A stretch of DNA of 64,000 bases. It comes from Candidatus Omnitrophota bacterium. GTDB lineage: Bacteria > Omnitrophota > Gorgyraeia > 1-14-0-20-64-10. The stretch covers positions 84,873 through 148,872 of the forward strand of contig JAHFFE010000001.1 in NCBI GenBank assembly GCA_023248155.1. The letters are read 5' to 3'. The position numbers and the translations under genes are program-made. Of the stretch, positions 1-64,000 are shown piece after piece; within the stretch, counting starts at the first letter, position 1; each line of letters opens with the position of its first letter. The notes under the pieces were generated by a model, which was given only the letters and a program-made list of their open reading frames with translations, ran no database searches and had not been told where the DNA came from.

Positions 1-1623
1 CTGCGCCTCGCGCTTCCCGACAATCAACATGTACGGAATTTTTTCCAGCTGCGCATCGCGGATGCGCGCCTGCAATGTTTCGCGGCGATCATCCGTTTCC
101 ACGCGGAACCCGGCTGTTTTCAGCCGCGCGGCCGTTTCCTGCGCATACGATTCCTGATCCTGCGAAATCGGGATCAACACCGCCTGCACCGGCGACAACC
201 ATGCCGGGAACGCGCCACCGTAATGCTCGATCAGCGTTCCCATAAACCGCTCGAGCGATCCGAAGATCGCGCGGTGAATCATGATCGGCACCGCCGTGCT
301 GCCGTCGTCCTCGACATATTTTAAATCGAACCGCTGCGGCAAAACAAAATCGAGCTGCGCCGTGGCGCACTGCCAGTACCGGCCGATCGTATCGCGCACA
401 TGCACATCAATCTTCGGTCCGTAAAAAGCGCCGGCGCCCGGGCTCTCGACGAACGGAATGTCGCGCGACTTCAGCACCTGCCGTAAAATCTCTTCGGCCT
501 TGTCCCACTGCGTCGCATCGCCCATAAAATCGTCGGGCCGCAAACTCATCTCTACTTTGTAATCATTAAAACCAAAATCTTTAAAAGTCTGCTGGATCAA
601 ATCCAGAACGCCGTTGATCTCGCCTTCCAGCTGGCTGAACCGGCAAAAAATATGCGCATCATCCTGCGTGAACCCGCGCACGCGCAGCAATCCATGCAGC
701 ACACCCGACTTCTCGTTGCGGTAAACCGTTCCCAGTTCAAACAGCCGGATCGGGAATTCACGATAACTGCGCATCGCCGTCTGATAAATCAGGATGTGGC
801 CGGGGCAATTCATCGGCTTGACGCCCCACTCCTGTTCATCCTCGGTCTTGAACGTGTACATATTCGCCTTGTAATGCGAATAGTGCCCCGACTTGACCCA
901 GATATTGCTGCGAATCAAATGCGGCGTCAGCACCGGCAGATACCCGCGCATCAGGTGCTGCTGCCGCGAATAATCTTCGATCAGCTGCCGCAGCATCGCG
1001 CCGCGCGGCTGATAAAAAACCAGGCCCGCGCCCGCTTCTTCCAAAATGGAAAAGAGTTTTAAGCTGACACCCAGTTTCCGGTGATCGCGTTTCTTAGCCT
1101 CTTCACGCGCCGTTAAAAACGCGTCAAGATCCGGCTGGCTGTAAAACGCCGTTCCGTAAATCCGGGTCAGCTGCGGATTTTTCTCGCTGCCGCGCCAATA
1201 AGCGCCGGCGACCGAGAGCAGCTTCACCGCTTTCAGCTGCTGCGTCGACTGCAGGTGCGGACCTTCGCACAAATCAAGAAAATCGCCGTCCGTATAAATC
1301 GAAACTTTCTCGTCAGCAATTCCGCGGACGATCTCGGCTTTGTACGGCTCCCCTTTTTTGAGAAAAAACTGCTCCGCTTCCTTCTTCTCCATCCAAGTCT
1401 GCTCAAACTTGTAATCGGAGGCGATGATCTTGGCCATTTCGGCCTCGATCTTCGGCAGATCCTCGTCGGTCAGCGGCTGTTCCGGATCGACATCATAATA
1501 GAACCCCTCCTCGATCGGAGGACCGATGGCCAATTTTGTTTTCGGCCAGATCCGCTTCATCGCCTGCGCCAGCACATGCGCGGCGCTATGTCGTAACCGG
1601 TGCAAATCGTCCATAAAATCCAT
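1..1623 (-). CDS. thrS: threonyl-tRNA synthetase, partial (C-terminus beyond window start). The N-terminus begins at the editing/second additional domain (HSAAH motif); no TGS domain is encoded
   Basis: Minus-strand translation from ATG at 1621-1623 reads MDFMDDLHRLRHSAAHVLAQAMKRIW...GFYYDVD...CEGPH...AGAYWRG, continuous to the window edge. Class II aaRS and ThrRS editing motifs recognised by eye. The ORF track missed it because it runs off the window. Confidence 0.9.
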   Translation of the reverse strand, partial: MDFMDDLHRLRHSAAHVLAQAMKRIWPKTKLAIGPPIEEGFYYDVDPEQPLTDEDLPKIEAEMAKIIASDYKFEQTWMEKKEAEQFFLKKGEPYKAEIVRGIADEKVSIYTDGDFLDLCEGPHLQSTQQLKAVKLLSVAGAYWRGSEKNPQLTRIYGTAFYSQPDLDAFLTAREEAKKRDHRKLGVSLKLFSILEEAGAGLVFYQPRGAMLRQLIEDYSRQQHLMRGYLPVLTPHLIRSNIWVKSGHYSHYKANMYTFKTEDEQEWGVKPMNCPGHILIYQTAMRSYREFPIRLFELGTVYRNEKSGVLHGLLRVRGFTQDDAHIFCRFSQLEGEINGVLDLIQQTFKDFGFNDYKVEMSLRPDDFMGDATQWDKAEEILRQVLKSRDIPFVESPGAGAFYGPKIDVHVRDTIGRYWQCATAQLDFVLPQRFDLKYVEDDGSTAVPIMIHRAIFGSLERFMGTLIEHYGGAFPAWLSPVQAVLIPISQDQESYAQETAARLKTAGFRVETDDRRETLQARIRDAQLEKIPYMLIVGKREAQ

Positions 1624-1635
1624 TCGTAATAAAAG

Positions 1636-1712
1636 TGGTGGGCCCAAGAGGACTCGAACCTCTGACCTCTTCCATGTCAAGGAAGCGCTCTAACCAACTG
1701 AGCTATGAGCCC
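1636..1712 (-). tRNA. tRNA-Val (anticodon GAC), CCA encoded
   Basis: Reverse complement GGGCTCATAGCTCAGTTGGTTAGAGCGCTTCCTTGACATGGAAG...GGTTCGAGTCC...GCCCACCA folds as a cloverleaf; anticodon loop TTGACAT. Confidence 0.85.
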
Positions 1713-1731
1713 GATAACCGCTCAAAAAATC

Positions 1732-1815
1732 TGCCGAGGGCGGGGGTCGAACCCGCACGCCCTTACGGGCACAAGATTTTAAGTCTTGCGCGTATGCCAA
1801 TTTCGCCACCCCGGC
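1732..1815 (-). tRNA. tRNA-Leu (anticodon TAA), long variable arm, no encoded CCA
   Basis: Reverse complement GCCGGGGTGGCGAAATTGGCATACGCGCAAGACTTAAAATCTTG + variable arm TGCCCGTAAGGGCGT + GCGGGTTCGACCCCCGC; acceptor stem pairs with one G-U. Confidence 0.85.
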
Positions 1816-1820
1816 CAAAG

Positions 1821-1896
1821 ATGGAGGTGCGGATCGGAATCGAACCGATGAATAACGGTTTTGCAGACCGTTGCCTTACCGCTTGGCTACCGCACC
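1821..1896 (-). tRNA. tRNA-Cys (anticodon GCA), CCA encoded
   Basis: Reverse complement GGTGCGGTAGCCAAGCGGTAAGGCAACGGTCTGCAAAACCGTT...GGTTCGATTCCGATCCGCACCTCCA. Confidence 0.85.
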
Positions 1897-2568
1897 ATTT
1901 TTGCTAAAAGAGGCGACAATTGTTTCCAGCGTATCTAAAATTCTTGCCGACAATACCTCTTTCGTCACCGAACGAAACGGCTGGTTCTTGCCGGAACGGG
2001 TGATGATCACGCCGTCCACCGGGGTCAAACCAAATGGGCCTTTTCCTTTTTTCGGCACATACTGCGTGGCGACAATCGCATCCAGGTTTTTGGCCTTTAA
2101 TTTCGTGCGCGCGTTTACAATCATGTTCTGTGTTTCCAGCGCAAATCCGATCACCACCTGGTTCGGCTTGCGCTGCGACGAAGCATCGGCCAGAATATCC
2201 GGATTCTCCACCAGTTCCAGCTGCCAAAGCCGCAATGACCCCACAGCGCCGGACCGCTTGATTTTTTGGTTCGCCACGCGGACCGGCCGGAAATCACCGA
2301 CGGCCGCCGACATGATCAGCGCGTCCGATTTCGGAAATGCGCGCCCCACCTCCTGGTGCATCTCGGCCGCCGTTTCCACTAGAATTCTTTTTACGCCTTT
2401 CGGGCAATCCAACTCGGTCGGGCCGCTGATCAGCGTGACGTCATAACCGCGCTTGCGCGCCAGATCGGCCAGCCGGTATCCCAGCGTGCCGGTCGAATAA
2501 TTTGAAATATACCGCACCGGGTCAATCGGTTCGCGCGTCGGACCGGCCGTAATCAACAATTTTTTCAC
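1876..2568 (-). CDS. coaB: phosphopantothenate-cysteine ligase (CoaB half of CoaBC), a separate ORF
   Basis: 230-aa ORF with CoaB/DFP-family similarity (KRILVETAAEM...AAVGDF...). Start overlaps the coaC stop by 4 nt (ATGA). The last 18 nt overlap the 5' part of tRNA-Cys. Confidence 0.85.
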   Translation of the reverse strand: MKKLLITAGPTREPIDPVRYISNYSTGTLGYRLADLARKRGYDVTLISGPTELDCPKGVKRILVETAAEMHQEVGRAFPKSDALIMSAAVGDFRPVRVANQKIKRSGAVGSLRLWQLELVENPDILADASSQRKPNQVVIGFALETQNMIVNARTKLKAKNLDAIVATQYVPKKGKGPFGLTPVDGVIITRSGKNQPFRSVTKEVLSARILDTLETIVASFSKNGAVAKR

Positions 2569-3104
2569 TTTTTCAGCTCCTGGCGAATTGCCTGCACAAT
2601 CGCTTCGGTTTCGGCGATATGTCCCATTCCCACCTGCCGGCAGGCCACTTCCCCATGCACGGGTCCGACAAATTGAACTCCCAATTTCTTGAGCTTCGCG
2701 ACATTCTGCTGATTGACCGGATGCTCGTACATCGCCGGATTCATGGCCGGCGCGATTAATACCGGCGCGCGCGTCGCGAATAAAACGCTGGTCAGCAGAT
2801 CATCGCAAATTCCGTTGGCAAATTTGCCGATCACATTCAGCGTAGCCGGCGCGACCACGACCAGATCCGCTTCCGACGAAAGCGCCGTGTGCAAAAGATC
2901 CCACTCTTCAGGCGCTTCAAACAGATCGGCATAGGCCTTGCGGCCCGACAACGTCTGAAACGTCAGCGGCGTGACGAACCGCGCCGCTTCTTTCGTCATG
3001 ACCACCTGCACCTGCGTATCCGATTCCTTGCGCAGCTGGCTGACTAAATCACAGGCCCGGTAACAGGCAATCGAGCCGGTTACACCGACGATGATTCGCT
3101 TCAA
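2565..3104 (-). CDS. coaC: phosphopantothenoylcysteine decarboxylase flavoprotein (CoaC half)
   Basis: 179 aa, MKRIIVGVTGSIACYRA...PAMNPAMYEHP, a typical flavoprotein decarboxylase N-domain. Confidence 0.85.
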   Translation of the reverse strand: MKRIIVGVTGSIACYRACDLVSQLRKESDTQVQVVMTKEAARFVTPLTFQTLSGRKAYADLFEAPEEWDLLHTALSSEADLVVVAPATLNVIGKFANGICDDLLTSVLFATRAPVLIAPAMNPAMYEHPVNQQNVAKLKKLGVQFVGPVHGEVACRQVGMGHIAETEAIVQAIRQELKK

Positions 3105-3334
3105 CTCTTATCGCCCTTGGCTTTCTTGGTGATCTTCAATTCCACTTTCCCTTCGGCGATTTCACGCAGCGCCGTGATGGCCGGCTTGTCCTTCAACCCG
3201 CCCTCGACCAGCTTCTGTCCACCCTGGCTGAGCTCCAGCGCCCGCCTGGCGGCGCCGATCACTAACTTGTACCGGGATGTCATTTTTGTAGCCAAGAGCT
3301 CCACCGGTACCTGATGCGATTTTTCAATGCTCAT
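3101..3334 (-). CDS. rpoZ: DNA-directed RNA polymerase omega subunit
   Basis: 77 aa with an RpoZ-like core (TSRYKLVIGAARRALEL). Position gmk-rpoZ-coaBC is the conserved arrangement. Confidence 0.8.
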   Translation of the reverse strand: MSIEKSHQVPVELLATKMTSRYKLVIGAARRALELSQGGQKLVEGGLKDKPAITALREIAEGKVELKITKKAKGDKS

Positions 3335-3349
3335 CCGTGTTTCCTCCGT

Positions 3350-3940
3350 TTATTGAACCCGATACCGTTGCGCCCGGATAATCGTCCGGATCGCTTCAGT
3401 CGCTTCTTTCAATTGACCGTTGACGACGGCATAATCGTATTCGTTCATGGCGGTCAGTTCTTTGCGCGCCAGATTCAATCGCTCTGTAATCTCGCGCGGC
3501 GTTTCAGTTCCCCGTTTTCTCAGCCGCTGTTCCAGAACGCGCATTGACGGCGGCAACAAAAAAATTGTTGTCAGCGGCAATCCGCATTTTTTCACCTGGC
3601 GCGTGCCCTGAATATCAATGCTCATCAGCGCGTTGTGTCCGGCCTTCAGCGCTTTCGCGATCGGCGCTTTCGGCGTTCCATAAAAACTTCCCAGCACGCG
3701 CGCATATTCCAAAAACGCGCCGCGGCGGATCTGTTTCTTGAAATAGGCCGCGCTGACAAACCAGTAATCGCGGCCGTTTTTCTCGCGCCCGCGCGGTTCG
3801 CGCGTCGTCATTGAAATCGACCGGGCAAACCGCGCGTCGACTTTCATCAATAAATTGACGACCGTTGTCTTGCCGGTTCCCGACGGGGCGGAAACAATGA
3901 ACAACCGGCCGCGCGTTTTCTTGGAACTGGTTCTATTCAA
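3350..3940 (-). CDS. gmk: guanylate kinase
   Basis: P-loop SAPSGTGKTT followed by guanylate kinase motifs. Confidence 0.9.
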   Translation of the reverse strand: MNRTSSKKTRGRLFIVSAPSGTGKTTVVNLLMKVDARFARSISMTTREPRGREKNGRDYWFVSAAYFKKQIRRGAFLEYARVLGSFYGTPKAPIAKALKAGHNALMSIDIQGTRQVKKCGLPLTTIFLLPPSMRVLEQRLRKRGTETPREITERLNLARKELTAMNEYDYAVVNGQLKEATEAIRTIIRAQRYRVQ

Positions 3941-4856
3941 TGTTCGCTGCCTGTTCCTTCATTTTTTCAACCTGGCCCTTCAGGCCTACCACCCATCCGG
4001 TGACCTGCGGATCGCGCAGCTTGGTGCCCAGCGTATTCACTTCGCGCTGCATTTCCTGCGCCAGAAAATCAATGGTCCTGCCGACGCTGCCCTGCCCCTG
4101 CTTGGCCAATCCGTTTTCCAGCTGTCCTTCAATCGCTTTTTGCAGCGCAACCAAATGCGAATCGAGACGCGCCAGTTCTTCCGACACATCGCTCGACTGC
4201 ACGATCGACACGGCTTCGGACAACAACGCGGTACGATCGGCCGGTGTCGTCGAAAAATCGACGCGCGTCAGCGCGTTGCGCACCCGTTCGGCCAGCCGCT
4301 GCTGCATCGCGCGCTCGGCCGCCGGAACGCGTGCTTTAATTTTCAAAACCACCGCTTTAAAATCGGTCGCCAGCTTGCGGAATGTTTTTTGAAGACGCGC
4401 GCCTTCTTTGCGGCGCATCTGCATCATCGATTCCGCGGCCTGATCGACGGCGCGATACACGTCGGGCCATTGCCGCGCAGTCAATCCGCCTGTTTTTCCG
4501 GAGACCGTCACCTGCGGCAGATTCAATACCATCGGCAGCGTGATCTCTCCACGCAAACCCAATTTTTTCTGAAACGCGCGCAGCTGCTTGATATATTGAC
4601 GCGCCGTTTCCGTTTGAAATGTCACCGGAACCGATTCCGTCGACGAGCGGACCTGCACCGCCACGCGAACCTGGCCGCGCCGCGCTTTTTTTCCGACCAG
4701 GCCGCGGATCAAATCTTCGTACGGCTGAAATCCGTCTGGCATCCGCGTTTCCACTTCCAGAAACCGGGAGTTCACACTGCGGATTTCCACAGTGACTGTT
4801 CCCGACAGCGGCAGCGAACGTTCCGCCCTGCCGAATCCCGTCATGCTGGTCAGCAT
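3933..4856 (-). CDS. yicC: YicC-family stress-induced protein
   Basis: N-terminal MTGFGRAE... YicC_N signature; 307 aa; conserved yicC-gmk adjacency. Confidence 0.85.
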   Translation of the reverse strand: MLTSMTGFGRAERSLPLSGTVTVEIRSVNSRFLEVETRMPDGFQPYEDLIRGLVGKKARRGQVRVAVQVRSSTESVPVTFQTETARQYIKQLRAFQKKLGLRGEITLPMVLNLPQVTVSGKTGGLTARQWPDVYRAVDQAAESMMQMRRKEGARLQKTFRKLATDFKAVVLKIKARVPAAERAMQQRLAERVRNALTRVDFSTTPADRTALLSEAVSIVQSSDVSEELARLDSHLVALQKAIEGQLENGLAKQGQGSVGRTIDFLAQEMQREVNTLGTKLRDPQVTGWVVGLKGQVEKMKEQAANIE

Positions 4857-4865
4857 TATTTCACT

Positions 4866-4912
4866 CCCAAAAACGAAATCCCCTCGCGTAATTTACTCAA
4901 GGGGATTTTATG
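4866..4912 (-). terminator. intrinsic terminator downstream of ndk: hairpin AAATCCCCT...AGGGGATTT followed by a U-run on the minus strand
   Basis: Inverted repeat with a 9-bp stem at about 4876-4909; minus-strand downstream sequence CGTTTTTGGG. Confidence 0.5.
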
Positions 4913-4923
4913 CTTTTTTACAA

Positions 4924-5424
4924 TCAAGCCCATTCGAGAACAGGAACTTCTTTATGCGCCTGCTTCGTCGGGTAAAGATCCCGGATGATTTCATCCGGCC
5001 GGAACCATAATTTGATTTCGCGCTCGGCCTCCACCGGATCGCTCGAGGCATGAATCACATTTTCAAACAAACCGGTCGTCCGGATCCGGCCATACGCGCC
5101 GCGGATCGAGGTCGGCGCCGCTTTTTCAGGATTTGTTTCGCCGGCCAGCTCCCGCACCTTGGGAATAGCCTCTTCGCCCCAGTAAACCAGCGCCATAATT
5201 TTATGGCTGCCGTGCAATTCACCCTGCATGTACTGAACCAGTTCGTTGTAAAACGGCTGAGCCTTGAGCTGCTTGTAATGCTCCTGGGCCAGTTCGCGGG
5301 AAACCCGGCACATTTTGGCGGCCACGATTTCCAGTTTGGTCTCGGAAAGGCGCGTCAAAATATTGCCTGTCAGCGATCGGACTAATCCATCCGGTTTGAT
5401 CAAAACAAGTGTTTGCTGTTTCAT
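4924..5424 (-). CDS. ndk: nucleoside diphosphate kinase (divergent)
   Basis: LVLIKPDG...KAQPFY...GETNP...SIRGAYG...NVIHASSD...EIKLWF matches the NDK consensus, including the active-site His region. Confidence 0.85.
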   Translation of the reverse strand: MKQQTLVLIKPDGLVRSLTGNILTRLSETKLEIVAAKMCRVSRELAQEHYKQLKAQPFYNELVQYMQGELHGSHKIMALVYWGEEAIPKVRELAGETNPEKAAPTSIRGAYGRIRTTGLFENVIHASSDPVEAEREIKLWFRPDEIIRDLYPTKQAHKEVPVLEWA

Positions 5425-5469
5425 AAATTCTATTCTCGCAGAAACCCTTAATTATACGATATATAAATT

Positions 5470-6321
5470 TTAAGTCAACCGCTGAATCAGACGATCCAGA
5501 TCCTTCAGCGAGTAGTAGGCAATCCGGACCCAGCCGCGCGATTTTCCATGCAGCAGCTGAACATTCGTCCCCAGCGCTTTCTGCAGTTTGTGTTCCACGT
5601 CCGCCAGATGCGGATCTTTGGTTTGGCGGGCGCGGGACGCCGGCCTGCGCGCCGATACAGCCTGTTCCACATCGCGAACCGATAATCCGCCGGAAATAAT
5701 TTTCTTTGCCATCTCCAACTGCGCTTTTTCCGATTCCAACCCCAGCAGCGTCCGGCCATGGCCAAACGTTAATTTTCCGCTGGCCAAATCCTGCTGAATT
5801 GAAGCCGGCAATTTCAGGAGCCGGATAGTATTGGCAACCGTTGCTCTGTCTTTTCCAACCACTTCGGCAGCTTTATCCTGGGTCAACCCGAACTCCTGAA
5901 CAAGCCTCTGATAAGCCAAAGCCTGTTCAATTGGGTTTAGGTTTTCCCTCTGTAAATTCTCAATTAACGCTAACTCTAATGATTTTTTATCATCAACATC
6001 TCTAATAAGTGCAGGCGCTTCGTCGAATCCAGCCAATTTAAGTGCTCGGAACCGTCTTTCTCCTGCAATAAGCTCATATTTTACAGTTTCATCACCACTT
6101 TGATCAATTTTCCTTACTAAAAGTGGGTAAATTAAACCACTCTCTTTTATAGAATTGGCTAATTCCTGGATCTTTGATTCGTCGAGGTTTTTACGGGGCT
6201 GAAATCGATTGGCCCGAATCGACCGAAGAGGAATCTTGATTATTTCCTCCTTCGATATCGGGCTTCCTTCCGGAATCAATGCCCGAATCCCTTTGCCCAG
6301 ACCGCGCGTGATCTCCGGCAT
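5470..6321 (-). CDS. parB: chromosome partitioning protein ParB
   Basis: N-terminal RGLGKGIRALIP; ParB box LIAGERRFRA; HTH region. Confidence 0.9.
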   Translation of the reverse strand: MPEITRGLGKGIRALIPEGSPISKEEIIKIPLRSIRANRFQPRKNLDESKIQELANSIKESGLIYPLLVRKIDQSGDETVKYELIAGERRFRALKLAGFDEAPALIRDVDDKKSLELALIENLQRENLNPIEQALAYQRLVQEFGLTQDKAAEVVGKDRATVANTIRLLKLPASIQQDLASGKLTFGHGRTLLGLESEKAQLEMAKKIISGGLSVRDVEQAVSARRPASRARQTKDPHLADVEHKLQKALGTNVQLLHGKSRGWVRIAYYSLKDLDRLIQRLT

Positions 6322-7081
6322 GGATGGTCTCCTTTATTTTTTTAGCTAAATCAGCGTAAGCCTTTGCACCAGAAGAAGTTGGGTCATATAAAGAAATCGG
6401 AAGGCCGCGGCTTGGAGCCTCGCTCAAACGAACCGATCGCGGAATAACGACGTCATAAACTTTAGATCCAAAATAACCGCGAACTTCTTCAATAACGTCG
6501 TTAGTCAACTTAGTTCTAAAATCGGCCATCGTCATCAAAACACCTTCGGTCTGCAACCCAGGATTTAAATCTTCCTGGACCGCCTTGATTGTCTCAAGAA
6601 GCTGGGTTAAACCTTCGAGCGCATAATATTCGCACTGCAGCGGAATTAAAATAGAATCGGCCGCCGTTAGCGCATTCACGGTCAGCAGGCCCAGGGAAGG
6701 AGGGCTGTCAATAATAATCAGGTCATACGAATTTTTTACCGGATCAAGCGCTTTTTTGAGTTTCCGCTCACGCCCCATAATTGAAACCAACTCCACCTCA
6801 GCGCCGCTGAGCGAGGAATGGGAGGGGACTAGCGATAAATTCTTAACTTGTGTATCTACAACCACTTTCAATACCGGAACCGAGTCGAGAAGCACCTGGT
6901 AAATTGACTTTTCGATCGCCTTTTTGTCAATACCGACGCCGCTGGTTGCATTGGCCTGCGGGTCGAGGTCGACTAGAAGAACCCGAACGCCTTCCGTCGC
7001 CAGCGCGGCAGACAGATTGACGGCAGTGGTTGTTTTTCCAACACCGCCTTTTTGATTACAGACAGCGACAATTTTTCCCAT
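6191..7081 (-). CDS. parA: chromosome partitioning ATPase ParA/Soj. The reading frame as sequenced extends 131 nt into parB.
   Basis: Deviant Walker A KGGVGKTTTAVNLSAALA. The C-terminal 45 aa is a low-complexity tail overlapping parB. Confidence 0.9.
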   Translation of the reverse strand: MGKIVAVCNQKGGVGKTTTAVNLSAALATEGVRVLLVDLDPQANATSGVGIDKKAIEKSIYQVLLDSVPVLKVVVDTQVKNLSLVPSHSSLSGAEVELVSIMGRERKLKKALDPVKNSYDLIIIDSPPSLGLLTVNALTAADSILIPLQCEYYALEGLTQLLETIKAVQEDLNPGLQTEGVLMTMADFRTKLTNDVIEEVRGYFGSKVYDVVIPRSVRLSEAPSRGLPISLYDPTSSGAKAYADLAKKIKETIHAGDHARSGQRDSGIDSGRKPDIEGGNNQDSSSVDSGQSISAP

Positions 7082-7122
7082 AGAGGCCTATTGTTCCACG
7101 TGAAACAATTTCCTGAAACGTT

Positions 7123-8640
7123 TTATTTTACAGATCGACGAACAAGTAGCTGCTGAGTTGATGTCAGCGCTGAACTGATGACCCAGTATATCATGAAACC
7201 GGATGGCAGATTATAAAACAGGAAGAGAAACATAAGCGGCATAAACTTAAACATCTGCTGCTGGATTCTTTGTTCTTCGGTCAATTCACCGATCTGCGGA
7301 GGCTGCATCGCTTTTTGCTGAATAAATGATAGCACCGTGGAGATGACCGGTAAAACATTCAGACTGGCCCCAATTAACGGAAGAACAAGCGGAAGCCGGA
7401 TAAGCCCATCGGGCGCAGAAAGATCTCTGATAAACAGGAAACTGGCGCCTCGAAGCTCAGGCGTACGGTTTAACACTTGATAAAGGGCAATGTAGATCGG
7501 CATCGTGAAAACAAACGGAAGGCAGCCGATACAGCCCGAAGCCGGATTAACCCCATGCTTCTTATAGAGCAGCATTAATTCCTGTTGCAGTTTCGCAGGA
7601 TTATTTTTGTGCTCCTGACGAATTCGGGTTTCCTGCGGCTTGATCATCGCCATTTTTTTCATCGTCTGCTGACTGGCGCGCATTCCGTACCAGGTCAGCG
7701 GAGTAAACGGCAGCCAGACGGCCACAGCCAAAAAACAGATTGCCAGGCCATAATTATGCAACCGATTATGACCCCAGTTCAAAAAATTAAGAATAATTCT
7801 TGTAATTCCTGAAAAGGCGCCAAACGAAATTACTTCTTCCAGTCCGGCTTTCTTGAGCGGCCCAATCGCCATGGGGCCGGCATAGAGCTTAAACTGCCAC
7901 TGGATCTCCTGACCGGGAAGCAGTTCTTTTTCGGGAAGCTCAACCCATCCCACTGAGCTGCCGCTCTGCAAATGTTCCATGTGGAACAATCCTTCCGGCT
8001 GGTCTATTACCAGAATTGTTGCGTAGGATCGGCCTTGCGACATGACACGCGATGGGCTGCCTTTAAAGGATTTTGTCGCTTCGTGTGCAGAAAAACGGCG
8101 CTCTTTTCCATCCAGAAAAACAGATCCGCCCAAAAACTGTTTCTCATGTTCATGGTCTGTTTTTAATGGCCGGTATGCTAGAATTTTTAGCGCTATTTTT
8201 TGTGATTCTTTTCCATCATTTTTTACACTTAAGATAACTGTTTTCAAGTGGTTAGAGTTTTTATTCTCTTCTATTTTCCGCTCGATTTTCAGGCCATCTT
8301 CCTGCATCGAAACGCCGTCTTGAAAATTAACCATCGATTGGCGCGGCGCGGTCCGGACCACCTGAAGAAATCCCGGCAAGCCGTCCTGCTCCATAATAAG
8401 AACACCGCTTACCTTAATGGATTGAATGCTGCCTGTTTTTTCGCCGACACCAAGCAGAATATCTCCTGATTCAACGGTTTTCGTAGATTCTTTTTCCAAT
8501 CTGTTTTCAGAAATAGTTTCGGCTGTTTTTTGGGAAATGGCCGCTTGCTCTACCGGCTTATTTGGGAATATGGATGTCCAGGTGAACATAATGATTGCGC
8601 TAATTATAAATACTGATATTATTCTATGTTCATTTTTCAT
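7123..8640 (-). CDS. yidC: membrane protein insertase YidC
   Basis: 505 aa with a periplasmic domain plus the C-terminal 5-TM core carrying the conserved LPFVFTMPIYIALYQVL motif. Part of the rpmH-rnpA-yidD-yidC cluster. Confidence 0.9.
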   Translation of the reverse strand: MKNEHRIISVFIISAIIMFTWTSIFPNKPVEQAAISQKTAETISENRLEKESTKTVESGDILLGVGEKTGSIQSIKVSGVLIMEQDGLPGFLQVVRTAPRQSMVNFQDGVSMQEDGLKIERKIEENKNSNHLKTVILSVKNDGKESQKIALKILAYRPLKTDHEHEKQFLGGSVFLDGKERRFSAHEATKSFKGSPSRVMSQGRSYATILVIDQPEGLFHMEHLQSGSSVGWVELPEKELLPGQEIQWQFKLYAGPMAIGPLKKAGLEEVISFGAFSGITRIILNFLNWGHNRLHNYGLAICFLAVAVWLPFTPLTWYGMRASQQTMKKMAMIKPQETRIRQEHKNNPAKLQQELMLLYKKHGVNPASGCIGCLPFVFTMPIYIALYQVLNRTPELRGASFLFIRDLSAPDGLIRLPLVLPLIGASLNVLPVISTVLSFIQQKAMQPPQIGELTEEQRIQQQMFKFMPLMFLFLFYNLPSGFMIYWVISSALTSTQQLLVRRSVK

Positions 8641-8692
8641 AATATATCTTTCTATATAGAGTTAAACAAAATGTTCGTTTCTGCTAATTTTA

Positions 8693-8908
8693 TTAATCGA
8701 GAGTATCGAATCCGCCTTTATTCCATGGATTGCATCGAAAGATTCTGAAAAAAGCCAGGCGCAATCCGCGAACTGTTCCATGCCTGGAAACAGCCTCCGC
8801 TCCATAAACCGAACAACTGGGGTAAAACCGGCAGGAGGAGGGAATCGGAATTTGCGCCCGAATCAGTTGGTAGAGCCTAATTAAGGCCAGCGTTATTTTT
8901 GAGACCAT
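8693..8908 (-). CDS. yidD: membrane protein insertion efficiency factor YidD
   Basis: 71 aa, ...RFYPSCSVYGAEAV...GLRLAFFRIFRCNPW... canonical YidD. Confidence 0.85.
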   Translation of the reverse strand: MVSKITLALIRLYQLIRAQIPIPSSCRFYPSCSVYGAEAVSRHGTVRGLRLAFFRIFRCNPWNKGGFDTLD

Positions 8909-9237
8909 GGCTTCACAAGTTGAATCAATGTTTCTTCTGTTTTCTGATAAGAACAGCGGCCCGGAATTTTCGAGACCACGGCAATGAGATCAATTCCCGA
9001 CGGAAATTCCGTCTGATTTTTACGAAACGCCTCTTTAAGCCATCGGCGGATTTTGTTTCGCTGGACAGCCGTCGGGGCGATCTTCTTGCTGACTGCGCAG
9101 GCAAAACGGGCCTTTCCCGTCGGACGGGGAAGGATCTTGAGTGTCATCCATTCTCCGCGAACTGTTTTTCCGGCCGAAAAAACCTTGCGAAACTCCTCTC
9201 GGCCGGAAATACGCCTCGACCGGCCGAATGAAGACAT
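8893..9237 (-). CDS. rnpA: ribonuclease P protein component
   Basis: 114 aa basic protein between rpmH and yidD; RnpA-like RR/KxxxxF region. Confidence 0.85.
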   Translation of the reverse strand: MSSFGRSRRISGREEFRKVFSAGKTVRGEWMTLKILPRPTGKARFACAVSKKIAPTAVQRNKIRRWLKEAFRKNQTEFPSGIDLIAVVSKIPGRCSYQKTEETLIQLVKPWSQK

Positions 9238-9256
9238 TTATTAAGGGGGTTTTGGG

Positions 9257-9394
9257 TTAAGGAATCAGGTTCTTGCGCCCGGTTTTCCGTCGGCGATTCA
9301 TGACTTTGCGGCCACCCTTGGTCGCCATCCGGCTGCGGAATCCGTGCCTGCGAGCGCGTTTGAGATTCGATTTGTTTCGGAGTGTTTTCTTCAC
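9257..9394 (-). CDS. rpmH: 50S ribosomal protein L34 (45 aa, GTG start)
   Basis: Minus-strand translation [45 protein letters not shown] matches the L34 consensus. The nearby ATG at 9400-9402 is out of frame (it hits TGA). Below the ORF-track length cutoff. Confidence 0.8.
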
Positions 9395-9469
9395 GGGGGC
9401 ATTGTATCAGCTTGGGATTTATTTGGCAAGCGGTTCAAACTATGCTAGTCTGAAGAAACAATTCCTACT

Positions 9470-10825
9470 ATGAGCGCATTAAGTTTATCCCTCTGGCAAG
9501 AAGCCGTCGAAAGAATTAAGGGACAACTTCCCAGCCAAGCGTACGAAACATGGTTCGGGCCCACGCGGGCCGTTTCCGCTGCCGATTCGGAGCTGACGCT
9601 GGAAGTTCCCAATCCGTTTTTCCGCGACTGGCTGGTCAAACATTACTCCGAGCTGATCCAGAAAATACTACTCGAGTTGTGCGGCAAAAAAGTCGATCTT
9701 GTTTTTGTTTTTCCTTCCGCGGCTTCTGAAGTAAAACCGGATGATGAATCAACAGCGCCGTGGGTTCGCAGTGAGCAGGCGCCGGCAGCCGGTTCAACCG
9801 AAGGATTGCTTAACAGCCGTTATAAATTTTCGGAATTTGTGGTGGGACCTTCCAACCGTTTCGCGCACGCAGCCGCCGTGGCCATAGGCGAATCGCCGGC
9901 AAAAGTTTACAATCCGTTGTTCATTTACGGCGGAGTCGGTCTTGGGAAAACCCATTTAATGCAGTCGATCGGGCACCGGATCCGCGAAAAATTCCCGGCC
10001 ACAAAATGTTTGTATACGTCCAGCGAGCGGTTTACCAATCAATTGATCTCGGCGATTCAAAACCGGTCGATGGTTTCTTTCCGCGAACGGTTCCGGTCGG
10101 TCGATGTGCTTCTCGTCGACGATATTCATTTCATCGGCGGAAAAGAAGCGACGCAGGAAGCGTTCTTCCACACGTTCAATGCGTTGTATGATGCGCACAA
10201 ACAGATCGTGATCTCCAGCGACCGTTCACCCAAAGAATTACATGGCGTGGAAGAGCGTCTGGTTTCGCGGTTTGAATGGGGCCTGGTCACCGACATCCAG
10301 CCGCCGGATCTTGAAACGCGCGTAGCGATTCTCCGAAAAAAAGCGCAGGCACAGGGGACACAGGTTCCGGACTCCATCACGCTTTTTATCGCGGAGCGAA
10401 TCACTTCAAACATCCGCGAGTTGGAAGGGGCGCTCAACCGTGTCATCGCATATTCGGTTTTGACCGGCCGCGAAATTTCGCCGGCGATGGCGCAGGAAGT
10501 ATTGAAGGGAATGGTGGCGGAGACTGCCAAGCATGTGACGGTGGATAAAATTCAGCGAATTGTCGCTGATTATTTCAATGTTTCCATGGCAGATCTCAAG
10601 GGAAAGCGTAGAACCAAGGAAGTGGCGCTTCCTCGGCAGCTGGCCATGGCGCTCTCCCGGGAATTAACCGATGCTTCACTGCCGGCCATTGGAGAAGCGT
10701 TTGGCGGCCGCGATCACGCCACGGTGATTTACGCCTGTAATAAGGTGGCGGAAGATTATACGCAGGGTGGGAAAATTAAGGAATTGATCGATATCCTGCG
10801 CAGTGAATTCAACCAGGCTGTCTAA
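9470..10825 (+). CDS. dnaA: chromosomal replication initiator DnaA
   Basis: 451 aa; AAA+ Walker A GGVGLGKTHL; C-terminal DNA-binding domain ...LTDASLPAIGEAFGGRDHATVIYA. Confidence 0.95.
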   Translation: MSALSLSLWQEAVERIKGQLPSQAYETWFGPTRAVSAADSELTLEVPNPFFRDWLVKHYSELIQKILLELCGKKVDLVFVFPSAASEVKPDDESTAPWVRSEQAPAAGSTEGLLNSRYKFSEFVVGPSNRFAHAAAVAIGESPAKVYNPLFIYGGVGLGKTHLMQSIGHRIREKFPATKCLYTSSERFTNQLISAIQNRSMVSFRERFRSVDVLLVDDIHFIGGKEATQEAFFHTFNALYDAHKQIVISSDRSPKELHGVEERLVSRFEWGLVTDIQPPDLETRVAILRKKAQAQGTQVPDSITLFIAERITSNIRELEGALNRVIAYSVLTGREISPAMAQEVLKGMVAETAKHVTVDKIQRIVADYFNVSMADLKGKRRTKEVALPRQLAMALSRELTDASLPAIGEAFGGRDHATVIYACNKVAEDYTQGGKIKELIDILRSEFNQAV

Positions 10826-11013
10826 ATAGTCTATGAAAAGCCTGTGGATTGGTGTAGATTGGTGATTTTGTTGGGGGTTGTAGCTGTTTTTCAACAGCCA
10901 TTTTTGAAACCTATCCCCAAACAGTTAAGATAGTTGTGTAGTTCTCAACAGTTTAAACAATGCTTATTACTATTACTGTTACATATTAAACTTATAATAG
11001 GGACCGAACTTCT
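10826..11013. other. putative oriC (dnaA-dnaN intergenic region): DnaA-box-like 9-mers plus an AT-rich unwinding element
   Basis: TGTGGATTG, TGTAGATTG and CTATCCCCA approximate the TTATCCACA box or its complement. An AT-rich stretch ACAATGCTTATTACTATTACTGTTACATATTAAACTTATAATA follows. The strand switch of flanking genes occurs at rpmH|dnaA. Confidence 0.5.
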
Positions 11014-12111
11014 ATGAAAGCCCGTATCTTACGAGAGAACTTTTTAAAGGGAATACAGACAGTTTCCCCTATTGTTCCAACCCGAAGCACGCTTCCGATT
11101 TTATCCCACTTATTAATTGAAACAAAAAAAGACGCCATTCAAATTACAGGAACCGATCTTGAAATAGGAATTACCACAACTATTCCCGCCGAAATTCTTG
11201 AAGAAGGCTCCATTGCGATTCCAGCCAAGCGGTTGAGTGATTTATTAAAAGAACTTCCTAATGAAATGTTGCAGTTGGGATCCAAAAAAAATCAGCAAGC
11301 CAGTATTGAATGCGGTAAGGGTGTGTTTAAGATTATGGGACTTTCCAAAGAAGAGTTCCCACACCTCCCCCATTCTGTTTCACATGAGGCAATCTCTATC
11401 CAACAAAACCTGCTTCAAAAAATGCTATCACTGGTTGTCTTCTCTGTTTCAAAAGATGAGTCGCGGTATGTGTTGACCGGAATTTTGTTTGTCAGCAAGA
11501 AAAACACATTGCGTCTGGTGGCCACAGATGGCCGGCGTATGGCGATGATTGATCGCGAAGTAAAATCGGCACCGGCCGGCGAACAAAACCGTATCGTGCC
11601 CGAGAAAACAATCAATGAATTAATCCGGTTGTTGGGCGGCGAAGAGGCCGTAAAAATATCATTCAAGGAAAGCCAAATTGTTTTTGATCTGGGCAACACC
11701 ATTTTAATTTCGCGGCTCATCGACGGGAAATTCCCAAACTATGAGCAGGTGATTCCGGCCGAAAGCCCGCACCGGCTGCGCGCATCGCGCGAGGAATTTT
11801 TATTGGCCGTGCGGCGAATCGGGTTATGGTCCACACAGGAATCGCCCTCCATCCGCTTTGATCTGGCCGCCGACAAATTGACGGTTTCAAAACAGACGCC
11901 CGAAGTCGGCGAGGCGCACGAGCAGATTACCGTTGAATATTCAGGGCCTGAATTTTCAATTGGATTTAATCCCAATTATCTGATCGATGTGTTGAAGGTG
12001 CTGCCAGAAGAACAGATTGAAATTGAACTTCCCGGGCCCGACCGGCCCGGCGTAATGCGCACTAAAGAGCACTATGTCTACATCGTGCTCCCAATGCAGC
12101 TATCGAACTAG
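11014..12111 (+). CDS. dnaN: DNA polymerase III beta sliding clamp
   Basis: 365 aa, three-domain clamp; ...LVATDGRRMA... and C-terminal MQLSN. Confidence 0.95.
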   Translation: MKARILRENFLKGIQTVSPIVPTRSTLPILSHLLIETKKDAIQITGTDLEIGITTTIPAEILEEGSIAIPAKRLSDLLKELPNEMLQLGSKKNQQASIECGKGVFKIMGLSKEEFPHLPHSVSHEAISIQQNLLQKMLSLVVFSVSKDESRYVLTGILFVSKKNTLRLVATDGRRMAMIDREVKSAPAGEQNRIVPEKTINELIRLLGGEEAVKISFKESQIVFDLGNTILISRLIDGKFPNYEQVIPAESPHRLRASREEFLLAVRRIGLWSTQESPSIRFDLAADKLTVSKQTPEVGEAHEQITVEYSGPEFSIGFNPNYLIDVLKVLPEEQIEIELPGPDRPGVMRTKEHYVYIVLPMQLSN

Positions 12112-12122
12112 AACCAATTCTG

Positions 12123-14904
<2,782 letters not shown>

Positions 14905-14906
14905 CG

Positions 14907-17381
14907 ATGTATACGCGAAACGAAAAAATAATCCCGATTGCGATCGAGCAGGAGATGAAAGATTCGTACATCTCTTACGCGATGTCCGTCATCGTCGGCC
15001 GCGCTCTGCCCGATGCGCGCGACGGCCTCAAGCCGGTGCAGCGCCGCATTCTGTACACGATGCAAAACCTGTCGCTCGATCCGGGCAAGCCGTATAAGAA
15101 ATCGGCCCGTATCGTCGGAGACTGTCTGGGCCGGTATCATCCGCACGGCGACAGCGCCGTCTATGACGCGTTGGTCCGCATGGCGCAGAGTTTTTCGGTC
15201 CGTCATCCGATGGTCGACGGCCAGGGCAACTTCGGATCGGTCGACGGCGACTCCGCCGCCGCGATGCGCTACACCGAGGCGCGCATGGCGCCGGTGGCCG
15301 AAACAATGCTGGCCGATCTTGAAAAAGACACCGTTGATTTTGTCCCCAACTTCGATGAATCACTGACCGAACCGCGCGTATTGCCGGCCGCCCTGCCCAG
15401 CTTGCTGGCCAATGGCGCCAGCGGTATTGCCGTCGGTATGGCCACTAATATTCCGCCGCAGAATTTGCATGAATTAGTCGACGGCATTATCCGTCTGATC
15501 GATAATCCGGAAATTGATATCAAGGAATTGATGAAATCGGTCAAAGGCCCCGATTTCCCGACGGGCGGCGCGATCGTCGGCCGGCAGGGGATTACCGATG
15601 CCTATACGACCGGCCGCGGGCATATCAAGGTGCGCGCCAAAGCGCATATTGAAACCGGCAAGGGCGGAAAAGATTCAATCATCATTTCCGAGATTCCGTA
15701 TCAGGTCAACAAATCCACATTGCTTGAAGCCATCGCCGCATTGGTGCGCGACAAGAAAATCGACGGGATCGCCGACCTGCGCGATGAGTCCGATAAAGAC
15801 GGTATGCGCATCGTCGTTGATTTAAAGCGCGACGCCAACGGCCAGGTGGTTCTCAATCAGCTGTTCAAGCATACGCAGCTGGAAACAACCTTCGGCGTGA
15901 TTCTGCTGGCGCTCGTCAACAGCCGCCCGAAAGTTTGTACGCTCAAACAGTTGATGGAAGTGTTCATCGAGCACCGCAAGGAAGTGATCACGCGGCGCAC
16001 GCGGTTCGACCTGCGCAAGGCGCGCGAACGGGCCCACATTTTAGAAGGCCTCAAGATCGCGATCGCGAATCTCGACGAGATTATCAAATTAATCCGCCGT
16101 TCCAAGAGCGAAGAAGAAGCGCGCGCAGCCCTCGTCAAAACCTACAAGCTTACCGTGGTTCAGGCGCAGGCAATTTTGGACATGCCGCTCAAGAAGCTGA
16201 CAGCACTCGAGCGGACCAAGATTGAAGAAGAATATTTGGCACTGCTCAAGAAAATCATTGAACTCGAAGCAATCCTCGCCTCGGAAGCAAGAATCCTGGC
16301 GATCATCAAAGACGAACTGCGCGAAATCGGCAAAAAATATGGCAACGAACGCCGCACCGAAATTCTCGCCGGCGAAGCGAAAGAGCTCAACGTCGAGGAT
16401 TTCATCGCCGAAGAAGATGTGGTGATCACGATTTCCCATTCCGGTTATATCAAACGGCTGCCGGTGTCGGGTTACCGCAAGCAGGGCCGCGGCGGCAAGG
16501 GCGCCAGCGGTACCGATCTGAAAGAGGAAGACTTCGTCGAGAACCTGTTTATCGCCTCGACCCACGATTACCTGCTCTGCTTTACCGATCGCGGGCGAGT
16601 CTACTGGGTCAAGGTCTACGATGTTCCGCAGGCCAGCCGTCAGTCCAAAGGCAAAGCAATCATCAATTTGCTGCAGTTGGAATCGGGTGAAAAAATGGCG
16701 GCGTTTGTGCCGGTGCGCGAGTTCAAGGAGGATCAGTATCTGGTGATGCTGACCGCCAACGGACTGATCAAGAAAACGGCGCTCTCCGCCTACAGCAATC
16801 CGCGCCGGGGCGGAATCATCGGCATGGGTCTGGAGCTGGGCGACCGGTTGATCCGCGTGCTGATGACCGACGGAAAACAGGAACTGCTGCTGGCCACACG
16901 GCTGGGCAAGGCAATCCGTTTTCCGGAATCACAGGTGCGCGACATGGGCCGCGGCGCCAAGGGCGTTAAAGCGATGACGCTCGATAAAAAAGACCAGGTC
17001 ATCGGCGCGGCGATCTGCAAAAAAGGCGTCACCGCATTAACGGTGACCAGTCACGGGTTCGGCAAACGCAGCGATGTTGACGACTACCGGTCACAATCCC
17101 GCGGCGGTAAAGGAATCATCAATCTGAATGTCACCGATAAAAACGGCGAAGCAATCAGCTTGATGACCGTGACCGATAAAGACGAAGTGATGCTGATCGC
17201 GCAGCAGGGCCAGCTGATCCGATGTCCCGTCAAAGAGATTCGCGTGACGGGCCGCGCCGCGCAAGGTGTGCGGTTAATGCGTATGGGCGAAAAAGATACG
17301 CTGGCAGCCGTTGCGACGGTAGTTCCCGAGGATGAGGACGCCGCCGTGACCGAACTTGCCGCGGCGAAACCGGCCGAGTAA
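14907..17381 (+). CDS. gyrA: DNA gyrase subunit A
   Basis: 824 aa; active-site region ...[10 protein letters not shown]...; C-terminal beta-pinwheel repeats. Confidence 0.95.
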
Positions 17382-17439
17382 GATTCTCCTTTTAAACGGA
17401 AAATGGGAGCGGTATCATAACCGTTCCGAGCTACTCTTC

Positions 17440-17513
17440 GTCCCCATCGTCTAGCCGGCCTAGGACGCGGCCCTTTCAAGGCTGCAACACGGGTTCGAAT
17501 CCCGTTGGGGACG
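17440..17513 (+). tRNA. tRNA-Glu (anticodon TTC), no encoded CCA
   Basis: GTCCCCATCGTCTAGCCGGCCTAGGACGCGGCCCTTTCAAGGCTGCAACACGGGTTCGAATCCCGTTGGGGACG; anticodon loop CTTTCAA. Confidence 0.85.
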
Positions 17514-17633
17514 CTATTTTCTTACGCAAAAACAAATCCTGTCAGGTATAGTTCATTTAGGTAATTCAGACGAGAAACCTTTTCATGGAAGGGCAACGAC
17601 TGCCCACGGAAAGGTTTATTTTTATCACCGTTT

Positions 17634-19943
17634 ATGAAGACAATACAAAAAAGATTTCGAATAATTATCGCGGCCGCGTTGGTGTTCTGTTTCGCAACAG
17701 AATGCCCAACCCCGTTTTTGTCGCACCACAGCTACGCTGCCGTAGAACAACAGACGCTCCGCCCCGGTCAAAACGCTGAAACAGCACCGGCAACTCTCAG
17801 TAACCGGCTGCAAACATTCGCCGGACAAGAAGAGCAGAAGAAAGCTTCCACGAGCTTTTTTAAATCAAAATGGTTTATAACAACGATGGTTTTAGTGGCG
17901 GGCCTAATCGCCACTCCGTTCCTTGCGCAACCCAATCGCAATAATAATATTCAACCGCCGCCAGCGATTGCTCAACAGCAACCTCCTCAGCAAATCGTTC
18001 GATATGAAACGGCAAGTTTTTTGACGGGATTTGAAATCGAACTGGATGCAGCCCAAAAAGAAGCTTTTCTCAAAGCGTTTCTTGAAAGCAATACGGAACA
18101 TGCGATCGCAAAAAACAGCATGATGCTTGAAATGGCGCGGTCGATGCCAAGCGCTATGAAACATCGCCCAGACGGGTCTCTTGTCGTCGTCTATATTCCG
18201 TCACAACCGCAACTTTATCTCTTAAATTCGCAGGGCCCTGTTTTTGTGCATCTCTATTTGAACCCAAGCTCGAAACGAGGGGTTCTTCATTTTGACGGAG
18301 CGCTGGGAACAAAAGAAGAATTTGCCGTGGCATTGCGGGAATTAAAGAATCCTTTTAAACGCTTATTGATGGAGCTTGTGGGAGCGCCCGAAGTTACTCC
18401 GGAAATGATCGAGTCAGTGGAGCAAAGCTGGAATCAGCAGGTTAGCGATGCTAAGAAAGCCCAAGAACGCTTTCCGAAATTCGAGCCTAATTTCGGAGTC
18501 CAACATTCCGAAATGCTGGACACATTGCCGCGCCGGACCACCTCGGTGGACACTTCCCAATTTGATGTTGCCTCTGCAACGGACGAAAGAACGAATCTGG
18601 AAACCGACGCTGTCCTGCAATGCATCGTTGTTACACTCTGGGACCCGGAGCATCAGGTGGGTGGGATGTCCCATTTTTGGTTTTTGAGGGATCCCGGCCC
18701 TGGAATGGGCCGTTTCCTTGCAAGGTTTCAGGAAAAAGGAGGCACGCTGGGACCACAAACTAAAATTCGGCTGCGCGGCGGCCGTCAGGGAGAGTCAGAA
18801 ACCCTCTTGAGTAGTTTGTTGGTTTTACTGGAGGGCAAAGGAACTATTGTTGAGCAGGATGTTTTAAAAGATGACGAGGCACCAGTTGTTCATATGCTGT
18901 TGGATGTGAAAACGGGTAACGTAGTCGATTTGATTGATGGTTTTGCAACGCTGGAAGATGCCGGAATTTTTGCCGATCGTTTGCAGGAATTAATGCAGCA
19001 GAGATTGGAAGCATTCTTAAAATTCCATGGAGACAAAACGGAGCGACTTTTAGCGGTTACAGCGGATCAACAATTAGAGTGGGCAAAAAAACGATACAAT
19101 ACATACATAATAACAAACCAGCAGGCACTCATTGAACTCAGACAGTTGTGGAGCTCTTTTTACATAAGAGATGTGGATCAGAAAATTCGCACAGCTAAAT
19201 CAAGCGAACTTGGCTGGGCCTCAAGCCCGTTTTCTTCGGCGTCTCATGAGTTGAGTTCGCATCGCGAATTAATCAGTCGCTTGTTCGGCAATCCGGTTAA
19301 TTTTGAAAAACTGGAAATAACATTTGAATTGCCGCCAGGAGAAGGGCAGGCCTACTGGGAATGGGTTCAAAGACAGGAGCAAGAGGTCCTTTATATTAGT
19401 CAACTGTTGTATATGTCGAGCTGGCAAGGGGTCATGCCCGATAGAATAAAAATTCCACGGATAGAGACAAACCCCGAATTTGGGATAGCAATTGCTCTAC
19501 AAACCGAACTGCGGCAAGGATATCTGGTTGTCGTGGATCTTGATTCTTTAACGGATGCTCAGTATCAACAGATCAAGTCGGCCAGGGCAACCATTCATCA
19601 GCGCTCAGAACGCCACAATATCCGCCTTCTTTTCCTGGGTCAGCCTCGAGAAAAGGCCGGCTTCAGAGATGATTTCCTGGAAAATGACACCATACGCGCA
19701 TTAGATGCCGACACACTCGCAACAGAGTTCGGCCGAATTCGTGGGTTGACCCGCGTCACCTTTTTCGGTTCCGAAAATGCAGCGTTGCCAATTCAAACAG
19801 CGGTGGAAAAATTAGGTGTGACCTTTGAGCAAAAAGAGTTTTCAGTTCTGAATCTGTTGAGAGGGTTTGGGGTTAACGCCATTATGCTGGATATTCTTGA
19901 AAACGGATTGGAAGAAGCCGCTTCCCTCGGTAAACAAGCGTAA
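17634..19943 (+). CDS. large secreted/membrane-anchored hypothetical protein with a central CheD-like (Cys/His deamidase-fold) domain
   Basis: 769 aa; N-terminal hydrophobic segments IIIAAALVFCFA and FITTMVLVAGLIATPFLA; Q/P-rich linker. Residues ~320-440 (LQCIVVTLWDPEHQVGGMSHFWFLRD...KIRLRGG...LLVLLEGKGTIVEQDVLKDDEAPVVHMLLDVKTGNVV) match CheD motifs. The C-terminal ~330 aa is unrecognised. Confidence 0.6.
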   Translation: MKTIQKRFRIIIAAALVFCFATECPTPFLSHHSYAAVEQQTLRPGQNAETAPATLSNRLQTFAGQEEQKKASTSFFKSKWFITTMVLVAGLIATPFLAQPNRNNNIQPPPAIAQQQPPQQIVRYETASFLTGFEIELDAAQKEAFLKAFLESNTEHAIAKNSMMLEMARSMPSAMKHRPDGSLVVVYIPSQPQLYLLNSQGPVFVHLYLNPSSKRGVLHFDGALGTKEEFAVALRELKNPFKRLLMELVGAPEVTPEMIESVEQSWNQQVSDAKKAQERFPKFEPNFGVQHSEMLDTLPRRTTSVDTSQFDVASATDERTNLETDAVLQCIVVTLWDPEHQVGGMSHFWFLRDPGPGMGRFLARFQEKGGTLGPQTKIRLRGGRQGESETLLSSLLVLLEGKGTIVEQDVLKDDEAPVVHMLLDVKTGNVVDLIDGFATLEDAGIFADRLQELMQQRLEAFLKFHGDKTERLLAVTADQQLEWAKKRYNTYIITNQQALIELRQLWSSFYIRDVDQKIRTAKSSELGWASSPFSSASHELSSHRELISRLFGNPVNFEKLEITFELPPGEGQAYWEWVQRQEQEVLYISQLLYMSSWQGVMPDRIKIPRIETNPEFGIAIALQTELRQGYLVVVDLDSLTDAQYQQIKSARATIHQRSERHNIRLLFLGQPREKAGFRDDFLENDTIRALDADTLATEFGRIRGLTRVTFFGSENAALPIQTAVEKLGVTFEQKEFSVLNLLRGFGVNAIMLDILENGLEEAASLGKQA

Positions 19944-19998
19944 AATTTTCCGCCTGAGTGAAATTGCAATTCCCCGTCGGTCTTGCTAAGGTAAAACA

Positions 19999-20721
19999 AT
20001 GACCCCTCCCGGAACGCTTTACTTAGTAGGTACCCCGATAGGAAATCTGGGCGACATCACGCTGCGCGCTCTTGAAACTCTCAAAACCGTTTCATTGGTC
20101 GCCGCCGAGGATACCCGACGAACCAGCCAGCTGTTCCAACGATTTGATATTCATACCCCGCTGACCAGTCTGCATGAACACAACGAAGGCCAGAAAGCGC
20201 TGCAGTTGATCGAACGGATCAAAGCAGGACAATCGGTAGCATTGGTCACCGACGCCGGAATGCCGGTTATTTCCGACCCAGGGGCTTACCTGGCGCAGTT
20301 GGCCTGGGAGGCCGGCCTGCCGGTTACGACGATTCCGGGGCCTAACGCCGCCGTCGCGGCGCTGGCACTTTCCGGATTTCGCGGCGAACGGTTCCGGTTT
20401 GAAGGGTTTCCTCCCAAAAAAACGGCGGCGATGGAACGATGGCTCAAAGAATTATCGACTGAAAAAATCCCGGTGATTTGCTACGAATCACCGATGCGTC
20501 TGGTAAAAACGCTGGAGTTGATCAAAAAAGTGCTGGGCGAAATTCCGATCGTCGTCGCGCGCGAACTGACAAAACTGCATGAAGAAGTGACGCGCGGCTC
20601 GACAAGCGAGGTTCTCGCGCGCTATACTACACGAGCGCCCAAAGGCGAAGTGACGCTTCTTTTTTTGCCGACTGAAAACGAAAATGACGAACCCAAAAAT
20701 CCATCCCACAGCGATCATTGA
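19999..20721 (+). CDS. rsmI: 16S rRNA (cytidine1402-2'-O)-methyltransferase RsmI
   Basis: LYLVGTPIGNLGDITLRALETLK...VAAEDTRRT...; tetrapyrrole-methylase fold. Confidence 0.85.
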   Translation: MTPPGTLYLVGTPIGNLGDITLRALETLKTVSLVAAEDTRRTSQLFQRFDIHTPLTSLHEHNEGQKALQLIERIKAGQSVALVTDAGMPVISDPGAYLAQLAWEAGLPVTTIPGPNAAVAALALSGFRGERFRFEGFPPKKTAAMERWLKELSTEKIPVICYESPMRLVKTLELIKKVLGEIPIVVARELTKLHEEVTRGSTSEVLARYTTRAPKGEVTLLFLPTENENDEPKNPSHSDH

Positions 20722-21514
20722 TCCGGCCGCACAAATCGGCGCCGATGTTGAAATCGGGCCGTATGCCGTGATTGAAGGGGCCGTTAAAATCGGCCGCGGA
20801 ACCAAAATCTGGCCGCATGTCTATTTAGTTGCTCCTCTGGAAATTGGCGAAGAATGCCAAATTCATGTCGGCGCGGTGCTGGGACATCTTCATCAGGCGC
20901 TGCGCGAACAGCAGGTGGGCGGCGTGAAGATCGGCGACCGTACGATCATTCGCGAGTATGCATCGGTGCACCGCTCGTCGCAAAAAGGGACGAATACGAC
21001 GATCGGCTCGGACTGTTTATTGATGGGAACCGTTCATGTGGCGCATGACTGCACCATCGGAAATAAAGTGATTGTTTCCAATGGGACGCTGATCGCCGGG
21101 CATGTCACCGTTGAAGACAAGGCTATTTTGTCCGGGCATGTGGCCGTGCATCAATTCGTCCGGATCGGAACACTGTCGATGATCGGAGGTCTGGCGCGCG
21201 TGAACAAGGATGTGCCGCCCTATTTTCTGGTCAAGGGAGACTCGGAAGTCTGGTCTATGAACTTAGTTGGTATCAAGCGGGCGGGCATGTCGGAACGGTC
21301 CCGCGAAGGGATCCGGGAGGCCTATCGCCTGCTTTACCGGACCGGTTTAAACACCACGCAGGCGGTCAAATCGATCCAGGCGATGGATAAACTAACGCCG
21401 GAAGTCCAGCATTTATTACAGTTTGTGCAAGAAAGCCGCCGCGGCGTCTGCCGGCATCATCTGCGTATGCCGGAAGAGAGCCTCCTTGACATTGATGGTG
21501 ATGATGGGGTATAA
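20684..21514 (+). CDS. lpxA: acyl-ACP--UDP-N-acetylglucosamine O-acyltransferase (LpxA-like left-handed beta-helix protein)
   Basis: N-terminal IHPTAIIDPAAQIGADVEIGPYAVI hexapeptide repeats plus a C-terminal helical domain; 38-nt overlap with rsmI. Confidence 0.75.
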   Translation: MTNPKIHPTAIIDPAAQIGADVEIGPYAVIEGAVKIGRGTKIWPHVYLVAPLEIGEECQIHVGAVLGHLHQALREQQVGGVKIGDRTIIREYASVHRSSQKGTNTTIGSDCLLMGTVHVAHDCTIGNKVIVSNGTLIAGHVTVEDKAILSGHVAVHQFVRIGTLSMIGGLARVNKDVPPYFLVKGDSEVWSMNLVGIKRAGMSERSREGIREAYRLLYRTGLNTTQAVKSIQAMDKLTPEVQHLLQFVQESRRGVCRHHLRMPEESLLDIDGDDGV

Positions 21515-21539
21515 TTCTTTTTAGTCAGTAGTTTAACAG

Positions 21540-21650
21540 CCTTTTAAACTGGTCCCGAGAGGCCAGAAAAGGAGCGTGTCAGGTGCATAACGGAATGTTT
21601 CTATTTGATCGCTCGTCTGCGTATAGTGCGCGGATGAGCTTTTTTTATGC
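21540..21650 (+). promoter_or_regulatory. PyrR-dependent transcription attenuator: PyrR-binding loop followed by an intrinsic terminator
   Basis: GGTCCCGAGAGGCC (21551-21564) fits the PyrR box ARUCCNGNGAGGYU and sits in the hairpin CUGGUCC...GGCCAG. Downstream hairpin GCTCGTCTGCG-tatagtg-CGCGGATGAGC followed by TTTTTTT (21611-21647), immediately upstream of pyrR. Confidence 0.65.
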
Positions 21651-21659
21651 CCAAAAATT

Positions 21660-22205
21660 ATGGAAACGGGCATGAAGTCAGTCATTCTGGATGCCGAAGG
21701 AGTCCGCCGCGCTTTTATCCGGATCGCCCATGAAATTCTGGAACGGCACCGGATCATTGAAAATATTGCGTTAGTCGGCATCCGCTCGCGCGGCGTCTTT
21801 TTGGCCCAGCGATTGGCGGCCAATCTGAAAGAGTTAACCGGTAAAGCGGTCCTGGTAGGCGCGCTGGACATTACACTTTACCGCGACGACTTGAGCATGC
21901 TGGCTGCCAACCCGATTATCCGCGCGACGGAGATTCCGTTTGATCTGACCGGAAAACAGGTAATCATCGTTGACGATGTTCTCTTTACGGGCCGCACGAT
22001 CCGCGCTGCGATGGATGCGCTGATCGATTTGGGCCGCCCCGAAGCGATCGAGCTGGCCGTTTTAATTGATCGCGGCCACCGCGAACTTCCGATCCGTGCC
22101 GATTACATCGGGAAAAATGTTCCGACGGCCCGGCAAGAACTGGTGCAGGTCCGCCTGACCGAAATTGATCACGCTGAAGAAGTAACTCTGGGGGAGAAAC
22201 TCTAA
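21660..22205 (+). CDS. pyrR: bifunctional pyr operon regulator / uracil phosphoribosyltransferase PyrR (the conserved N-terminus suggests the true start is the ATG at 21672, MKSVILD...)
   Basis: PRTase motif [21 protein letters not shown]; PyrR family. Confidence 0.9.
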
Positions 22206-23197
22206 TGGCCGCCTGGACCCGCAAAGATTTGCTGAGCCTCGAGGAACTTTCCAAGGAAGAACTGCTGTTATTGCTCGATCAGGCCAAGGCGTTTAAAGAA
22301 ATTTCACTGCGCCCGATCAAAAAAGTACCGGCGCTGCGCGGTCGAACCGTGGCGCTCTGCTTTTTGGAGCCGTCGACGCGGACGCGCGCCTCATTTGAGC
22401 TGGCCGCGAAACGGCTTTCAGCCGACCTGCTGTCGTTTCAAGGAAATTCATCCAGCATCACCAAGGGCGAATCGGTCGTCGATACCGCGCGCAACATTGA
22501 GGCGATGCGTGTGGATGTCATAGTCCTTCGGCACAACACCAGCGGAACGCCGGCGCAGGTGGCGCATGCCGTGAAAGCCAGCATCATCAACGCCGGCGAC
22601 GGTTCCCACGAACATCCGACGCAGGGATTAATCGATCTGTTCACCATTCAGGAAAAAAAGGGACGGATTGAAGGGCTGAATGTGGTGATCGTCGGAGATA
22701 TCCTGCATTCGCGCGTGGCCCGCTCCGATTTATGGGGATTAATGAAGCTGGGCGCTAAAGTCACGCTGTGCGGCCCCCCGACGCTGGTTCCGTCCGCAAT
22801 GGAACAGCTGGGCGCCAAAATCAGTTATCGCCTCGACGATGTATTGCCGAAGGCCGATGTGGTGATTGCGCTGCGGCTTCAGCTGGAACGGCAGCAGGAA
22901 AAATATATCCCGTCGTTTCGCGAATATACGCGGCTCTATGGCATCGACAGCGACCGATTGAAAAAAGCAAAACCGGATTTGACGATCATGCATCCAGGCC
23001 CGGTCAACCGCGGATTGGAACTTTCATCGGAAGTGGCGGACGGCCCGCAGTCGGTGATTTTGGATCAGGTGACCAATGGCATTGCCGTGCGAATGGCCGC
23101 GCTTTATCTGGTGGCCGGCATTCATCCGGCCGACGAAGAACCGGTGAGTGAGCCGGGCAGAATTGACCTGCCGGTTCGGGAGAAACAGGTCCGATGA
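22205..23197 (+). CDS. pyrB: aspartate carbamoyltransferase catalytic subunit
   Basis: STRTR, HPTQGL and ATCase motifs. Confidence 0.95.
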   Translation: MAAWTRKDLLSLEELSKEELLLLLDQAKAFKEISLRPIKKVPALRGRTVALCFLEPSTRTRASFELAAKRLSADLLSFQGNSSSITKGESVVDTARNIEAMRVDVIVLRHNTSGTPAQVAHAVKASIINAGDGSHEHPTQGLIDLFTIQEKKGRIEGLNVVIVGDILHSRVARSDLWGLMKLGAKVTLCGPPTLVPSAMEQLGAKISYRLDDVLPKADVVIALRLQLERQQEKYIPSFREYTRLYGIDSDRLKKAKPDLTIMHPGPVNRGLELSSEVADGPQSVILDQVTNGIAVRMAALYLVAGIHPADEEPVSEPGRIDLPVREKQVR

Positions 23198-24498
23198 GCG
23201 CGAAAACAATTTTATTAAAGGGCGGACGGCTGATCGATCCGTCGCAGGGCATCGACGGCCAGCACGATCTGTTGATCGAGAATGGCCGCATTGCGAAAGT
23301 CGGAAAAAATCTGAAAGCCGATTCGGCCGAAACGATCGAGTTAAAAGGCAAGATTGTCTGCCCCGGCTTCATTGATCTGCATGTCCATTTCCGGACGCCC
23401 GGACAAGAGCATAAAGAAACGATTCGCACCGGATCGCGCGCCGCGTTGTCCGGCGGATTTACGACGGTTTGTTTGATGGCCAATACCGATCCGGTTGTCG
23501 ATTCACCCACCATCGTCGAATTCATCAAGGGTGAGGCTGCGAAAGTCGGGCTAATTCAGGTTCTTCCATACGGCGCGGTGACGCTCGGTTTGAAAGGGGA
23601 AAACCTGACCGAGATGGCTGCTTTGCAGGAGGCCGGCGTCGTTGGATTCTCCGACGATGGAATGCCAGTTTCCAATGCCGGTATGATGCGCCGCGCGCTG
23701 GAATACAGCCGCGTAACCGGACTGCCGGTCATTGATCACTGCGAAGAAAAAGAGTTAAGCGGGCATGGCGTGATGCATGAAGGATTGACTTCCTGCCGGT
23801 TGGGATTGGCCGGAGTTCCGTCAGAAGCCGAAACGGTGATGATTGCGCGCGATCTTCTGCTGGCCGAGGCGACCGGAGGAAAATTGCATATCGCGCATGT
23901 CAGTACGGTGGCCGGCGCGGAATTAATCCGGGCCGCGAAAAAACGCGGTGTTCCGGTTACCGCCGAAGTGACGCCGCACCATTTGACGCTGTCGGAAGAA
24001 GCGCTGGAGAGTTACGATTCCCGGTTCAAGATGAACCCGCCGCTTCGCCCGAAAAAAGATGCACAGGCGCTGCGCGAAGCGCTCAACGACGGAACGATTG
24101 ATGCGATTGCCACCGATCATGCCCCGCATTCGTTGTCGGAAAAAGAAACAGGACTCATTCAGGCGCCGTTCGGCGTGATCGGGCTTGAGACGGCGCTGGC
24201 CGTTTTGTTAACGGAGTTGGTGCACAAGCAAGGTTTCTCTCTGGCAACGCTGATTGCCGCATGGACGCACAAACCGGCGAAAGTAATCGGCAGTGACCGG
24301 GGTACATTGGCCGTCGGGGCTCCGGCCGATATCACAGTCTTTGACCCGGAGCAGGAATGGAGTCCGGATGCCGGGCAAACCGCCTCAAAAAGCAAAAACA
24401 GCCCGTTTATCGGATGGAAATTGAAGGGCCGCGTGACGGATGTGTGGGTTTCAGGACAGGCTCGCTACCGCGATGGACGATTTTTAACCGAGGACTAA
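23194..24498 (+). CDS. pyrC: dihydroorotase (multimeric type)
   Basis: DLHVHFRTPG metal-binding motif; 434 aa. Confidence 0.9.
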   Translation: MSAKTILLKGGRLIDPSQGIDGQHDLLIENGRIAKVGKNLKADSAETIELKGKIVCPGFIDLHVHFRTPGQEHKETIRTGSRAALSGGFTTVCLMANTDPVVDSPTIVEFIKGEAAKVGLIQVLPYGAVTLGLKGENLTEMAALQEAGVVGFSDDGMPVSNAGMMRRALEYSRVTGLPVIDHCEEKELSGHGVMHEGLTSCRLGLAGVPSEAETVMIARDLLLAEATGGKLHIAHVSTVAGAELIRAAKKRGVPVTAEVTPHHLTLSEEALESYDSRFKMNPPLRPKKDAQALREALNDGTIDAIATDHAPHSLSEKETGLIQAPFGVIGLETALAVLLTELVHKQGFSLATLIAAWTHKPAKVIGSDRGTLAVGAPADITVFDPEQEWSPDAGQTASKSKNSPFIGWKLKGRVTDVWVSGQARYRDGRFLTED

Positions 24499-24499
24499 A

Positions 24500-25192
24500 A
24501 TGAACAAACAGTTTCGATCAATTGGAGTGGTCGGTTTTCTGTTGCTCGCGGCAACCGCCGCGTTCGCCGAAGATGCGGCGTTGCCAAACGAAGCTGTCGA
24601 GCTTCAGAAAAAAGCGGAACAGCTGAAAAGCTACAAAGCCTCATTCTCGCTGGCGGCCAAGGAAGAAAACGGGAAAGAGTTTAAGATGGAAGGGACGATG
24701 ATTTATCAAAAACCGGATCATCGCCGACTGGAAATGAAAGAAACCGGCACCGAAGGGGCTCCGCAGCAGCTGGTTTCCGACGGGAAAACGGAATGGCAGT
24801 ATTACCCCGAGGGGAAAGCCGCCTACAAAATAAACAATCCGCCGGCTGCGCCCGGACCGCACCGCGCGTTTGCCGACATCAAGCCGGGCACGGTCCGTTT
24901 TCTCGGAAAGACCGGCGACGGCCTTTCGTTTGAAGCCGAACCGCAGCCGAATGTTGTGGAACAGGCTCCCGTGAAAGTAGAAAAAGTCCGCCTGGTATTG
25001 GATGAAAACAACGGCTTGATTAAATCAATGGCACTGATGGGTGAAAACGGGGAAGAAGTGCTCACGCAGAAATTTTTCGACATTGAAACTAACATTGCGG
25101 TTCCCGACGACACATTCCGGTTTACGCTCCCCGAAGGTGTCTCGGTCATGGAAGTGCCGGTTCCGGGCACGGAGGCTGTCGCCGAACAATGA
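24500..25192 (+). CDS. periplasmic LolA/RseB-fold protein (signal peptide), inserted between pyrC and carA
   Basis: Signal peptide MNKQFRSIGVVGFLLLAATAAFA; ...FKMEGTMIYQKPDHRRLEM... and C-terminal ...FRFTLPEGVSVMEV resemble the LolA-like family. Confidence 0.5.
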   Translation: MNKQFRSIGVVGFLLLAATAAFAEDAALPNEAVELQKKAEQLKSYKASFSLAAKEENGKEFKMEGTMIYQKPDHRRLEMKETGTEGAPQQLVSDGKTEWQYYPEGKAAYKINNPPAAPGPHRAFADIKPGTVRFLGKTGDGLSFEAEPQPNVVEQAPVKVEKVRLVLDENNGLIKSMALMGENGEEVLTQKFFDIETNIAVPDDTFRFTLPEGVSVMEVPVPGTEAVAEQ

Positions 25193-26286
25193 CGCAGGCG
25201 CTTCTGGCACTGGAGGACGGGACCGTATTTCGGGGACAGGCGTTCGGAGCGCCCGGTGAAATTTCGGGTGAAGTGATTTTTAACACGTCGATGACCGGTT
25301 ACCAGGAAATCGTTTCCGATCCGTCGTACCGCGGCCAGATCGTCGTGATGACCTATCCGCTGATTGGAAATTACGGCGTCAACGCGGCTGACCTGGAATC
25401 ACTGAAGCCGCAGGCCGAAGGATTCGTGGTCCGCAGTTTAAGCCCGATGGCTTCGAGCTGGCGCAAAGAAAAAACGCTCGAAGAATGGCTGACGGCGCAC
25501 GGCACCGTGGCGGTCCAGGGCATCGATACGCGCGCGCTGACATGCCTGCTGCGCGAAAAAGGGGCGCTCAAAGGCGTCATTTCAACCACCGACGGCGATG
25601 CGCGCCGCCTCGTCGAGAAAGCGAAAAAATCGACGGGTCTGGTCGGCCGCGATTTAGTCAGCGAAGTCACCTGCGGCAAAATTCATCCTTGGCCGGAAGC
25701 TCCATCCGTAGCCCGTCCGTTCCGCGTGGCTGCCGTTGACTGCGGAATGAAGACGCATATTCCGCGCATGCTGACGCAGGCCGGCTGCCAGGTCACGATT
25801 GTTCCTTCCACGGTCCGGTATGAAGAATTAATGGAATTGAAACCGGACGGCCTGTTTATTTCCAACGGTCCCGGCGATCCGGAAGCGGCTGTCTCGCTGA
25901 TCTCCGTCGCGCAAAAATGCGTTGGGAAAATGCCGATCTTCGGAATCTGCCTGGGGCACCAGATCCTGGGCCTGGCACTGGGCGGAAAAACCTACAAATT
26001 AAAATTTGGGCACCATGGCGGAAATCACCCCGTGATGAATCTCGACACCGGGAAAGTGGAAATCACGGCGCAAAACCACGGATTTGCCGTCGATCCGACG
26101 TCAATTCCCGGCAGCGATGTCCGGATGACGCATCTGAATCTGAATGATAAAACCTGCGAAGGGATGCGGCATACAAAAGCGCCGTTGTTTTCAGTGCAGT
26201 ATCATCCCGAGGCCTCTCCCGGCCCGCATGATTCTCAATACCTGTTCGATCAATTTGTGACGATGATGAAAACGCAAAGGGCTTAA
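25189..26286 (+). CDS. carA: carbamoyl-phosphate synthase small (glutaminase) subunit
   Basis: GATase triad region GICLGHQILGLALGG; HPEASPGPHD. Confidence 0.95.
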   Translation: MTQALLALEDGTVFRGQAFGAPGEISGEVIFNTSMTGYQEIVSDPSYRGQIVVMTYPLIGNYGVNAADLESLKPQAEGFVVRSLSPMASSWRKEKTLEEWLTAHGTVAVQGIDTRALTCLLREKGALKGVISTTDGDARRLVEKAKKSTGLVGRDLVSEVTCGKIHPWPEAPSVARPFRVAAVDCGMKTHIPRMLTQAGCQVTIVPSTVRYEELMELKPDGLFISNGPGDPEAAVSLISVAQKCVGKMPIFGICLGHQILGLALGGKTYKLKFGHHGGNHPVMNLDTGKVEITAQNHGFAVDPTSIPGSDVRMTHLNLNDKTCEGMRHTKAPLFSVQYHPEASPGPHDSQYLFDQFVTMMKTQRA

Positions 26287-26290
26287 TTTG

Positions 26291-26935
26291 ATGAAAAACA
26301 AGATTCAGATTATTCTGATCGCCGTGCTCGTTGCGGCCGGTATTTGGTTTTTCTACACGAAGAAAACAACTCAGCCCGCCGCGGTTCCTGCCGCCGGTAC
26401 GGTCTCGCCGGCTTCCGTGACTGTTCTCAAGCCGGGCGAAAATCCGCCGGCAGCCCCGAAATCGAAACAACCGCCGGCTCCGCTGCGAATCCGTTTTGAA
26501 GCCAATGAACCGCCGGTACTTGGGAAACCGGCGCCGGTTGTTTTTTCGGTTTATCCGAATCCGGCAGTCTGGCCGAAGAATGCACAGGGCGAAGGACGGA
26601 TTGAATGGCTGCTGCGGATTCCTTCCGGCATCAAGCTGGAATCAAAGGAGTGGGAACCGGCAGCGCTTTCCGCGCAGGATAAAAATGAAGGATGGTCTTT
26701 GTACCAGTATGCTGAGAAAGTAACGATTCCGTCGGAGCCGGGCACCGAACCGCTCTCACAGCAAAAAGCGTTGTTGATTATCGCGGAACCGGGCGTCAAT
26801 TGGGTGATCACGGTCCGGGTGCGGATGGCGCATGGATCTGAATCGTGGCAGGCGTTTGGCGCGGTTTTCGCAACGGCCGACAGCCAAAAAGCTGAATTTC
26901 ATACAGCGCCAAAACTTTCAAATCAAAATGCCTAA
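26291..26935 (+). CDS. hypothetical membrane-anchored protein with a Pro-rich linker, inserted between carA and carB
   Basis: N-terminal [20 protein letters not shown], a P/A-rich stretch, then a ~130-aa domain of unknown function; 8-nt overlap with carB. Confidence 0.5.
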
Positions 26936-29900
26936 GCGGACAGACCTTCATAAAATTTTAATCATCGGGTCCGGACCGATCATCATCGGCCAGGCCTGCG
27001 AGTTTGATTATTCGGGCACGCAAGCCTGCAAGGCGCTTCGCGAAGAAGGGTACTCGGTTGTATTGGTCAATTCCAATCCGGCCACGATTATGACCGATCC
27101 GGAATTTGCCGACCGCACCTACATCGAGCCGGTCACGGCGGAGGCGGTCGAAAAAATCATCGCGAAAGAACGGCCCGATGCGCTACTGCCGACGCTGGGT
27201 GGACAAACCGGCCTGAATGTGGCGATGCAGCTGGCCGAGCGCGGCGTTCTTGAGAAATATAAGGTCCAGATGATCGGCGCTAACGCCGAAGCGATCCGGA
27301 AAGCGGAAGACCGCGAACTGTTCAAGCAGACGATGATAAAATGCGGACTCGATGTTCCGCGCAGCGGCGTTGCGCATACGCTCGAAGAAGCGCGCGCAGT
27401 CGCCGAAAAAATCGGATTTCCGAATGTGATCCGGCCCGCGTTTACGCTGGGCGGCACCGGCGGCGGCATTGCCTACAACCAGGACGAATTCGACCGGATC
27501 GCCGAGAACGGCCTCAGTTTAAGCATGGTCTCCGAAGTGCTGATCGAGGAATCGGTCGAAGGGTGGAAAGAATTTGAGCTGGAGGTGATGCGCGACCGTA
27601 ATGACAATGTCGTGATCGTCTGCTCGATCGAAAATTTTGATCCGATGGGCGTGCATACCGGCGATTCGATTACGGTAGCGCCCGCCCAGACGCTGACCGA
27701 CAAGGAAATGCAGGCGATGCGCAACGACGCGATCACGATCATCCGCGCGATCGGCGTGGAGACCGGCGGATCCAACGTGCAGTTTGCGGTCAATCCGCAG
27801 ACGGGCCGGCGCACCGTGATCGAAATGAACCCGCGCGTGTCGCGCTCGTCGGCGCTGGCCTCCAAGGCGACCGGTTTCCCGATCGCCAAGATCGCCGCGA
27901 AACTGGCGATCGGCTATACGCTCGACGAGCTTTCGAACGACATTACGCGGCAGACGCCGGCTTGTTTTGAACCGACGCTCGATTACTGCGTCGTGAAAAT
28001 TCCGCGCTGGGCGTTCGAAAAATTCCCGGGCGCCGATCCAACACTGACAGTCCAGATGAAATCGGTCGGTGAGGTGATGGCGATCGGACGCACGTTCAAA
28101 GAAGCGCTTCAAAAAGGGCTGCGCGGGCTGGAAATCGGCCGGTTTGGCCTGGGCGCCGATGGAAAAGATGCCGACTGGAATGCCGATGAACTGCGCAAAA
28201 AAATCCGGATTCCTAACGCTGAACGGATTTTCGCGATTCGCCAGGCGATGCTGACCGGAATTTCCGATGAGGAAATCCACAAACTTTCGAAAATCGACCT
28301 CTGGTTTCTGCGTGAAATCCGCCGGATTGTCGATGCGGAACAGCAACTGAAAAAAGTTTCCGTAAAAACAGCGACCGAGGAAATAGTTTGGGATGCCAAA
28401 CAACTCGGCTTCAGCGACCGTCAGCTGGCGTTTCTCTGGGGCAGCGATGAGATGGCGATCCGCCGCCTACGTCTCCAGCAGGGCGTAAAACCGGTTTTTT
28501 ATCTGGTTGATACCTGCTCGGCCGAATTTGACGCCTATACACCCTACTACTACTCCACCTACGAGCGGCCGCCGATTCTTCAAAACGAGATTGCTCCGGT
28601 TGTGCCTCGCAATGACAAGAGAAAGAAAATTATTATTTTGGGAGGCGGACCGAACCGGATCGGACAGGGGATCGAGTTTGACTACTGCTGCGTGCGCGCT
28701 GTTTTCTCGCTGCGTGAATCAGGTTACAAAACGATCATGGTCAACTCGAATCCGGAAACGGTTTCCACCGATTACGACACCTCCGACACGCTTTATTTCG
28801 AGCCGCTGACGCTCGAAGATGTTTTGAATATCGTTGATGTGGAAAAACCGGACGGTGTCGTCGTGCAATTGGGCGGCCAGACGCCACTGAACTTGGCGCT
28901 GTCGCTGGAGCGCGAAGGGGTTCCAATCATTGGCACCTCTCCACAGGAAATTGACCGCGCCGAGGACCGGAAAAAATTCAGCGCGATGATTGAAAAGCTG
29001 GGATTGATGCAGCCGCCCAACGGCACCGCGATGAAAACGGAAGAAGCGGTTGCCATCGCGAAACGGCTGACCTATCCGGTTTTGGTCCGTCCTTCCTACG
29101 TGCTGGGCGGCCGCGCGATGGAAATTGTCTACGACGAAGCCCACCTGCGCACTTATATGGAAAAAGCGACGCGTGTTTCGCCGGAACATCCGATCCTCGT
29201 CGACAAATTTTTACAGGAAGCGATCGAAGTGGATATTGATGTGATCGCCGACGGAGAGACCGCCGTGGTGGGCGGCATTCTTGAACATGTGGAAGAAGCC
29301 GGTGTTCATTCCGGCGATGCCGCGATGGCGATGCCGCCGCACACGCTTCCGAAATCGGTATTGGATGAAATCCGCCGCGCCAGCCACGCTATGGCGAAAG
29401 AACTTCACGTAAAGGGGCTTATGAACGCGCAGTTTGCTGTCAAAGACGGCGTTGTCTATGTGCTGGAAGTGAATCCGCGCGCTTCCCGCACGGTGCCGTT
29501 TGTTTCCAAAGCGATCGGCGTTCCGTTGGTGCGGCTGGCTGCCAAAGTGATGGCCGGACAGACGCTCAAGGAACTTGGTTTTACCGAAGAGATTCAAATA
29601 CCGTTCACGGCCGTCAAAGAATCGGTCTTTCCGTTCAGCCGGTTTTTCGGCGTCGACATCATTCTCGGCCCGGAAATGCGTTCCACCGGCGAAGTGATGG
29701 GCATCGACGAGTCGTTCGGCCTGGCATTTGCCAAGTCACAGATTGCCGCGTATCAGAAAGTTCCGTCCGAAGGAACCGTGTTCATCAGCGTGAAGGATCA
29801 TGACAAGCCCGCGGCAATTCCAATCGCGCGCCGCCTGGTTACACTGGGATTTAAAATTGTTTCCACGCGCGGCACCTGTGCCGTTTTGCGCCGCGAAGGC

Positions 29901-30212
29901 GTTTCCGTCGATGAAATCAATAAAATTCACGAAGGCCGCCCCGATGTTCTGGACCTGGTGCGTGACTCTAAAATTAACCTGATCATCAATACGCCGGCCG
30001 GCAAGGAAACGAAGGAAGATGAAACAAAAATCCGATCACTGGCCGTTGTCCGCGGAATTCCGTGCGTCACTACCATTCCGGGCGCGCAAGCGTTGGTGAC
30101 CGGTATTGAAGCGCTGCGTAAGGGATATGAAGTTCGCTCCATTCAGGAATGGCACCTGACGATTGCCGGCAATAAGACGCCGGTACGTCCGGTAGCCGGA
30201 AGCGTAAAATGA
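26928..30212 (+). CDS. carB: carbamoyl-phosphate synthase large subunit
   Basis: [30 protein letters not shown] with duplicated ATP-grasp halves and an MGS-like C-domain. The ORF-track start at 26832 is an upstream alternative codon. Confidence 0.95.
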
Positions 30213-31036
30213 TTCAGGCAACGGTCCCCGTTGTTTTCAATAAGCGGATCGCCAAAGATCATTATTTACTTCGCTTAAAGAGTTCGACCGTCGCCAAAAA
30301 ATCAAAACCGGGACAATTTGTTCATCTGCTGTGCGTCGAGAAACCAGGCATGGCCCCGTTGTTGCGCCGGCCGATCAGTATTTTTGACGCCGATCCAAAA
30401 ACTGGAACAATCGATCTGATCTATAAAGTGATGGGCGAAGGGACCGAGGTTTTGTCCAAAGTACGGTCGGGCGCGGCGCTGGATCTGTTGGGGCCGCTTG
30501 GTTCGACATTTCAAATACCGGCCTCCGTCCAAACCGTTTATTTGGTCGGAGGCGGTGTCGGCATTCCGCCGCTTTATTTTCTGGCCAAAGAATTAAAAAA
30601 GAACCACCGCGTAAGAACAGAAGTTTTTTTGGGCGCACGCACCAAGGAATGGGTGATTTGCGCTTCCGATTTTAAAAAACTGGGCGTTTCCGTTCATACG
30701 GCGACCGACGACGGCAGTCTGGGTCATCGCGGTTCCGTGGTGGATCTTCTGGTCTCTGTCATTACGCGTGAAACAAAGCAAGCCCGTCTCAAAGAAAAAT
30801 TAATTTGTATTTGCGGTCCGACCCGCATGATGCAGGCCGCTGCCGCGGCCTCCGGCCGGTTCGGTATCCCGGCGCAGGTTTCGCTTGAAGAACGGATGGG
30901 CTGTGCGATGGGCGTTTGCATGGGCTGCGTCGTTGAGGTCAACAGCGCGCCGGCCGGTTCGCATGCGCGGTTTCAGCGCGTTTGCACGGAAGGACCTGTT
31001 TTCCCATCGGAGGAAATCGTATGGAATATTCATTAG
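30209..31036 (+). CDS. pyrK: dihydroorotate dehydrogenase electron-transfer subunit
   Basis: FAD/NAD-binding domain plus C-terminal 2Fe-2S cysteines CGPTRMM...[13 protein letters not shown]. Confidence 0.85.
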
Positions 31037-31878
31037 TCCGGGTGTTTCGGTCTATTCCGGAATGGGTTCGTGGAAAACAACGAATCGCGCGGTGGATTTT
31101 GAAAAATCACTGTGACGCAAAAGACATAGTTGTGCAGGATAATAGAGGATTTTATTACCAAATTCCAAGCTTGAGAGAAACAATAAGTTTTTCATTGTGG
31201 GTGGATGGCTCATACGAACCGAAATTAATGAAAACCATCGAGAGGATGCTTGATCCCGGCGATTGTTTTGTCGATATCGGGGCGAACATTGGCACCTTTA
31301 CGATTCCAGCATCTCGGTGGGTGGGGTCTAATGGAGTAGTGGTAGCGGCAGAAGCTTCACCAAGCGTTCTTCCATATCTTCGTGAGAATGTTGCCCGAAA
31401 TATGGTATCAAATGCACGAATTATTCCTGTTGCTGTGGCCGGCCAATCGCTGGAAAAAATCGATTTTTATGAAGCACCCAAAGACAAATTTGGCATGGGA
31501 TCTCTTTCCCCCCAATTTTCGGCGCAGGCAGTTTCGGTTTTAGCAAAAACACTGGACCAAATTATAAAAGAAGAGGGAATCTCGCACGTTCATTTGATCA
31601 AAATAGATGTGGAAGGTCTTGAGGCGGAAGTTTTCCGTGGAGCAAAAAATATTTTATCGCAAAATCCATCCCCCATTATTTTCTTTGAGTTTTGTGATTG
31701 GGCCGAGGCGAGAGTTTCGAGCTTGAAGGTTGGGGAGGCCCAGAGTATATTGCTCGATTCGGGATACCAGATCTGGCTGCTGGATGATTTCATCAGAAAA
31801 AAGCCTCCACTGAGCCAGCCGTTGATCAAGGGGTTTGAAACGCTTGTTGCAATCCGGGATCCCAAAAATGAAAACTGA
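31021..31878 (+). CDS. FkbM-family SAM-dependent methyltransferase inserted between pyrK and pyrD (AT-richer than neighbours by eye)
   Basis: FVDIGANIGTFTIPA...AAEASP...KIDVEGLEAEVFRGAK matches FkbM motifs. Start MEYSLVR at 31021. Confidence 0.8.
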   Translation: MEYSLVRVFRSIPEWVRGKQRIARWILKNHCDAKDIVVQDNRGFYYQIPSLRETISFSLWVDGSYEPKLMKTIERMLDPGDCFVDIGANIGTFTIPASRWVGSNGVVVAAEASPSVLPYLRENVARNMVSNARIIPVAVAGQSLEKIDFYEAPKDKFGMGSLSPQFSAQAVSVLAKTLDQIIKEEGISHVHLIKIDVEGLEAEVFRGAKNILSQNPSPIIFFEFCDWAEARVSSLKVGEAQSILLDSGYQIWLLDDFIRKKPPLSQPLIKGFETLVAIRDPKNEN

Positions 31879-32836
31879 AATTTTCATCGGAAAATTAAAA
31901 CTGCAAAACCCCGTGATGGTTGCCTCCGGAACCTTCGGTTACGGCGAAGAGTACAACCGTTTGTATCCGGTGGACCGGCTCGGCGCGATCGTCACGAAAT
32001 CGATCAGCTTGAAACCGCGCTCGGGCAATCCGGCGCCGCGCATTTATGAAACGGCGTCGGGAATGCTCAATGCCATCGGCCTTCAGAATGTTGGCGCCGA
32101 TGCGTTCCTGAAAGAAAAAACACCTTTTTTGAATTCGCTGAAAAAAGCGAAAGTGATCGTCAACCTCGCCGGAGAATCGATTGAGGAATATGTGGAGCTG
32201 GCCCGGCGAATGGAGCGTGTATCCGCGGTGGACGGCATTGAGTTGAATATTTCCTGCCCCAATTGCGAGCGCGGCGGAATTGAATTTGGCGTTGATCCCG
32301 CTTTGACGGCGCAAGTGGTGGGCCGCGTGCGCAAAGTGACGCGCAAGCCGCTGATCGTGAAATTGTCTCCGAATGTCACCCAGATTGTCACAATCGCGCG
32401 CGCCGCCGTGGATGTGGGCGCCGACGCGCTGTCTCTGATTAATACGGTGTTGGCGACGGCAGTCGATATCCGGACCTGGAAACCGCGGATTGCCACGGTG
32501 ACCGGCGGGTTAAGCGGACCAGCCGTCAAACCGATCGCGCTGCGAATGGTGCTTCAGGTACACCGCGCGCTGCCTAAAGTTCCGCTGATCGGTATCGGCG
32601 GCGTTACCACCTGGGAAGATGCGGCGGAATTTCTGTTGTGCGGCGCCAGCGCCGTTCAGGTCGGAACCGCCAACTATGTGAATCCCAAAGCGCCGCTGCA
32701 AATCATCGATGGACTCAGCCGGTATTTGCAGGAAAAGAAATTAAAATCTCCGGCAGAATTGGTCGGAAAACTTCAGTTGCCCGGACAATGGCGCGGCGTT
32801 CCGCAGGTAATTTCCGGTGAGAGGAGAAAAAAATGA
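31868..32836 (+). CDS. pyrD: dihydroorotate dehydrogenase (class 1B catalytic subunit)
   Basis: MKTEIFIGKLKLQNPVMVASGTFGYGEEY...; TIM-barrel DHODH. Confidence 0.9.
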   Translation: MKTEIFIGKLKLQNPVMVASGTFGYGEEYNRLYPVDRLGAIVTKSISLKPRSGNPAPRIYETASGMLNAIGLQNVGADAFLKEKTPFLNSLKKAKVIVNLAGESIEEYVELARRMERVSAVDGIELNISCPNCERGGIEFGVDPALTAQVVGRVRKVTRKPLIVKLSPNVTQIVTIARAAVDVGADALSLINTVLATAVDIRTWKPRIATVTGGLSGPAVKPIALRMVLQVHRALPKVPLIGIGGVTTWEDAAEFLLCGASAVQVGTANYVNPKAPLQIIDGLSRYLQEKKLKSPAELVGKLQLPGQWRGVPQVISGERRKK

Positions 32837-33534
32837 AACCGGTCGACCGGCTGATCGTCGCACTGGATCTGGAATTGCTGGACGACGCGGAAGCGATGGT
32901 GAAACGGCTGATGCCGCTGGGCGTCACCCATTTTAAAGTGGGGCTGAACCTGTTTACGTTGTACGGTCCGTCGGCCGCGGATGTGGTCCATCGCAATGGC
33001 GGCAAGGTGTTTCTGGATTTGAAATTCCATGATATTCCGAACACCGTCGGCAACGCCGTAGAAGCGGCCAGCCGGCTGGGCGTCTGGATGACGAATCTGC
33101 ATGCGCAGGGCGGCAGCGCGATGATGCGTAAAGGACTTTTATTCGCAAAAGGGCCGCTGTTAATCGGCGTTACGGTGCTGACGTCGATGGCCGACAAAGA
33201 GCTGGCTGAGCTGGGAATCGTAAAGCCGGTCAAAGAGCAGGTCCTTTATCTGGCGCGACTGGCCAAAGAATCCGGCTTGAACGGAATTGTCGCCTCTGCG
33301 CAGGAAGCCGCCGCGATCCGCTCGGCCTGCGGAAACGATTTTTTGATCATTACGCCGGGTGTGCGTCCCTCTTCGTCTGAGAAAAACGACCAGCAGAGAA
33401 CAGCCACTCCGGCCGAAGCGGTCGCCGCCGGCGCCGATTATATCGTGGTGGGCCGCCCGATTCTGGAAGCCAAAGACCCCATTGAAGTCGTTCAATCGAT
33501 TGTGCGAGAATTGGAAGGAAAGAGAGGACCCTAG
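32833..33534 (+). CDS. pyrF: orotidine-5'-phosphate decarboxylase
   Basis: LIVALDL...HFKVGLNLF...DLKFHDIPNTV motifs. Confidence 0.9.
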   Translation: MKPVDRLIVALDLELLDDAEAMVKRLMPLGVTHFKVGLNLFTLYGPSAADVVHRNGGKVFLDLKFHDIPNTVGNAVEAASRLGVWMTNLHAQGGSAMMRKGLLFAKGPLLIGVTVLTSMADKELAELGIVKPVKEQVLYLARLAKESGLNGIVASAQEAAAIRSACGNDFLIITPGVRPSSSEKNDQQRTATPAEAVAAGADYIVVGRPILEAKDPIEVVQSIVRELEGKRGP

Positions 33535-33538
33535 AACG

Positions 33539-34114
33539 ATGCGATCCGACGATGTGCTGAGATTCTTCAAGGAATGCGGCGCTTTACTGGAAGGGCATTT
33601 TGTTCTTTCCAGCGGTTTGCACAGTTCTCAATATATGCAATGCGCTCTTTTGCTTCAGCATCCGGCGGTCGCCTCCAAATTATGCCTGGCGCTGGCCGAG
33701 CGATTTGTCAATGATGACATCACCTGCGTCGTAGCGCCTGCCATGGGCGGCATCATCGTTGGGTATGAAACAGCGCGCCATCTGCGCGTCCGTTCGATCT
33801 TCGGTGAGCGCCAGGACGGAAAATTTACGCTGCGCCGCGGTTTTGCGCTGGGGCCGGCCGACCGCTGCCTGCTCGTCGAGGATGTGGTAACCACCGGTGG
33901 GTCGGTGGAGGAACTGGCTGAAGTCGTCAAAAATGCCGGCGCGGCGGTGGTCGGCTATGGCGCGATTGTCGACCGTTCCAACGGCTGGGCCGTGTTCGAT
34001 ACGAAATTCCATGCATTGTTGAGCATGGAGATCAAAACATTCGAAGAGGCGCAATGCCCCATGTGCAAAGAAGGAATTCCAATCACCAAGCCGGGCAGCC
34101 GCGGCCTTAAATAG
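33539..34114 (+). CDS. pyrE: orotate phosphoribosyltransferase
   Basis: LLEGHFVLSSGLHSSQY...LLVEDVVTTGGSV PRTase motif. The ORF-track start at 33359 is an in-frame upstream extension. Confidence 0.85.
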   Translation: MRSDDVLRFFKECGALLEGHFVLSSGLHSSQYMQCALLLQHPAVASKLCLALAERFVNDDITCVVAPAMGGIIVGYETARHLRVRSIFGERQDGKFTLRRGFALGPADRCLLVEDVVTTGGSVEELAEVVKNAGAAVVGYGAIVDRSNGWAVFDTKFHALLSMEIKTFEEAQCPMCKEGIPITKPGSRGLK

Positions 34115-34154
34115 ACCCTCAGTTCCATCCTCGTATCCATGCTACAATAATTTT

Positions 34155-35024
34155 ATGCATTCGTTTATTCGATTGCTCCGTTTGCGGCATTGGGTAAAAA
34201 ACAGTATTATTTTTGCTCCAGTCTTATTCTCCAAGCAATTTCTGAACCCTCTCATTTTAATCAAAGCGTGGGCCGGCTTTTTTGGACTCTGCGCCATTGC
34301 CAGCCTCGTTTATCTCATCAACGATTTCGTCGACATTGAAAAAGATCGCCAACATCCCATTAAACGAGAGCGACCGCTTGCCTCCGGTGCTGTTCGGCCG
34401 CTTGAAGCGATGGTTCTGGCCGTTGTTTTGGTTGGCCTTGCCTTTTTGCCGGCCATTATACTGGGAAGACAATTTGGTCTGATACTGGTTTTGTATGTGA
34501 TCAATAACCTGCTCTATTCGCTCTGGCTTAAAAACAAGGTGATTTTGGATGCGATGACGATTGCCGTTGGATTTTATCTGCGCATGCTGGCCGGTGTTGC
34601 GGTCTGCCAGGTCATTCCATCGGCGTGGATTTTGCTGGCCACATTTTTTGTGGCGTTGTTTCTGGCGTTTGGGAAACGGCGCGCCGAACTTCTGCAGTTG
34701 GGGGATGAGGCCAAGGTCCACCGAACGGTGTTAGGCAGTTATACTAAAAATTTTCTGGATCAAATCTTGGTTATTCTTGCCACAATGATTATTTTGACCT
34801 ACAGTTTGTATGCTTATTCTGATTATGCGCGACTACGGTTTGGAACCGAAGCACTGGTTTATACGATTCCGTTTGTGATTTACGGCATTTTTCGTTATTT
34901 TTATCTGATTCAAAACTCTTCTCGGGAATCGGACCCTATCCTTCTTTTAACACAGGATAAACCTTCGGGAGTTTGTCTTCTTTTGTGGCTGATCAGCTCT
35001 GTTCTTATCATCTATCGCTATTAA
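34155..35024 (+). CDS. UbiA-family prenyltransferase, polyprenyl-phosphate phosphoribosyltransferase-like (DPPR-synthase-like)
   Basis: NDFVDIEKDRQHPIKRERPLASGAV motif; ~8 TM; AT-richer. Confidence 0.75.
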   Translation: MHSFIRLLRLRHWVKNSIIFAPVLFSKQFLNPLILIKAWAGFFGLCAIASLVYLINDFVDIEKDRQHPIKRERPLASGAVRPLEAMVLAVVLVGLAFLPAIILGRQFGLILVLYVINNLLYSLWLKNKVILDAMTIAVGFYLRMLAGVAVCQVIPSAWILLATFFVALFLAFGKRRAELLQLGDEAKVHRTVLGSYTKNFLDQILVILATMIILTYSLYAYSDYARLRFGTEALVYTIPFVIYGIFRYFYLIQNSSRESDPILLLTQDKPSGVCLLLWLISSVLIIYRY

Positions 35025-35043
35025 TCGGGTGGACGAGTAAAAA

Positions 35044-36057
35044 ATGAAAATCTTGTTAACCGGTGCTCCCGGCTGGCTTGGAAATCGTTGTCTTGAAGTT
35101 TTTTTGAACGGGTACCATGGAGAAGGTTCCGCGCTTCCGGCCGCCGAATTCCGCTGTCTTGTTTTGCCCGGGACCGATTTGAGTTCTTTTAGAAAAATCT
35201 ATCCCGTTGCTGAGATTGCCGAAGGCGACGTCCGTGACCCCTCCTCCTTGAAAAAAGCGGTTCAGGGCATTGATGCAGTAGTTCATCTGGTCGGCGTAAT
35301 CCATCCGAAAAAGGTTCTAGACTGGACTCAGATTAATGCTGAGGGAACCCGGCATTTAATCCAGGCTTGCGTTGAGGCTGGCGTGCGGCGCGTGATTCAT
35401 ATCAGCAGCAACTCGGTTGCCGGCACCACTCGGCAGCCGGTTTTAATGACCGAAACCGATCTGCCGAATCCGTATCTGGGCTATGGCCGCAGTAAATATC
35501 AGGCGGAGCAATTTGTGCAGAATGGGTGCCGTCGGCATGGACTGGAAGCCGTTATTTTACGGCCCTGCTGGTATTATGGCCCAGGCCAGCCGGATCGGCA
35601 AACGCGGTTTCTCAAGATGATCAAAAACGGCCATCCGCTCATTTTTGGAAACGGCCAGAATTTAAGAAGCATGTCTTACCTGGACAATACCATTCAGGCA
35701 ATCATCCAGGCGATCCGGACTCCGGTCGCCAACGGCCAGGTCTACTGGATTGCCGATGAGAAACCGTACAAAACAATCGAGATTTATGAAACAGTCGCCC
35801 GGCTTTTGAACGTTAAAAAAATGACGCCGCGCTATTTGCCCGACCTGATTTCCGAAGCTTGTCTGGCGGCCGACACGGTATTGCAGGCGGCCGGAATTTA
35901 TATTTCTGAAATTCATGTGGCCGGCGAACTGAATAAACATATTGCCTGCAGCATAGAAAAAGCGAAAAAAGAACTCGGCTATGCGCCGGCGGTGGGGTTG
36001 GAAGAAGGCTGGCGCCGGTCGATTGACTGGTGCCGAAAAACAGGCGTGGAGATTTAA
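35044..36057 (+). CDS. NAD-dependent epimerase/dehydratase (extended SDR)
   Basis: N-terminal LLTGAPGWLGNR Rossmann motif; YGRSK catalytic motif. Confidence 0.8.
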   Translation: MKILLTGAPGWLGNRCLEVFLNGYHGEGSALPAAEFRCLVLPGTDLSSFRKIYPVAEIAEGDVRDPSSLKKAVQGIDAVVHLVGVIHPKKVLDWTQINAEGTRHLIQACVEAGVRRVIHISSNSVAGTTRQPVLMTETDLPNPYLGYGRSKYQAEQFVQNGCRRHGLEAVILRPCWYYGPGQPDRQTRFLKMIKNGHPLIFGNGQNLRSMSYLDNTIQAIIQAIRTPVANGQVYWIADEKPYKTIEIYETVARLLNVKKMTPRYLPDLISEACLAADTVLQAAGIYISEIHVAGELNKHIACSIEKAKKELGYAPAVGLEEGWRRSIDWCRKTGVEI

Positions 36058-36059
36058 CA

Positions 36060-37097
36060 ATGCCCACCGTATTAATCACGGGCGGATCCGGTTTCTTTGG
36101 GCAGCATCTGTGCCGCCGGTTTTTACAGGGCGGGTACAAGGTTCGCGTACTCGACCGTACGCCGTTTCATGCGCCGGACCTTGAATCAAAGATCGAATTC
36201 ATTCAGGGGGATTTACAGGATTCGGACGTGGTCCTCCGGGCGGTTTCCGGATGCGAAATCGTGATTCATAATGCGGCCGTGGTTCCGTTGTCGCGCGCCG
36301 GAAAAGAATACTGGAACGTTAATGTGAACGGCACCCGCAATGTGCTGGCCGCTGCGCATGAAAACCACGTACGAAAACTGGTCCATATCTCGACGAGCGC
36401 CGTTTACGGTGACCCGGTTCATATGCCGATTGATGAAACAACACCGTTTACGCCGTTTGGTCAATATGGCCGGTCCAAGCAGGAAGCAGAATCGCTTTGC
36501 CAGACGTTCAAGAAAAACGGGCTGGACATCACCATCATCCGGCCTCGGCCGATTTTAGGATCGGGACGGCTGGGTATTCTTTACCTGCTGTTGGAATGGA
36601 TTCGGGAAGGGAAGAACTTTTACATTATGGGATCGGGTCGGAATAAATTTCAGCTAATCAGCGCTCAGGATTTAGCGCAGGTCTGCTGGCTGGCGTTTAA
36701 GAAACCGTGCCTGAATGAAGATTTCAATATCGGCACCGAAACTTTTTCCACGCTGCGCGAAGATTTGGAAGCACTGGCGCAGCATGCAGGAACCGGATCG
36801 CGCATCATTAGCCTTCCGGTGCTTCCGGCCCGCGTGATTCTCTGGTTTTTGGATCTGCTGCATTTGGCGCCGCTGGTCGGATGGCATTACCGGCTCTTGG
36901 AGCGTGATTTCTGGTTCTCCACCGAAAAAGCGAAGAGAATTCTGGGTTGGTCCAGCCGGCAGAGCAATGTACAAATGCTAATTGCCACCTACGACTGGTA
37001 TAGTGCCCATTATCGCGAATACGAACATTTTTCGGGAACCACGCATCAGTCTAAAGTGAAAATGGGCCTGCTGAATTTTCTCAAGAAGATTTCGTAG
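36060..37097 (+). CDS. NAD-dependent epimerase/dehydratase (extended SDR)
   Basis: MPTVLITGGSGFFGQHL...; YGRSK motif. ATG at 36060 follows the upstream stop by 2 nt. Confidence 0.8.
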   Translation: MPTVLITGGSGFFGQHLCRRFLQGGYKVRVLDRTPFHAPDLESKIEFIQGDLQDSDVVLRAVSGCEIVIHNAAVVPLSRAGKEYWNVNVNGTRNVLAAAHENHVRKLVHISTSAVYGDPVHMPIDETTPFTPFGQYGRSKQEAESLCQTFKKNGLDITIIRPRPILGSGRLGILYLLLEWIREGKNFYIMGSGRNKFQLISAQDLAQVCWLAFKKPCLNEDFNIGTETFSTLREDLEALAQHAGTGSRIISLPVLPARVILWFLDLLHLAPLVGWHYRLLERDFWFSTEKAKRILGWSSRQSNVQMLIATYDWYSAHYREYEHFSGTTHQSKVKMGLLNFLKKIS

Positions 37098-37110
37098 ATT
37101 TGAAGGAAGG

Positions 37111-37186
37111 TGGTGCCGAGGCGCGGAATTGAACCGCGGACGCCAGGATTTTCAGTCCTGCGCTCTACCAACTGAGCTACCTCGGC
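37111..37186 (-). tRNA. tRNA-Phe (anticodon GAA), CCA encoded
   Basis: Reverse complement GCCGAGGTAGCTCAGTTGGTAGAGCGCAGGACTGAAAATCCTGGCGTCCGCGGTTCAATTCCGCGCCTCGGCACCA. Confidence 0.85.
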
Positions 37187-37189
37187 AGT

Positions 37190-38470
37190 ATGTTTTGGAA
37201 GCTTTTATTATACCAGAGATCAGGCGCAGCGATATTTCATGAATTCCGGGTCTGGTGGTACGATAAAAGAATGGAGTATTCCGGCGACTCGCCAAAAGGC
37301 TCTTTCCGAATAGCCAAAGTTTCTTTTACCGCCCAAAGTGTCTGTGTAAAAATTGTTCTTGTCATAGAAAACAACTTTCTGGAATTTCTGCGACGCGTTT
37401 TTTGGCCGAGACAGAAGCCGCAACAAAGCCACCGGATATGTATTTATCGGATCGGAAACCTGGGCGATATTCTCTGCGCGATCCCTGCCATGTGGGCGAT
37501 TCGTCAGGCCTATCCATCGGCTCACCTTACCCTGCTGACTTCCCCAGGAACCAAAGGAATGCCCGGAGCTGAGCAGCTCCTTGCGGGTGCGGGCTGGCTG
37601 GACAATCTTTTTGTTTACTACGCTGAAGAGATCAATAATTTTTCTAAACAACGGCAGTTTTTAGATCAATTGCGCTCGCAAAAATTCGATCTTTGGATCG
37701 AATTGCCAAATGATCTTTCCAACATGCTGATTTCTATAAGAAACATGGTGTTGGCGCGGCTTTCTGGTGCTTGCTGGGGCTATGGATGGCGGATTAACAC
37801 GGTTGCTTTCTGGAGACGTGCGCAATTTGAGAAAGGCGCATTTCCGAGTGAGACGGAACGGTTGCTGAAAGTAGTCGCTCAGGCAGGTATAGAACCCGGG
37901 AATGTTTCGTTCCCTTTGCCGCTGACCGAACAACACCGTCAAAGCGTTAATGGTTTGCTGGAAAAATATGGAATTGATATAAAACGGTTGATCGCGATTG
38001 CTCCAGGCGCCAAACGTGCTCTGAATCGCTGGCCGGCCGAACAATTTGCAGATGTCGGCCGGCGGTTCGTCCAGCGTGGTTTTCAGATTGCATTGATTGG
38101 TGGCGCGCAGGATCAGATTATTTGCCGGGAAATATCGGAAAAAATTGGCTCAGGCAGTTACGATCTTTCCGGGAAAACAACTCCACTGGAATCTTGCGAA
38201 CTGTTGAAAAGATGCCGTCTGTTGATCGCGAACGATTCAGGGGTTCAACACATGGCTGCGGCGGTTAACACGCGATGTATTTCACTATTTTCCTGCCGAG
38301 ATATGCCCGGCAAGTGGCACCCTTACGGCAGTCAAAATATTGTGCTGAGAAAATGGGTTCAATGTTGCGGCTGTTTGCTTGAAACATGCCCCTATGACAA
38401 TCAGTGCATCAAGCTGATTCAGGCCAGCGATGTGGAAGAGGCTGCTGGAGGCTTAACCGCCTGGACATAG
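37190..38470 (+). CDS. glycosyltransferase family 9 (heptosyltransferase-like). The true start probably lies downstream of the listed one, since the GT9 core begins near RICIYRIGNLGDIL.
   Basis: GT9 motifs ...IGNLGDILCAIPAMWAIRQAYP... and C-terminal ...IANDSGVQHMAAAV.... The listed start abuts tRNA-Phe. Confidence 0.7.
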   Translation: MFWKLLLYQRSGAAIFHEFRVWWYDKRMEYSGDSPKGSFRIAKVSFTAQSVCVKIVLVIENNFLEFLRRVFWPRQKPQQSHRICIYRIGNLGDILCAIPAMWAIRQAYPSAHLTLLTSPGTKGMPGAEQLLAGAGWLDNLFVYYAEEINNFSKQRQFLDQLRSQKFDLWIELPNDLSNMLISIRNMVLARLSGACWGYGWRINTVAFWRRAQFEKGAFPSETERLLKVVAQAGIEPGNVSFPLPLTEQHRQSVNGLLEKYGIDIKRLIAIAPGAKRALNRWPAEQFADVGRRFVQRGFQIALIGGAQDQIICREISEKIGSGSYDLSGKTTPLESCELLKRCRLLIANDSGVQHMAAAVNTRCISLFSCRDMPGKWHPYGSQNIVLRKWVQCCGCLLETCPYDNQCIKLIQASDVEEAAGGLTAWT

Positions 38471-39174
38471 AGTGAAAATGGTTCGGGAGGATCGATAAAA
38501 TCGAAAAGTTGCAACGGCCAACTGAAGAGAAATAGAGGGAAAGCCGCCGCATCGCCACCTAATCCTCTAAGCCGCCGAACAGCCCGATCCAGCTGAACAA
38601 GCAGTGGCGATCCTAGGCCAACGGCTTGAATTAACTGAAATCCGATTGGCTCTAAAAGTTCGCGGTAACTTTCCAGTGTGTATCCATCCCGCACGTGCCC
38701 CCCATCCTCAGGATTATCAATTCGTCCGAGATGATGCTCGGGATGTAATGCGTAAGGACAACAGAGATGTAATACGCCATTAGGACGCAGGAGATCGTAA
38801 AACGATTGCAAGATCAGCCCATCTTCACGAATGTGCTCCAGAGTTTCGGAGCAAATGATCTGATCGAATTGTTTGCCAAGTTTTGGCAACTCATAAAGGT
38901 TGTAGGACTGAAACTCAAGCCGAGAAGGATCTGTCCTGAGAAAACTAAATAGAGCCGAACACTTCGCTGTTTCCTGATTATTATAGGTAAGCCCCAGTAC
39001 GCGGTTTCCTTTTTGATAGGCAGCATAAGCAAGAGCTCCATTGCCGCACCCCGCATCCAGTGTATCTAAGGTGCCTGATCGAAAGAATTTGGGAAGAAAA
39101 CGATAACGGCACCTGGTATGTAAATCTAAGCCGGGAAATAAGAGTTGCTTAAGGAGAAGATTTGTATTGTTCAT
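38419..39174 (-). CDS. class I SAM-dependent methyltransferase
   Basis: Motif I LDAGCGNGALA. Start chosen at MNNTNLLL (the ORF-track frame extends further upstream). Confidence 0.75.
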   Translation of the reverse strand: MNNTNLLLKQLLFPGLDLHTRCRYRFLPKFFRSGTLDTLDAGCGNGALAYAAYQKGNRVLGLTYNNQETAKCSALFSFLRTDPSRLEFQSYNLYELPKLGKQFDQIICSETLEHIREDGLILQSFYDLLRPNGVLHLCCPYALHPEHHLGRIDNPEDGGHVRDGYTLESYRELLEPIGFQLIQAVGLGSPLLVQLDRAVRRLRGLGGDAAAFPLFLFSWPLQLFDFIDPPEPFSLYVQAVKPPAASSTSLA

Positions 39175-39320
39175 ATTGTAATAACGGGGCCGACGGGACG
39201 ATTTTGGAACCGGCCTAGACCCCACTAACGGTGATTTTAGCAGGTTTTTGGAGGAGTTTCGAGTCTGGTGCCTAACAAAAGAGGCCGAAAACTGGATCAG
39301 CTGAACGATCATTTAAGGAA

Positions 39321-40136
39321 TCAGATTATAGAGGCGATATGAATAATAGCATACAGCTCTTTGCCCCACCAGCAGCTGAGTAGTTTGGAAACCAGATTCC
39401 GGGCGTTGTCACGGATCACGATCTCCACGCGGCTTTGTGGGAACTGTTGCTGCAGGAATTTTTTAAGCGCTGACGGAGTATACAGATTAATATGCATAGT
39501 TTCATAGAGGTCTCTTGGCGGAAAAACCTCAAAAGTTCTCCGGAACCAGGCTTTCCAGGCGTATTCTTTTCGCTTGCCGCGGATTGCTTTGGAAATCCGG
39601 GTTATGATCGTGAATGGCAAAGAAAGCGCCCGTTTAAGCGGGAATAAACAGGTCTCATAATAAACATTATCGGTGTGGATGACGATTCGGGCCCCTGAAT
39701 TCAGGTGAGGCCGCATGCGGCTGAAGAATTCCTGAAGTTGGCTCGTGGTTAGATGCTCCACGACATCCAGCAAAAAAACCAGATCATAATTTTTATTAAA
39801 TTTAAACGAGCCGATATCTTTCTGATAAACCTCTGTTTGGGAGGAAGCGGAGAGCGGCTGGAGTGTCTCTTTCGTGATTTCTACGGCGGCCTGGCTGAAA
39901 TCGACGGCGATTACTTTGCAGCCAGCCTTGGCGCATTGATACGTGATTTCCCCGCGCCCGCAACCCATGTCCAGCACTGTCTCGCCGGCTTTGGGATCGG
40001 CCAGCTCAAACGCCCATTGTTGGCGGGGGGGCAGCCGGTTTCCCCTGGAGAGCTGATATAATTCGTACCCTCCCGCACTTTTCAGAAAATAATCTCTTGT
40101 ATAAATATCGGGAGGCAGTGCGGAAGCAGTATCCAA
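39321..40136 (-). CDS. class I SAM-dependent methyltransferase
   Basis: Motif I VLDMGCGRGEIT; motif IV DLVFLLDVVEHL. Confidence 0.75.
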   Translation of the reverse strand: MDTASALPPDIYTRDYFLKSAGGYELYQLSRGNRLPPRQQWAFELADPKAGETVLDMGCGRGEITYQCAKAGCKVIAVDFSQAAVEITKETLQPLSASSQTEVYQKDIGSFKFNKNYDLVFLLDVVEHLTTSQLQEFFSRMRPHLNSGARIVIHTDNVYYETCLFPLKRALSLPFTIITRISKAIRGKRKEYAWKAWFRRTFEVFPPRDLYETMHINLYTPSALKKFLQQQFPQSRVEIVIRDNARNLVSKLLSCWWGKELYAIIHIASII

Positions 40137-40171
40137 ATTTCAAGTCCTTAAGAGGTCATCTATTTGAAAAA

Positions 40172-40246
40172 CGGGGCCGACGGGATTTGAACCCGCGATC
40201 TTCAGATTGACAATCTGACGCGTTAGGCCGGCTACGCTACGACCCC
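40172..40246 (-). tRNA. tRNA-Asp (anticodon GTC)
   Basis: Reverse complement GGGGTCGTAGCGTAGCCGGCCTAACGCGTCAGATTGTCAATCTGAAGATCGCGGGTTCAAATCCCGTCGGCCCCG. Confidence 0.85.
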
Positions 40247-40289
40247 TCTAAGGACACTAGTATAGCAAAAAAAGATAGTTCCGAAAGCA

Positions 40290-40366
40290 TGGTGGGCGAA
40301 ACAGGGCTCGAACCTGTGACCCCTTCCGTGTAAAGGAAGTGCTCTAACCAACTGAGCTATTCGCCC
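40290..40366 (-). tRNA. tRNA-Val (anticodon TAC), CCA encoded
   Basis: Reverse complement GGGCGAATAGCTCAGTTGGTTAGAGCACTTCCTTTACACGGAAGGGGTCACAGGTTCGAGCCCTGTTTCGCCCACCA. Confidence 0.85.
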
Positions 40367-40438
40367 GCTAAGGTGTTCTTTCATTAAAGCATAAAAAGGG
40401 AGATTGCCGAACAGAGAATTTCTGAAAACTCTGTTAAA

Positions 40439-41260
40439 ATGTTTTTAATGCGCCCACTAGAAAAACAGCTTCTTTCCCTGCGACATCACCCAGCCCTCAA
40501 AAAAACAGACTGGATTTGGAACTGTCTCCGTCCTTGCTATGATGCCGTGCTTGCGTTGGTTGCTTTTAAAGGGATGGAACGAGTGATGAATGGAACGGAC
40601 AAGATATTCCTTCATCCTCAATCCAGACATACTCTGGAAACATACGAACCGAATGTTTGGAAACATGTCATGGGAGAGATTCGCAGCGGAGATGTTGTTG
40701 TGGATGTGGGCGCAAATATTGGATTGTATACGATTGCTCTCGCAAAGAGGGTTGGCCCAGAAGGCACAGTGATCGCCTTTGAGCCGGACTCTGACAATTT
40801 CCACGCTTTAAGAAAAAACGTAAAACTTAATCAGATCGAACATCAAGTTCAGCTCATAAGAGCGGCTGTGGGCGACTTCCCAGGAGAAGTTTCCTTATCA
40901 AAAGCACAGATGGAATCCCATGTTTTGTCTGATGCAGCCCAAGGAAGCGAAAGAGTTCCGATGGTAACTCTAGACGATGTTTGTAAGCAAAAGATAGACA
41001 TTCTCAAGATTGACATCGAAGGCTATGAAGAAAAAGCTCTTCTCGGTGCGAGCCGTCTTTTAGAAGATTCCGAAAGATCTCCGCGCTGTATCTATCTCGA
41101 AGTTCATCCATTTGCATGGCCAAGCGTTGGCACAACCTCGGAATCGTTGCTTACTTTGCTCGAAAAATTGGGATATCAAGCGGAATATATCGATGGGGGA
41201 ATTGTTCATCGGATTGATTACTGGGGAGAGATCATTGCCCGAAAAAACGATAAGAATTAA
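40439..41260 (+). CDS. FkbM-family methyltransferase
   Basis: VVDVGANIGLYTIALA...FEPDSDNF...KIDIEGYEEKAL. Confidence 0.8.
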   Translation: MFLMRPLEKQLLSLRHHPALKKTDWIWNCLRPCYDAVLALVAFKGMERVMNGTDKIFLHPQSRHTLETYEPNVWKHVMGEIRSGDVVVDVGANIGLYTIALAKRVGPEGTVIAFEPDSDNFHALRKNVKLNQIEHQVQLIRAAVGDFPGEVSLSKAQMESHVLSDAAQGSERVPMVTLDDVCKQKIDILKIDIEGYEEKALLGASRLLEDSERSPRCIYLEVHPFAWPSVGTTSESLLTLLEKLGYQAEYIDGGIVHRIDYWGEIIARKNDKN

Positions 41261-42419
41261 TCAAAAAATAGCTTATGTTCAATATACAAACCCCGAGTCC
41301 TACTCACCCCTAAGTCAAAGCTCCGGCCTACTGGCTCGCAAAGGCTGGGAAGTTTTGTTTTTGGGAACAGCCGGTTTTTCCATCGAAATGATTCGCTTTC
41401 CTCAGCGTCCACATATTATCGTGAAACGAATTCCATTTTGTCCGTCTGGCTGGCGACAGAAATTACATTACCTATTCTTTTTTTTATGGGTCATCTTTTG
41501 GGTACTATGGTGGAGGCCGCGATGGATTTATGCTTCCGATCCATTAGCTTGCCCGATTACCGCCACACTCTGTTTTGTGCCAGGCCTCAAGATCCTTTAT
41601 CACGAGCATGATTCTCCTGAAAAACAGCAAGCGACTACCTCCTTATTTGCGAGGGTTGTTTTATGGACCCGGAAAAGAGTAGTTCATTTTGCGGACGCCT
41701 GCGTTCTCCCTAATGAACAACGGGTAAAACTGTTTATGGATACAACCGGAAGAACAAAAAAAATTTTTTGTGTTTGGAATTGCCCAACGAAAAAAGAAGT
41801 GGTCCAGTCGCGTTCTCCTGCCAGACAGGATAATCTGAAAATTATTTACCAGGGCTCCATCAATTCCGCACGATTACCCGAGACGGTGTTGTACGCAATG
41901 AAGCAATTCTCTGGAAAAGTCCGGATGAAAGTGATTGGTTATGAGACGATTGGCTCAAGAGGATATGTTCGAAAAATCCAGGAATTGTCGCAAACGTTAG
42001 GCATTTCCTCTTCGATTGAATGGCTGGGGACAGTTCCGTTAAGAGAAGACATGCGGCGCTCTTCTTCCGACTGCCAGGTTGGCTTATCGTTGATCCCGAT
42101 GAAAACATCGGACATTAATTTAGAACGCATGCCAGGTGCTTCAGGTAAGCCGTTTGATTATATGGCTTGCGGTTTGGCGGTCTTGACGTCAGATTTACCA
42201 GATTGGAATAAAATGTATGTAGGGCGTGGATATGGATTGGCCTGCAACCCTGAAGATCCGGAGAGCATCGCAAACGCGCTGCGATGGTTTTTGGAGCATC
42301 CCGATGAAACGCGTGCGATGGGAGAAGATGGTCGTCAGAAGATATTAACAGACTGGAATTATGAAAAACAATTTCAGCCGGTACTAGAATTGCTGGAAAA
42401 CAGAATTGTGTCTATATGA
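41193..42419 (+). CDS. glycosyltransferase (GT4/GT1-like). The N-terminus is uncertain; a TTG at about 41235 is an alternative start.
   Basis: N-domain KIAYVQYTNPESYSP..GWEVLFLGTAG. C-domain ...FDYMACGLAVLTSDLPDWNKMYVGRGYGLACNPEDPESIANAL.... Confidence 0.7.
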   Translation: MGELFIGLITGERSLPEKTIRINQKIAYVQYTNPESYSPLSQSSGLLARKGWEVLFLGTAGFSIEMIRFPQRPHIIVKRIPFCPSGWRQKLHYLFFFLWVIFWVLWWRPRWIYASDPLACPITATLCFVPGLKILYHEHDSPEKQQATTSLFARVVLWTRKRVVHFADACVLPNEQRVKLFMDTTGRTKKIFCVWNCPTKKEVVQSRSPARQDNLKIIYQGSINSARLPETVLYAMKQFSGKVRMKVIGYETIGSRGYVRKIQELSQTLGISSSIEWLGTVPLREDMRRSSSDCQVGLSLIPMKTSDINLERMPGASGKPFDYMACGLAVLTSDLPDWNKMYVGRGYGLACNPEDPESIANALRWFLEHPDETRAMGEDGRQKILTDWNYEKQFQPVLELLENRIVSI

Positions 42420-43597
42420 AAAATGGACTGGTTATCGTTGATACGCATCCAGTCCAATATCGAGCGCCGCTTTATCGGATGCTGCAGCAGGAGTTCAAAA
42501 TTCCAGTCACGGTAATTTACGGATCCGACCTTAGTATTCGCGGCGGATACGATTCTGAGTTTAAAAAAAATTTCTCATGGGATACCGATCTTCTCTCTGG
42601 CTATAAGGCCATTTTTTTGCCGGAATCCAGCCGCAAGATTCAAGATATCTCGGAGATCTCAACAAAAGGACTGAGCGATATCCTAAAAAAACTCGATCCA
42701 GACGCTGTTTTGTTGATTGGATATAGTACGTGGTTTCACCAAACTGCTTTTTGGCAGTCTCTTCGAATGGGTATTTCAGTTTTATTCCGCGGAGAAGCTA
42801 CAGATCATGCGATTCTTCGGAGTCCGGTTAAAGCATTTTTTAGAGATTTTTTCTTAAAGCAGTTTTATTCCCGGTGCGCTCGGATTCTGTATGCAGGCCA
42901 ACGTTATCGTGACCATTTTAAGCGATTCCACGTGCCAGACAGGAAACTAATCTTTTCTCCTTATTGTGTTGATACCACCCTGTTTCACCTGGATTCATCC
43001 AGTAGAAAAAAATTTAGAGAGCAAACCCGAACTGATCAGTGTATCGGAGAAAAAGAGATCGCGATTCTTTTTTCGGGGAAATTAAGCCGGCGAAAAGGGC
43101 CCGATTTGCTGATTGAAGCGATTCGTCGGTTGCCGGATTCGATTCAGAGCCGCACGCGGATTTTATTTATGGGCGATGGAGAGCTTAAGAATGAGTTGCG
43201 GCAGTTGGCCGAAAAATCCCCAACCGTTCAAGCTGATTTTGTCGGATTTAAAAACCAAACAGAAATCTCCGCCTATTACTGTGCCGCCGATCTTCTTGTT
43301 TTGCCCAGCCGTCATGGCGAGACCTGGGGACTGGTTGTTAACGAGGCGCTTCACCACGGGGTTCCGTGCATTGTTTCTGATGGGGTCGGTTGCGCGCCGG
43401 ATTTAATCGAGAGCGGGGTAACGGGAGAGCAATTTAAAAATGGATCTATAGACGATTTGACACGAGCCATCATTCGCGCAATCCATCTCATTCAAAATCC
43501 AGGAATTGCCGAGCAATGTCATTCTCGCGTAGAGTCGTATGCGATGCCGCGTGCCGCTGAAGGTATTGCGCGCGCGTATCGGGAGGTGGTTTTGTAA
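42416..43597 (+). CDS. glycosyltransferase family 4
   Basis: ...LVLPSRHGETWGLVVNEALHHGVPCIVSDGVG... carries the E-x7-E region. Confidence 0.85.
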   Translation: MKNGLVIVDTHPVQYRAPLYRMLQQEFKIPVTVIYGSDLSIRGGYDSEFKKNFSWDTDLLSGYKAIFLPESSRKIQDISEISTKGLSDILKKLDPDAVLLIGYSTWFHQTAFWQSLRMGISVLFRGEATDHAILRSPVKAFFRDFFLKQFYSRCARILYAGQRYRDHFKRFHVPDRKLIFSPYCVDTTLFHLDSSSRKKFREQTRTDQCIGEKEIAILFSGKLSRRKGPDLLIEAIRRLPDSIQSRTRILFMGDGELKNELRQLAEKSPTVQADFVGFKNQTEISAYYCAADLLVLPSRHGETWGLVVNEALHHGVPCIVSDGVGCAPDLIESGVTGEQFKNGSIDDLTRAIIRAIHLIQNPGIAEQCHSRVESYAMPRAAEGIARAYREVVL

Positions 43598-43598
43598 A

Positions 43599-44627
43599 AT
43601 GGCCCCTAAAATTCTGATTGTTGGAAATCCGGGAGAGGGACATGTTGGGTCTCATTTCTTTCGGGCAGCACAGCAGATGGAATTTCCCGTTCAGATTGTG
43701 GATATACGAAACGCCTACGCCCAGCGGCTGGCCGCGCGTTTTTTCCAGAAACTATTGGGAGGCCGTCCGCTTTATTCCAAACAGTTTAACCGTCAGCTGT
43801 CAGAAACCGTCCGAAAGATGGGTCCTCAGCTGGTTTTGGTGACAGGGATTGCTCCGGTTGATTTGGTTACGCTGCAGACGATCCGGAACCATAACGCGTC
43901 GTGCGTCAATTATCTGACCGACGATCCGTGGAATCCCGCACACAACGCATCCGGATTTTTGGAAACGATTTCTTGCTACAACGCCATTTTTTCCCCCAGG
44001 AAAGCGAATCTCGATGATCTTAAAAAAGAGGGAAGCGTTGTTCATTATCTGCCGTTTGCCTACGCTCCCGAGGTTCATTTCAAGGCGGCTCCGTTGAATG
44101 AAGTGGAAATAAAACAGTTTTCGTCGGACTTATTATTTATCGGTGGGGCTGATTCGGATCGGTGGGATTTGATTTGTCCGATGATCCGGGCCAAAATTAA
44201 TTTGGCTTTGTATGGTGGTTATTGGGAACGGTTTCCCGAAGCAAAGCCCTACGTGAAAGGCTTAGCTTCGCCGGATGCCATGCGAAAAGCTGTTGGTGGG
44301 GCAAAGGTGACGCTTTGTCTTGTTCGCCGTGCCAATCGGGACGGGCATTCGATGCGAACATTTGAACTGCCGGCCATGGGGGGCTGTCTGTTGACGCAAG
44401 ACACGCAGGAGCATCGTGATATTTTTGGACCTGAAGGCAATGCAACAGTTTATTTTAAAAACAGCGCTGAAATGATTGAAAAATTGCGCTGGCTTCTTGC
44501 CAATGAGCCTGAAAGAAATCGGCTGGCGACCGCGGCTCAGAAGATCATTGTGAACGGAAAACAGACTTATCAGCATCGATTGGAAACCATTTTGAATACA
44601 ACCTTTGCCGGAAGGATGAACCAATGA
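43599..44627 (+). CDS. CgeB-like / GT1-related glycosyltransferase-family protein (function unclear)
   Basis: 342 aa. The C-terminal region ...ELPAMGGCLLTQDTQEHRDIFGPEGNATVYFKNSAEMIEKLRWLLANEPERNRLATAAQ... resembles CgeB/DUF3880 plus a Glyco_trans_1_2 tail. Confidence 0.5.
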   Translation: MAPKILIVGNPGEGHVGSHFFRAAQQMEFPVQIVDIRNAYAQRLAARFFQKLLGGRPLYSKQFNRQLSETVRKMGPQLVLVTGIAPVDLVTLQTIRNHNASCVNYLTDDPWNPAHNASGFLETISCYNAIFSPRKANLDDLKKEGSVVHYLPFAYAPEVHFKAAPLNEVEIKQFSSDLLFIGGADSDRWDLICPMIRAKINLALYGGYWERFPEAKPYVKGLASPDAMRKAVGGAKVTLCLVRRANRDGHSMRTFELPAMGGCLLTQDTQEHRDIFGPEGNATVYFKNSAEMIEKLRWLLANEPERNRLATAAQKIIVNGKQTYQHRLETILNTTFAGRMNQ

Positions 44628-45667
44628 CATTAAAAGCATTGATTACAGGCAGCAGCGGGCTGGTCGGTTCTGAAGCAGCCGCTTTTTTTGACCAGCGCGG
44701 GTGGCAGGTGATCGGTATCGATAATAATATGCGCCGGGACTTTTTTGGACCGGAGGGGGATACTACTCGAAATCTGAAACGGCTGCAGTCTGTCACGAAG
44801 CGATTTACTCATCATGCCATCGATATTCGAGATCGTTCTGCGCTTACGGGTTTGGTGAGCGAACATCGGCCGAATCTGATTATTCATTGCGCTGCGCAAC
44901 CTTCTCACGATCTGGCGAAAGATCGTCCGTTCGATGATTTTGAAATCAACGCAGTGGGGACTTTAAATCTGCTGGAAGCGGCCCGGCATTTTTGCCCCGA
45001 ATCTCCGTTTGTTTTTATGAGCACCAATAAAGTTTATGGAGATGCTCCCAACCGCATTCCATTGACGGAACTGGAGACGCGCTTTGACTATGCCGACCCC
45101 GCTTCTCGAAACGGGATCAATGAAATGTGCAGCCTTGATACCAGCCTGCACAGTCTTTTTGGAGCTTCCAAGCTGTCGGCAGATATTCTGGTGCAGGAAT
45201 ATGGGCGTTATTTTAATATGCCGACGGTTTGTTTTCGGTGCGGATGCCTGACTGGTCCTCAGCATGCTAGTGCGGAAGCGCACGGGTTCCTGGCCTATCT
45301 GGCGCGTTCATTTTTGGAAGGATTTACATACAAAATTTACGGTTATAAGGGTAAACAAGTCCGTGATAATCTTCATGCGTACGATGTTTGTACCGCCATA
45401 TGGGCTTTTTATGAAAAGCCGCGATCCGCAGCCGTATATAATTTGGGGGGTGGTCGTGACAACAGCGTTTCAGTGATCGAGGCGATTCAACGTTTTGAAA
45501 AACTGACGAAGAAAAAAATTAAAACCGAGTATCATTCACAAGCACGTCTGGGCGATCACATCTGCTATGTCAGCGACCTGGCTTCTTTTCACCGCGATTA
45601 TCCTTCCTGGCGGTTGGAGCGTACGATCGACAGAATTTTTGACGAATTGGTCCAGTCATCCTTATGA
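44624..45667 (+). CDS. NAD-dependent sugar epimerase, CDP-paratose/tyvelose 2-epimerase-like
   Basis: MTLKALITGSSGLVGSEAAAFFDQRGWQVIGIDNNMRRDFFGPEG...; YGASK motif. Confidence 0.75.
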   Translation: MTLKALITGSSGLVGSEAAAFFDQRGWQVIGIDNNMRRDFFGPEGDTTRNLKRLQSVTKRFTHHAIDIRDRSALTGLVSEHRPNLIIHCAAQPSHDLAKDRPFDDFEINAVGTLNLLEAARHFCPESPFVFMSTNKVYGDAPNRIPLTELETRFDYADPASRNGINEMCSLDTSLHSLFGASKLSADILVQEYGRYFNMPTVCFRCGCLTGPQHASAEAHGFLAYLARSFLEGFTYKIYGYKGKQVRDNLHAYDVCTAIWAFYEKPRSAAVYNLGGGRDNSVSVIEAIQRFEKLTKKKIKTEYHSQARLGDHICYVSDLASFHRDYPSWRLERTIDRIFDELVQSSL

Positions 45668-46878
45668 GCTTGCGATTGAAGAAATTAAAAATCGCCATCG
45701 TCGTTCACGGCCGCTTCCACGCGTTTGATCTTGCCCGCGAGTTGCTAAAGAGAGGACATGAGGTAATCCTGTTTACCAATTATCCAAAATATGTTGCTGG
45801 AAAATTCGGAATCCCCAGAATAAATACACGCACTTTTTTACTTCATGGCGTGTTGTCCAAGATAGGTTCTTTCATGGAACGTTTGCTGGGGGTTCGTTTT
45901 TTGGAGGCTTTTCTGCATCGTCTGTTTGGTTTTTGGGCAAAGAAAGAATTAGAGAAAGAAAGCTGGGATGTTATCCACTGCTGGAGTGGAATATCGGAAG
46001 AATGCCTGCAATACCCAAAGATTTCTAGGACGCTGAAATTCCTAATGCGAGGATCTTCTCATATTCGAACGCAAAGCAATATTTTGGAGGAAGAGATGCG
46101 CAGGACAGGCATTTCGATTGATCGGCCAAGCCCTTGGATGATTGCGAGAGAGGAGCGCGAGTATGCTTTAGCAGATAAAATCTGCGTTCTCTCGCAATTC
46201 TGCAGGGACACATTTATTGAACAAGGCATCTCAATGCAAAAACTTTCCATTCTTTTGCTTGGAGCGGCACGAGAGGTTTTTAGGCCTATAGAATGCGTCG
46301 TCGAAGAACGATATGCCAGAATTTTATCTGGGCAGCCCCTCCGTGTTCTTTACGTAGGAGCTCTGTCGTTTCGCAAAGGTTTTTTTGATATGGAGAGAAT
46401 TCTTGGGCGTATTGATAGGAATCGGTTCCAATTTCGCTTCGTAGGGCCTTGCGCGCATGAATTAAGAGAATTTTTAAAGAGGCCTTCTTTTTGCGGTACC
46501 GAGATTGTGCCAAAACAACCACAAGATCAGCTGCCAGTTCATTATGCGTGGGCGGATATTTTTATTTTTCCAACACTGGAAGAAGGGTATCCGCAGGTTT
46601 TGGCGCAAGCGGCTGTCTCGGGGCTTCCCATTTTGACCACATTGAATGGCGCTGGATCCGATATTGTGAAGAACGGAAAAACAGGGTGGATACTGCCTAT
46701 TCGAGAACCAGAGAAATTTGTTCAATGTTTAAATGAGTGCGATAACCAGAGACGGCATTTAGCTGAAATTACTCGGTTTATTTATCAAGAATTTAAACCA
46801 CGATATGCTTCGGATGTGGCCGCTGATTTCGAGAAGATCTGTACAGAGGAATTAGAAAAAATCAGAGATTCCCGATAG
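45664..46878 (+). CDS. glycosyltransferase (GT4-like)
   Basis: C-terminal ...IFIFPTLEEGYPQVLAQAAVSGLPILTT.... Confidence 0.75.
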   Translation: MSLRLKKLKIAIVVHGRFHAFDLARELLKRGHEVILFTNYPKYVAGKFGIPRINTRTFLLHGVLSKIGSFMERLLGVRFLEAFLHRLFGFWAKKELEKESWDVIHCWSGISEECLQYPKISRTLKFLMRGSSHIRTQSNILEEEMRRTGISIDRPSPWMIAREEREYALADKICVLSQFCRDTFIEQGISMQKLSILLLGAAREVFRPIECVVEERYARILSGQPLRVLYVGALSFRKGFFDMERILGRIDRNRFQFRFVGPCAHELREFLKRPSFCGTEIVPKQPQDQLPVHYAWADIFIFPTLEEGYPQVLAQAAVSGLPILTTLNGAGSDIVKNGKTGWILPIREPEKFVQCLNECDNQRRHLAEITRFIYQEFKPRYASDVAADFEKICTEELEKIRDSR

Positions 46879-46907
46879 AAAGTTTCGTTGATGACAATCA
46901 TAGAAAG

Positions 46908-47642
46908 CTAGGATTGTTCCGTATGGGAATATTTAAGATAGGAGGTAATCACGCTTGAAGAGGCGCCAAAAGCTTCCGAAACCCCCTTATTGAGCCAAAG
47001 CGTATCGGTCGTATGTTGACGTAGAATTTCCATATCATGCGAGACCAAAATTAATGTGGCTCCATCTTTGTTTAAAGCTTCAATGCGTGAAAGACTTTTT
47101 CGCTGAAATTCGTCATCTCCCACGCTCCAAGCCTCATCAATCAAAAGAATTTCCGCCTCTGTATGCATGCCCACACTAAATGCCAGCCGCATCATCATGC
47201 CGGTAGAGTAATGCTTGACCGGCATATCAATGAATTCAGAAATGCCGGCGAAATCAATAATGGAGTCCATCTTTTTTTCAATTTCCCGCCGGCGCATTCC
47301 TAACAGAATGCCGTTGAGGTAGATATTTTCACGTCCTGTAAAGTCTCCCTGCATTCCTGAAAAAAGATCCAGCAAAGAAACAACGCGGCCTTTAACCCGA
47401 ACAGAACCATGCGTCGCATTGGTTACGCCGGCGATAATTCGCAACAGCGTTGTTTTTCCAGAGCCGTTAGCGCCAATGATTCCTATCCGTTGCCCCGCCG
47501 AAATTTCCAAATCAAGATTTTTCAATGACCAGAACCAATGTTTTTCTGGATTTCGCAACAAAGATAGAGACTGGGTGATGTATTGAGATCCTTGAAGACG
47601 GCAGTATTTTTTGTAAACCCGAGAAAGCGCAATGCGACTCAT
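46908..47642 (-). CDS. wzt: polysaccharide ABC exporter ATP-binding protein (Wzt/KpsT/TagH-like)
   Basis: Walker A GANGSGKTTLLR, signature YSTGMMMRLAFS, Walker B ILLIDE. Confidence 0.85.
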   Translation of the reverse strand: MSRIALSRVYKKYCRLQGSQYITQSLSLLRNPEKHWFWSLKNLDLEISAGQRIGIIGANGSGKTTLLRIIAGVTNATHGSVRVKGRVVSLLDLFSGMQGDFTGRENIYLNGILLGMRRREIEKKMDSIIDFAGISEFIDMPVKHYSTGMMMRLAFSVGMHTEAEILLIDEAWSVGDDEFQRKSLSRIEALNKDGATLILVSHDMEILRQHTTDTLWLNKGVSEAFGASSSVITSYLKYSHTEQS

Positions 47643-48448
47643 CAGAGCAGGTCCACCAAATCGCCCTCCAGTTTTCCGAATAAACTGACTCCGGCGATAA
47701 ACATAATTACAGAAACTAAGATAGCCGGACCCATCAAATACAGAGGAGGAGCTTGCCCCAGCAAAAGGACTGATCGGTAACTCTCAATAAAACCAGCCAT
47801 CGGATTCCAGCGTGACAACAGGTTGAAATCTTCCGGAACCATCGATTGGGGATAAAAAACAGGGCAGGCGAAAAACCAGAGCCACAACAATTGTGGAATC
47901 GCCTGCCCGACATCTTTTAAGAATACATTCGTTAGTGAAATCAGGCAACCCAATCCGATTAGGAACAGTATATGAACGAATAGAATGGCCGGAAGCCAGA
48001 TTGCTGTCCATGAAATGGGATAGTGATAGTAGATAAACAGTCCGACCAACAGTAATGTCATGACGCATAAGTCTACCACTGCCGAAATCAAGACTGAAAC
48101 CGGGAAAATGATTTTTGGAATATAGACCCGCTTTAAAATATTGGTTACCCCTGAGACAGCAATGACGGATTGAGATGCATAGAGTGATGTAAACGACCAG
48201 GCGACCATTCCTACTGCTGCGAAAAGCGCGTAAGGCACATTACCGGTTGGAATGTCGGAAACTTTGCGAATGTAATGGAAAATACCAGTTAACGCTACCG
48301 GTTGCAGAAATATCCAGCCAAAGCCGAGCAGCGTCTCTTTATAGCGTGTATTGATCCGATGGACGGCCAAATTCAACATCAATTCGATGGTCCATCGAAT
48401 TGATTTTCGGGGAGAGCGCTGGATTTGCAACGCAGGTAGTCTAGCCAC
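47642..48448 (-). CDS. wzm: ABC-2 type polysaccharide exporter permease (Wzm/KpsM-like)
   Basis: 268 aa, 6 predicted TM; ABC-2 pattern; 1-nt overlap with wzt. Confidence 0.8.
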   Translation of the reverse strand: MARLPALQIQRSPRKSIRWTIELMLNLAVHRINTRYKETLLGFGWIFLQPVALTGIFHYIRKVSDIPTGNVPYALFAAVGMVAWSFTSLYASQSVIAVSGVTNILKRVYIPKIIFPVSVLISAVVDLCVMTLLLVGLFIYYHYPISWTAIWLPAILFVHILFLIGLGCLISLTNVFLKDVGQAIPQLLWLWFFACPVFYPQSMVPEDFNLLSRWNPMAGFIESYRSVLLLGQAPPLYLMGPAILVSVIMFIAGVSLFGKLEGDLVDLL

Positions 48449-50375
48449 AAGGTTCTCCCAGAATATAGGAACGGTACCAGCTGTCGAACATCAGAATAGA
48501 GAGTAACTCAGAGGATAGATCTCGCTGTCCCGCGTGATGCGTGCGGCGCATGCGCTGAACCAAGTCACAGTCAAAAATCCCCTCTTTTTTGATTCGCGCG
48601 GGAGTCATCACAGAATCAAAATAATAATTGAAACAACCGGTAAGCCAGCGATTCAATGGACCTCCAAATCCGCGCTTGGGTGCCTTGCGGATTTCTACAG
48701 GGAGCAAATCAGCGAAAGCGTCCGTCAAAATCTTTTTTGAAGACCAAAGATCCATTTTATCATGGAACGGAATAGCTGCGCTTAGCTCAACCAGCCGCAG
48801 ATCCAAAAAAGGGACTCGCGTTTCCAATGCGACCGACATGGTTGCCTTATCCGTGTATTCCAGTAAATTGTCCGATAGAAAAAGCCCTAATTCCGCTGCG
48901 AACACTTTTTGATAATCATTCGATACCGATCCCGAATGCTGCATTCTATCCAGAGCGATTCGCGATGCGGGAACCCAGGGTCCGTTCTGCGAAAAAACCG
49001 GCAAAAGCAGCTGTTTTTCTGCTTCATCGAGGCGATAGCCCCACTGGGTATATTGATCGGCCAGAGGTTGGCCGAATCCGCGGGAAATTCGTTTCATTCT
49101 TCGTAAAAAACCATTTTCACGCGGAGCCATCTCCGCAAACCGGTGCAAAGTTTTTCCGATCGGGCGGGGGAACCGTCTGAGAAGCGGGGCCCAGGGCAAA
49201 AGCCGGTATTTGGCATAACCGCCAAACAATTCATCGCCTCCGACGCCTGAAAGCGCCACAGTGACTTCTTTTCGGGTTTCTTGCGCAATCAGATGTTGAA
49301 GGTACAGCGTTTGATTGGCCAACGGCTGATCGACCCAGCGGATACTTTCGATAAATTTTTCCGGTTTATTCAGCCGAACAGAAAGTTCGTGGTGGTCGGT
49401 TCCGATCATTCGGCTGGCCAGCCGTGCATAATGCGCATCCGATCGGGCACTCTCTCCGAACTCTTCGAAGATGACGGTAAAAGTTTTTAATTTTCCTTTG
49501 GAGTGCGGCGCCATGAGTGCCGCCAGCAGCGTGGAATCAATTCCGCCGCTGAAAAAGAGACCGACCGGCACATCGCTTATCATCTGACGCCGAACGGCAT
49601 CGGTTAACAGCATTCGGACCGATTCTTTGAGCTCATCATAGGAAGCCTGGGTTGCCGTGGTTTTGGAAAATGGAGACCAATATGATTCGGAAGAAAATTT
49701 TCCGGAAACCAAATCCACTGTAATCAAAGTTGCCGGCGGAAGATTCACAATTTCTTTAAAAGCGGTTTTTGGATGCGGAACAAACAGATAGGTGAAATAA
49801 TCCGAGATTCCCTGCCAATCTACCTCGGCGGGAATTAAACCGGTTGCCAGCAATGCCTTGATTTCAGATCCAAAAACAAAACCATTGCCGCGCTGTGCAT
49901 AAAACAGCGGCTTGACACCCAAGGGATCTCTCGCCAGAAGAACCCGCTTCTTTTGAGGATCGTAAATGGCAAAGGCAAAAATCCCGTTTAATTTCTTGAC
50001 GAACGAAGGACCTTCCTCAGCATACAGGTGCAGAAGAACTTCCGTGTCGGTATTTGAGGAAAAACGATGCCCCTGTTTTTCCAGTGTCTTCCGCAGATCC
50101 TGAAAATTATAAATCTCGCCATTGTAAGTGATCCATGCATTGCCCTGTTTTGAGCGGCAGCAGGCGCAGCCCTCGCTCGACATGGGCTGATGCCCAGCCG
50201 CCGAAAGGTCAAGGATGCTGAGCCGGGTATGAATGAATCCGACGGAACGATCCGGGTTTAGGTAAAAACCGTTGTCGTCGGGGCCCCGGTGCTTTAAGGT
50301 CTGAATGAGTGTCTGAAGCCGGCTTTCCTGAACCGGTTCCGATGAAAAGTGAATGATGCCTGCGATGCCGCACAT
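48441..50375 (-). CDS. asparagine synthase (glutamine-hydrolysing) family amidotransferase
   Basis: N-terminal MCGIAGI class-II GATase nucleophile; SGGIDS PP-loop; 644 aa. Confidence 0.9.
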   Translation of the reverse strand: MCGIAGIIHFSSEPVQESRLQTLIQTLKHRGPDDNGFYLNPDRSVGFIHTRLSILDLSAAGHQPMSSEGCACCRSKQGNAWITYNGEIYNFQDLRKTLEKQGHRFSSNTDTEVLLHLYAEEGPSFVKKLNGIFAFAIYDPQKKRVLLARDPLGVKPLFYAQRGNGFVFGSEIKALLATGLIPAEVDWQGISDYFTYLFVPHPKTAFKEIVNLPPATLITVDLVSGKFSSESYWSPFSKTTATQASYDELKESVRMLLTDAVRRQMISDVPVGLFFSGGIDSTLLAALMAPHSKGKLKTFTVIFEEFGESARSDAHYARLASRMIGTDHHELSVRLNKPEKFIESIRWVDQPLANQTLYLQHLIAQETRKEVTVALSGVGGDELFGGYAKYRLLPWAPLLRRFPRPIGKTLHRFAEMAPRENGFLRRMKRISRGFGQPLADQYTQWGYRLDEAEKQLLLPVFSQNGPWVPASRIALDRMQHSGSVSNDYQKVFAAELGLFLSDNLLEYTDKATMSVALETRVPFLDLRLVELSAAIPFHDKMDLWSSKKILTDAFADLLPVEIRKAPKRGFGGPLNRWLTGCFNYYFDSVMTPARIKKEGIFDCDLVQRMRRTHHAGQRDLSSELLSILMFDSWYRSYILGEPCG

Positions 50376-51611
50376 CTAGTTTGGAGCCGCTGTTGCAGTC
50401 ATCGTCGTAAACAGATCGTGGTATTGCTGGATCACCTTTTTCCGATCGAATCCAAAAGCGGCGTTCCGCGCATTTTCTCCCATGGTTTTGCACAGTTCCC
50501 TGTGATCGTACAGAAACCGGATCTTTTCGGCAATATCTACGGCATTGCCTGGAGCCGCCTGCAGACCGCACCGGAACTGGAGCGCGATTCGAGACGTTTC
50601 TGAAGTCGCATCAATGGCGGCGATGTAAGGACGACCGGCCGCTAAAACGCCATACAATTTGCTGGGGGTAATATAACCGGAAACCCCTTTTTTCAGAGAG
50701 ACGATGCAGCAATCCGCTGCGCCATAGACCCCCAAAAGAGCTTCTTTGGTTTGATAGGGGAAAAAGCGGACGTGGGATAAATCCAGGGTGCGCGCACGGT
50801 TTTGCAGCGCCTCTTTCCGAACTCCGTCTCCAACAAAAGCAAATATAAAATCCGGCAGACCTTTTAAAAGAGCCGCCGATTCCAGCAATTGCTCCAGATC
50901 TTGCGAAGCGCCAAAATTTCCTGCATACAGTGCTACGAATTTATCAGCCAGGCCATGTTGCTCCGAGAATGGATTTCTTTTGGAAACGGGATAGGTTTTC
51001 TCAGTATCCGCCCAATTGGTGATGATGGAGATCAATTCTGCGCGCGCATTTTTTTCGTGGATCAGCCGGTTTCGCATGTCGTCATCCAGCGCTAGAATCC
51101 GGTCGGCCGACCGGATTAAAAACCGGTTTACCTGGTCGAGAATTTTTTCAATCAACGGGTTGCTGAAATTTTCAAGCAACCGGCTGACTTCAGGAAAAAT
51201 ATCACTGTAGGCCATGATAAACCGGCACTGGGACTGCCGGGCCGTCCATAAAGCAGCCAGACCAATGATGGGTGGATCGGTCATTGATAACACGAGATCC
51301 GGTTTTTTTACACGTCTTGACGCAATAAAAGAAGAGGCGAAGTAAGTCAGGTAATTGCAGATGCGGCCGGCGAGTATTTTTTTTGAAAAAGAAGTTCCGG
51401 CACAGCGAAAAACGGTTACGCCACGAATAGAAACGGGATTTCCCACCCAGGAAGGCTGATTTTCGCAAGCGGTGGATTTAGGAGCAACGCCGCAAATGAT
51501 CGAGACACGGCAGCCGTGGTCATGCACGAGTCCTTCCGCCAATTCCGTTAACAGCTGGCCTGTTGCGCTTTGTTCGGGATAATAGGCTCGGTTAAAAAGC
51601 AGAAGATGCAT
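50376..51611 (-). CDS. glycosyltransferase family 4 (WcaI-like)
   Basis: MHLLLFNRAYYPEQSATGQLLTELAEGL...; the ORF-track start at 51722 is an upstream TTG extension. Confidence 0.8.
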   Translation of the reverse strand: MHLLLFNRAYYPEQSATGQLLTELAEGLVHDHGCRVSIICGVAPKSTACENQPSWVGNPVSIRGVTVFRCAGTSFSKKILAGRICNYLTYFASSFIASRRVKKPDLVLSMTDPPIIGLAALWTARQSQCRFIMAYSDIFPEVSRLLENFSNPLIEKILDQVNRFLIRSADRILALDDDMRNRLIHEKNARAELISIITNWADTEKTYPVSKRNPFSEQHGLADKFVALYAGNFGASQDLEQLLESAALLKGLPDFIFAFVGDGVRKEALQNRARTLDLSHVRFFPYQTKEALLGVYGAADCCIVSLKKGVSGYITPSKLYGVLAAGRPYIAAIDATSETSRIALQFRCGLQAAPGNAVDIAEKIRFLYDHRELCKTMGENARNAAFGFDRKKVIQQYHDLFTTMTATAAPN

Positions 51612-52932
51612 TTTTAAGTTTCTTTTTTTGCCGGCTGAACAGATATCGGTTAAAATAATAGCCAACCAGAGCACCAGACACAGCGCTGGCTGTAACTTCC
51701 ACCATGGAAAGCAGTGCATCAATCATGCTAAAGCCTGGAAGATACCAGTATAGAAATCCTTTCCAGTCTCCTTTGACGAGGCAGTTTCCAGCTAAAGTAT
51801 CAACAACGCAAACCAGAGTGCTCATCACCAACATGCCACAAAAAACACCGATACTCCCAAAATTAACATAAAATTCAAGCACCTGGCCGATTCCAACGCT
51901 GGTGCCCTCCGAGAATTCAATGCCGGTGTAATCGGCAACTAGATTGCCGCTACCTGCAAAAATATTTTTATCAGGCCAAAGCACGCGCGGAATCAGTGAT
52001 AAAACAGAGTCCCAGAGGGTGGCGCCATGCGCAAAAGGCTGAAGGCCATTACCCATATAATCAATGGCGGCTCCCAGCAAAAGACATTGATTCATGCGCT
52101 CATCGAGCCGATAGAGATGTATTTCATTGTTACTGTCCAACCATTCGAAATTAGTAATCATTCCAGAGATTTCTTCAAGCCGAACGGAAGTAGCTTCTTC
52201 TGCTCGAACTCGTTCACGAAGTAATTCGCGATCTCTCATGTAGGTCACATAAAACGAAAGACCCGCATAAATAATGACCATTCCCAACGCGATCATTTTC
52301 CAGCGGGGTTTCAAAAAATTAGCAATAAAAGAGAAGATTGAAAGAGCAATCATAGCCCCATAACTTAAAAACCCCTGCTGGATCATTGTAAGTAAAGGAA
52401 TTCCAATAAAAGAAAATAAACTGTAAATAAAGAATTGTCCGGAGTTTCTTGTTTGCCATGCTTTCCACAAACAAAGGCATAATCCGGCCACCAGAAATCG
52501 CCACATTGAGGAAGAAAGAGCGGCTCCGGACGGGATTTTACTGGCAATGGGGATAATGAAGAAAAAACTAAATAATCCGAATAACACATAAACAAGGGGT
52601 AATCCCAGCGTAAAAGCATCCGATGGCATTTTGGGTTTATCTACTTGTAATGAGTGTATTAGAAATGGACCAACAAAAACAGAACCGATTCCAAACCCGA
52701 TGATGCCATAGGTCGCCATTTCAAATCCGAGGTCGTTGAAATATTGCTCCCCCAGAGAGTACCACTCATGCTGGTAGATCCATCCGCCGATGCCGTAAAG
52801 AGACCATAGCTGTAATAAATAAGCCAATACAAGACCAGCGCTGGGAGATTTCATTCGCCAGCGGCTAACGACAACTACCAAGCTTACGAAGAGCCAGGCC
52901 CACCAGCAAAATTCAAACGAAAGCGCTTTCAT
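51592..52932 (-). CDS. polytopic membrane protein, putative O-antigen/EPS polymerase (Wzy-like) or ligase-like
   Basis: 446 aa; ~7 N-terminal TM, a ~200-aa loop domain, then further TM. Located between glycosyltransferases. Confidence 0.45.
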   Translation of the reverse strand: MKALSFEFCWWAWLFVSLVVVVSRWRMKSPSAGLVLAYLLQLWSLYGIGGWIYQHEWYSLGEQYFNDLGFEMATYGIIGFGIGSVFVGPFLIHSLQVDKPKMPSDAFTLGLPLVYVLFGLFSFFFIIPIASKIPSGAALSSSMWRFLVAGLCLCLWKAWQTRNSGQFFIYSLFSFIGIPLLTMIQQGFLSYGAMIALSIFSFIANFLKPRWKMIALGMVIIYAGLSFYVTYMRDRELLRERVRAEEATSVRLEEISGMITNFEWLDSNNEIHLYRLDERMNQCLLLGAAIDYMGNGLQPFAHGATLWDSVLSLIPRVLWPDKNIFAGSGNLVADYTGIEFSEGTSVGIGQVLEFYVNFGSIGVFCGMLVMSTLVCVVDTLAGNCLVKGDWKGFLYWYLPGFSMIDALLSMVEVTASAVSGALVGYYFNRYLFSRQKKKLKNASSAF

Positions 52933-52996
52933 GGCAATTTTTGGTAAGCTGCAATGGTTTTATCATTCAGTTGAACGCATAATTTGGCAATTTGTT

Positions 52997-54208
52997 TCAA
53001 GGAAGTGGGCCATATTCTTGAAGAACTTGTTCATAGAGATGCCGCATCGATTGCGCTACGGTCTGAGTCGAAAAGACTGTCGAAACCAATTGTTGACCCG
53101 CTTTTCCCATGGCCTCGGTTTCCGTACGGTTTTCCAGTAGCGAAACGATGGCCTCGGCCCAAATTTTCGAATGGGCTGTCTCGACCCGTCCGCATTGATT
53201 TCTGGCTATCCAGGCAGCGATGCCCACTTCTGGAGAAACGAGTACGGGCAGACCGATGGCCATTGCTTCTAGAACAGAGACACCGAAATTCTCATCCCGG
53301 GAAGGCAGCAAGAAAAGCTGGCTGTCACGGTAGCAAGCCCATTTTTCTACTCCCGACAGTGAAGGGATAAATGTAGCATGACCGCTGAGGTTGTTTTTCT
53401 TTAGCACCGCCTGCACGGAGTTTACGGCACCTTCATTGGGTCCTACGAAAACCAACTGCAATTTTTCTTTAGAAGTTATCTGTGACAATGCGCAGGCCAG
53501 CAGCGCCGGCCTTTTTTTAGGATGCATGCGGCCCAAAAAAAGCAGAATGGAACGGTTCCCAATTTCAGGATATTTTTTTCTAAAATCGCCCGAATGAGTT
53601 GCCGGAATTAATTCCGGGCGGATGGATCGCGGGACGACCGAATGGGGCGTGACGGTGCCAAATCGTTCGGCGCGCGCCGCCTCCAGAGGACTGGTGAAAT
53701 GGATGCGCTGCGCATGCATTAAAGTAAATCGCTCGATCAAAAAACCATAACACCGCTTGAACCAGCTGCGCCGCTGCATTCCGTAAGGGTCCAGCGCTCC
53801 GCAGGGAGAAATAATGTAAGGAATTTTAAATCGTCTGCAGAGCCGCGATGCAATCAGCGTTGGATAAAGCCAGATGGAATGGATATGAACGATGTCAAAA
53901 GAAGAAAGGTTTTTCTCCAGCGCTTCTTTAAGCGCAGGGCTGAACGCATAACGTTGGCCGAGCCAATTCCATGGATGTTCTGGAAAATGTTCAATCGAAA
54001 CACCCAAGGAGCGGACCTGTTGATCCATGGGACCGTCGGTTTTCTCGTCGTGCCCGCGCCAGGTGGTGTAAATGGTAACAGCACATCCGTTTTGGATTAA
54101 CCCGGAACAAAGTTCGCGCACGCTGACGGGAACTCCCCCATCTCGAAAGGCCAGTGAGGGAACAACATGAAGTACTTTTATAATCAGGATTCCCCCCGTG
54201 ATACCCAA
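52997..54208 (-). CDS. glycosyltransferase family 4
   Basis: ...LLFLGRMHPKKRP...LFLLPSRDENFGVSVLEAMAIGLPVLVS.... Confidence 0.8.
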   Translation of the reverse strand: MGITGGILIIKVLHVVPSLAFRDGGVPVSVRELCSGLIQNGCAVTIYTTWRGHDEKTDGPMDQQVRSLGVSIEHFPEHPWNWLGQRYAFSPALKEALEKNLSSFDIVHIHSIWLYPTLIASRLCRRFKIPYIISPCGALDPYGMQRRSWFKRCYGFLIERFTLMHAQRIHFTSPLEAARAERFGTVTPHSVVPRSIRPELIPATHSGDFRKKYPEIGNRSILLFLGRMHPKKRPALLACALSQITSKEKLQLVFVGPNEGAVNSVQAVLKKNNLSGHATFIPSLSGVEKWACYRDSQLFLLPSRDENFGVSVLEAMAIGLPVLVSPEVGIAAWIARNQCGRVETAHSKIWAEAIVSLLENRTETEAMGKAGQQLVSTVFSTQTVAQSMRHLYEQVLQEYGPLP

Positions 54209-55920
54209 AATGGACCGAGCGCCAGGCAGTCGACCGAGTTGCGCTGGACGCAGGCGATCGCCTCTTCGGAGCGGCAGACGATCGGCTCCCGTTCATTAAA
54301 AGAGGTATTTAAGATTACCGGCACGCCAGTTTTTTTTTCAAATGCTTTAATCAGCCGGTAGTACAAGGGTTCATCGTCGGGAAAAACTGCCTGGACGCGA
54401 CCGGTTCCATCAACGTGCGTAACGGCCGGTATTTTTTCACGTTGCTCAGCGCGTACCGTGAACGTAAACAGCATGAACCGGTCTGCGTGCGCGTTTTCAT
54501 AATAAGAAGAAACGGCTTCGGCCGCAACTGACGGGGCGAATGGCCGAAACGACTCGCGCCGCTTTATCCGCTCATTGATCCGGTCTTTCATTTTGGGATC
54601 GCGCGGATCGGCCAGCAAACTGCGGTGGCCCAGTGCACGCGGGCCAAACTCCATCCGGCCCTGGAACCATCCGACGATTTTTCCCTGCGCCAGCGCCTCG
54701 GCAGTGGTTTCGCATAATTCCATATCGTTTAGTTCACGGTAGAAGAGCCCCGCTTTTTCCAGCGCGCGGCGGTGGGTTTCTTTATCCGGCTCGGGACCCC
54801 AGGCGGCCGTCTGCATGCGGAAAACCCGTTTTTCATTGTAGTGCTGGTGCGCCGTATAGAGCGCAGCGCCTAGAGAAGTTCCGGCATCATGCGCGGCCGG
54901 TTGAATAAAAATTTCTTTGAACGGTGTTTCGGAACGGATCCGGCCGTTCAGCACGCAGTTGAGCGCCACGCCTCCGGCGTAACAAAGCCGCGAAACCGGA
55001 TGACGCTGATGCAGGCGCCGCAACAGGGAAAGGACGACCTCTTCCAGCCGCTCCTGCAGCGCCGCGGCGATATGCGCGTGCCGTTCTTCAAACGGCGCTT
55101 TGGGATCCCGCCGCGGGCCCAGCAGCTGTTCCATCGCCGGATTGTAGAGAATTCCCAGCGAAGGCGCGCCCGATTCCCAGGTCATCGACACCTTCATCTG
55201 CTGGTGCTGGAAATAATTCAGATTCAACCGGTACTGCCCGTCGGAAAGCTGCTGCACCAGCATCTGCATCTGTTTTCGGTAATGGTCTGGTTTTCCGTAG
55301 GCGGCCAGCCCCATCACCTTGTATTCGTCGCCCCACTCGAGAAAACCGAGGTACTGCGTGATGGCGGTGTACAAAATGCCCAGCGAGTGCGGAAAGCGCA
55401 CATCGCCCGAAATTTGCATCCGGTTCCCGCGACCGGTTCCCCAGAGGCCGCTTAAAAAATCGCCAAAACCGTCCAGCGATAAAACCGCTGCTTCATCCCA
55501 CCCGGAAGCGTAAAAACTGGAACCGATATGTGAACGGTGGTGTTCAACGAAATGGACAGCGGCGCTGATTTTCTTCGGCGCCGCATCCAGTGCGCGCGTG
55601 ACTGTCTGTGGAATTTCGCGAAGCTTGTTTAAAAGCGTGACGCGGTTTTGAATCCCTTTCGAAAAAAGCCCTTGCCGTAAAGCGAACGCCGCTTTTTCAG
55701 GCCAGTGGCTCGAGGGGTTCCGTGAAATAGAGATGGCGTTGATTTTTTCGGGAGAAACCCGGGCCGATTCCAGACAATAACGGACTGCTTCGGAGGGGAA
55801 ACCGGCCAGATGTTTAATGCGAACGAACCGTTCTTCTTCTGCGGCTGCTACTAAATTACCGTCGATGATCAGCGCGGCCGATGCTTCGGCGTGGTAGGCG
55901 TTAATCCCTAGAATAATCAA
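54184..55920 (-). CDS. carbamoyltransferase (NodU/CmcH family)
   Basis: MIILGINAYHAEASAALIIDGNLVAAAEEERFVRIKH... matches Carbam_trans_N; 578 aa. Confidence 0.85.
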   Translation of the reverse strand: MIILGINAYHAEASAALIIDGNLVAAAEEERFVRIKHLAGFPSEAVRYCLESARVSPEKINAISISRNPSSHWPEKAAFALRQGLFSKGIQNRVTLLNKLREIPQTVTRALDAAPKKISAAVHFVEHHRSHIGSSFYASGWDEAAVLSLDGFGDFLSGLWGTGRGNRMQISGDVRFPHSLGILYTAITQYLGFLEWGDEYKVMGLAAYGKPDHYRKQMQMLVQQLSDGQYRLNLNYFQHQQMKVSMTWESGAPSLGILYNPAMEQLLGPRRDPKAPFEERHAHIAAALQERLEEVVLSLLRRLHQRHPVSRLCYAGGVALNCVLNGRIRSETPFKEIFIQPAAHDAGTSLGAALYTAHQHYNEKRVFRMQTAAWGPEPDKETHRRALEKAGLFYRELNDMELCETTAEALAQGKIVGWFQGRMEFGPRALGHRSLLADPRDPKMKDRINERIKRRESFRPFAPSVAAEAVSSYYENAHADRFMLFTFTVRAEQREKIPAVTHVDGTGRVQAVFPDDEPLYYRLIKAFEKKTGVPVILNTSFNEREPIVCRSEEAIACVQRNSVDCLALGPFWVSRGES

Positions 55921-56780
55921 TGGCGCTTATTCCCAGCGTGTTCGACCCGGCGCAATTCATCCAGCCGAATGTCGATCACTAAACGAAACCAGAACGCTTG
56001 CAGAAAATGGAACACAAACCCTTCCTTGCCGTCGAGAAAACCCAGCAGGATCACGTAGCGATAGAAAAAGTATCCAAACGGTCTGATGTACAGCGGCATC
56101 TGGTAGTACCGGCTTTTAAGCCAGAGAATTCGCTGGTCCGGTGTTCCAAAAAACCGGGGCGTGGTTTTCCAGGACAGGCGTCCGGACCGGCGTTCATTCT
56201 CCTCGGCCGCAAATGCATCTGCATAGCGCAGATGTTTTTCAAGATAAAACAGGATCGCATCTTCCTTGCGGTTATGTTCCTTGAGAATTCCCCTGAGTTG
56301 GCCGCATGAACCGTTGACGTAGACGCGAGTGTCTTGTTCCTTCGGATCCAGTTGAGACTTCGAACGACGGAAAAGTTTCAACAGTCGTTTTCCGCCATAT
56401 CCGCCGTAACGGATTTTTTTCCCTCGGAAATATTGCAGACGGCGCAGATAATAGCCAGCATGCGCCGGAGTCCCTTCGCACAGAAGGCAGCAGATATCCT
56501 CTCTTAATTCGGGAGTCAGCACCTGGTCCGCTTCAAGAATCAAAATCCAGTCATTGCGAATCGGCAGATGGTCGAGGCTCCATTGGAAGATCCAGGGAAT
56601 AATTCGCGAATGGTCGTAGGGAAGCCGTTCGACATAATCACACAGAGGACGTGCAATATCAACCGTGCGATCGGAGCTCTCGGAATCGATCACGAAGATC
56701 TGATCAGCGAGGCCGCGCACGCTTTCAAGACAGAATGCAATGTTGAGTTCTTCATTGCGCGTGACTACGAGAACGGTCAA
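55917..56780 (-). CDS. glycosyltransferase family 2
   Basis: MTVLVVTRNEELNIAFCLESV...VIDSESSD.... Confidence 0.8.
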   Translation of the reverse strand: MTVLVVTRNEELNIAFCLESVRGLADQIFVIDSESSDRTVDIARPLCDYVERLPYDHSRIIPWIFQWSLDHLPIRNDWILILEADQVLTPELREDICCLLCEGTPAHAGYYLRRLQYFRGKKIRYGGYGGKRLLKLFRRSKSQLDPKEQDTRVYVNGSCGQLRGILKEHNRKEDAILFYLEKHLRYADAFAAEENERRSGRLSWKTTPRFFGTPDQRILWLKSRYYQMPLYIRPFGYFFYRYVILLGFLDGKEGFVFHFLQAFWFRLVIDIRLDELRRVEHAGNKRH

Positions 56781-56812
56781 AGGCGCTTTTATCTCAGCTT
56801 CTCCTGCGTATG

Positions 56813-58750
56813 TTACGAGTTATCGTTCTCTTCCGCCGGATTATCGTCGGGCGTAATCAGCGCGAATGGTTTCCGCTGTTTCTTTTCTTTTTTCCGTTGT
56901 TTCTTCTCGGAAGGTTGTTTCCGGTTCTCTCCATAGGAGTAGTAATACCGGTAGCCGCGCTCCAGCTCCAGCTGGGCGCCATTCAAGACGCCGCCGATCA
57001 GTTTGGCGCCGACATCCACCAATTTCTGCTTTCCAGCCACAATGGCATCGCTGTGCGTTTGATTAGCTCGCACCACATAGACGACTCCATCGGCCATCGT
57101 TGCGAGTACGCAAGCATCGGCGGCTACCAAAACGGGAGGAGAATCGATCAGGATATAGGAGTATTCCTTTCTCCACTCATCCAGCATTTGTTTGAAGCGG
57201 TTGCTTTGCAGAAGATCGGTCGGTTGCGATGATGAAAACCCGGAAGGAACAACAAACAGACCTTCGCTATCCGGAACCGGATGAACAATCTCAGAAGCCT
57301 GCGCCTGATCCTGAAGAGCGTTGCTTAATCCGGGTTCAATCGGTATCTGAAACGAATGATGAAAAGTCGGGCGGCGCAGGTCGGCGTCAATGACGAGCGT
57401 TTTTCGGCCGATCTCCTGCAGTGCAATCGCTAAATTGGCGGTGAAAGTCGACTTGCCTTCAGAGGGCAAGGCGCTGGTAAATAATAAAACATGGGATTGC
57501 GCAGACGGGATAATGAATTCCAGAGTGGTGCGGATGGAGCGGATATTTTCAGCCATCGGCGATTGCGCGTCTCGCATGATCAACGGCCGGCGATGGCGCA
57601 GCAATGTTTTCCTGTTTCCGGCCTGCGGGATATGCCCCAGGAATGGAATTTCCAGCAGCGATTCAAAGGCACTGCGCGTCCGCACGGTGCTGGTCATTAG
57701 TTCCAGTACCAGCGCGATTCCAAAACCAATCAGGAATCCAAGGAACGCGGCCGTCAAAATGGTCCGTTTGCGCATCGGACCGACCGGGATATCCGAAACC
57801 TGGGCGTAATCGACTACTTGCACATTGTTGTTCTGAACACCCTCTTGAACAGACAACTCTTTAAGCCGGGTCAACAGCACATTGTAAATCGATTCGCTGG
57901 TCTTCGCTTCCCGCAGCAGTGTATTGAACTGGATCGACAGGCGGCTTAACTCCAGCGCGCGCTGTTCCTGGTCGAATAGGGCCAGCTGCAGTTCTTTTTC
58001 TTTGGTAAACAGCTCAACTAATTCCGGGTGTTTTTCGCGGTATTTGGCCTCGGCTTCGATCCGTTTTTCGCGTGTTTTGGTCAGCGACGCATTGAGCGCT
58101 TGTAAACGCTGAATGACGGTGTTTTGGCCCTGCTCATCAAGATCAACGCCGTTGTGCTGTTCGCGGAAATCCTGCAGATTGATCTGCGCGTCCCGCATCT
58201 TTTTTTCCATCTTGTCGACTTCCTGCTTGAGCCAATCAATTCCGCCGGTCGTCATCTGGCGCTTGCGTTCGAGGTTGATTTTGGCGTACATTTCAGCGAC
58301 GGCATTGGCGATGCGCGCCACAAGCTTCGGCTTGGTTCCAACCACGCTGACGTCGACCAGCTTGGTTCCGCGCAGCGGAGTGACCGAAACGATTTTGCGC
58401 AGCACCGCGACCGGATCTTTCGCGCGCGAATAGGGAGGGAATGAAGTCAGATTTAATTCTTCAAGAACGCGCGCCATCACGGCGCGGCTGGAAATGACCT
58501 GATATTCGGTTGGCAGAGAAGAGCGGTCTACCGCGGAGGTCGAACCGACATCGCCCTGAAATCGCACAACGCGCGTGACATCCGGTTCAATCAGGATCCG
58601 AACCGTTGACCGGTAGATGTTCGGTTGGCGCGCCATATGCAGCGTGGCCAGCAACGTTGCGACGAATGTCACTGACAAGACCAGTTTCCGGTGTAGCCGG
58701 AAGATCCTCAGGTAGTCATCCAGTGTCCATTCCTGAAGCTGAATTTGCAC
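56813..58750 (-). CDS. wzc: polysaccharide co-polymerase / BY-kinase (Wzc-like, PCP-2a)
   Basis: N-terminal Wzz domain with TM; coiled-coil; Walker A SALPSEGKST, A' VIDADLRRP, B ILIDSPP; C-terminal Tyr cluster YRYYYSYG. Confidence 0.85.
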   Translation of the reverse strand: MQIQLQEWTLDDYLRIFRLHRKLVLSVTFVATLLATLHMARQPNIYRSTVRILIEPDVTRVVRFQGDVGSTSAVDRSSLPTEYQVISSRAVMARVLEELNLTSFPPYSRAKDPVAVLRKIVSVTPLRGTKLVDVSVVGTKPKLVARIANAVAEMYAKINLERKRQMTTGGIDWLKQEVDKMEKKMRDAQINLQDFREQHNGVDLDEQGQNTVIQRLQALNASLTKTREKRIEAEAKYREKHPELVELFTKEKELQLALFDQEQRALELSRLSIQFNTLLREAKTSESIYNVLLTRLKELSVQEGVQNNNVQVVDYAQVSDIPVGPMRKRTILTAAFLGFLIGFGIALVLELMTSTVRTRSAFESLLEIPFLGHIPQAGNRKTLLRHRRPLIMRDAQSPMAENIRSIRTTLEFIIPSAQSHVLLFTSALPSEGKSTFTANLAIALQEIGRKTLVIDADLRRPTFHHSFQIPIEPGLSNALQDQAQASEIVHPVPDSEGLFVVPSGFSSSQPTDLLQSNRFKQMLDEWRKEYSYILIDSPPVLVAADACVLATMADGVVYVVRANQTHSDAIVAGKQKLVDVGAKLIGGVLNGAQLELERGYRYYYSYGENRKQPSEKKQRKKEKKQRKPFALITPDDNPAEENDNS

Positions 58751-58756
58751 CCGCGA

Positions 58757-59419
58757 TTACTCCTTTGCCTTGATTTTTGCCCCGGATTTTTCCCAGGCCC
58801 CTTTGAGCGTGATTCCGACGGAGCGAAGGAGTATCCAGAGATCAAGTCCCAACGAACAGTTCCGTATATACGACAAGTCCCAAATCAGCCTCTGCTGGAG
58901 GGATGGATTTTTATCTCCGTACAGCTGCGCGACTCCGGCCAGTCCCGGTCTGACCGACACCCGCAGTTTCCCTCCAGGAAACTCTCCGATTTCTTCCAGC
59001 TCTTCCGGGATGAGCGGCCGGGGGCCCACGAAGCTCATCTCTCCTCGGAAAATATTGAGCAACTGCGGCAATTCATCCATCGCGCAGGCCCTTAATCCCC
59101 GGCAAAATCGGTCCGCGACGCGGCCGTTGTCTGCCAGCGTCCTAAATTTAAGAACGGTAAAAAACGCGCCATTTTTCCCAACGCGCGGTTGCCGGAACAG
59201 GACAGGAGATCCCAGGCTGCTTCGGATCTTTGCCGCGATCAGCGCCATCGGCAGCATGAAAAAAAGGAGACCGATCACCGACAGCGTCAGATCAAAAATA
59301 CGCTTTCCGTACCGCGCGTATACGCCCATGTCGAAAGTCTCCGCGCTAGCCGGTTTCCGACAAAACAGTCTGGTTGGAATCGACGACTGCTTTCTCGACG
59401 GAAATATTCGCGTAGCCAT
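58757..59419 (-). CDS. polyprenyl-phosphate sugar-1-phosphate transferase (WbaP/WcaJ C-terminal type, bacterial sugar transferase)
   Basis: ...PVLFRQPRVGKNGAFFTVLKFRTL...SFVGPRPLIPEE... Confidence 0.85.
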   Translation of the reverse strand: MATRIFPSRKQSSIPTRLFCRKPASAETFDMGVYARYGKRIFDLTLSVIGLLFFMLPMALIAAKIRSSLGSPVLFRQPRVGKNGAFFTVLKFRTLADNGRVADRFCRGLRACAMDELPQLLNIFRGEMSFVGPRPLIPEELEEIGEFPGGKLRVSVRPGLAGVAQLYGDKNPSLQQRLIWDLSYIRNCSLGLDLWILLRSVGITLKGAWEKSGAKIKAKE

Positions 59420-61247
59420 CTTTTAGCGTATACTCCTTGACCCGTAAAGGGTAGCGCTTTTTTTCAATCGCGGCGATCACCTGCGTTTCAAGATGTTTCA
59501 GAATTCCCTGCGGAATCGGCACCGGCCCGATCTTTACTTCGCGCAGCTTTGGATGCACGCGGTAGTCGACTACTTCAATGCCGATCCTCGCCTCTAGATC
59601 GAACCGTAAAAGGCCGATACGAACGGTTCCTTTGCCCAAGAAACCTTCCGGTTTGATTTTCGTTTGAATATCACTGATTTGTCCGGAGAACCGCCGTTGA
59701 GCTTCGCGCACGACCAGGTCCTGGAATTCAAGTTCGGTGAAGCGCCGCGTTATCCGTGTTTCTCCGGCTGCTTCCATGTATTTTGCCAGGCGATCCGCGA
59801 ATACCGTAACGAAAACGGGAAGAAATTCAGTCATCCATTTCATCAGGGGACTGCCGGTTTCCATCGCCATGGTTTCAGAAGCGGATAAGTCCGGCTGTTT
59901 GTCTATGTCCGCCGGTTCCGGTTTCCTTCCGGTGGTTCCCGGAATAGACCAGTCCGTTGAGCCTCCTTTTCCCCGCTGATATTCCTGTATTCGCTTCAAT
60001 GTGCCGCTGAAAGAACTGGCCGGAAAATGGGATTCTGCCTCCCGGAAATAATAGCGCGCTTTTTCCGGATCTTTGATGTCATACAGATAGAGCGAGGCCA
60101 CCTGGACCGTTCCAATGGAGCGCAGCGCGGCGTCGGCCTTTGTTTTAGAAAGCGCTTTTTCGTAAAGCGCAGCGGCTGTTGCCAAATCACCGCATGATTT
60201 GTACAGTTCGGCCAGCTGATAGTAAGCGGCGACTTTCCAGCTCTCGGAGCGGCCGTGCTTGATCAGCGCTTGGAAACAGCGAACCGCTTCTTCAATCCGC
60301 CCCAGCGAACGGAAGCACCAGCCGGCCTTGTACAGAGACTGCTCCGCCGAGGCCCCTTCCGGAGCCGATTGATAAGCCAGTTCCAGTATCGGGGCGGCTT
60401 TATCCAGCCGCGAACTTTGAATCAGCTTTAGTCCCAGCTGAAAAGCCGCTTGCTGGCGGTCTAATCCGGCCGGCAGCCCGCCTAAATTCTTTTCAAGGCG
60501 GTCCAGTTCTTTCTGGCCGGACACCGATTTTTCGAAACGGTTCATGAGTTCCTGCGCGACCATGATATCGGTTGCGTTGCGCGCCTGTCCTGCGGCCTGA
60601 CGGTATTCCTGCCGCGCTTCGTCGGTTTTCCCCAGTTTCTGGTAAACGCCGCCCAGCCGCATTCGCAGCGCAGCACGGCCTTCGTACCGTGGGTAATTCG
60701 TCAGCAGCTGCGCGTAAAGCGCGGCCGATTCTTTCAAAAGCCCGCGTTGTTCCAGCGCAATGGCCCGCTCCATGCCGGCCGAATCAATTTCCGGAGAGAG
60801 CGCTTCTCCGAGCACTTGCCGCGGCAGCAGAACGGCGCCGTGAAAAACGCCGCGCACGCCGAGCACCATTTCATCCAGCGTGCGCAGAATATTCGGCCGT
60901 TCCGCTAATTGATCATCCGCGACGGTGCCGATCATCGCCTGGGCATCGTCCACGGGTCTTTGCAGGTTTTGGGAACTTAAAACACCCTGACTGTACTGCA
61001 GCGCCGAAACGGTTTTTAAATCGGTTTCTTCCCGCGCCAACTGGGAAGTCAGCGTCTGGTTGACCAACAGCAGTGCCGCTTCGGCCTGGCCGACGCCGGT
61101 CGATCCGTTGAGCACGGTAAACGAGGTGCGCAAATTTTTGAGGTTTACGTCGAGGATCAGCTTGCTGTAGATCGGAAAGAACGCCAGGACAGCGGTGATG
61201 GCAACCGGCAGTTGAAGCACCGTAACCCAGCGTCGCAGGTCGTTCAT
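59346..61247 (-). CDS. membrane-anchored TPR-repeat protein with an unknown C-terminal domain
   Basis: N-terminal TM VTVLQLPVAITAVLAFF; several TPR-like repeats (ALYAQLLTNYPRYEG..., AYYQLAELYKSCGD...); overlaps the sugar transferase by 74 nt. Confidence 0.55.
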   Translation of the reverse strand: MNDLRRWVTVLQLPVAITAVLAFFPIYSKLILDVNLKNLRTSFTVLNGSTGVGQAEAALLLVNQTLTSQLAREETDLKTVSALQYSQGVLSSQNLQRPVDDAQAMIGTVADDQLAERPNILRTLDEMVLGVRGVFHGAVLLPRQVLGEALSPEIDSAGMERAIALEQRGLLKESAALYAQLLTNYPRYEGRAALRMRLGGVYQKLGKTDEARQEYRQAAGQARNATDIMVAQELMNRFEKSVSGQKELDRLEKNLGGLPAGLDRQQAAFQLGLKLIQSSRLDKAAPILELAYQSAPEGASAEQSLYKAGWCFRSLGRIEEAVRCFQALIKHGRSESWKVAAYYQLAELYKSCGDLATAAALYEKALSKTKADAALRSIGTVQVASLYLYDIKDPEKARYYFREAESHFPASSFSGTLKRIQEYQRGKGGSTDWSIPGTTGRKPEPADIDKQPDLSASETMAMETGSPLMKWMTEFLPVFVTVFADRLAKYMEAAGETRITRRFTELEFQDLVVREAQRRFSGQISDIQTKIKPEGFLGKGTVRIGLLRFDLEARIGIEVVDYRVHPKLREVKIGPVPIPQGILKHLETQVIAAIEKKRYPLRVKEYTLKDGYANISVEKAVVDSNQTVLSETG

Positions 61248-61253
61248 TGTTGG

Positions 61254-62378
61254 CTAGAATAGTCTCCGTTTCACATACAGTGTGTCTCTCGGGTGAATCG
61301 CGATGTTGGAATCCCGACCTGTTAGAATCCGGTCGATATTCGCCCGAAGGATCACTTTTTTATCGCCGACCGAACGGATAACCTCAATTCGGCTCGAACC
61401 GAATTTTGTGATGCCGCCAGCCATGCTGATAGCGGTCAAAAGATCAAGCGGCCCCTCAATGGGATAACTGCCCGGCGCGCTGATTTCGCCCAGCGCCGTG
61501 AATTTCGCGCCAATAATCTGTACCAAGACCTGACGGTTGTCCTGTGTGGGGGTTCGAATATACAGCGTGTCGCGGGGCAGAATCGGCAGGTTCGGTTCCT
61601 TGCCGTTTAAAATATTGTCGATATTCGAGCGAATCACCACCTGCTTGTTGCCCTGCCGGCGGATAATCTCCACCTGGCTGTTGCGCAGGGTCTGAACATC
61701 ACCGGCTTTGCTGATGGCCGTCAGTAGATCGATGGAACCGGTCATCTCGTAAAAACCAGACTCGCCTTTTTGGCCTAAAATAGAGAATTGCGCCCTGGAG
61801 AAACGGACCGTCACCTGGGGGTTGATCAGAAAATCTTTATCCAGCCGTTCCCGGAGTTCCTGTTCAACGGCTGAGATTGTTTTTCCCGCCGCCTGGACTA
61901 TTCCAATGAGTGGAAAACTAAAAGAGCCGTCTTCCTGAAGCTGGACTTTTTGGGTTAAGTCATCGTTTTTATAAACCGTGATATCGAGTTGATCTCCCGG
62001 GACCAGCTGATAAGAATATGCCAGTGCTCCCGCCGGTGAGATGATCTCGCTGGGAATATTTTGAGAGCCTCCTTGAGCCGCGCTTGTTTTAGAGGCCGAT
62101 AGCTGTTCGGAGATGGCCAGTTCCAGTTCCCGAGTCGAGAGCCCGGCTGCCTGGATCGTTCCAATCGGCGGGAAGAAAACCAGGCCATCTTCCTGGACAA
62201 TGGTTTTTATTCCCGAGCCGGGATTGGAAAAAAGACCAATCCCCAATTCATCCCCAGGCTGCAGACGATAGGGCTGCTGCGCCGGAGAATTTTTTTCAGC
62301 TGCTGTTGCGCAGCCGGTTTGCGCGACTAAAGCCGCGATCAGAAAAAAAGAAAAAAAGATTTTCACACAGCGCCGCAT
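61254..62378 (-). CDS. wza: polysaccharide export outer-membrane/periplasmic protein (Wza family)
   Basis: Lipoprotein-like signal (…LVAQTGC); PGD-x-L motifs YRLQPGDELGI / YQLVPGDQLDI; two SLBB-like repeats ending ...PRDTLYIRTP / ...PRDTLYVKRR. Confidence 0.8.
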   Translation of the reverse strand: MRRCVKIFFSFFLIAALVAQTGCATAAEKNSPAQQPYRLQPGDELGIGLFSNPGSGIKTIVQEDGLVFFPPIGTIQAAGLSTRELELAISEQLSASKTSAAQGGSQNIPSEIISPAGALAYSYQLVPGDQLDITVYKNDDLTQKVQLQEDGSFSFPLIGIVQAAGKTISAVEQELRERLDKDFLINPQVTVRFSRAQFSILGQKGESGFYEMTGSIDLLTAISKAGDVQTLRNSQVEIIRRQGNKQVVIRSNIDNILNGKEPNLPILPRDTLYIRTPTQDNRQVLVQIIGAKFTALGEISAPGSYPIEGPLDLLTAISMAGGITKFGSSRIEVIRSVGDKKVILRANIDRILTGRDSNIAIHPRDTLYVKRRLF

Positions 62379-63838
62379 CAGAAGCTGCCCTCAATGTTGA
62401 AATAAATCTGGTGATCCGAATAGTCGCGCGTGCGCGACCGCCGGTAAGTATAGTTCAGCAAAACACGCAGCTGTTCCTGCACTTGAAACGCAAGGCCCGG
62501 CTTGACGGAATAGAGTGTTTGCAGGGTTCTTTCAGTTGACCCTGGAACTACATCCGAACGGCTTGAGCGTTGCCAGGTATAATTGCCATTCAACGATAAA
62601 TCCAGCCGCGGCGTTAGCTGGTAAACAAGGCTCATCGTGGGCGATCGGCTGCGAAACCGGGTCCGGCCGGTCGAAAACGAAGTGGTCCGCGCATCCAGAT
62701 AGGACACCAGCATCCTGGTTCTCCGGTTGAGTTCTCGTTCCCACTGGGCCCGAAAATTCGGATCGGTGGACCGCTTGCTGCCTCGGACTCTATTGCGATC
62801 CAAAGAAAAAGTGGCGGAAAGTGTTTCAAACCGCGTCACTTCGTGCCGCACTCCCAAACGGCCTCCGTATTGATCGGAATTTTTGCTTTCATTGCCGGGA
62901 ATCTCGATCTCTTGGTAGGAAATTCCGCTCACCAGAAGCCAGGTGGGAACCAGGTCCCGCTCCCAGTCGAGCGTGGAGTCCCAGGTGTTCCGGTCGGTGT
63001 CGGAATCATTAACGATATGGTCATCAAATTTCCGATAGATGGAATTGAGCGCCAGTTTATTGCTTCGGTTAAGCGCATGACTGACTCTTCCCGAGAATGT
63101 TTGCGCGCTGGTTTGCGACAGCTTCGGGTTTTGGCGCAGCACATCAATCTCTTCGTCCCCAAATACAAACGAATGGTCTATGACGACCGTATAGCCCATC
63201 CGATACTGCGTAGGCCCCCCTGGATCAAGATCAATAAAAGTGACCAGGTCATGGTTGACGGCATTGGCGTTGCGCCGCATGTACCGGAACGCGTTGACTT
63301 CATACTGAAAACCATACAACAGCGGCCCTCGGGGATCGGCGAACAGAACCACATTTTCCAGCGTGCCTTTGAAGTCGCTTTGGCGCTGATTATCCTGAAG
63401 ATCAACGTTGGAGTCATAGAGAAATTCGGCCCCGTATCCGATCCGCGTCCTCTTGGCGAAAAACTCAAAAAACGAATCGCTTGATTGGTCGGAATGCGCA
63501 TAGACTTTATCGCGGCTGAGCCGGTCGGCCAACTGGTCGGAGGGGGTTGAAAAAAGCGATTTCCGCTCAAAAGAACTTCGGGAGGCGAACATCGGGGCCG
63601 GTGCCGAATAAGCCGTAGGCGCTTCTTGAGCCGTAGTTTCAGGTTGAAAAATTGTTGGTGTAAACTGGGCAGCCGGCTTGGCTGGCGCGGTCTCCTCTGA
63701 AGCAGGAGTGCTGGTCGTTTCTTCTGAACTGGACGAAGAAGCCGACTCCTCCGCCGCGGCAACCCGGGAGGCGCCGGCGCAGAAAAACAAACCTATCAGA
63801 AATAAGAAAACTGTCTTCGCTAGAAGTTTCTCCACCAT
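62378..63838 (-). CDS. outer-membrane beta-barrel protein (signal peptide, Ser/Thr-rich linker, C-terminal ...GSF)
   Basis: Signal peptide MVEKLLAKTVFLFLIGLFFCAGASRVAA; low-complexity SSSSSEETTSTPASEETAP; alternating amphipathic strands; terminal aromatic F. Confidence 0.5.
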   Translation of the reverse strand: MVEKLLAKTVFLFLIGLFFCAGASRVAAAEESASSSSSEETTSTPASEETAPAKPAAQFTPTIFQPETTAQEAPTAYSAPAPMFASRSSFERKSLFSTPSDQLADRLSRDKVYAHSDQSSDSFFEFFAKRTRIGYGAEFLYDSNVDLQDNQRQSDFKGTLENVVLFADPRGPLLYGFQYEVNAFRYMRRNANAVNHDLVTFIDLDPGGPTQYRMGYTVVIDHSFVFGDEEIDVLRQNPKLSQTSAQTFSGRVSHALNRSNKLALNSIYRKFDDHIVNDSDTDRNTWDSTLDWERDLVPTWLLVSGISYQEIEIPGNESKNSDQYGGRLGVRHEVTRFETLSATFSLDRNRVRGSKRSTDPNFRAQWERELNRRTRMLVSYLDARTTSFSTGRTRFRSRSPTMSLVYQLTPRLDLSLNGNYTWQRSSRSDVVPGSTERTLQTLYSVKPGLAFQVQEQLRVLLNYTYRRSRTRDYSDHQIYFNIEGSF

Positions 63839-64000
63839 TCCCCTTCCTGTTGGCGCGACCGCTCTCGGGGAGGGAGCTGGTTTTCGATAGCTTCATTCAG
63901 CAATTTCTGGTCGGCGGCGTCGATCACGGAGAACCGCAAACCCAATTCAAATCCGTTCATTTTTGGAATCGGAATACAGCGAACCACCTGAGCCTGCACC
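63820..64000 (-). CDS. 3' end of an unidentified CDS entering from beyond the window
   Basis: Open minus-strand frame ...IPIPKMNGFELGLRFSVIDAADQKLLNEAIENQLPPRERSRQQEGEWWRNF*; its stop overlaps the OMP start by 19 nt. Confidence 0.3.
   Translation of the reverse strand, partial: VQAQVVRCIPIPKMNGFELGLRFSVIDAADQKLLNEAIENQLPPRERSRQQEGEWWRNF

What the first reader, a model, noticed from the sequence alone, without database searches (positions are those of the whole stretch)
17634..19943. CheD-fold (Cys/His deamidase) domain embedded in a 769-aa secreted/membrane protein with no chemotaxis genes nearby
Residues ~320-440 reproduce the CheD signature almost position for position: C-[IV]-x-V-x-L-[YW]-D-x4-V-G-G-M-[AS]-H-x2-L-x-D, then K-I-x-x-x-G-G and ...L...G..IV..D....D....V...L.V.TG.V. 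Canonical CheD is a ~160-aa cytosolic receptor glutamine deamidase encoded in che operons. Here the domain sits inside a protein with an N-terminal signal/TM region, a Q/P-rich linker and ~330 unrecognised C-terminal residues. The gene lies between gyrA/tRNA-Glu and rsmI, next to the origin. The CheD fold is shared with CNF1-type deamidase toxins, so this could be an extracellular protein-glutamine deamidase (effector or surface-modifying enzyme) rather than a chemotaxis component.
Basis: partly seen in the sequence, partly recalled or inferred. Interest (0 to 1): 0.75.

Follow-up and report, generated by a model that had tools for sequence, protein, structure and literature searches.

The report
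Orphan CheD/NTAN1-like amidase membrane protein
This gene encodes a rare 769-residue membrane-associated protein whose core is a probably active cysteine amidase related to the chemotaxis enzyme CheD and the eukaryotic enzyme NTAN1, but it is not a chemotaxis gene and its substrate and cellular side are unknown.

Summary

The protein fails the family tests for CheD, NTAN1 and the XopAK effectors. It belongs to an uncharacterised bacterial clade lying between them. No che genes occur in the window or beside four relatives. The closest relative occupies the same position upstream of rsmI-lpxA.

Architecture: two N-terminal hydrophobic segments, a Q/P/N-rich linker, a family-specific accessory module, the amidase domain, an orphan region, and a rare Rossmann-like C-terminal module.

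Export is not established, because the evidence points both ways. The most likely function is deamidation of a protein or peptide Gln/Asn. This is a new variant of a known enzyme kind, of moderate interest.

The parts
17634..19943 (+). Whole ORF, 769 aa from the ATG at 17634. NCBI and ENA call a 685-aa product starting at Met85 (17886).
   Evidence: No ATG, GTG or TTG occurs between codons 36 and 84. Relatives P0003 and P0004 have the same double-hydrophobic N-terminus, which favours the long form.
17655..17720 (+). Hydrophobic segment 1 (aa 8-29, FRIIIAAALVFCFATECPTPFL), preceded by MKTIQKR. It is signal-peptide-like or a first transmembrane helix.
   Evidence: Kyte-Doolittle scan. No canonical AxA cleavage site lies close to the hydrophobic core (sequence reading, inference).
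17820..17834 (+). AGQEE, the target's version of the A-G-[LM]-E-[EDGQS] motif that recurs in relatives.
   Evidence: The motif occurs 3 times in P0003, 4 times in P0008 (one copy is SGLEE) and 3 times in the L002 giant ORF. In the window it otherwise occurs only once, by chance, in yidC.
17871..17930 (+). Hydrophobic segment 2 (aa 80-99, WFITTMVLVAGLIATPFLAQ), preceded by KK...K.K. It is a membrane anchor or export signal. The equivalent segment in P0003 and P0004 carries a Tat-like RRxF[LI] motif.
17931..18008 (+). Q/P/N-rich linker (aa 100-125, PNRNNNIQPPPAIAQQQPPQQIVRYE).
18009..18518 (+). Family-specific accessory module N-terminal to the catalytic domain (aa 126-295). It ends in the conserved 'P-x-V-T-x-E-M' helix.
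   Evidence: Homologous to P0003 aa 476-650 and P0004 aa 120-295. It aligns with the upstream ~140 aa of about 10 long-form relatives. It has no Pfam or PDB match.
18519..18968 (+). CheD/NTAN1-fold cysteine amidohydrolase domain (aa 296-445).
18603..18605 (+). Thr324 (ACC), the predicted third triad residue. It lies 6 residues before the Cys, as Thr21 does in CheD and Ser69 in NTAN1.
   Evidence: Thr or Ser occupies this column in 17 of 19 relatives (read from the alignment).
18621..18623 (+). Cys330 (TGC), the predicted nucleophile. It is the only Cys in aa 101-769.
   Evidence: Invariant in 19 of 19. It aligns with CheD Cys27 and NTAN1 Cys75. Composition.
18672..18674 (+). His347 (CAT), the predicted general base, 17 residues after the Cys as in CheD (C27/H44) and NTAN1 (C75/H92).
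   Evidence: Invariant in 19 of 19..
18969..19517 (+). Orphan middle region (aa 446-628) with no detectable relative.
19518..19940 (+). C-terminal alpha/beta module (aa 629-769) ending in the conserved tail ...GLE-x-A-x-x-LG-x-[QE]-A-COOH.

Best explanation
The gene encodes a membrane-associated, multi-domain protein. Its core (aa 296-445) is a catalytically competent cysteine amidohydrolase of the CNF1/YfiH-like superfamily, in the branch that holds CheD and NTAN1.

By analogy with the characterised members, Cys330 is activated by His347, which is oriented by Thr324. Cys330 attacks a side-chain carboxamide to form a thio-acyl intermediate. Ammonia is released and water resolves the intermediate, so Gln or Asn becomes Glu or Asp on a protein or peptide substrate.

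The family-specific accessory module (aa 126-295) and the C-terminal alpha/beta module (aa 629-769) probably supply substrate selection or regulation. The two N-terminal hydrophobic segments tether the protein to the inner membrane.

The protein belongs to a rare, uncharacterised bacterial clade that is not part of chemotaxis. In the target's lineage the gene keeps a conserved chromosomal position upstream of rsmI-lpxA.

Shown: homology, fold, conservation of the triad, domain architecture, and absence of che neighbours. Inferred: enzymatic activity, type of substrate, roles of the flanking modules, and membrane topology (I lean slightly toward an extracytoplasmic catalytic domain, about 55:45).
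For: - Exhaustive HMMER search found 23 relatives. P0003 matches at E=9e-49 and P0004 at E=8e-32.
- In the domain alignment, Cys330, His347 and Gly382 are invariant, and G343, G383, S388 and G428 are nearly invariant.
- The family profile matches CheD 2f9z at E=6.3e-13, NTAN1 at E=4e-5 and a PgeF-like protein at E=0.014. hhalign against CheD gives 98.1%.
- The published triads are CheD C27/H44/T21 and NTAN1 C75/H92/S69, and C75A and H92A abolish NTAN1 activity (PMC7022378). The target has the identical -6/0/+17 spacing.
- No che genes occur in the 64-kb window or beside P0003, P0004, P0005 and P0019.
- P0003 lies directly upstream of rsmI-lpxA, like the target.
- The membrane segments are shown. 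Signal-like N-termini occur in 11 of 19 relatives.
Against: - No biochemical data exist for any member of this clade.
- The target on its own matches no curated family above threshold.
Triad competence therefore rests on alignment and fold.
- CheD's receptor- and CheC-binding role is reported to matter more for chemotaxis than its enzymatic activity (PMC3513319). A binding or scaffold role with little catalysis is therefore possible.
- The superfamily also contains enzymes that do not act on proteins (YfiH/PgeF, YlmD).
- The topology evidence is contradictory (see the interpretation verdict).
Confidence: 0.6

Rival explanations
1. It is a fused or extended chemotaxis CheD. It deamidates or demethylates MCP receptors and is simply encoded away from the che operon.
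Against: - Scores are 13-22 bits against CheD cut-offs above 220, and Pfam CheD gives no hit.
- The protein is 769 aa with membrane segments, against about 160 aa and cytosolic for CheD.
- No che or MCP genes occur in the window or next to four relatives.
- Relatives score better on NTAN1 than on CheD in Pfam.
Confidence: 0.04
2. It is a bacterial N-terminal asparagine (or glutamine) amidohydrolase of NTAN1 type. It converts N-terminal Asn/Gln to Asp/Glu and so feeds a ClpS/ClpAP N-degron pathway.
Against: - Pfam matches cover only profile positions ~6-115 of 270.
- NTAN1's appended C-terminal region (Ser254, Thr255, Glu260), which binds the substrate alpha-amino group, has no counterpart. Thr73/Thr74 before the Cys are Leu328/Gln329 here (PMC7022378; sequence).
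- Many relatives carry signal peptides.
- The target itself gives no PF14736 hit.
Confidence: 0.1
3. It is a secreted toxin or effector deamidase that modifies proteins of another cell, in the manner of CNF1, BLF1 or XopAK/HopK1-C.
For: The fold is shared with BLF1 and CNF1. The NCBIfam XopAK type III effector model hits 6 of 19 relatives (best E=3.6e-7) and the target weakly (E=0.007). XopAK is a virulence effector with a predicted catalytic domain (PMC11116571). Signal-like N-termini occur in 11 of 19 relatives.
Against: - The gene sits in a conserved, origin-proximal housekeeping position that is syntenic with P0003.
- There is no neighbouring secretion-system, immunity or mobile-element gene.
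- A second hydrophobic segment suggests a membrane anchor, not release from the cell.
- GC content is only mildly below the window mean (47.4% vs 51.5%).
- The XopAK score of 15.9 bits is far below the cut-off of 150.
Confidence: 0.1
4. It is an envelope amidase acting on something other than a protein side chain. Candidates are amidated peptidoglycan stem peptides (iso-Gln, amidated mDAP), UDP-MurNAc-peptide editing as in YfiH/PgeF, or a lipid A/LPS intermediate.
Against: The domain is much closer to the protein deamidases CheD and NTAN1 than to YfiH. Adjacency to lpxA may be plain synteny with no functional link, since rsmI lies between them. Nothing identifies a sugar- or nucleotide-binding site.
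Confidence: 0.12
5. It is a pseudoenzyme or scaffold. The CheD-like domain binds a partner helix, as CheD binds CheC and receptors, with no relevant catalysis.
For: For CheD, binding is reported to matter more than deamidation in chemotaxis (PMC3513319). The large non-catalytic flanks suggest interaction modules.
Against: Cys and His are invariant across 19 highly divergent relatives (mean column identity 34%, about 22-46% identity to the target) and Thr/Ser is kept in 17 of 19. That is the expected signature of selection on catalysis.
Confidence: 0.05

Closest known systems
CheD, chemoreceptor glutamine deamidase / glutamate methylesterase (Pfam PF03975; PDB 2f9z)
   Different: - It fails every CheD family threshold.
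- It is embedded in a 769-aa protein with membrane segments.
- It has a family-specific G-x-S-E motif after the GG turn, where CheD has its Gly-rich A-S-M-F loop.
- It has no che, MCP or cheC neighbours.
NTAN1, eukaryotic protein N-terminal asparagine amidohydrolase (Pfam PF14736; PDB 6a0e)
   Different: - It lacks NTAN1's appended C-terminal region, which recognises the substrate N-terminus.
- It lacks the Thr-Thr that precedes the Cys in NTAN1.
- The third triad residue is Thr (CheD-like), not Ser.
- It is bacterial, membrane-associated and multi-domain.
XopAK / HopK1 C-terminus / RipBQ type III effectors (NCBIfam NF041406)
   Same: Weak sequence relationship to the same domain: 6 of 19 relatives match (best E=3.6e-7) and the target matches at E=0.007 over aa 6-94 of the domain. 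These effectors have a predicted, untested catalytic domain (PMC11116571).
   Different: The target scores 15.9 bits against a cut-off of 150. It has no type III secretion context. It sits in a conserved housekeeping locus and carries hydrophobic membrane segments instead of a T3SS signal.
CNF1/CNFy and BLF1 glutamine-deamidase toxins
   Different: The structural relationship is only distant and no sequence similarity is detectable. The target has no translocation or receptor-binding toxin domains.
YfiH/PgeF and YlmD (Pfam Cu-oxidase_4 / DUF152)
   Different: More distant than CheD and NTAN1. Those enzymes are larger (~240-270 aa) and act on UDP-MurNAc-peptides or nucleosides.

Membership tests
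CheD (chemoreceptor glutamine deamidase) | Scores above the curated family thresholds (Pfam PF03975 GA 25 bits; NCBIfam CheD equivalogs 223-369 bits) | tested here: not met
   No Pfam hit. NCBIfam scores are 13-22 bits and cover only the ~25-30 residues around Cys-His.
CheD (chemoreceptor glutamine deamidase) | CheD fold with a Cys-His-Thr triad (T. maritima C27/H44/T21) | tested here: met
CheD (chemoreceptor glutamine deamidase) | Small (~160 aa) soluble single-domain protein | tested here: not met
   769 aa, two hydrophobic segments, at least four further regions.
CheD (chemoreceptor glutamine deamidase) | Encoded with chemotaxis genes (cheA/W/Y/C, MCPs) | tested here: not met
   None among the ORFs of the 64-kb window or beside relatives. 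The rest of the genome could not be examined.
CheD (chemoreceptor glutamine deamidase) | Deamidates MCP Gln residues and binds CheC | not testable with these tools
   Requires biochemistry.
NTAN1 / N_Asn_amidohyd (PF14736) | Scores above the Pfam gathering threshold (24 bits) | tested here: not met
   The target gives no hit. Some relatives pass (P0006 39.5 bits, P0014 27.5 bits) and 14 of 19 hit at E<1.
NTAN1 / N_Asn_amidohyd (PF14736) | Appended C-terminal region (Ser254, Thr255, Glu260) and Thr73/Thr74, which bind the substrate's free N-terminus and the Asn side chain | tested here: not met
   Matches in relatives stop at profile position ~115 of 270. The residues before the Cys are Leu328/Gln329. 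Requirement taken from PMC7022378. A structural equivalent supplied by the flanking modules cannot be excluded.
NTAN1 / N_Asn_amidohyd (PF14736) | Cys-His-Ser triad on the alpha-beta-beta sandwich | tested here: met
XopAK family type III effector (NF041406) | Scores above the NCBIfam cut-off (150 bits) | tested here: not met
   15.9 bits, E=0.0069.
CNF1/YfiH-like cysteine hydrolase superfamily (fold level) | Alpha-beta-beta sandwich with a conserved Cys/His pair | tested here: met
   All significant structural matches are members: CheD, NTAN1, YfiH, YlmD, BLF1, CNF1, CNFy. Cys and His are invariant.
Tat-exported protein | Twin-arginine motif [ST]-R-R-x-F-L-K before a moderately hydrophobic h-region | tested here: not met
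   The target has F-K-S-K-W-F-I (no RR) before aa 80-99. Relatives P0003 (N-R-R-E-F-L-Q) and P0004 (S-R-R-N-F-I-R) have the motif at the equivalent internal position.
HAD-like phosphatase (for the C-terminal module) | Conserved DxDx[TV] on strand 1 plus motifs II-IV | tested here: not met

The most novel reading that the evidence does not exclude
The CheD-like domain and the recurrent A-G-[LM]-E-[EQ] motif form an enzyme-substrate pair. The motif is found in the linkers and conserved C-terminal tails of the same small set of lineage-specific proteins, and it varies between E-Q and E-E exactly as MCP modification sites do. On this reading the protein is a membrane-tethered deamidase (possibly also a methylesterase) that modifies Gln/Glu pairs in its own tail or in partner proteins. 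That would be a receptor-modification-type switch operating outside chemotaxis.
Probability: 0.06. Interest if true: 0.75.

Novelty: new variant of a known kind. Interest (0 to 1): 0.45.

Why it matters
CheD and NTAN1 are each known in a single biological role: adaptation in chemotaxis, and the eukaryotic Arg/N-degron pathway. This protein and its roughly 20-30 detectable relatives show a third, uncharacterised bacterial branch with an intact catalytic triad. That branch is unlinked to chemotaxis, often carries export signals, and connects in sequence space to both NTAN1 and the XopAK/HopK1-C plant-pathogen effectors.

Characterising one member would do three things:
- It would give a biochemical handle on the predicted but untested catalytic domain of XopAK and HopK1.
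- It would inform the bacterial ancestry of NTAN1.
- It would show whether bacteria use protein deamidation in the envelope or at the membrane as a housekeeping modification.

The finding is a useful lead and not a surprise. The fold is already known to be reused in toxins and effectors.

Tried and rejected
1. Internal duplication. I tested whether the accessory module (aa 126-295) is a degenerate copy of the amidase domain. A jackhmmer run seeded with it converged on the catalytic domain. The target's segment VFVHLYLNPSSKRGVLHFDG scores 7.2 bits (E=3e-4; 0 of 1000 shuffles reach it) against a family HMM built without the target-type rows. The equivalent regions of P0003 and P0004 score no better than shuffles. 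Two profile-profile comparisons give probability below 0.2%. I rejected this as unsupported, with a residual possibility.

2. HAD phosphatase for the C-terminal module. Rejected.

3. Alternative start codons that would turn the internal Tat-like motif into an N-terminal signal. No in-frame start exists in the target or in P0004.

4. Word-indexed homology searches with the whole protein, with the domain profile and with the C-terminal profile. These returned almost nothing new.

5. Genome and metagenome locus scans. They found only a Planctomycetia fragment (L002), a canonical CheD (L003) and the P0004 contig. The first attempt, with the 19-sequence alignment, failed for lack of a conserved stretch.

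6. PADLOC defence models: no hit.

7. Rfam: only tRNAs.

8. Promoter and terminator scan: uninformative.

9. Organism identification. Only metagenome assemblies (ENA ERZ27276474, ERZ27280021) carry the sequence, so taxonomy stays unresolved.

10. Literature searches for bacterial non-chemotaxis CheD/NTAN1-like proteins found no description.

11. Homology between the target's middle region and the TIM-barrel-like region of P0003 and L002: none.
Full report
**Observation**

The window contains an ATG-to-TAA ORF at 17634-19943 (+) of 769 aa, exactly as reported. It lies after dnaA, dnaN, gyrB, gyrA and tRNA-Glu(ttc). It lies before rsmI, lpxA, pyrR, pyrB, pyrC, lolA, carA and carB.

I scanned the window's ORFs of at least 150 aa against Pfam. 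They are origin-proximal housekeeping genes, the pyrimidine operon, and a large LPS/polysaccharide cluster. No chemotaxis family appears.

The conserved pair is Cys330/His347, not ~335/~352.

**Is the CheD resemblance real?**

On its own the protein is nearly invisible to curated models.
- Pfam gives no CheD hit.
- Three NCBIfam CheD models touch only aa 327-349, at 13-19 bits against cut-offs above 220.
- phmmer against PDB sequences finds nothing.
- The word-indexed search of 5.8 billion proteins finds only the protein itself, annotated from Met85 as 685 aa.

The exhaustive HMMER search of 1.84 billion cluster representatives found 23 relatives. They define two modules. One spans aa ~126-440: P0003 at E=9e-49, P0004 at E=8e-32, and many proteins of about 180-450 aa that match aa ~300-440. 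The other spans aa ~652-769.

A 19-sequence alignment of the first module's core has Cys330, His347 and Gly382 invariant. Results with that alignment:
- Its profile matches T. maritima CheD (2f9z) at E=6.3e-13 over profile positions 14-134 and chain residues 12-144. It matches human NTAN1 at E=4e-5 and a PgeF-like protein at E=0.014.
- hhalign against CheD gives 98.1% probability.
- AlphaFold2 with the alignment gives pLDDT 92.5 and pTM 0.87.
- Foldseek ranks NTAN1 and CheD first, at E about 3e-7 and TM 0.71-0.76.

A canonical 182-aa CheD lying beside cheY-like and cheA genes was fetched by chance as L003. It shares 40% identity with the target over the 50 residues around Cys-His.

The phrase 'position for position' holds literally only for the Cys-His segment. 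For the rest of the domain the match is at profile and structure level.

**Catalytic residues**

The NTAN1 structure paper gives the triads CheD C27/H44/T21 and NTAN1 C75/H92/S69. It shows that C75A and H92A abolish activity (PMC7022378). In both enzymes the His lies 17 residues after the Cys and the Ser/Thr lies 6 residues before it.

The target has T324/C330/H347 at the same spacing. Thr or Ser occupies the -6 column in 17 of 19 relatives. Cys330 is the only cysteine in aa 101-769.

I could not measure side-chain distances because model coordinates are not exposed.

**What it is not**

It fails the thresholds of CheD, of NTAN1 (PF14736) and of the XopAK effector family.

Among its relatives, 14 of 19 hit PF14736 and 7 of 19 hit PF03975. 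In NCBIfam, 13 of 19 hit a CheD model and 6 of 19 hit 'XopAK family type III secretion system effector', best E=3.6e-7.

The PF14736 matches stop at profile position ~115 of 270. The NTAN1-specific C-terminal region that recognises the free N-terminus is therefore absent. The Thr-Thr that precedes the NTAN1 Cys is Leu-Gln here.

XopAK, HopK1-C and RipBQ are plant-pathogen effectors with a predicted but untested catalytic domain (PMC11116571; PMC11211514).

[quoted passage not shown] It lies between CheD, NTAN1 and XopAK. I found no paper describing it.

**Architecture of the target**

| Region | Residues | What it is | Evidence |
|---|---|---|---|
| Hydrophobic segment 1 | aa 8-29 | Follows MKTIQKR | |
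| Loop | aa 30-79 | Contains AGQEE | |
| Hydrophobic segment 2 | aa 80-99 | Preceded by four Lys | |
| Linker | aa 100-125 | Q/P/N-rich | |
| Accessory module | aa 126-295 | Homologous to P0003 and P0004; alignable to the ~140 aa upstream of the catalytic domain in about 10 'long-form' relatives; ends in P-x-V-T-x-E-M | |
| Amidase domain | aa 296-445 | CheD/NTAN1 fold | see above |
| Middle region | aa 446-628 | No detectable relative | |
| C-terminal module | aa 629-769 | Shared with P0007, P0008, P0009, P0015, P0036 and weakly with P0003 | |

**Context and distribution**

The target-type subfamily is very rare. It comprises the target, P0003, P0004, and a fragment at the edge of a Planctomycetia MAG contig. 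That fragment begins a multi-domain ORF of more than 1700 aa.

P0003 lies directly upstream of rsmI and lpxA, as the target does. A toxin-antitoxin pair is inserted between P0003 and rsmI. The locus is therefore inherited within a lineage and was not recently acquired.

P0004 lies among pseudopilin (N_methyl) genes. P0005 and P0019 lie among unrelated housekeeping and hypothetical genes. No neighbour recurs, and none of these loci contains a che gene.

**Localisation**

For export:
- Eleven of 19 relatives have an N-terminal hydrophobic, signal-like segment directly before the domain.
- In P0003 and P0004, the segment equivalent to the target's aa 80-99 is preceded by a textbook Tat motif (NRREFLQ and SRRNFIR).
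- No in-frame start codon exists that would make that motif N-terminal.

Against export:
- The target lacks the twin arginines.
- Two hydrophobic segments with a strongly positive N-terminus predict an N-in/C-in hairpin.
- The C-terminal module occurs in proteins without any hydrophobic segment (P0007, P0009, P0015).

I therefore call the protein membrane-associated and leave the side unresolved.

**Mechanism and rivals**

The best-supported reading is a Cys-His-Thr amidohydrolase that deamidates Gln or Asn on a protein or peptide. The flanking modules would provide specificity and the N-terminus would provide membrane tethering (confidence about 0.6).

| Rival | Confidence |
|---|---|
| A displaced chemotaxis CheD | 0.04 |
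| A bacterial N-terminal amidase | 0.10 |
| A secreted effector or toxin | 0.10 |
| An envelope amidase acting on peptidoglycan, UDP-MurNAc-peptide or LPS | 0.12 |
| A non-catalytic scaffold | 0.05 |

**Unexplained**

The pentapeptide A-G-[LM]-E-[EDGQS] recurs far above chance in exactly this set of proteins. It occurs 3 times in P0003, 4 times in P0008 (one copy is SGLEE) and 3 times in the Planctomycetia giant ORF, and it forms the conserved C-terminal tail of the C-module proteins. It is not enriched elsewhere in the loci.

The motif superficially resembles the [AS]-x-x-[EQ]-[EQ] half of the MCP modification consensus. That consensus comes from my own recollection and was not verified in the papers I read. 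The fifth position varies between Q and E. This motivates the low-probability 'enzyme-substrate pair' reading.

**Verdict**

This is a new variant of a known enzyme kind, in a rare architecture, of moderate interest.

Noticed in passing
window 17820-17834 and 19899-19940; P0003, P0008, P0009, P0015; L002 1382-3930; L004; L008: A short motif, A-G-[LM]-E-[EDGQS], recurs 3-4 times per protein in the target's relatives, both in inter-domain linkers and in the conserved extreme C-terminal tail (...GLE.A..LG.[QE]A-COOH). It is essentially absent from the rest of those loci. It could be a processing, recognition or modification site.
   Followed up: partly
window 17655-17930; P0003 aa 22-120; P0004 aa 4-100 (L005 5812-6110): These proteins have an unusual N-terminal arrangement. 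A signal-peptide-like segment comes first, then a 50-70 aa loop, then a second hydrophobic segment. In the two closest relatives that second segment carries an internal twin-arginine (Tat) consensus, and no alternative start codon exists upstream of it. It may represent dual targeting or a hairpin anchor.
   Followed up: partly
L002 17-5122 (Planctomycetia MAG CAZKNC010000098.1): An ORF of more than 1700 aa begins, at the contig edge, with the same amidase domain. It continues through a region shared with the N-terminal part of P0003 (GPGLYLW...WLTYWASWW...MVNSWQG, possibly glycoside-hydrolase-like) and several unrecognised domains separated by AGMEE linkers. It has no Pfam hits at all.
   Followed up: partly
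L008 8001-8978 (GCA_964373805.1, CAYJWF010000004.1): P0008 carries the same C-terminal module as the target, plus four copies of the motif (three AGLE, one SGLEE) and a helix-turn-helix-looking segment (judged by eye only). It is encoded between mcsA/mcsB and clpC.
   Followed up: no
L004 4667-5304: In the syntenic locus of P0003, a small ORF plus a PIN-domain gene (a toxin-antitoxin-like pair) is inserted between the amidase gene and rsmI. An AAA_14/DUF4143 ATPase gene lies upstream in place of gyrA/tRNA-Glu.
   Followed up: no
window 30982-31878 and 40439-41260: There are two FkbM-family methyltransferase genes. One is wedged inside the pyrimidine operon between the pyrK-like gene (30209-31036) and pyrD (31835-32836), and its ORF overlaps both neighbours.
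   Followed up: no
window 26288-26935, 51592-52932, 62378-63838: Three sizeable ORFs (215, 446 and 486 aa) have no Pfam match. The first lies between carA and carB and overlaps the predicted carB start by about 100 nt, which suggests that the carB start is miscalled or that a small unknown gene lies there.
   Followed up: no
window 34155-63838: A cluster of about 30 kb holds LPS/exopolysaccharide genes: UbiA-type prenyltransferase, epimerases, a heptosyltransferase, many GT4 glycosyltransferases, an ABC-2 exporter, asparagine synthase, a carbamoyltransferase, a Wzz/tyrosine-kinase-like protein, Poly_export, and a sugar transferase. It is interrupted by tRNA-Phe, tRNA-Asp and tRNA-Val.
   Followed up: no
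window 18198-18260 (aa ~189-209): The segment GPVFVHLYLNPSSKRGVLHFDG in the accessory module resembles the catalytic core GPC-V-I-V-T-L-Y-D-P-x-T-K-x-G-x-L-x-H-F-D of the family, with Val in place of the Cys (7.2 bits, 0 of 1000 shuffles). Profile-profile tests do not support a domain duplication.
   Followed up: yes

Follow-up and report, generated by a model that had tools for sequence, protein, structure and literature searches.

Why does an operon for pyrimidine synthesis carry three genes of other kinds between its cistrons, and do the three have the same standing there? The operon lies at 21660–34114 of the window (the whole 64,000-nt stretch of Omnitrophota DNA that was analysed) and consists of 12 tightly packed genes, all on the + strand. 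Nine of them are pyr genes in Bacillus order, pyrR-pyrB-pyrC-carA-carB-pyrK-pyrD-pyrF-pyrE, and the other three encode a LolA-family protein, an unclassified exported protein (ORF6) and an FkbM methyltransferase. A sequence-only reading had described a pyr operon interrupted by three unrelated genes, and this description holds: the 12 ORFs were confirmed at these coordinates and families were assigned. Three independent assemblies of this organism agree in the gene order, which is therefore no assembly chimera.

Layout of the operon and its leader

The genes and their main profile matches are as follows.

21660–22205, +: pyrR, regulator / uracil phosphoribosyltransferase (NF003549, 250.5 bits vs. 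a cutoff of 138)
22205–23197, +: pyrB, aspartate carbamoyltransferase (NF002032, 402.7 bits)
23194–24498, +: pyrC, dihydroorotase (TIGR00857, 451.9 bits)
24500–25192, +: LolA-family periplasmic protein with a Sec signal peptide, ...AATAAFA/EDA (Pfam LolA, 41.9 bits vs. a gathering threshold of 23.6)
25189–26286, +: carA, carbamoyl-phosphate synthetase small subunit (TIGR01368, 502.2 bits)
26291–26935, +: ORF6, orphan-family exported protein (export signals; conserved carA-carB position)
26928–30212, +: carB, carbamoyl-phosphate synthetase large subunit (1094 aa from the ATG at 26928)
30209–31036, +: pyrK, electron-transfer subunit of class 1B dihydroorotate dehydrogenase (PF10418, 51.6 bits)
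31021–31878, +: FkbM-family SAM methyltransferase, AT-rich insert (PF05050, 69.1 bits; TIGR01444, 96 bits vs. 37.7)
31868–32836, +: pyrD, catalytic subunit of class 1B dihydroorotate dehydrogenase (NF005574, 412.5 bits)
32833–33534, +: pyrF, OMP decarboxylase (NF001273, 278 bits)
33539–34114, +: pyrE, orotate phosphoribosyltransferase (Pribosyltran domain and operon position)

The match of pyrK to NF000799 (207 bits) lies under the cutoff of 314. For pyrE the profile match is to the general Pribosyltran domain only, and it was identified through tblastn, with 59–66% identity to the genes that occupy the corresponding place in relatives' operons. An alternative start of pyrR is possible at the ATG at 21672, the gene call in one relative (L004) being 177 aa, and the 1094-aa call of carB agrees with that in an independent assembly of the same organism. 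Throughout the operon, neighbouring genes overlap by up to 16 nt or are separated by at most 4 nt; 4-nt overlaps are also common in the window as a whole, as are long gene arrays on one strand. All three inserts had been read as overlapping their neighbours by 4–16 nt. This is so on both sides for FkbM only, which overlaps pyrK by 16 nt and pyrD by 11 nt, whereas the other two overlap only the downstream gene: the LolA gene starts 1 nt past the pyrC stop and shares 4 nt with carA, and ORF6 starts 4 nt past the carA stop and shares 8 nt with carB (ATGCCTAA).

Two control elements precede pyrR.

21486–21515, +: sigma-70-type promoter TTGACA-18-TATAAT (12 of 12 consensus positions match)
21536–21646, +: PyrR-binding leader with attenuator (Rfam RF00515, 52.2 bits, E = 5.7e-5)

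The promoter is the only perfect match in 19.9–37.3 kb and lies 20 nt upstream of the leader. The leader match spans model positions 1–115, at a score just under the gathering threshold of 54; GGUCCCGAGAGGCC is present in its PyrR-binding loop, and a 13-bp terminator stem at 21611–21639, followed by U7, lies ahead of pyrR. The leader is conserved upstream of pyrR in four relatives (L004, L011, L013 and L018). No second PyrR site was found with RF00515 in 21.3–34.3 kb, and internal promoter-like matches (15 vs. 10.9 ± 3.0 expected) and terminator-like matches (35 vs. 27.2 ± 5.9 expected) occur at the level of shuffled sequence. Transcription would start at the one strong promoter. With UMP/UTP plentiful, PyrR would bind the leader and the terminator would form; with pyrimidines scarce, read-through would yield one ~12.5 kb mRNA, from which all 12 ORFs would be translated via stop/start overlaps or 1–4 nt gaps. 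On this arrangement the three inserts would be co-transcribed with the pyr genes and co-regulated by PyrR. If LolA is essential, its repression by pyrimidines would pose a difficulty, which a leaky attenuator or an internal promoter would remove.

The Bacillus subtilis-type operon shares the gene order (carA = pyrAA, carB = pyrAB), the PyrR protein, the leader with its PyrR-binding loop (RF00515) and the intrinsic terminator. The B. subtilis pyr operon has three attenuators, and pyrP follows pyrR. In contrast, one attenuator was found in the window operon, and its interleaved non-pyr genes split carA from carB and pyrK from pyrD.

Conservation of the inserts and their possible link to pyrimidine status

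Chloroflexota and Bacillota loci share the pyr backbone with the window operon. In the ten of these loci that span pyrR to pyrD it is uninterrupted from pyrB to pyrD, and carA and carB are adjacent in 15 of 15 non-Omnitrophota loci holding both (gaps of −3 to 197 nt). The number of interleaved non-pyr genes is three in the window operon and reaches six in relatives. The inserts had been treated as equivalent and perhaps lineage-specific. They are not equivalent, and a lineage-specific insertion is borne out for FkbM only. Of 13 related Omnitrophota-type loci, 12 have the LolA gene at the pyrC/carA junction, and 10 of 11 have ORF6 at the carA/carB junction, so that both are found clade-wide at exact junctions; the relatives that keep them there are divergent, with PyrK 52–61% identical. 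FkbM occupies the pyrK/pyrD junction in none of 15 relatives (the contigs of two close relatives, L004 and L005, end before pyrK). We computed dN/dS against relatives whose pyr proteins are 89–95% identical, and obtained 0.09 for the LolA gene, 0.14–0.16 for ORF6 and 0.06–0.08 for the pyr genes and lpxA. By these ratios the LolA gene and ORF6 are under purifying selection and are genuine genes; judged by its synteny, the LolA gene is conserved within the operon across the clade. Neither gene showed a pyr-related role. The putative direction of gene gains and losses is based on a simple neighbour-joining tree of one protein, CarB, in which the basal lineage (L019) has the LolA gene and no ORF6.

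The LolA-family protein shares a signal peptide and a mature part of ~200 aa with the LolA carrier (Pfam PF03548; E. coli structures 1iwl and 6fhm). Its Pfam LolA match covers the full length, the same Pfam test is passed by 11 of 11 orthologues, and a profile of the 11 matches solved LolA structures full-length (E = 3.7e-10; about 1e-9 to 1e-10 across solved chains). However, the protein is very divergent from LolA, its TIGR00547 score of 62.9 bits being under the NCBIfam equivalog cutoff of 112, and its gene is embedded in a pyr operon; the carrier role is putative.

We think it rather probable that a Bacillus-type pyr operon has turned into a long housekeeping transcription unit, with unrelated genes inserted at cistron junctions, and that the association is architectural. 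In a compact genome whose genes run in long co-directional arrays, the inserts would be present because they share the promoter, and would have no biochemical role in pyrimidine synthesis. Two of them would be ancient residents: a putative LolA-family periplasmic lipoprotein carrier between pyrC and carA, and ORF6, a clade-specific exported Ig-like protein, between carA and carB.

A purely architectural model does not predict the fixed positions of ORF6 and LolA over large evolutionary distances, and selection for co-regulation might account for them instead. Envelope proteins (LolA, ORF6 and the small TPR protein of relatives) would then be tied to pyrimidine status in a growth module balancing nucleotide-sugar supply with envelope assembly, as UMP/UTP feeds UDP-sugars for LPS, peptidoglycan and surface glycans. 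We regard this as unlikely, even with two exported proteins kept in place across the clade and an incoming FkbM that is likewise glycan-related. The gene lpxA, whose product uses UDP-GlcNAc, adjoins the operon immediately upstream here and in five relatives (the four sharing the leader, and L058), but it is upstream of the promoter and attenuator and therefore outside PyrR control. On the other side of the operon lies a further block of genes.

34155–37097, +: block between pyrE and tRNA-Phe, with a UbiA-type protein and two NAD-dependent epimerase/dehydratase genes

The UbiA protein is of the PRPP-dependent decaprenyl-phosphate phosphoribosyltransferase type (NF008977, 252.6 bits vs. a cutoff of 234), epimerase domains were found in the other two genes, and a large glycan cluster lies downstream. 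No terminator was found in the 40-nt gap between pyrE and the block, which may be co-transcribed with the operon. This immediate glycan neighbourhood would suit co-regulation, but the downstream glycan block is absent from relatives; in six of them tRNA-Phe comes 15–1450 nt after pyrE, and by gene order the block at 34155–37097 is a second lineage-specific one. Furthermore, LolA and the Ig-like protein use no nucleotide sugars, and the other genes carried in relatives' operons (endonuclease Q, a response regulator, a Mut7-C RNase and TPR proteins, a small one among them) are a miscellany that better fits opportunistic insertion. The earlier suggestion of envelope-related hitchhikers under PyrR control is fair as to architecture, all three inserts being envelope-related or exported; the PyrR control we infer.

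The FkbM gene at the pyrK/pyrD junction

FkbM had been noted as more AT-rich than its flanks, and this is confirmed: its GC is 0.445 and its GC3 0.427, compared with a GC3 of 0.56–0.68 in operon neighbours. Against the whole window, however, its composition is no outlier (z = −1.6), and it matches that of the window's own glycan-synthesis genes at 37–47.6 kb. The other two inserts match the host in composition. As in glycan-cluster FkbM methyltransferases (PF05050; the related Vibrio cholerae RfbT family is PF05575), the domain scores above both cutoffs and the conserved VDIGANIG SAM-binding motif is present, but the operon gene has pyrK and pyrD as neighbours and is not part of a glycan cluster. 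Its identity is only 30% to the second FkbM in the window (40439–41260) and 50% to its best non-self homologue, and its nearest homologues sit in glycan clusters with GT4 glycosyltransferases, DegT aminotransferases and Wzy. The product is most likely a glycan O-methyltransferase.

We place FkbM at this junction in this genome only, partly because the protein database holds no FkbM that is 60–99% identical. Given its absence there from all 15 relatives, the 50% identity of the nearest homologue and the glycan-cluster setting of its homologues, the gene looks like a recent acquisition. Under the architectural explanation it would have been acquired horizontally, landing at a junction independently invaded in other lineages; in three relatives this junction holds other genes, for a Methyltransf_23 protein, a TPR_12 protein and an exported TPR-like protein. 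Its translation would use the Shine-Dalgarno-like GGAGGA within the pyrK 3' end, ahead of FkbM.

All three inserts might likewise be neutral or selfish passengers, horizontally acquired and with no fixed role in the lineage. We hold this to be improbable. FkbM would fit, as its composition is atypical among the operon genes and, at a junction that varies among relatives, it occurs in this genome alone, but no repeats or mobile-element scars were found around it. For the LolA gene and ORF6, GC3 is like that of the host (0.60 and 0.57) and dN/dS is 0.09 and 0.15, and both are conserved across lineages that share only about half to three-fifths of PyrK residues; for these two, the passenger reading is already refuted by conservation and dN/dS.

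ORF6 and its junction with carB

Each ORF6 homologue found has carA as its immediate upstream neighbour, and carB is next wherever the contig continues; in metagenome loci seeded with ORF6 the counts are 7 of 7 for carA and, among continuing contigs, 6 of 6 for carB directly after. In 9 of 11 lineages the stop codon of ORF6 and the start of carB overlap, and the ATGCCTAA motif recurs at the junction in 5 lineages. Across lineages the region upstream of carB mostly has no Shine-Dalgarno site, and none is evident for the carB of the window. We propose that carB, having lost its own ribosome-binding site, would be translated by termination-reinitiation from ORF6, and ORF6 is probably held in place because carB would depend on this coupling. 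That ORF6 is instead a carbamoyl-phosphate synthetase accessory, e.g. a membrane tether or assembly factor for CarA-CarB, would fit its constant neighbours and the conserved translational overlap with carB, but is very improbable because ORF6 carries export signals: several orthologues have classical cleavable Sec signal peptides, which puts the conserved domain outside the cytoplasm, whereas CarAB is cytoplasmic; in addition, CarAB occurs without any ORF6 in the basal L019 and in all other phyla, and the fold is a generic Ig-like sandwich.

The protein has an N-terminal signal anchor, a Pro-rich linker (residues ~28–62) and an all-beta Ig-like domain (~63–205). In the family as a whole, a signal peptide or anchor is joined to the generic Ig-like beta-sandwich by a Pro-rich linker, which is variable. 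ORF6 had no match in Pfam, NCBIfam or PDB sequences. In the AlphaFold2 model, block-mean pLDDT is 81–96 (mostly ≥86) over residues ~61–210, and this confident part is an all-beta sandwich, like Ig-like, cohesin-like and Gram-positive pilin domains. Foldseek matches were only to generic cohesin, pilin and Ig-like sandwiches, the best being cohesin-like modules, pilin domains and GAE domains, with low TM-scores (0.3–0.56), 6–17% identity and no detectable sequence family. As modelled, the resemblance is at the level of fold class only and assigns no function. The ORF6 family is small, with 55 clusters among 1.84 billion representatives.

Anatomy of the pyr operon

A complete predicted transcription unit, made up of a promoter, a leader and twelve ORFs, occupies the + strand from 21.4 to 34.1 kb. 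Nine of the ORFs are pyr genes, colinear and in the Bacillus order pyrR-B-C-carA-carB-pyrK-pyrD-pyrF-pyrE, and three non-pyr genes are interleaved with them. Coordinates and family matches confirm this arrangement, which had been proposed from a sequence-only reading, and three independent assemblies of this organism agree on the gene order. Once the interleaved genes are set aside, the order is that of the Chloroflexota and Bacillota loci compared below. The control elements and the three inserts are as follows.

21486-21515, + strand: sigma-70-type promoter, TTGACA-18-TATAAT, a perfect match in a motif scan
21536-21646, + strand: putative PyrR-binding leader (Rfam RF00515, 52.2 bits, E = 5.7e-5, model positions 1-115)
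21611-21646, + strand: intrinsic terminator at the leader end, a 13-bp stem followed by U7
24500-25192, + strand: gene for a LolA-like protein, between pyrC and carA
26291-26935, + strand: ORF6, an exported protein gene between carA and carB
31021-31878, + strand: FkbM methyltransferase gene, between pyrK and pyrD

The leader aligns to the whole RF00515 model with a score slightly below the gathering cutoff of 54 bits. Rfam searches of the window and 8 relatives at that cutoff gave no PyrR site; the site was recognized in E-value mode and by direct reading of the leaders, whose binding loop and terminator are conserved in four relatives, which is strong though circumstantial support. The E-value search found no second PyrR site inside the operon, where promoter-like and terminator-like matches showed no excess over shuffled sequence. 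One such match, at 24474-24501, was rejected as a promoter of the LolA gene, since an agreement at 9 of 12 positions is no better than noise, and the start codon overlaps with its -10 element.

Most of the pyr genes score well over curated cutoffs, including the PyrR regulator/uracil phosphoribosyltransferase (NF003549, 250.5 bits vs. 138) and PyrD (NF005574, 412.5 bits vs. 269; TIGR01037, 362 bits). The exceptions are PyrK, which reaches 207 bits against an NCBIfam equivalog cutoff of 314, and PyrE, whose family match is to the general phosphoribosyltransferase domain only. PyrK nevertheless has FAD_binding_6 and NAD_binding_1 domains and the C-terminal Fe-S domain (PF10418, 51.6 bits), which together with a PyrD of the 1B family defines a class 1B dihydroorotate dehydrogenase.

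Junction distances within the operon range from -16 to +4 nt. All three inserts had been described as overlapping their neighbors, which is true on both sides for FkbM alone; the LolA gene starts 1 nt past the preceding stop and overlaps the next gene by 4 nt, while ORF6 starts 4 nt past the preceding stop and overlaps the next gene by 8 nt. Such overlaps have to be seen in context. Over ~29 kb (9470-38470) every long ORF lies on the + strand, including gyrB, gyrA and the pyr operon, overlaps of 1-8 nt are frequent in this stretch, and the window as a whole is rich in 4-nt overlaps. Any "translational coupling" within the pyr operon should be weighed against this background of long co-directional packing.

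The LolA-like gene and ORF6 in related loci

For comparison, a scan seeded with PyrK and restricted to one genome per species returned 16 related loci with PyrK identities of 52-61%, all from metagenome-assembled genomes and labelled either Candidatus Omnitrophota (six) or "uncultured Planctomycetia" (ten). In a CarB tree, the 13 of these loci with a sufficiently long CarB match, plus two metagenome loci found with ORF6 as the seed, group with the window. More distant hits of the PyrK scan came from Chloroflexota, Bacillota and other phyla. In the ten loci of Chloroflexota and Bacillota that reach from pyrR to pyrD, nothing interrupts the pyrB-to-pyrD backbone, and carA and carB are adjacent in 15/15 non-Omnitrophota loci holding both, with gaps of -3 to 197 nt. 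The interruptions at pyrC/carA and carA/carB are thus a feature of the Omnitrophota-type clade. Gaps at other positions do occur: 1.5 kb separates pyrR from pyrB in two Alkalibacillus loci, and 1.6 kb separates carB from pyrK in one further locus (L049).

Of 13 related loci, 12 have the LolA gene between pyrC and carA; the exception is L018. As proposed from sequence alone, the gene encodes a signal-peptide protein of the LolA family (PF03548, 41.9 bits vs. a threshold of 23.6, covering model positions 2-165 of 165), and 11/11 orthologues also pass Pfam LolA. A profile of these 11 orthologues aligns full-length with LolA chains of known structure, from E. coli and other bacteria (E = 3.7e-10 and downwards), and matches LolA chains only. 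The score against the stricter NCBIfam equivalog TIGR00547 falls below its cutoff (62.9 vs. 112 bits). A Sec signal peptide without a lipobox, MNKQFRSIGVVGFLLLAATAAFA/EDA, was read directly from the N-terminus, and comparable signal peptides are present in the orthologues. A single-sequence AlphaFold2 model had a pLDDT of 37 and was left unused. Within the LolA family the protein is divergent, with a putative LolA-type fold, an incomplete beta-barrel with a helical lid, and a predicted role in carrying lipoproteins from LolCDE to the outer membrane.

ORF6 has no sequence match in Pfam, NCBIfam or the PDB. Word-indexed searches performed poorly, yielding 4 clusters with ORF6 alone and 7 with a 13-sequence alignment, because low-complexity words filled the candidate list. 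To size the family, an HMM had to be run exhaustively against 1.84 billion representative proteins, and this found only 55 relatives, all of 87-254 aa. The ORF6 alignment has three parts: an N-terminal signal anchor, replaced in several orthologues by a cleavable signal peptide of the classical type; a linker that varies in length and is often rich in proline; and a conserved domain, ~150 residues long. The hydrophobic anchor and Pro-rich stretch noted in the sequence-only reading are both present in the window protein. AlphaFold2 predicts the domain (residues ~61-210) as an all-beta sandwich with block-mean pLDDT values of 81-96, mostly at least 86. Foldseek searches of the PDB returned generic cohesin, pilin and Ig-like matches only, with TM-scores of 0.3-0.56, and no sequence or specific structural relationship to a described family was detected for ORF6. 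Given the signal anchors and signal peptides, the conserved domain is extracytoplasmic, which argues against an accessory role for carbamoyl-phosphate synthetase.

ORF6 separates carA from carB in 10/11 PyrK-seeded loci, missing only in L019, which is basal on the CarB tree. In the converse test, a metagenome scan seeded with the ORF6 alignment, carA was directly upstream in 7/7 loci and carB directly downstream in 6/6 where the contig continued. ORF6 represents a new small orphan family of exported proteins whose place in the genome is strictly fixed. Between the window and relatives with pyr proteins 89-95% identical, dN/dS is 0.14-0.16 for ORF6 and 0.09 for the LolA gene, vs. 0.06-0.08 for pyr genes and lpxA. 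GC3 is host-like in both inserts (0.57 and 0.60, respectively). Family matches, conservation and dN/dS together rule out that the three inserts are artefacts or shadow ORFs.

In 9/11 lineages, the stop codon of ORF6 and the start of carB overlap. Five lineages share an identical 8-nt overlap, ATGCCTAA, in which the TAA is formed from carB codons 2-3, and a Shine-Dalgarno motif is mostly missing upstream of carB. This pattern would be expected if CarB were translated by termination-reinitiation following ORF6. Under such coupling an exact loss of ORF6 would be costly, which would have frozen its position.

FkbM and other variable genes

The assignment of the third insert to the FkbM family holds (PF05050, 69.1 bits vs. 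22.7; TIGR01444, 96 bits vs. 37.7), and an alignment with homologues contains the invariant D-x-G-A-N-x-G SAM-binding motif. In contrast to carB, FkbM uses a Shine-Dalgarno-like GGAGGA, located within the 3' end of pyrK. Synteny had been suggested as a check on whether the inserts are lineage-specific: FkbM is, being absent from the pyrK/pyrD junction in 15/15 relatives, whereas the LolA gene and ORF6 are not. Elsewhere this junction holds a Methyltransf_23 gene (L011), a gene for a TPR_12 protein (L013) or one for an exported TPR-like protein (L017), and the slot is recurrently invaded.

FkbM is more AT-rich than its flanks, as had been noted, with a GC3 of 0.427 vs. 0.56-0.68 in its operon neighbors. 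Low GC3 is likewise typical of the glycan-synthesis block of the window at 37-47.6 kb. The closest non-self homologues are 50% identical, and their genomic neighbors are GT4 glycosyltransferases, DegT aminotransferases and a Wzy-like polymerase. From this glycan context, the identity level and the composition, we infer that FkbM is a putative glycan O-methyltransferase acquired horizontally. No repeats flank FkbM beyond chance level, whether direct or inverted, and an origin from a mobile element was rejected on these grounds. It is also not a recent duplicate of the other FkbM gene in the window, with which it shares 30% identity only. That gene is part of a large surface-glycan cluster at 37190-48448, with GC3 (0.41-0.51) below that of the pyr genes, which also contains a GT9 heptosyltransferase, two class-I methyltransferases on the - strand, tRNA-Asp, tRNA-Val, several GT4 glycosyltransferases and an epimerase.

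40439-41260: second FkbM methyltransferase, in the glycan cluster
46908-48448, - strand: ABC-2 type exporter pair, in the glycan cluster

Related operons contain further genes. Most carry, just ahead of carA, a gene for endonuclease Q that is missing from the window (L055:3653-4888; likewise in L006, L009, L010, L016, L018, L020, L059 and L060). Its 411-aa product gives a full-length match to the EndoQ structure 5zb8 from Pyrococcus furiosus (E = 6.8e-65). EndoQ, a mainly archaeal enzyme, cleaves DNA at deoxyuridine and hypoxanthine, and finding a deoxyuridine-repair nuclease within a pyrimidine operon is suggestive of a thematic association. A small exported TPR-like protein of ~105 aa without a Pfam match is encoded after the LolA gene (L055:3328-3648, with equivalents in other loci). 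At the same position, the basal L019 encodes a protein of 173 aa that matches TPR models weakly, below threshold, and has a possible lipobox (LTGC). Between pyrF and pyrE there is a gene for a response regulator of ~250 aa whose only domain is a receiver (L055:12560-13309 and its counterparts elsewhere). Neither the TPR-like nor the response regulator gene is found in the window operon or in the rest of the 64 kb. Two loci have other genes between the LolA gene and carA, one encoding an exported protein of 463 aa in which a BclA_C (C1q-like) domain is weakly matched (L009:655-2046) and one a Mut7-C RNase-domain protein (L020:3151-3606; PF01927, E = 3.5e-37).

Both subclades of the CarB tree include loci with the TPR-like, endonuclease Q and response regulator genes. 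Judged from this neighbor-joining tree of CarB alone, the window lineage most likely lost these three genes and gained FkbM.

Genomic surroundings and interpretation

Downstream of pyrE, a three-gene block (34155-37097) precedes tRNA-Phe (37111-37186, - strand). Its first gene, directly after pyrE, encodes a PRPP-using enzyme, a UbiA protein of the decaprenyl-phosphate phosphoribosyltransferase type (NF008977, 252.6 bits vs. 234; GC 0.449), and the others encode two NAD-dependent epimerase/dehydratases. Since tRNA-Phe follows pyrE within 15-1450 nt in six relatives, the 3-kb block looks like a second lineage-specific insertion beside a tRNA gene.

The best-supported reading of these data is architectural: in a genome with long co-directional arrays and common 4-nt overlaps, the pyr operon lends its promoter and coupled translation to genes inserted at cistron boundaries. 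The LolA gene and ORF6 would have been fixed early in the clade, with other inserts coming and going, and co-regulation of LolA, ORF6 and FkbM by PyrR would follow from the operon anatomy. The earlier proposal of envelope-related hitchhikers, or of an envelope link, is supported in part; the three inserts differ in history, with the LolA gene and ORF6 conserved clade-wide at fixed junctions and FkbM at its junction in this genome only. A selected link from pyrimidine or UDP-sugar supply to the envelope is a less likely alternative, and would fit with lpxA directly upstream in several relatives and with glycan genes directly downstream in the window. However, lpxA precedes the promoter, the downstream block is lineage-specific as judged by the position of tRNA-Phe, and the inserts of the relatives are miscellaneous in function. 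Very improbable, in our estimate, is that ORF6, possibly with the LolA-like protein and the small exported TPR protein of the relatives, belongs to a host-contact or envelope-remodelling programme, which these small, possibly host-dependent bacteria would induce through PyrR at low pyrimidine. If this were true, a riboswitch-like PyrR attenuator would act as a nutritional sensor for a surface Ig-like protein as well as for biosynthesis. In a related alternative, the missing lineage-specific partner of LolA in outer-membrane lipoprotein delivery would be ORF6 or the TPR protein.

The operon is a variant of the PyrR-type pyr operon containing a new exported orphan family, and not a new mechanism. 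The titles and abstracts of the Omnitrophota literature searched do not describe the arrangement. In the architectural reading, a textbook biosynthetic operon can, over long evolutionary times, take up unrelated genes and provide for their expression, even where this splits the subunit genes of one enzyme (carA/carB, pyrK/pyrD), which calls for caution in guilt-by-association annotation of genes inside metabolic operons. The comparison also defines a small exported family with an unusually strict genomic address and locates the LolA gene of a little-known uncultured lineage. It is a curiosity of comparative genomics with testable predictions, among them that envelope proteins of this lineage would respond to pyrimidine availability.

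On the upstream side, a 769-aa ORF without a Pfam or NCBIfam match (17634-19943) lies between tRNA-Glu and an rsmI-like gene. The latter encodes a methylase with a TP_methylase domain and shares 38 nt with lpxA; the two genes occupy 19999-21514, directly upstream of the pyr promoter. The lpxA gene directly precedes pyrR also in L004, L011, L013, L018 and L058, and is therefore detached from its usual lpxD-fabZ-lpxA-lpxB context in this clade. Where contigs extend far enough (L004, L011 and L058), the rsmI-like gene again precedes lpxA.

Follow-up and report, generated by a model that had tools for sequence, protein, structure and literature searches.

Our results point to a surface-polysaccharide system in a Candidatus Omnitrophota bacterium that appears to follow a Wzy-dependent design with a Wzm/Wzt ABC-2 exporter in the place of Wzx, which we infer to be a new variant of known pathways. 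The genes lie in a window of 64,000 nucleotides, the whole stretch of DNA that was analysed. Judging from gene content and synteny, the gene cluster is real and conserved in several bacterial phyla. Taken as a whole, the region from ~37–40 kb to past 64 kb is, with about even confidence, best explained as one integrated, c-di-GMP-linked system making and secreting a complex heteropolysaccharide. Its genes are the following:

63820–64000, minus strand: last 59 codons (3' end) of a 138-aa PilZ-domain gene; translation matches PilZ of L088 and L091 (L numbers denote related loci)
62378–63838, minus strand: outer-membrane (OM) beta-barrel porin with signal peptide, linker and predicted 18-strand barrel
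61254–62378, minus strand: OPX (Wza-family) protein, class 3/D4-less; Poly_export 5e-39, SLBB_2 up to residue 369 of 374
59346–61247, minus strand: TPR-repeat protein; multiple TPR families, N-terminal TM or signal anchor at residues 8–26
58757–59329 (longest ORF 58757–59419), minus strand: small monotopic phosphoglycosyltransferase (PGT), PglC-like, ~190 aa; Bac_transf 7e-45
56813–58750, minus strand: PCP-2a co-polymerase/BY-kinase (Wzc); Wzz, GNVR and AAA_31, TIGR01007 above cut-off
55917–56780, minus strand: GT2 glycosyltransferase (Pfam)
54184–55920, minus strand: NodU/CmcH-type O-carbamoyltransferase; Carbam_trans_N E 6e-59, Carbam_trans_C E 2e-71
52997–54208, minus strand: GT4a glycosyltransferase, HpsP/XYAG1-like, below their cut-offs
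51592–52932, minus strand: Wzy-family polytopic membrane protein; about 10–11 predicted TM segments, periplasmic loop at ~residues 233–349
50376–51611 (longest ORF 50376–51722), minus strand: GT4b glycosyltransferase, WcaI-like (Pfam/NCBIfam); probable start M38
48441–50375, minus strand: AsnB-type glutamine amidotransferase; Asn_synthase 2e-79, TIGR01536 above cut-off
47642–48448, minus strand: Wzm, ABC-2 permease of an O-antigen-type exporter; ABC2_membrane
46908–47642, minus strand: Wzt, nucleotide-binding subunit, 244 aa; ABC_tran
40439–46878, plus strand: FkbM methyltransferase, GT4 (435 aa), GT4 (393 aa), Glyco_trans_1_2 (362 aa), SDR epimerase/dehydratase and GT4 (404 aa), all by Pfam
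37190–38470, plus strand: GT9 (heptosyltransferase-like), by Pfam and NCBIfam

From 63838 to 46908, thirteen tightly packed minus-strand ORFs run in the order listed, from the OM barrel to Wzt. This operon had been described in the original prediction and is real; the Pfam and NCBIfam assignments to the ORF list agree with it. The packing is as tight as described there (overlaps of 0–25 nt), although gaps of up to 64 nt also occur: the junctions from barrel to Wzt measure −1, +6, +16, +6, +32, −4, −25, +64, −20, 0, −8 and −1 nt, where +16 presumes a PGT start at M31 of its longest ORF and −20 presumes the GT4b start at M38. M31 is the probable start of the PGT, whose L088 orthologue is called there as 190 aa. 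The span 46908–63838, which had been taken as the unit, proved too narrow. At one end lies a fourteenth gene, for a PilZ c-di-GMP receptor truncated by the window boundary, and at the other end lie the plus-strand genes.

The cassette based on the Wzy-family gene occurs in at least six phyla (Acidobacteriota, Omnitrophota/Planctomycetota, Gemmatimonadota, Pseudomonadota, Cyanobacteria and Chloroflexota). The GT genes that the window carries on two strands are united, in most phyla, in a single co-directional array that has Wzy in its middle and is bounded by Wzm/Wzt on one side and the PGT on the other. Orthologues of the GT4, Glyco_trans_1_2 and carbamoyltransferase genes are mostly 35–63% identical across phyla (43–63% for the carbamoyltransferase). 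The plus-strand GT4 and Glyco_trans_1_2 genes are mostly 35–56% identical, and FkbM is 28–50% identical, to genes that are co-linear directly upstream of Wzy in most other phyla; the SDR epimerase has no close counterpart among those genes. In related loci GT4a follows Wzy at a distance of 0–2.5 kb, often behind a GT9-like gene or AsnB, and GT2 orthologues come after GT4a in most loci. In several loci, Wzy is immediately followed by a homologue of GT9 (26–29% identical), and GT9 probably belongs to the cassette as well. As judged by this synteny, the convergent plus-strand GT and methyltransferase genes (~37–47 kb) are part of the same system as the minus-strand operon.

For 56 loci the upstream flank was complete over 10 kb; 23 of them contain Wzm and Wzt, upstream of Wzy in 21 and downstream, as in the window, in 2; in 11 they were at the flank edge. 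Omnitrophota/Planctomycetia MAGs share the operon order, including Wzm-Wzt, at ~40–60% protein identity, and the cyanobacterial and Chloroflexota versions have no ABC genes within 10 kb. Wzc was found in ~12 related loci and OPX in 3, so that within 10 kb these two accompany only a minority of cassettes. Both this and the versions without ABC genes count against our preferred model. The hybrid arrangement noted in the original prediction, with an O-antigen-type Wzm/Wzt, a PCP-2a Wzc, OPX, a PGT and a Wzy-family protein, is no accident, as the mixture recurs across phyla.

The best PDB matches of Wzm are Aquifex Wzm (6M96/6OIH) and next TarG, and that of Wzt is Aquifex Wzt (E 2e-55, only the NBD covered); the Aquifex Wzm-Wzt exporter is the closest solved relative of the pair, and KpsMT is not. 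As the original prediction had noted, no Wzx was found within the window, where a six-frame hydrophobicity screen detected at least 4 TM segments only in YidC, UbiA, Wzm and the Wzy-like protein. Nor does a Wzx gene lie immediately beyond the window, which had been named as the sign of two conventional loci: none was found in the 3.4 kb past its end, which a 99.98%-identical contig covers, or along 10 kb of an orthologous locus that is 85% identical. A Wzx-like gene occurs in just 2 of the 80 related loci, neither with Wzm/Wzt in the flank. For instance, L054, the one clear swap locus, whose available sequence begins at AsnB, has the order AsnB, WzxC-like, GTs, Wzy, while L028, L030, L052 and L081 have the order AsnB, Wzm, Wzt, GTs, Wzy. 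AsnB thus adjoins Wzx in the former and Wzm-Wzt in the latter, which suggests, from this one locus, that the translocase was swapped at the same position. A precedent is the MOP-family flippase MurJ, which can be replaced by the ABC flippase Wzk (PMC4990322).

An alternative explanation might be that two independent conventional pathways are juxtaposed or co-transcribed: a Wzx/Wzy-Wzc-Wza exopolysaccharide with its Wzx elsewhere, and an ABC-dependent O-antigen-like polymer for which the plus-strand GTs would be responsible, with a WecA-type priming enzyme encoded elsewhere. Wzm-Wzt indeed lie at the operon's 3' end, facing the plus-strand GT and FkbM genes, and the lower G+C of 34–54 kb than of 54–64 kb suggests a mosaic origin. 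Genes for Wzx and WecA are often unlinked from their clusters. The Wzx of the M. xanthus spore-coat polysaccharide, as cited in PMC9601211, is far from its cluster, which also counts against a replacement of Wzx, and in Aeromonas OX6 a cluster containing both sets of genes has been interpreted as neighbouring O and K loci (PMC6124807). However, the GTs of both strands make up a single array around Wzy in most phyla, and this array travels across phyla with Wzm/Wzt and almost never with Wzx. Moreover, wzm overlaps the gene of AsnB, itself part of the cassette, by 8 nt, and the window holds a single PGT and no MraY/WecA-type protein (Pfam and hydrophobicity screen). Two juxtaposed pathways are unlikely in our view. 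Similarly, the earlier suggestion of two polymers from one operon is the less likely reading, because there is one PGT and, in most phyla, a single co-linear GT array between Wzm/Wzt and the PGT.

By topology prediction, a check that had been proposed, the Wzy-family protein is polytopic. Its loop, predicted to face the periplasm, is rich in invariant Arg; invariant residues include R233, R235, R239, R279, N281, R316 and K322. At E<=1e-30 the family has 627 representatives. Pfam gives no match for the window protein itself, whose confident AF2 model (pLDDT 89.6, pTM 0.91) matches no solved structure, so that the label of polymerase rests on weak family-level similarity: PF14296 was matched by 28 of 32 relatives and PF01901 by 4, whereas none of the 32 matched the ligase family Wzy_C.

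This bears on a classical ABC-dependent pathway, in which synthesis and capping of the glycan would both finish in the cytoplasm before Wzm/Wzt exports it. In that case the Wzy-like protein would be an en-bloc transferase (a WaaL-type ligase or O-oligosaccharyltransferase) acting onto lipid A-core, protein or another acceptor, and in the window's lineage Wzc, OPX and the porin would carry the product to the surface, with a PCP-2a doing the job of a PCP-3. Geobacillus S-layer glycan clusters, in which a WbaP-type PGT and a Wzy_C-type transferase occur together with Wzm/Wzt and a methyl cap, speak for this possibility. In many relatives of the cassette, Wzt is long (~420–490 aa) and adjoins an FkbM methyltransferase, reminiscent of methyl-capped O-polysaccharides recognised by Wzt (mechanism in PMC8892547). 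This is the signature of capped, fully made chains, and it counts against our preferred model, as does the finding that characterised Wzm/Wzt export polymers finished in the cytoplasm (PMC8892547). The Wzt_C carbohydrate-binding domain was found in L028, and length suggests it for the other long Wzt. The similarity to the Aquifex O-antigen exporter, a weak RfaL match (E 4.7e-4), the GT9 gene with lpxA nearby, and the absence of Wzc and OPX within 10 kb of most cassettes point in the same direction. Yet Wzt of the window's clade lacks the carbohydrate-binding domain, and the family matches favour a polymerase over a Wzy_C protein. Eight single-domain GTs would be unusual for a processive ABC-type polymer, Wzc and Wzm/Wzt share a co-directional array in L028, L030 and the window, and the protein in the Wzm/Wzt position of L054 is a Wzx, a family that handles short units. 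We consider the classical pathway possible but somewhat doubtful.

The PGT had been called WbaP-like. This was rejected, since the enzyme is small and its best PDB match, PglC 8E37, covers its full length. Wzc was typed as PCP-2a and not PCP-3 by its family models and by its closest PDB relative, E. coli K30 Wzc (7NHR, E 5e-52); its sequence contains the Walker motifs A, A' and B, with clustered Tyr residues at the C-terminus (tail GYRYYYSYG). Sub-threshold matches to EpsE, pepcterm_export, pepcterm_TyrKin, eps_aminotran_1, XYAG1 and XrtY_assoc_Wzy might recall an exosortase/PEP-CTERM (XrtA or XrtY) exopolysaccharide locus. This is highly improbable, given that all scores are far under the curated cut-offs (e.g., 428 vs 817, 116 vs 180, 27 vs 420), the PrsT match is negligible and no exosortase-like multi-TM ORF occurs in the window.

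The module PilZ-barrel-OPX-TPR-PGT-Wzc is conserved in relatives, which makes the proposed export role of the barrel and TPR proteins reasonable. In L089 and L090 a conventional Polysacc_synt (Wzx) gene follows, and hence the module normally serves a Wzx/Wzy-type pathway. The PilZ gene shares 19 nt with the start of the barrel gene; its full-length copy in L091 (DNA 99.98% identical) has RRHLR and DVSGGG motifs, and Pfam PilZ was recorded for L088, L089 and L091. The barrel gene is directly upstream of OPX in every relative seen, and the TPR gene, a candidate periplasmic scaffold, lies between OPX and PGT in L088–L091, L007 and L010. A disordered linker of ~100 aa, rich in Ser/Thr/Glu/Pro, precedes the barrel, whose sole Pfam match is a weak OMP_b-brl; its AF2 model has 18 strands (pLDDT 60–90 within the barrel), with AlgE and OprD/Occ porins as best structural matches. 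OPX was classed as lacking the C-terminal OM-spanning helix, because Pfam gave no Wza_C match and SLBB_2 and the PDB alignment, which stops at residue 373, run to near the C-terminus. An OPX without membrane helix next to an 18-strand porin fits the composite translocon of OPX and beta-barrel reported in 2022 (PMC9601211, PMC9603273), and the "extra" barrel is thus no novelty.

We give roughly equal weight for and against the proposal of a large lipid-linked unit that is translocated by Wzm/Wzt instead of Wzx and subsequently polymerised by the Wzy-family enzyme. In this proposal, the small PglC-like PGT would prime undecaprenyl phosphate, on which 7 or 8 single-domain GTs (minus-strand GT4a, GT2 and GT4b, plus-strand Glyco_trans_1_2 and three GT4, and perhaps GT9) would build the unit. 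A defined large unit fits better than a processively made homopolymer, since there is one PGT and there are many single-domain GTs, with GT4, Glyco_trans_1_2 and carbamoyltransferase orthologues conserved across phyla. The unit would be carbamoylated, methylated by FkbM and probably amidated, with the AsnB-type enzyme probably acting on a uronic acid. Once complete, the Und-PP-linked glycan would be carried by Wzm/Wzt to the periplasmic side of the membrane, where the Wzy-family enzyme, with its Arg-rich loop, would polymerise it, controlled by the PCP-2a BY-kinase Wzc. The polymer would leave through a composite OM translocon of OPX, 18-strand porin and TPR scaffold, and the PilZ protein encoded just upstream may tie output to c-di-GMP. 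ABC-exporter-dependent and flippase/polymerase-dependent assembly are a textbook division. An ABC exporter apparently standing in for the flippase would blur this split between the two routes.

The 13-gene operon that the original prediction placed on the minus strand is real, with open reading frames that fill the interval from 63838 to 46908. The genes are as tightly packed as predicted, but the junctions span a 25-nt overlap to a 64-nt gap and thus go beyond the overlaps of 0–25 nt that had been claimed. These figures presuppose internal methionine starts for two ORFs with long overlaps, M31 for the phosphoglycosyltransferase (PGT) and M38 for the glycosyltransferase (GT) GT4b. Both starts are consistent with the starts of the family matches and with the gene call in L088, an orthologous locus of 85% identity. 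In order of transcription, the genes and their Pfam and NCBIfam assignments are as follows.

Operon of 13 genes, 63838 to 46908, minus strand
Gene 1, minus strand: signal-peptide protein, the outer-membrane (OM) barrel
Gene 2, minus strand: OPX protein (Wza family)
Gene 3, minus strand: TPR protein, anchored at its N-terminus
Gene 4, minus strand: Bac_transf PGT
Gene 5, minus strand: Wzz-GNVR-kinase polysaccharide co-polymerase (PCP)
Gene 6, minus strand: GT2
Gene 7, minus strand: NodU-type carbamoyltransferase
Gene 8, 52997–54208, minus strand: GT4 (GT4a)
Gene 9, 51592–52932, minus strand: membrane protein of ~10–11 TM segments without Pfam match (Wzy-like)
Gene 10, 50376–51611, minus strand: WcaI-like GT4 (GT4b)
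Gene 11, minus strand: AsnB-type amidotransferase
Gene 12, minus strand: ABC-2 permease (Wzm)
Gene 13, minus strand: 244-aa ABC ATPase (Wzt)

The operon lies where it was predicted (46908–63838), but the unit exceeds these coordinates at both ends, with a PilZ gene upstream and plus-strand genes downstream. A PilZ protein of 138 aa has its C-terminus encoded in the final 180 nt of the window, and its gene overlaps the start of the barrel gene by 19 nt. The complete PilZ gene, read from a contig of 99.98% identical DNA (L091), has the motifs RRHLR and DVSGGG. In this contig, a further 3.4 kb upstream encodes, all on the same strand, another PilZ protein (160 aa), a peptidase of the M48 family, a HIT protein and an FAD oxidoreductase (L091 1–3612, beyond window position 64000). 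Because these genes are tightly packed, the transcription unit may begin further upstream than the barrel and PilZ genes. At the other end, the convergent plus-strand genes encode an FkbM methyltransferase, three GT4s and one Glyco_trans_1_2 protein, with a GT9 gene further upstream. The GT4s and Glyco_trans_1_2 are mostly 35–56% identical to genes that are co-linear with the Wzy gene in most other phyla; the homologues of FkbM (28–50%) and GT9 (26–29%) are more distant. Promoter and terminator scans gave counts at or below the shuffled expectation and hence carry no information.

The G+C content is 0.45–0.50 over 34000–54000, which holds the GT, Wzy, AsnB, Wzm and Wzt genes, 0.52–0.56 over the export module (54000–64000) and 0.54–0.57 in the pyr genes. 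This contrast suggests that the glycan cassette is a mosaic or was horizontally acquired.

The initiating PGT (Bac_transf, 7e-45) had been described as WbaP-like. Instead, PglC (8E37) matches it from end to end, and the similarity is not confined to the catalytic end of WbaP. The PCP, for which typing as PCP-2a or PCP-3 had been proposed, has Wzc of E. coli K30 as its nearest solved relative (E about 5e-52). Its Walker motifs are SEGKST (A), VIDADLRRP (A') and ILIDSPP (B), and it ends in a tyrosine cluster (GYRYYYSYG). In view of the K30 relation, the Walker motifs and the tyrosine cluster, we assign it to PCP-2a. The operon resembles the group 1 capsule and colanic acid loci of E. coli (WbaP/WcaJ, Wzx, Wzy, Wzc, Wza) in its Bac_transf-family PGT, its several single-domain GTs, its polytopic protein of the Wzy family, its OPX protein and its PCP-2a, a BY-kinase whose tail is rich in Tyr. 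It differs from them in having an ABC-2 exporter instead of Wzx, a PGT of the small PglC type, and an OPX protein without the OM helix, partnered by a porin and a TPR protein. Moreover, no Wzb phosphatase was seen in the operon.

The Wzy-like protein belongs to a distinct family: a word-indexed search gave 438 matches, and at E ≤ 1e-30 the family has 627 representatives among 1.84 billion. It has no Pfam match itself. Among 32 aligned relatives, however, 28 match PF14296 (O-ag_pol_Wzy; best E 8e-7), four match PF01901 and none matches the ligase family Wzy_C. Some family members are labelled by NCBI as "O-antigen polysaccharide polymerase Wzy family". NCBIfam offers no equivalog for this protein or for the cassette GTs. 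The topology prediction called for in the original prediction yielded an AF2 model of high confidence (pLDDT 89.6, pTM 0.91). It has 11 TM helices, a topology that suits a Wzy polymerase, and a loop (residues 233–349, about 115 in length) that the positive-inside rule on the sequence places in the periplasm. Invariant residues of this loop are R233, R235, R239, R279, N281, R316 and K322. Foldseek found no solved structure that resembles the model, and a sequence search of the PDB was likewise empty. With hhalign, the family profile did not match E. coli WaaL, WbbH, WcaD or RfbX, a comparison with single sequences that carries no information. The Wzy assignment thus holds at the level of the family, and the protein is a putative polymerase.

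The OPX protein (Poly_export 5e-39, plus SLBB) has its last SLBB_2 domain end at residue 369 of 374 and has no Wza_C match. Because the chain stops five residues past this domain and Wza_C is missing, it lacks the OM helix. The first protein of the operon has weak OMP_b-brl similarity and a disordered Ser/Thr/Glu/Pro-rich stretch (residues 16–119). Its AF2 model, built from 11 sequences and of moderate confidence (overall pLDDT 63, 60–90 in the barrel), has 18 predicted beta-strands, and gives its best TM-scores with the alginate porin AlgE and 18-strand porins of the OprD family. The barrel gene overlaps the OPX gene by 1 nt, and their adjacency is conserved among relatives. Composite translocons of a helix-less OPX protein and an 18-strand barrel are known from EpsY/EpsX (WzaX/WzpX) of M. 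xanthus and others (2022; PMC9601211, PMC9603273). Since a helix-less OPX gene likewise adjoins the gene of an 18-strand barrel here, this part of the operon is explained by known biology. As judged from sequence, the pair is of a translocon type already described and is not new, and hence the "extra" OM beta-barrel of the original prediction is no oddity. The barrel and the OPX protein may be coupled physically or functionally.

With EpsY/EpsX (and also VpsN/VpsM), the window shares an OPX protein without C-terminal OM helix, a neighbouring predicted 18-strand barrel and a PCP-2a partner. In contrast to those systems, its barrel has no detectable sequence link to their porins (11 homologues were found) and bears a long disordered Ser/Thr-rich linker, the module includes a dedicated TPR protein and a PilZ gene, and the inner-membrane translocase is an ABC exporter. 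The TPR scaffold, the 18-strand porin with AlgE as best structural match, and PilZ also recall synthase-dependent secretion (AlgK/AlgE, PgaA, BcsC, PilZ control). Here, however, PilZ stands alone as a 138-aa protein, OPX and PCP occur alongside, and no membrane-embedded processive GT2 synthase was found, the sole GT2 being without TM segment. A first guess from the AsnB, TPR, barrel and EpsE-like matches was an exosortase/PEP-CTERM locus (XrtA/XrtY). All model scores were far under the curated cut-offs and the window has no exosortase-like membrane ORF, which makes such a locus highly improbable.

Both parts of an exporter related to the O-polysaccharide exporters, an ABC-2 permease and a nucleotide-binding subunit, are present in the operon. 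The best PDB matches of Wzm and Wzt are the O-antigen exporter of Aquifex aeolicus (6M96/6OIH; E 1e-13 and 2e-55), followed by TarGH. Typing as a KpsMT or group 2 exporter was rejected, with KpsM at 24.6 bits against a cut-off of 300 and no Kps structures among the matches. The window shares with group 2 capsule export (KpsMT-KpsE-KpsD) the combination of an ABC-2 exporter with a PCP as well as an OPX protein, but its Wzm/Wzt is not KpsMT-like and its PCP is of the kinase-bearing 2a type and not PCP-3 (29 against a cut-off of 437 for the BexC/CtrB/KpsE model). Furthermore, it has a PGT and a Wzy-family protein, whereas KpsC/KpsS are absent, with no Capsule_synth match in any scanned protein.

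The nearest solved relatives of Wzm/Wzt come from ABC-dependent O-polysaccharide export (Aquifex aeolicus, E. coli O9a/O8, Klebsiella O2a). The window differs from these systems in that a PCP-2a, an OPX protein and a Wzy-family protein are encoded in the exporter's transcription unit, the GTs are many and all single-domain, and Wzt spans the nucleotide-binding domain only, without carbohydrate-binding domain. No WaaL-type (Wzy_C) protein was identified in the window. In other loci, most cassette-linked Wzt proteins are long and lie beside methyltransferases, as in ABC-dependent export; the Wzt_C carbohydrate-binding domain was found in one that was checked (L028, a Bryobacteraceae MAG), and about 20 further relatives have a Wzt long enough for it. 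These long Wzt proteins and the FkbM methyltransferases, which are also present in the window, favour a classical ABC-type polymer, completed and capped in the cytoplasm, for which the Wzy-like protein would be an en-bloc ligase. We regard this alternative as unlikely.

Our results agree with the original prediction that the 64-kb window contains no Wzx. In a six-frame hydrophobicity screen, the ORFs with at least four TM segments were YidC, the UbiA prenyltransferase, Wzm and the Wzy-like protein. A Wzx gene just beyond the window, which would have indicated two conventional loci, was looked for and found neither in the 3.4 kb of L091 nor in 10 kb of L088.

Homologues of Wzm with 50–62% identity occur in Omnitrophica-labelled MAGs, whose contigs retain the arrangement PGT, Wzc, (GT2), carbamoyltransferase, GT4, Wzy-like, epimerase, GT4, Wzm, Wzt, followed by the convergent GT/FkbM genes. 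A scan with the Wzy-family profile, at one genome per species, gave 79 loci in Acidobacteriota, Planctomycetia, Omnitrophota, Verrucomicrobiota, Chloroflexota, Cyanobacteria, Gemmatimonadota, Methylomirabilota, Nevskia and Ramlibacter. When the window proteins were used for local searches, a canonical array emerged: [Wzc]-AsnB-Wzm-Wzt-FkbM-GT4-GT4-GT1_2-GT4-Wzy-GT9-(AsnB)-GT4a-GT2-carbamoyltransferase-GT4b-(PGT). Wzm/Wzt was present in 23 of the 56 loci with a full 10-kb upstream flank, and this 41% is a lower bound, since in 11 of the 23 the pair lies 7.8–8.9 kb away, at the edge of the fetched flank. As a rough estimate, a random 20-kb stretch contains such a pair about 1% of the time. In 21 of the 23 the pair shares the strand of the Wzy gene and lies upstream of it; in the other two (L007 and L010) it is downstream, as in the window. 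Wzc was found in about a dozen loci, including a co-directional Wzc-AsnB-Wzm-Wzt in a Bryobacteraceae MAG and Nevskia soli, and OPX in three, one of which also has a BBP2_2 porin.

Wzx-family genes, in contrast, were found in only 2 of 80 loci, L054 and L022 (seeds: E. coli RfbX, E. coli WzxC and the Wzx of L089), and neither has Wzm/Wzt in its flanks. The 80 loci contain 26 multi-TM ORFs besides Wzy, and none of the ten most Wzx-like was Wzx; they were MraY-like GT4, PMT_2, acyltransferase or without match. L054 (Methylomirabilota) has the order AsnB, WzxC-like (E 2.6e-43), GT4, FkbM, GT4, GT1_2, Wzy, GT4a, GT2, carbamoyltransferase, GT4b, with the flippase in the exact slot of Wzm-Wzt in four other lineages. 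In a more distant relative (L089/L090, barrel 42% identical), the export module PilZ-barrel-OPX-TPR-PGT-Wzc precedes genes for a DegT aminotransferase and for Wzx (Polysacc_synt). The two comparisons agree: the export module would normally serve a Wzx/Wzy-type pathway, and the cassette seems able to hold either type of translocase. Alternatively, two conventional pathways might lie side by side, with Wzx and WecA encoded elsewhere. The single PGT and the one-array architecture in other phyla argue against this, and we consider it improbable.

Several further observations concern these loci. In Bryobacterales and Nevskia, large proteins encoded downstream of the cassette were rejected as export components: three of the five scanned are sedolisin-like, and the other two have a sub-threshold arylsulfotransferase match or none. 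The sedolisin-like proteins, in L028 (15997–21276) and in L030 of Nevskia soli (14468–17608), have 750–1050 aa and a pro-kumamolisin activation domain. L072 (CAZOAZ010000045.1) is labelled Bifidobacterium, yet it has genes for a BBP2_2 porin of the OM, for OPX and Wzc, and for Wzm/Wzt, and is probably a mis-binned contig.

Other features of the window are listed here.

1–17400: replication-origin neighbourhood (yidC, parA, parB, dnaA, dnaN, gyrB, gyrA), with the minimum of cumulative GC skew at about 6–10 kb
17634–19943, plus strand: 769-aa ORF without Pfam or NCBIfam match, between gyrA and a tetrapyrrole methylase gene
30982–31878, plus strand: FkbM methyltransferase gene between pyrK-like and pyrD genes
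34155–37097, plus strand: UbiA-family protein (252.6 against a curated cut-off of 234 bits for decaprenyl-phosphate phosphoribosyltransferase), followed by two SDR epimerase/dehydratases
38419–40136, minus strand: two class-I SAM methyltransferase genes between GT9 and FkbM genes

The FkbM protein of 30982–31878 shares 41–47% identity with FkbM encoded within the Wzy cassette in other phyla; it looks like a cassette gene relocated to the pyrimidine operon. The UbiA and SDR genes look like a polyprenyl-phosphate pentose donor pathway beside the glycan cluster. One of the two SAM methyltransferases has homologues of 55–60% identity inside the cassette in three other loci.

The original prediction suggested that two polymers might be made from one operon. 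Our best model is one system, not two, in which Wzm/Wzt would take the place of Wzx ahead of polymerisation by the Wzy-family protein; we consider it an evenly balanced proposition. The model builds on gene content, family assignments and synteny, from which we infer each biochemical step. The PglC-like PGT and seven or eight single-domain GTs would assemble a large, decorated, Und-PP-linked unit. This unit would be moved across the membrane by Wzm/Wzt instead of Wzx, and polymerised by the Wzy-family enzyme with the PCP-2a kinase. The polymer would exit via the OPX protein, the TPR protein and the porin, with c-di-GMP input via PilZ. There is precedent for an ABC flippase in place of a MOP flippase, in Wzk for MurJ (PMC4990322), although Wzk is no ABC-2 protein.

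In textbooks and recent reviews, Wzx/Wzy-dependent and ABC-dependent assembly are treated as alternatives with distinct partners (e.g., PMC12004945, PMC9601211). Surveys list both gene sets in the same cyanobacterial genomes (PMC4594306), and where genes of the ABC and Wzy pathways share a cluster, this has been remarked on as unusual and explained by neighbouring loci (PMC6124807). For instance, the O-antigen cluster of Aeromonas hydrophila OX6 also combines wzm/wzt with Wzy-pathway genes, but it has Wzx and was interpreted as an O locus next to a K locus (PMC6124807), whereas the window lacks Wzx and its combination is conserved across phyla. In the open-access literature we found no description of a conserved Wzx-less pathway that joins Wzm/Wzt to a PCP-2a and a Wzy-family protein, or of a swap between Wzx and Wzm-Wzt inside one cassette.

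The cross-phylum cassette, with a Wzy-family enzyme, often a PCP-2a kinase, Wzm/Wzt and no Wzx, and with Wzx in the same slot in at least one lineage, is real, conserved and testable; its interpretation is so far read from gene content and synteny. Possibly, though at somewhat less than even confidence, it represents a widespread fourth assembly route, in which an ABC-2 Wzm/Wzt and not Wzx would hand Und-PP-linked repeat units to a Wzy-family polymerase and a PCP-2a kinase. The translocases would then be interchangeable in one cassette across at least six phyla, and this lineage would add an OPX-porin-TPR translocon under c-di-GMP (PilZ). Carriers of the cassette include named and perhaps culturable organisms (Nevskia soli, Ramlibacter, Egbenema, Anabaena), where the question can be put to a direct test; OY970256.1, OY969780.1 and NZ_CP182236.1 are complete genomes that have it. 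If the ABC exporter feeds a Wzy polymerase, the substrate range of Wzm/Wzt and the partner rules of PCP-2a need widening, and pathway-based typing tools for capsule and EPS loci would misclassify such loci. The cassette also marks a complex and probably conserved glycan with carbamoylation, methylation and amidation, common to soil Acidobacteriota, cyanobacteria and candidate phyla.
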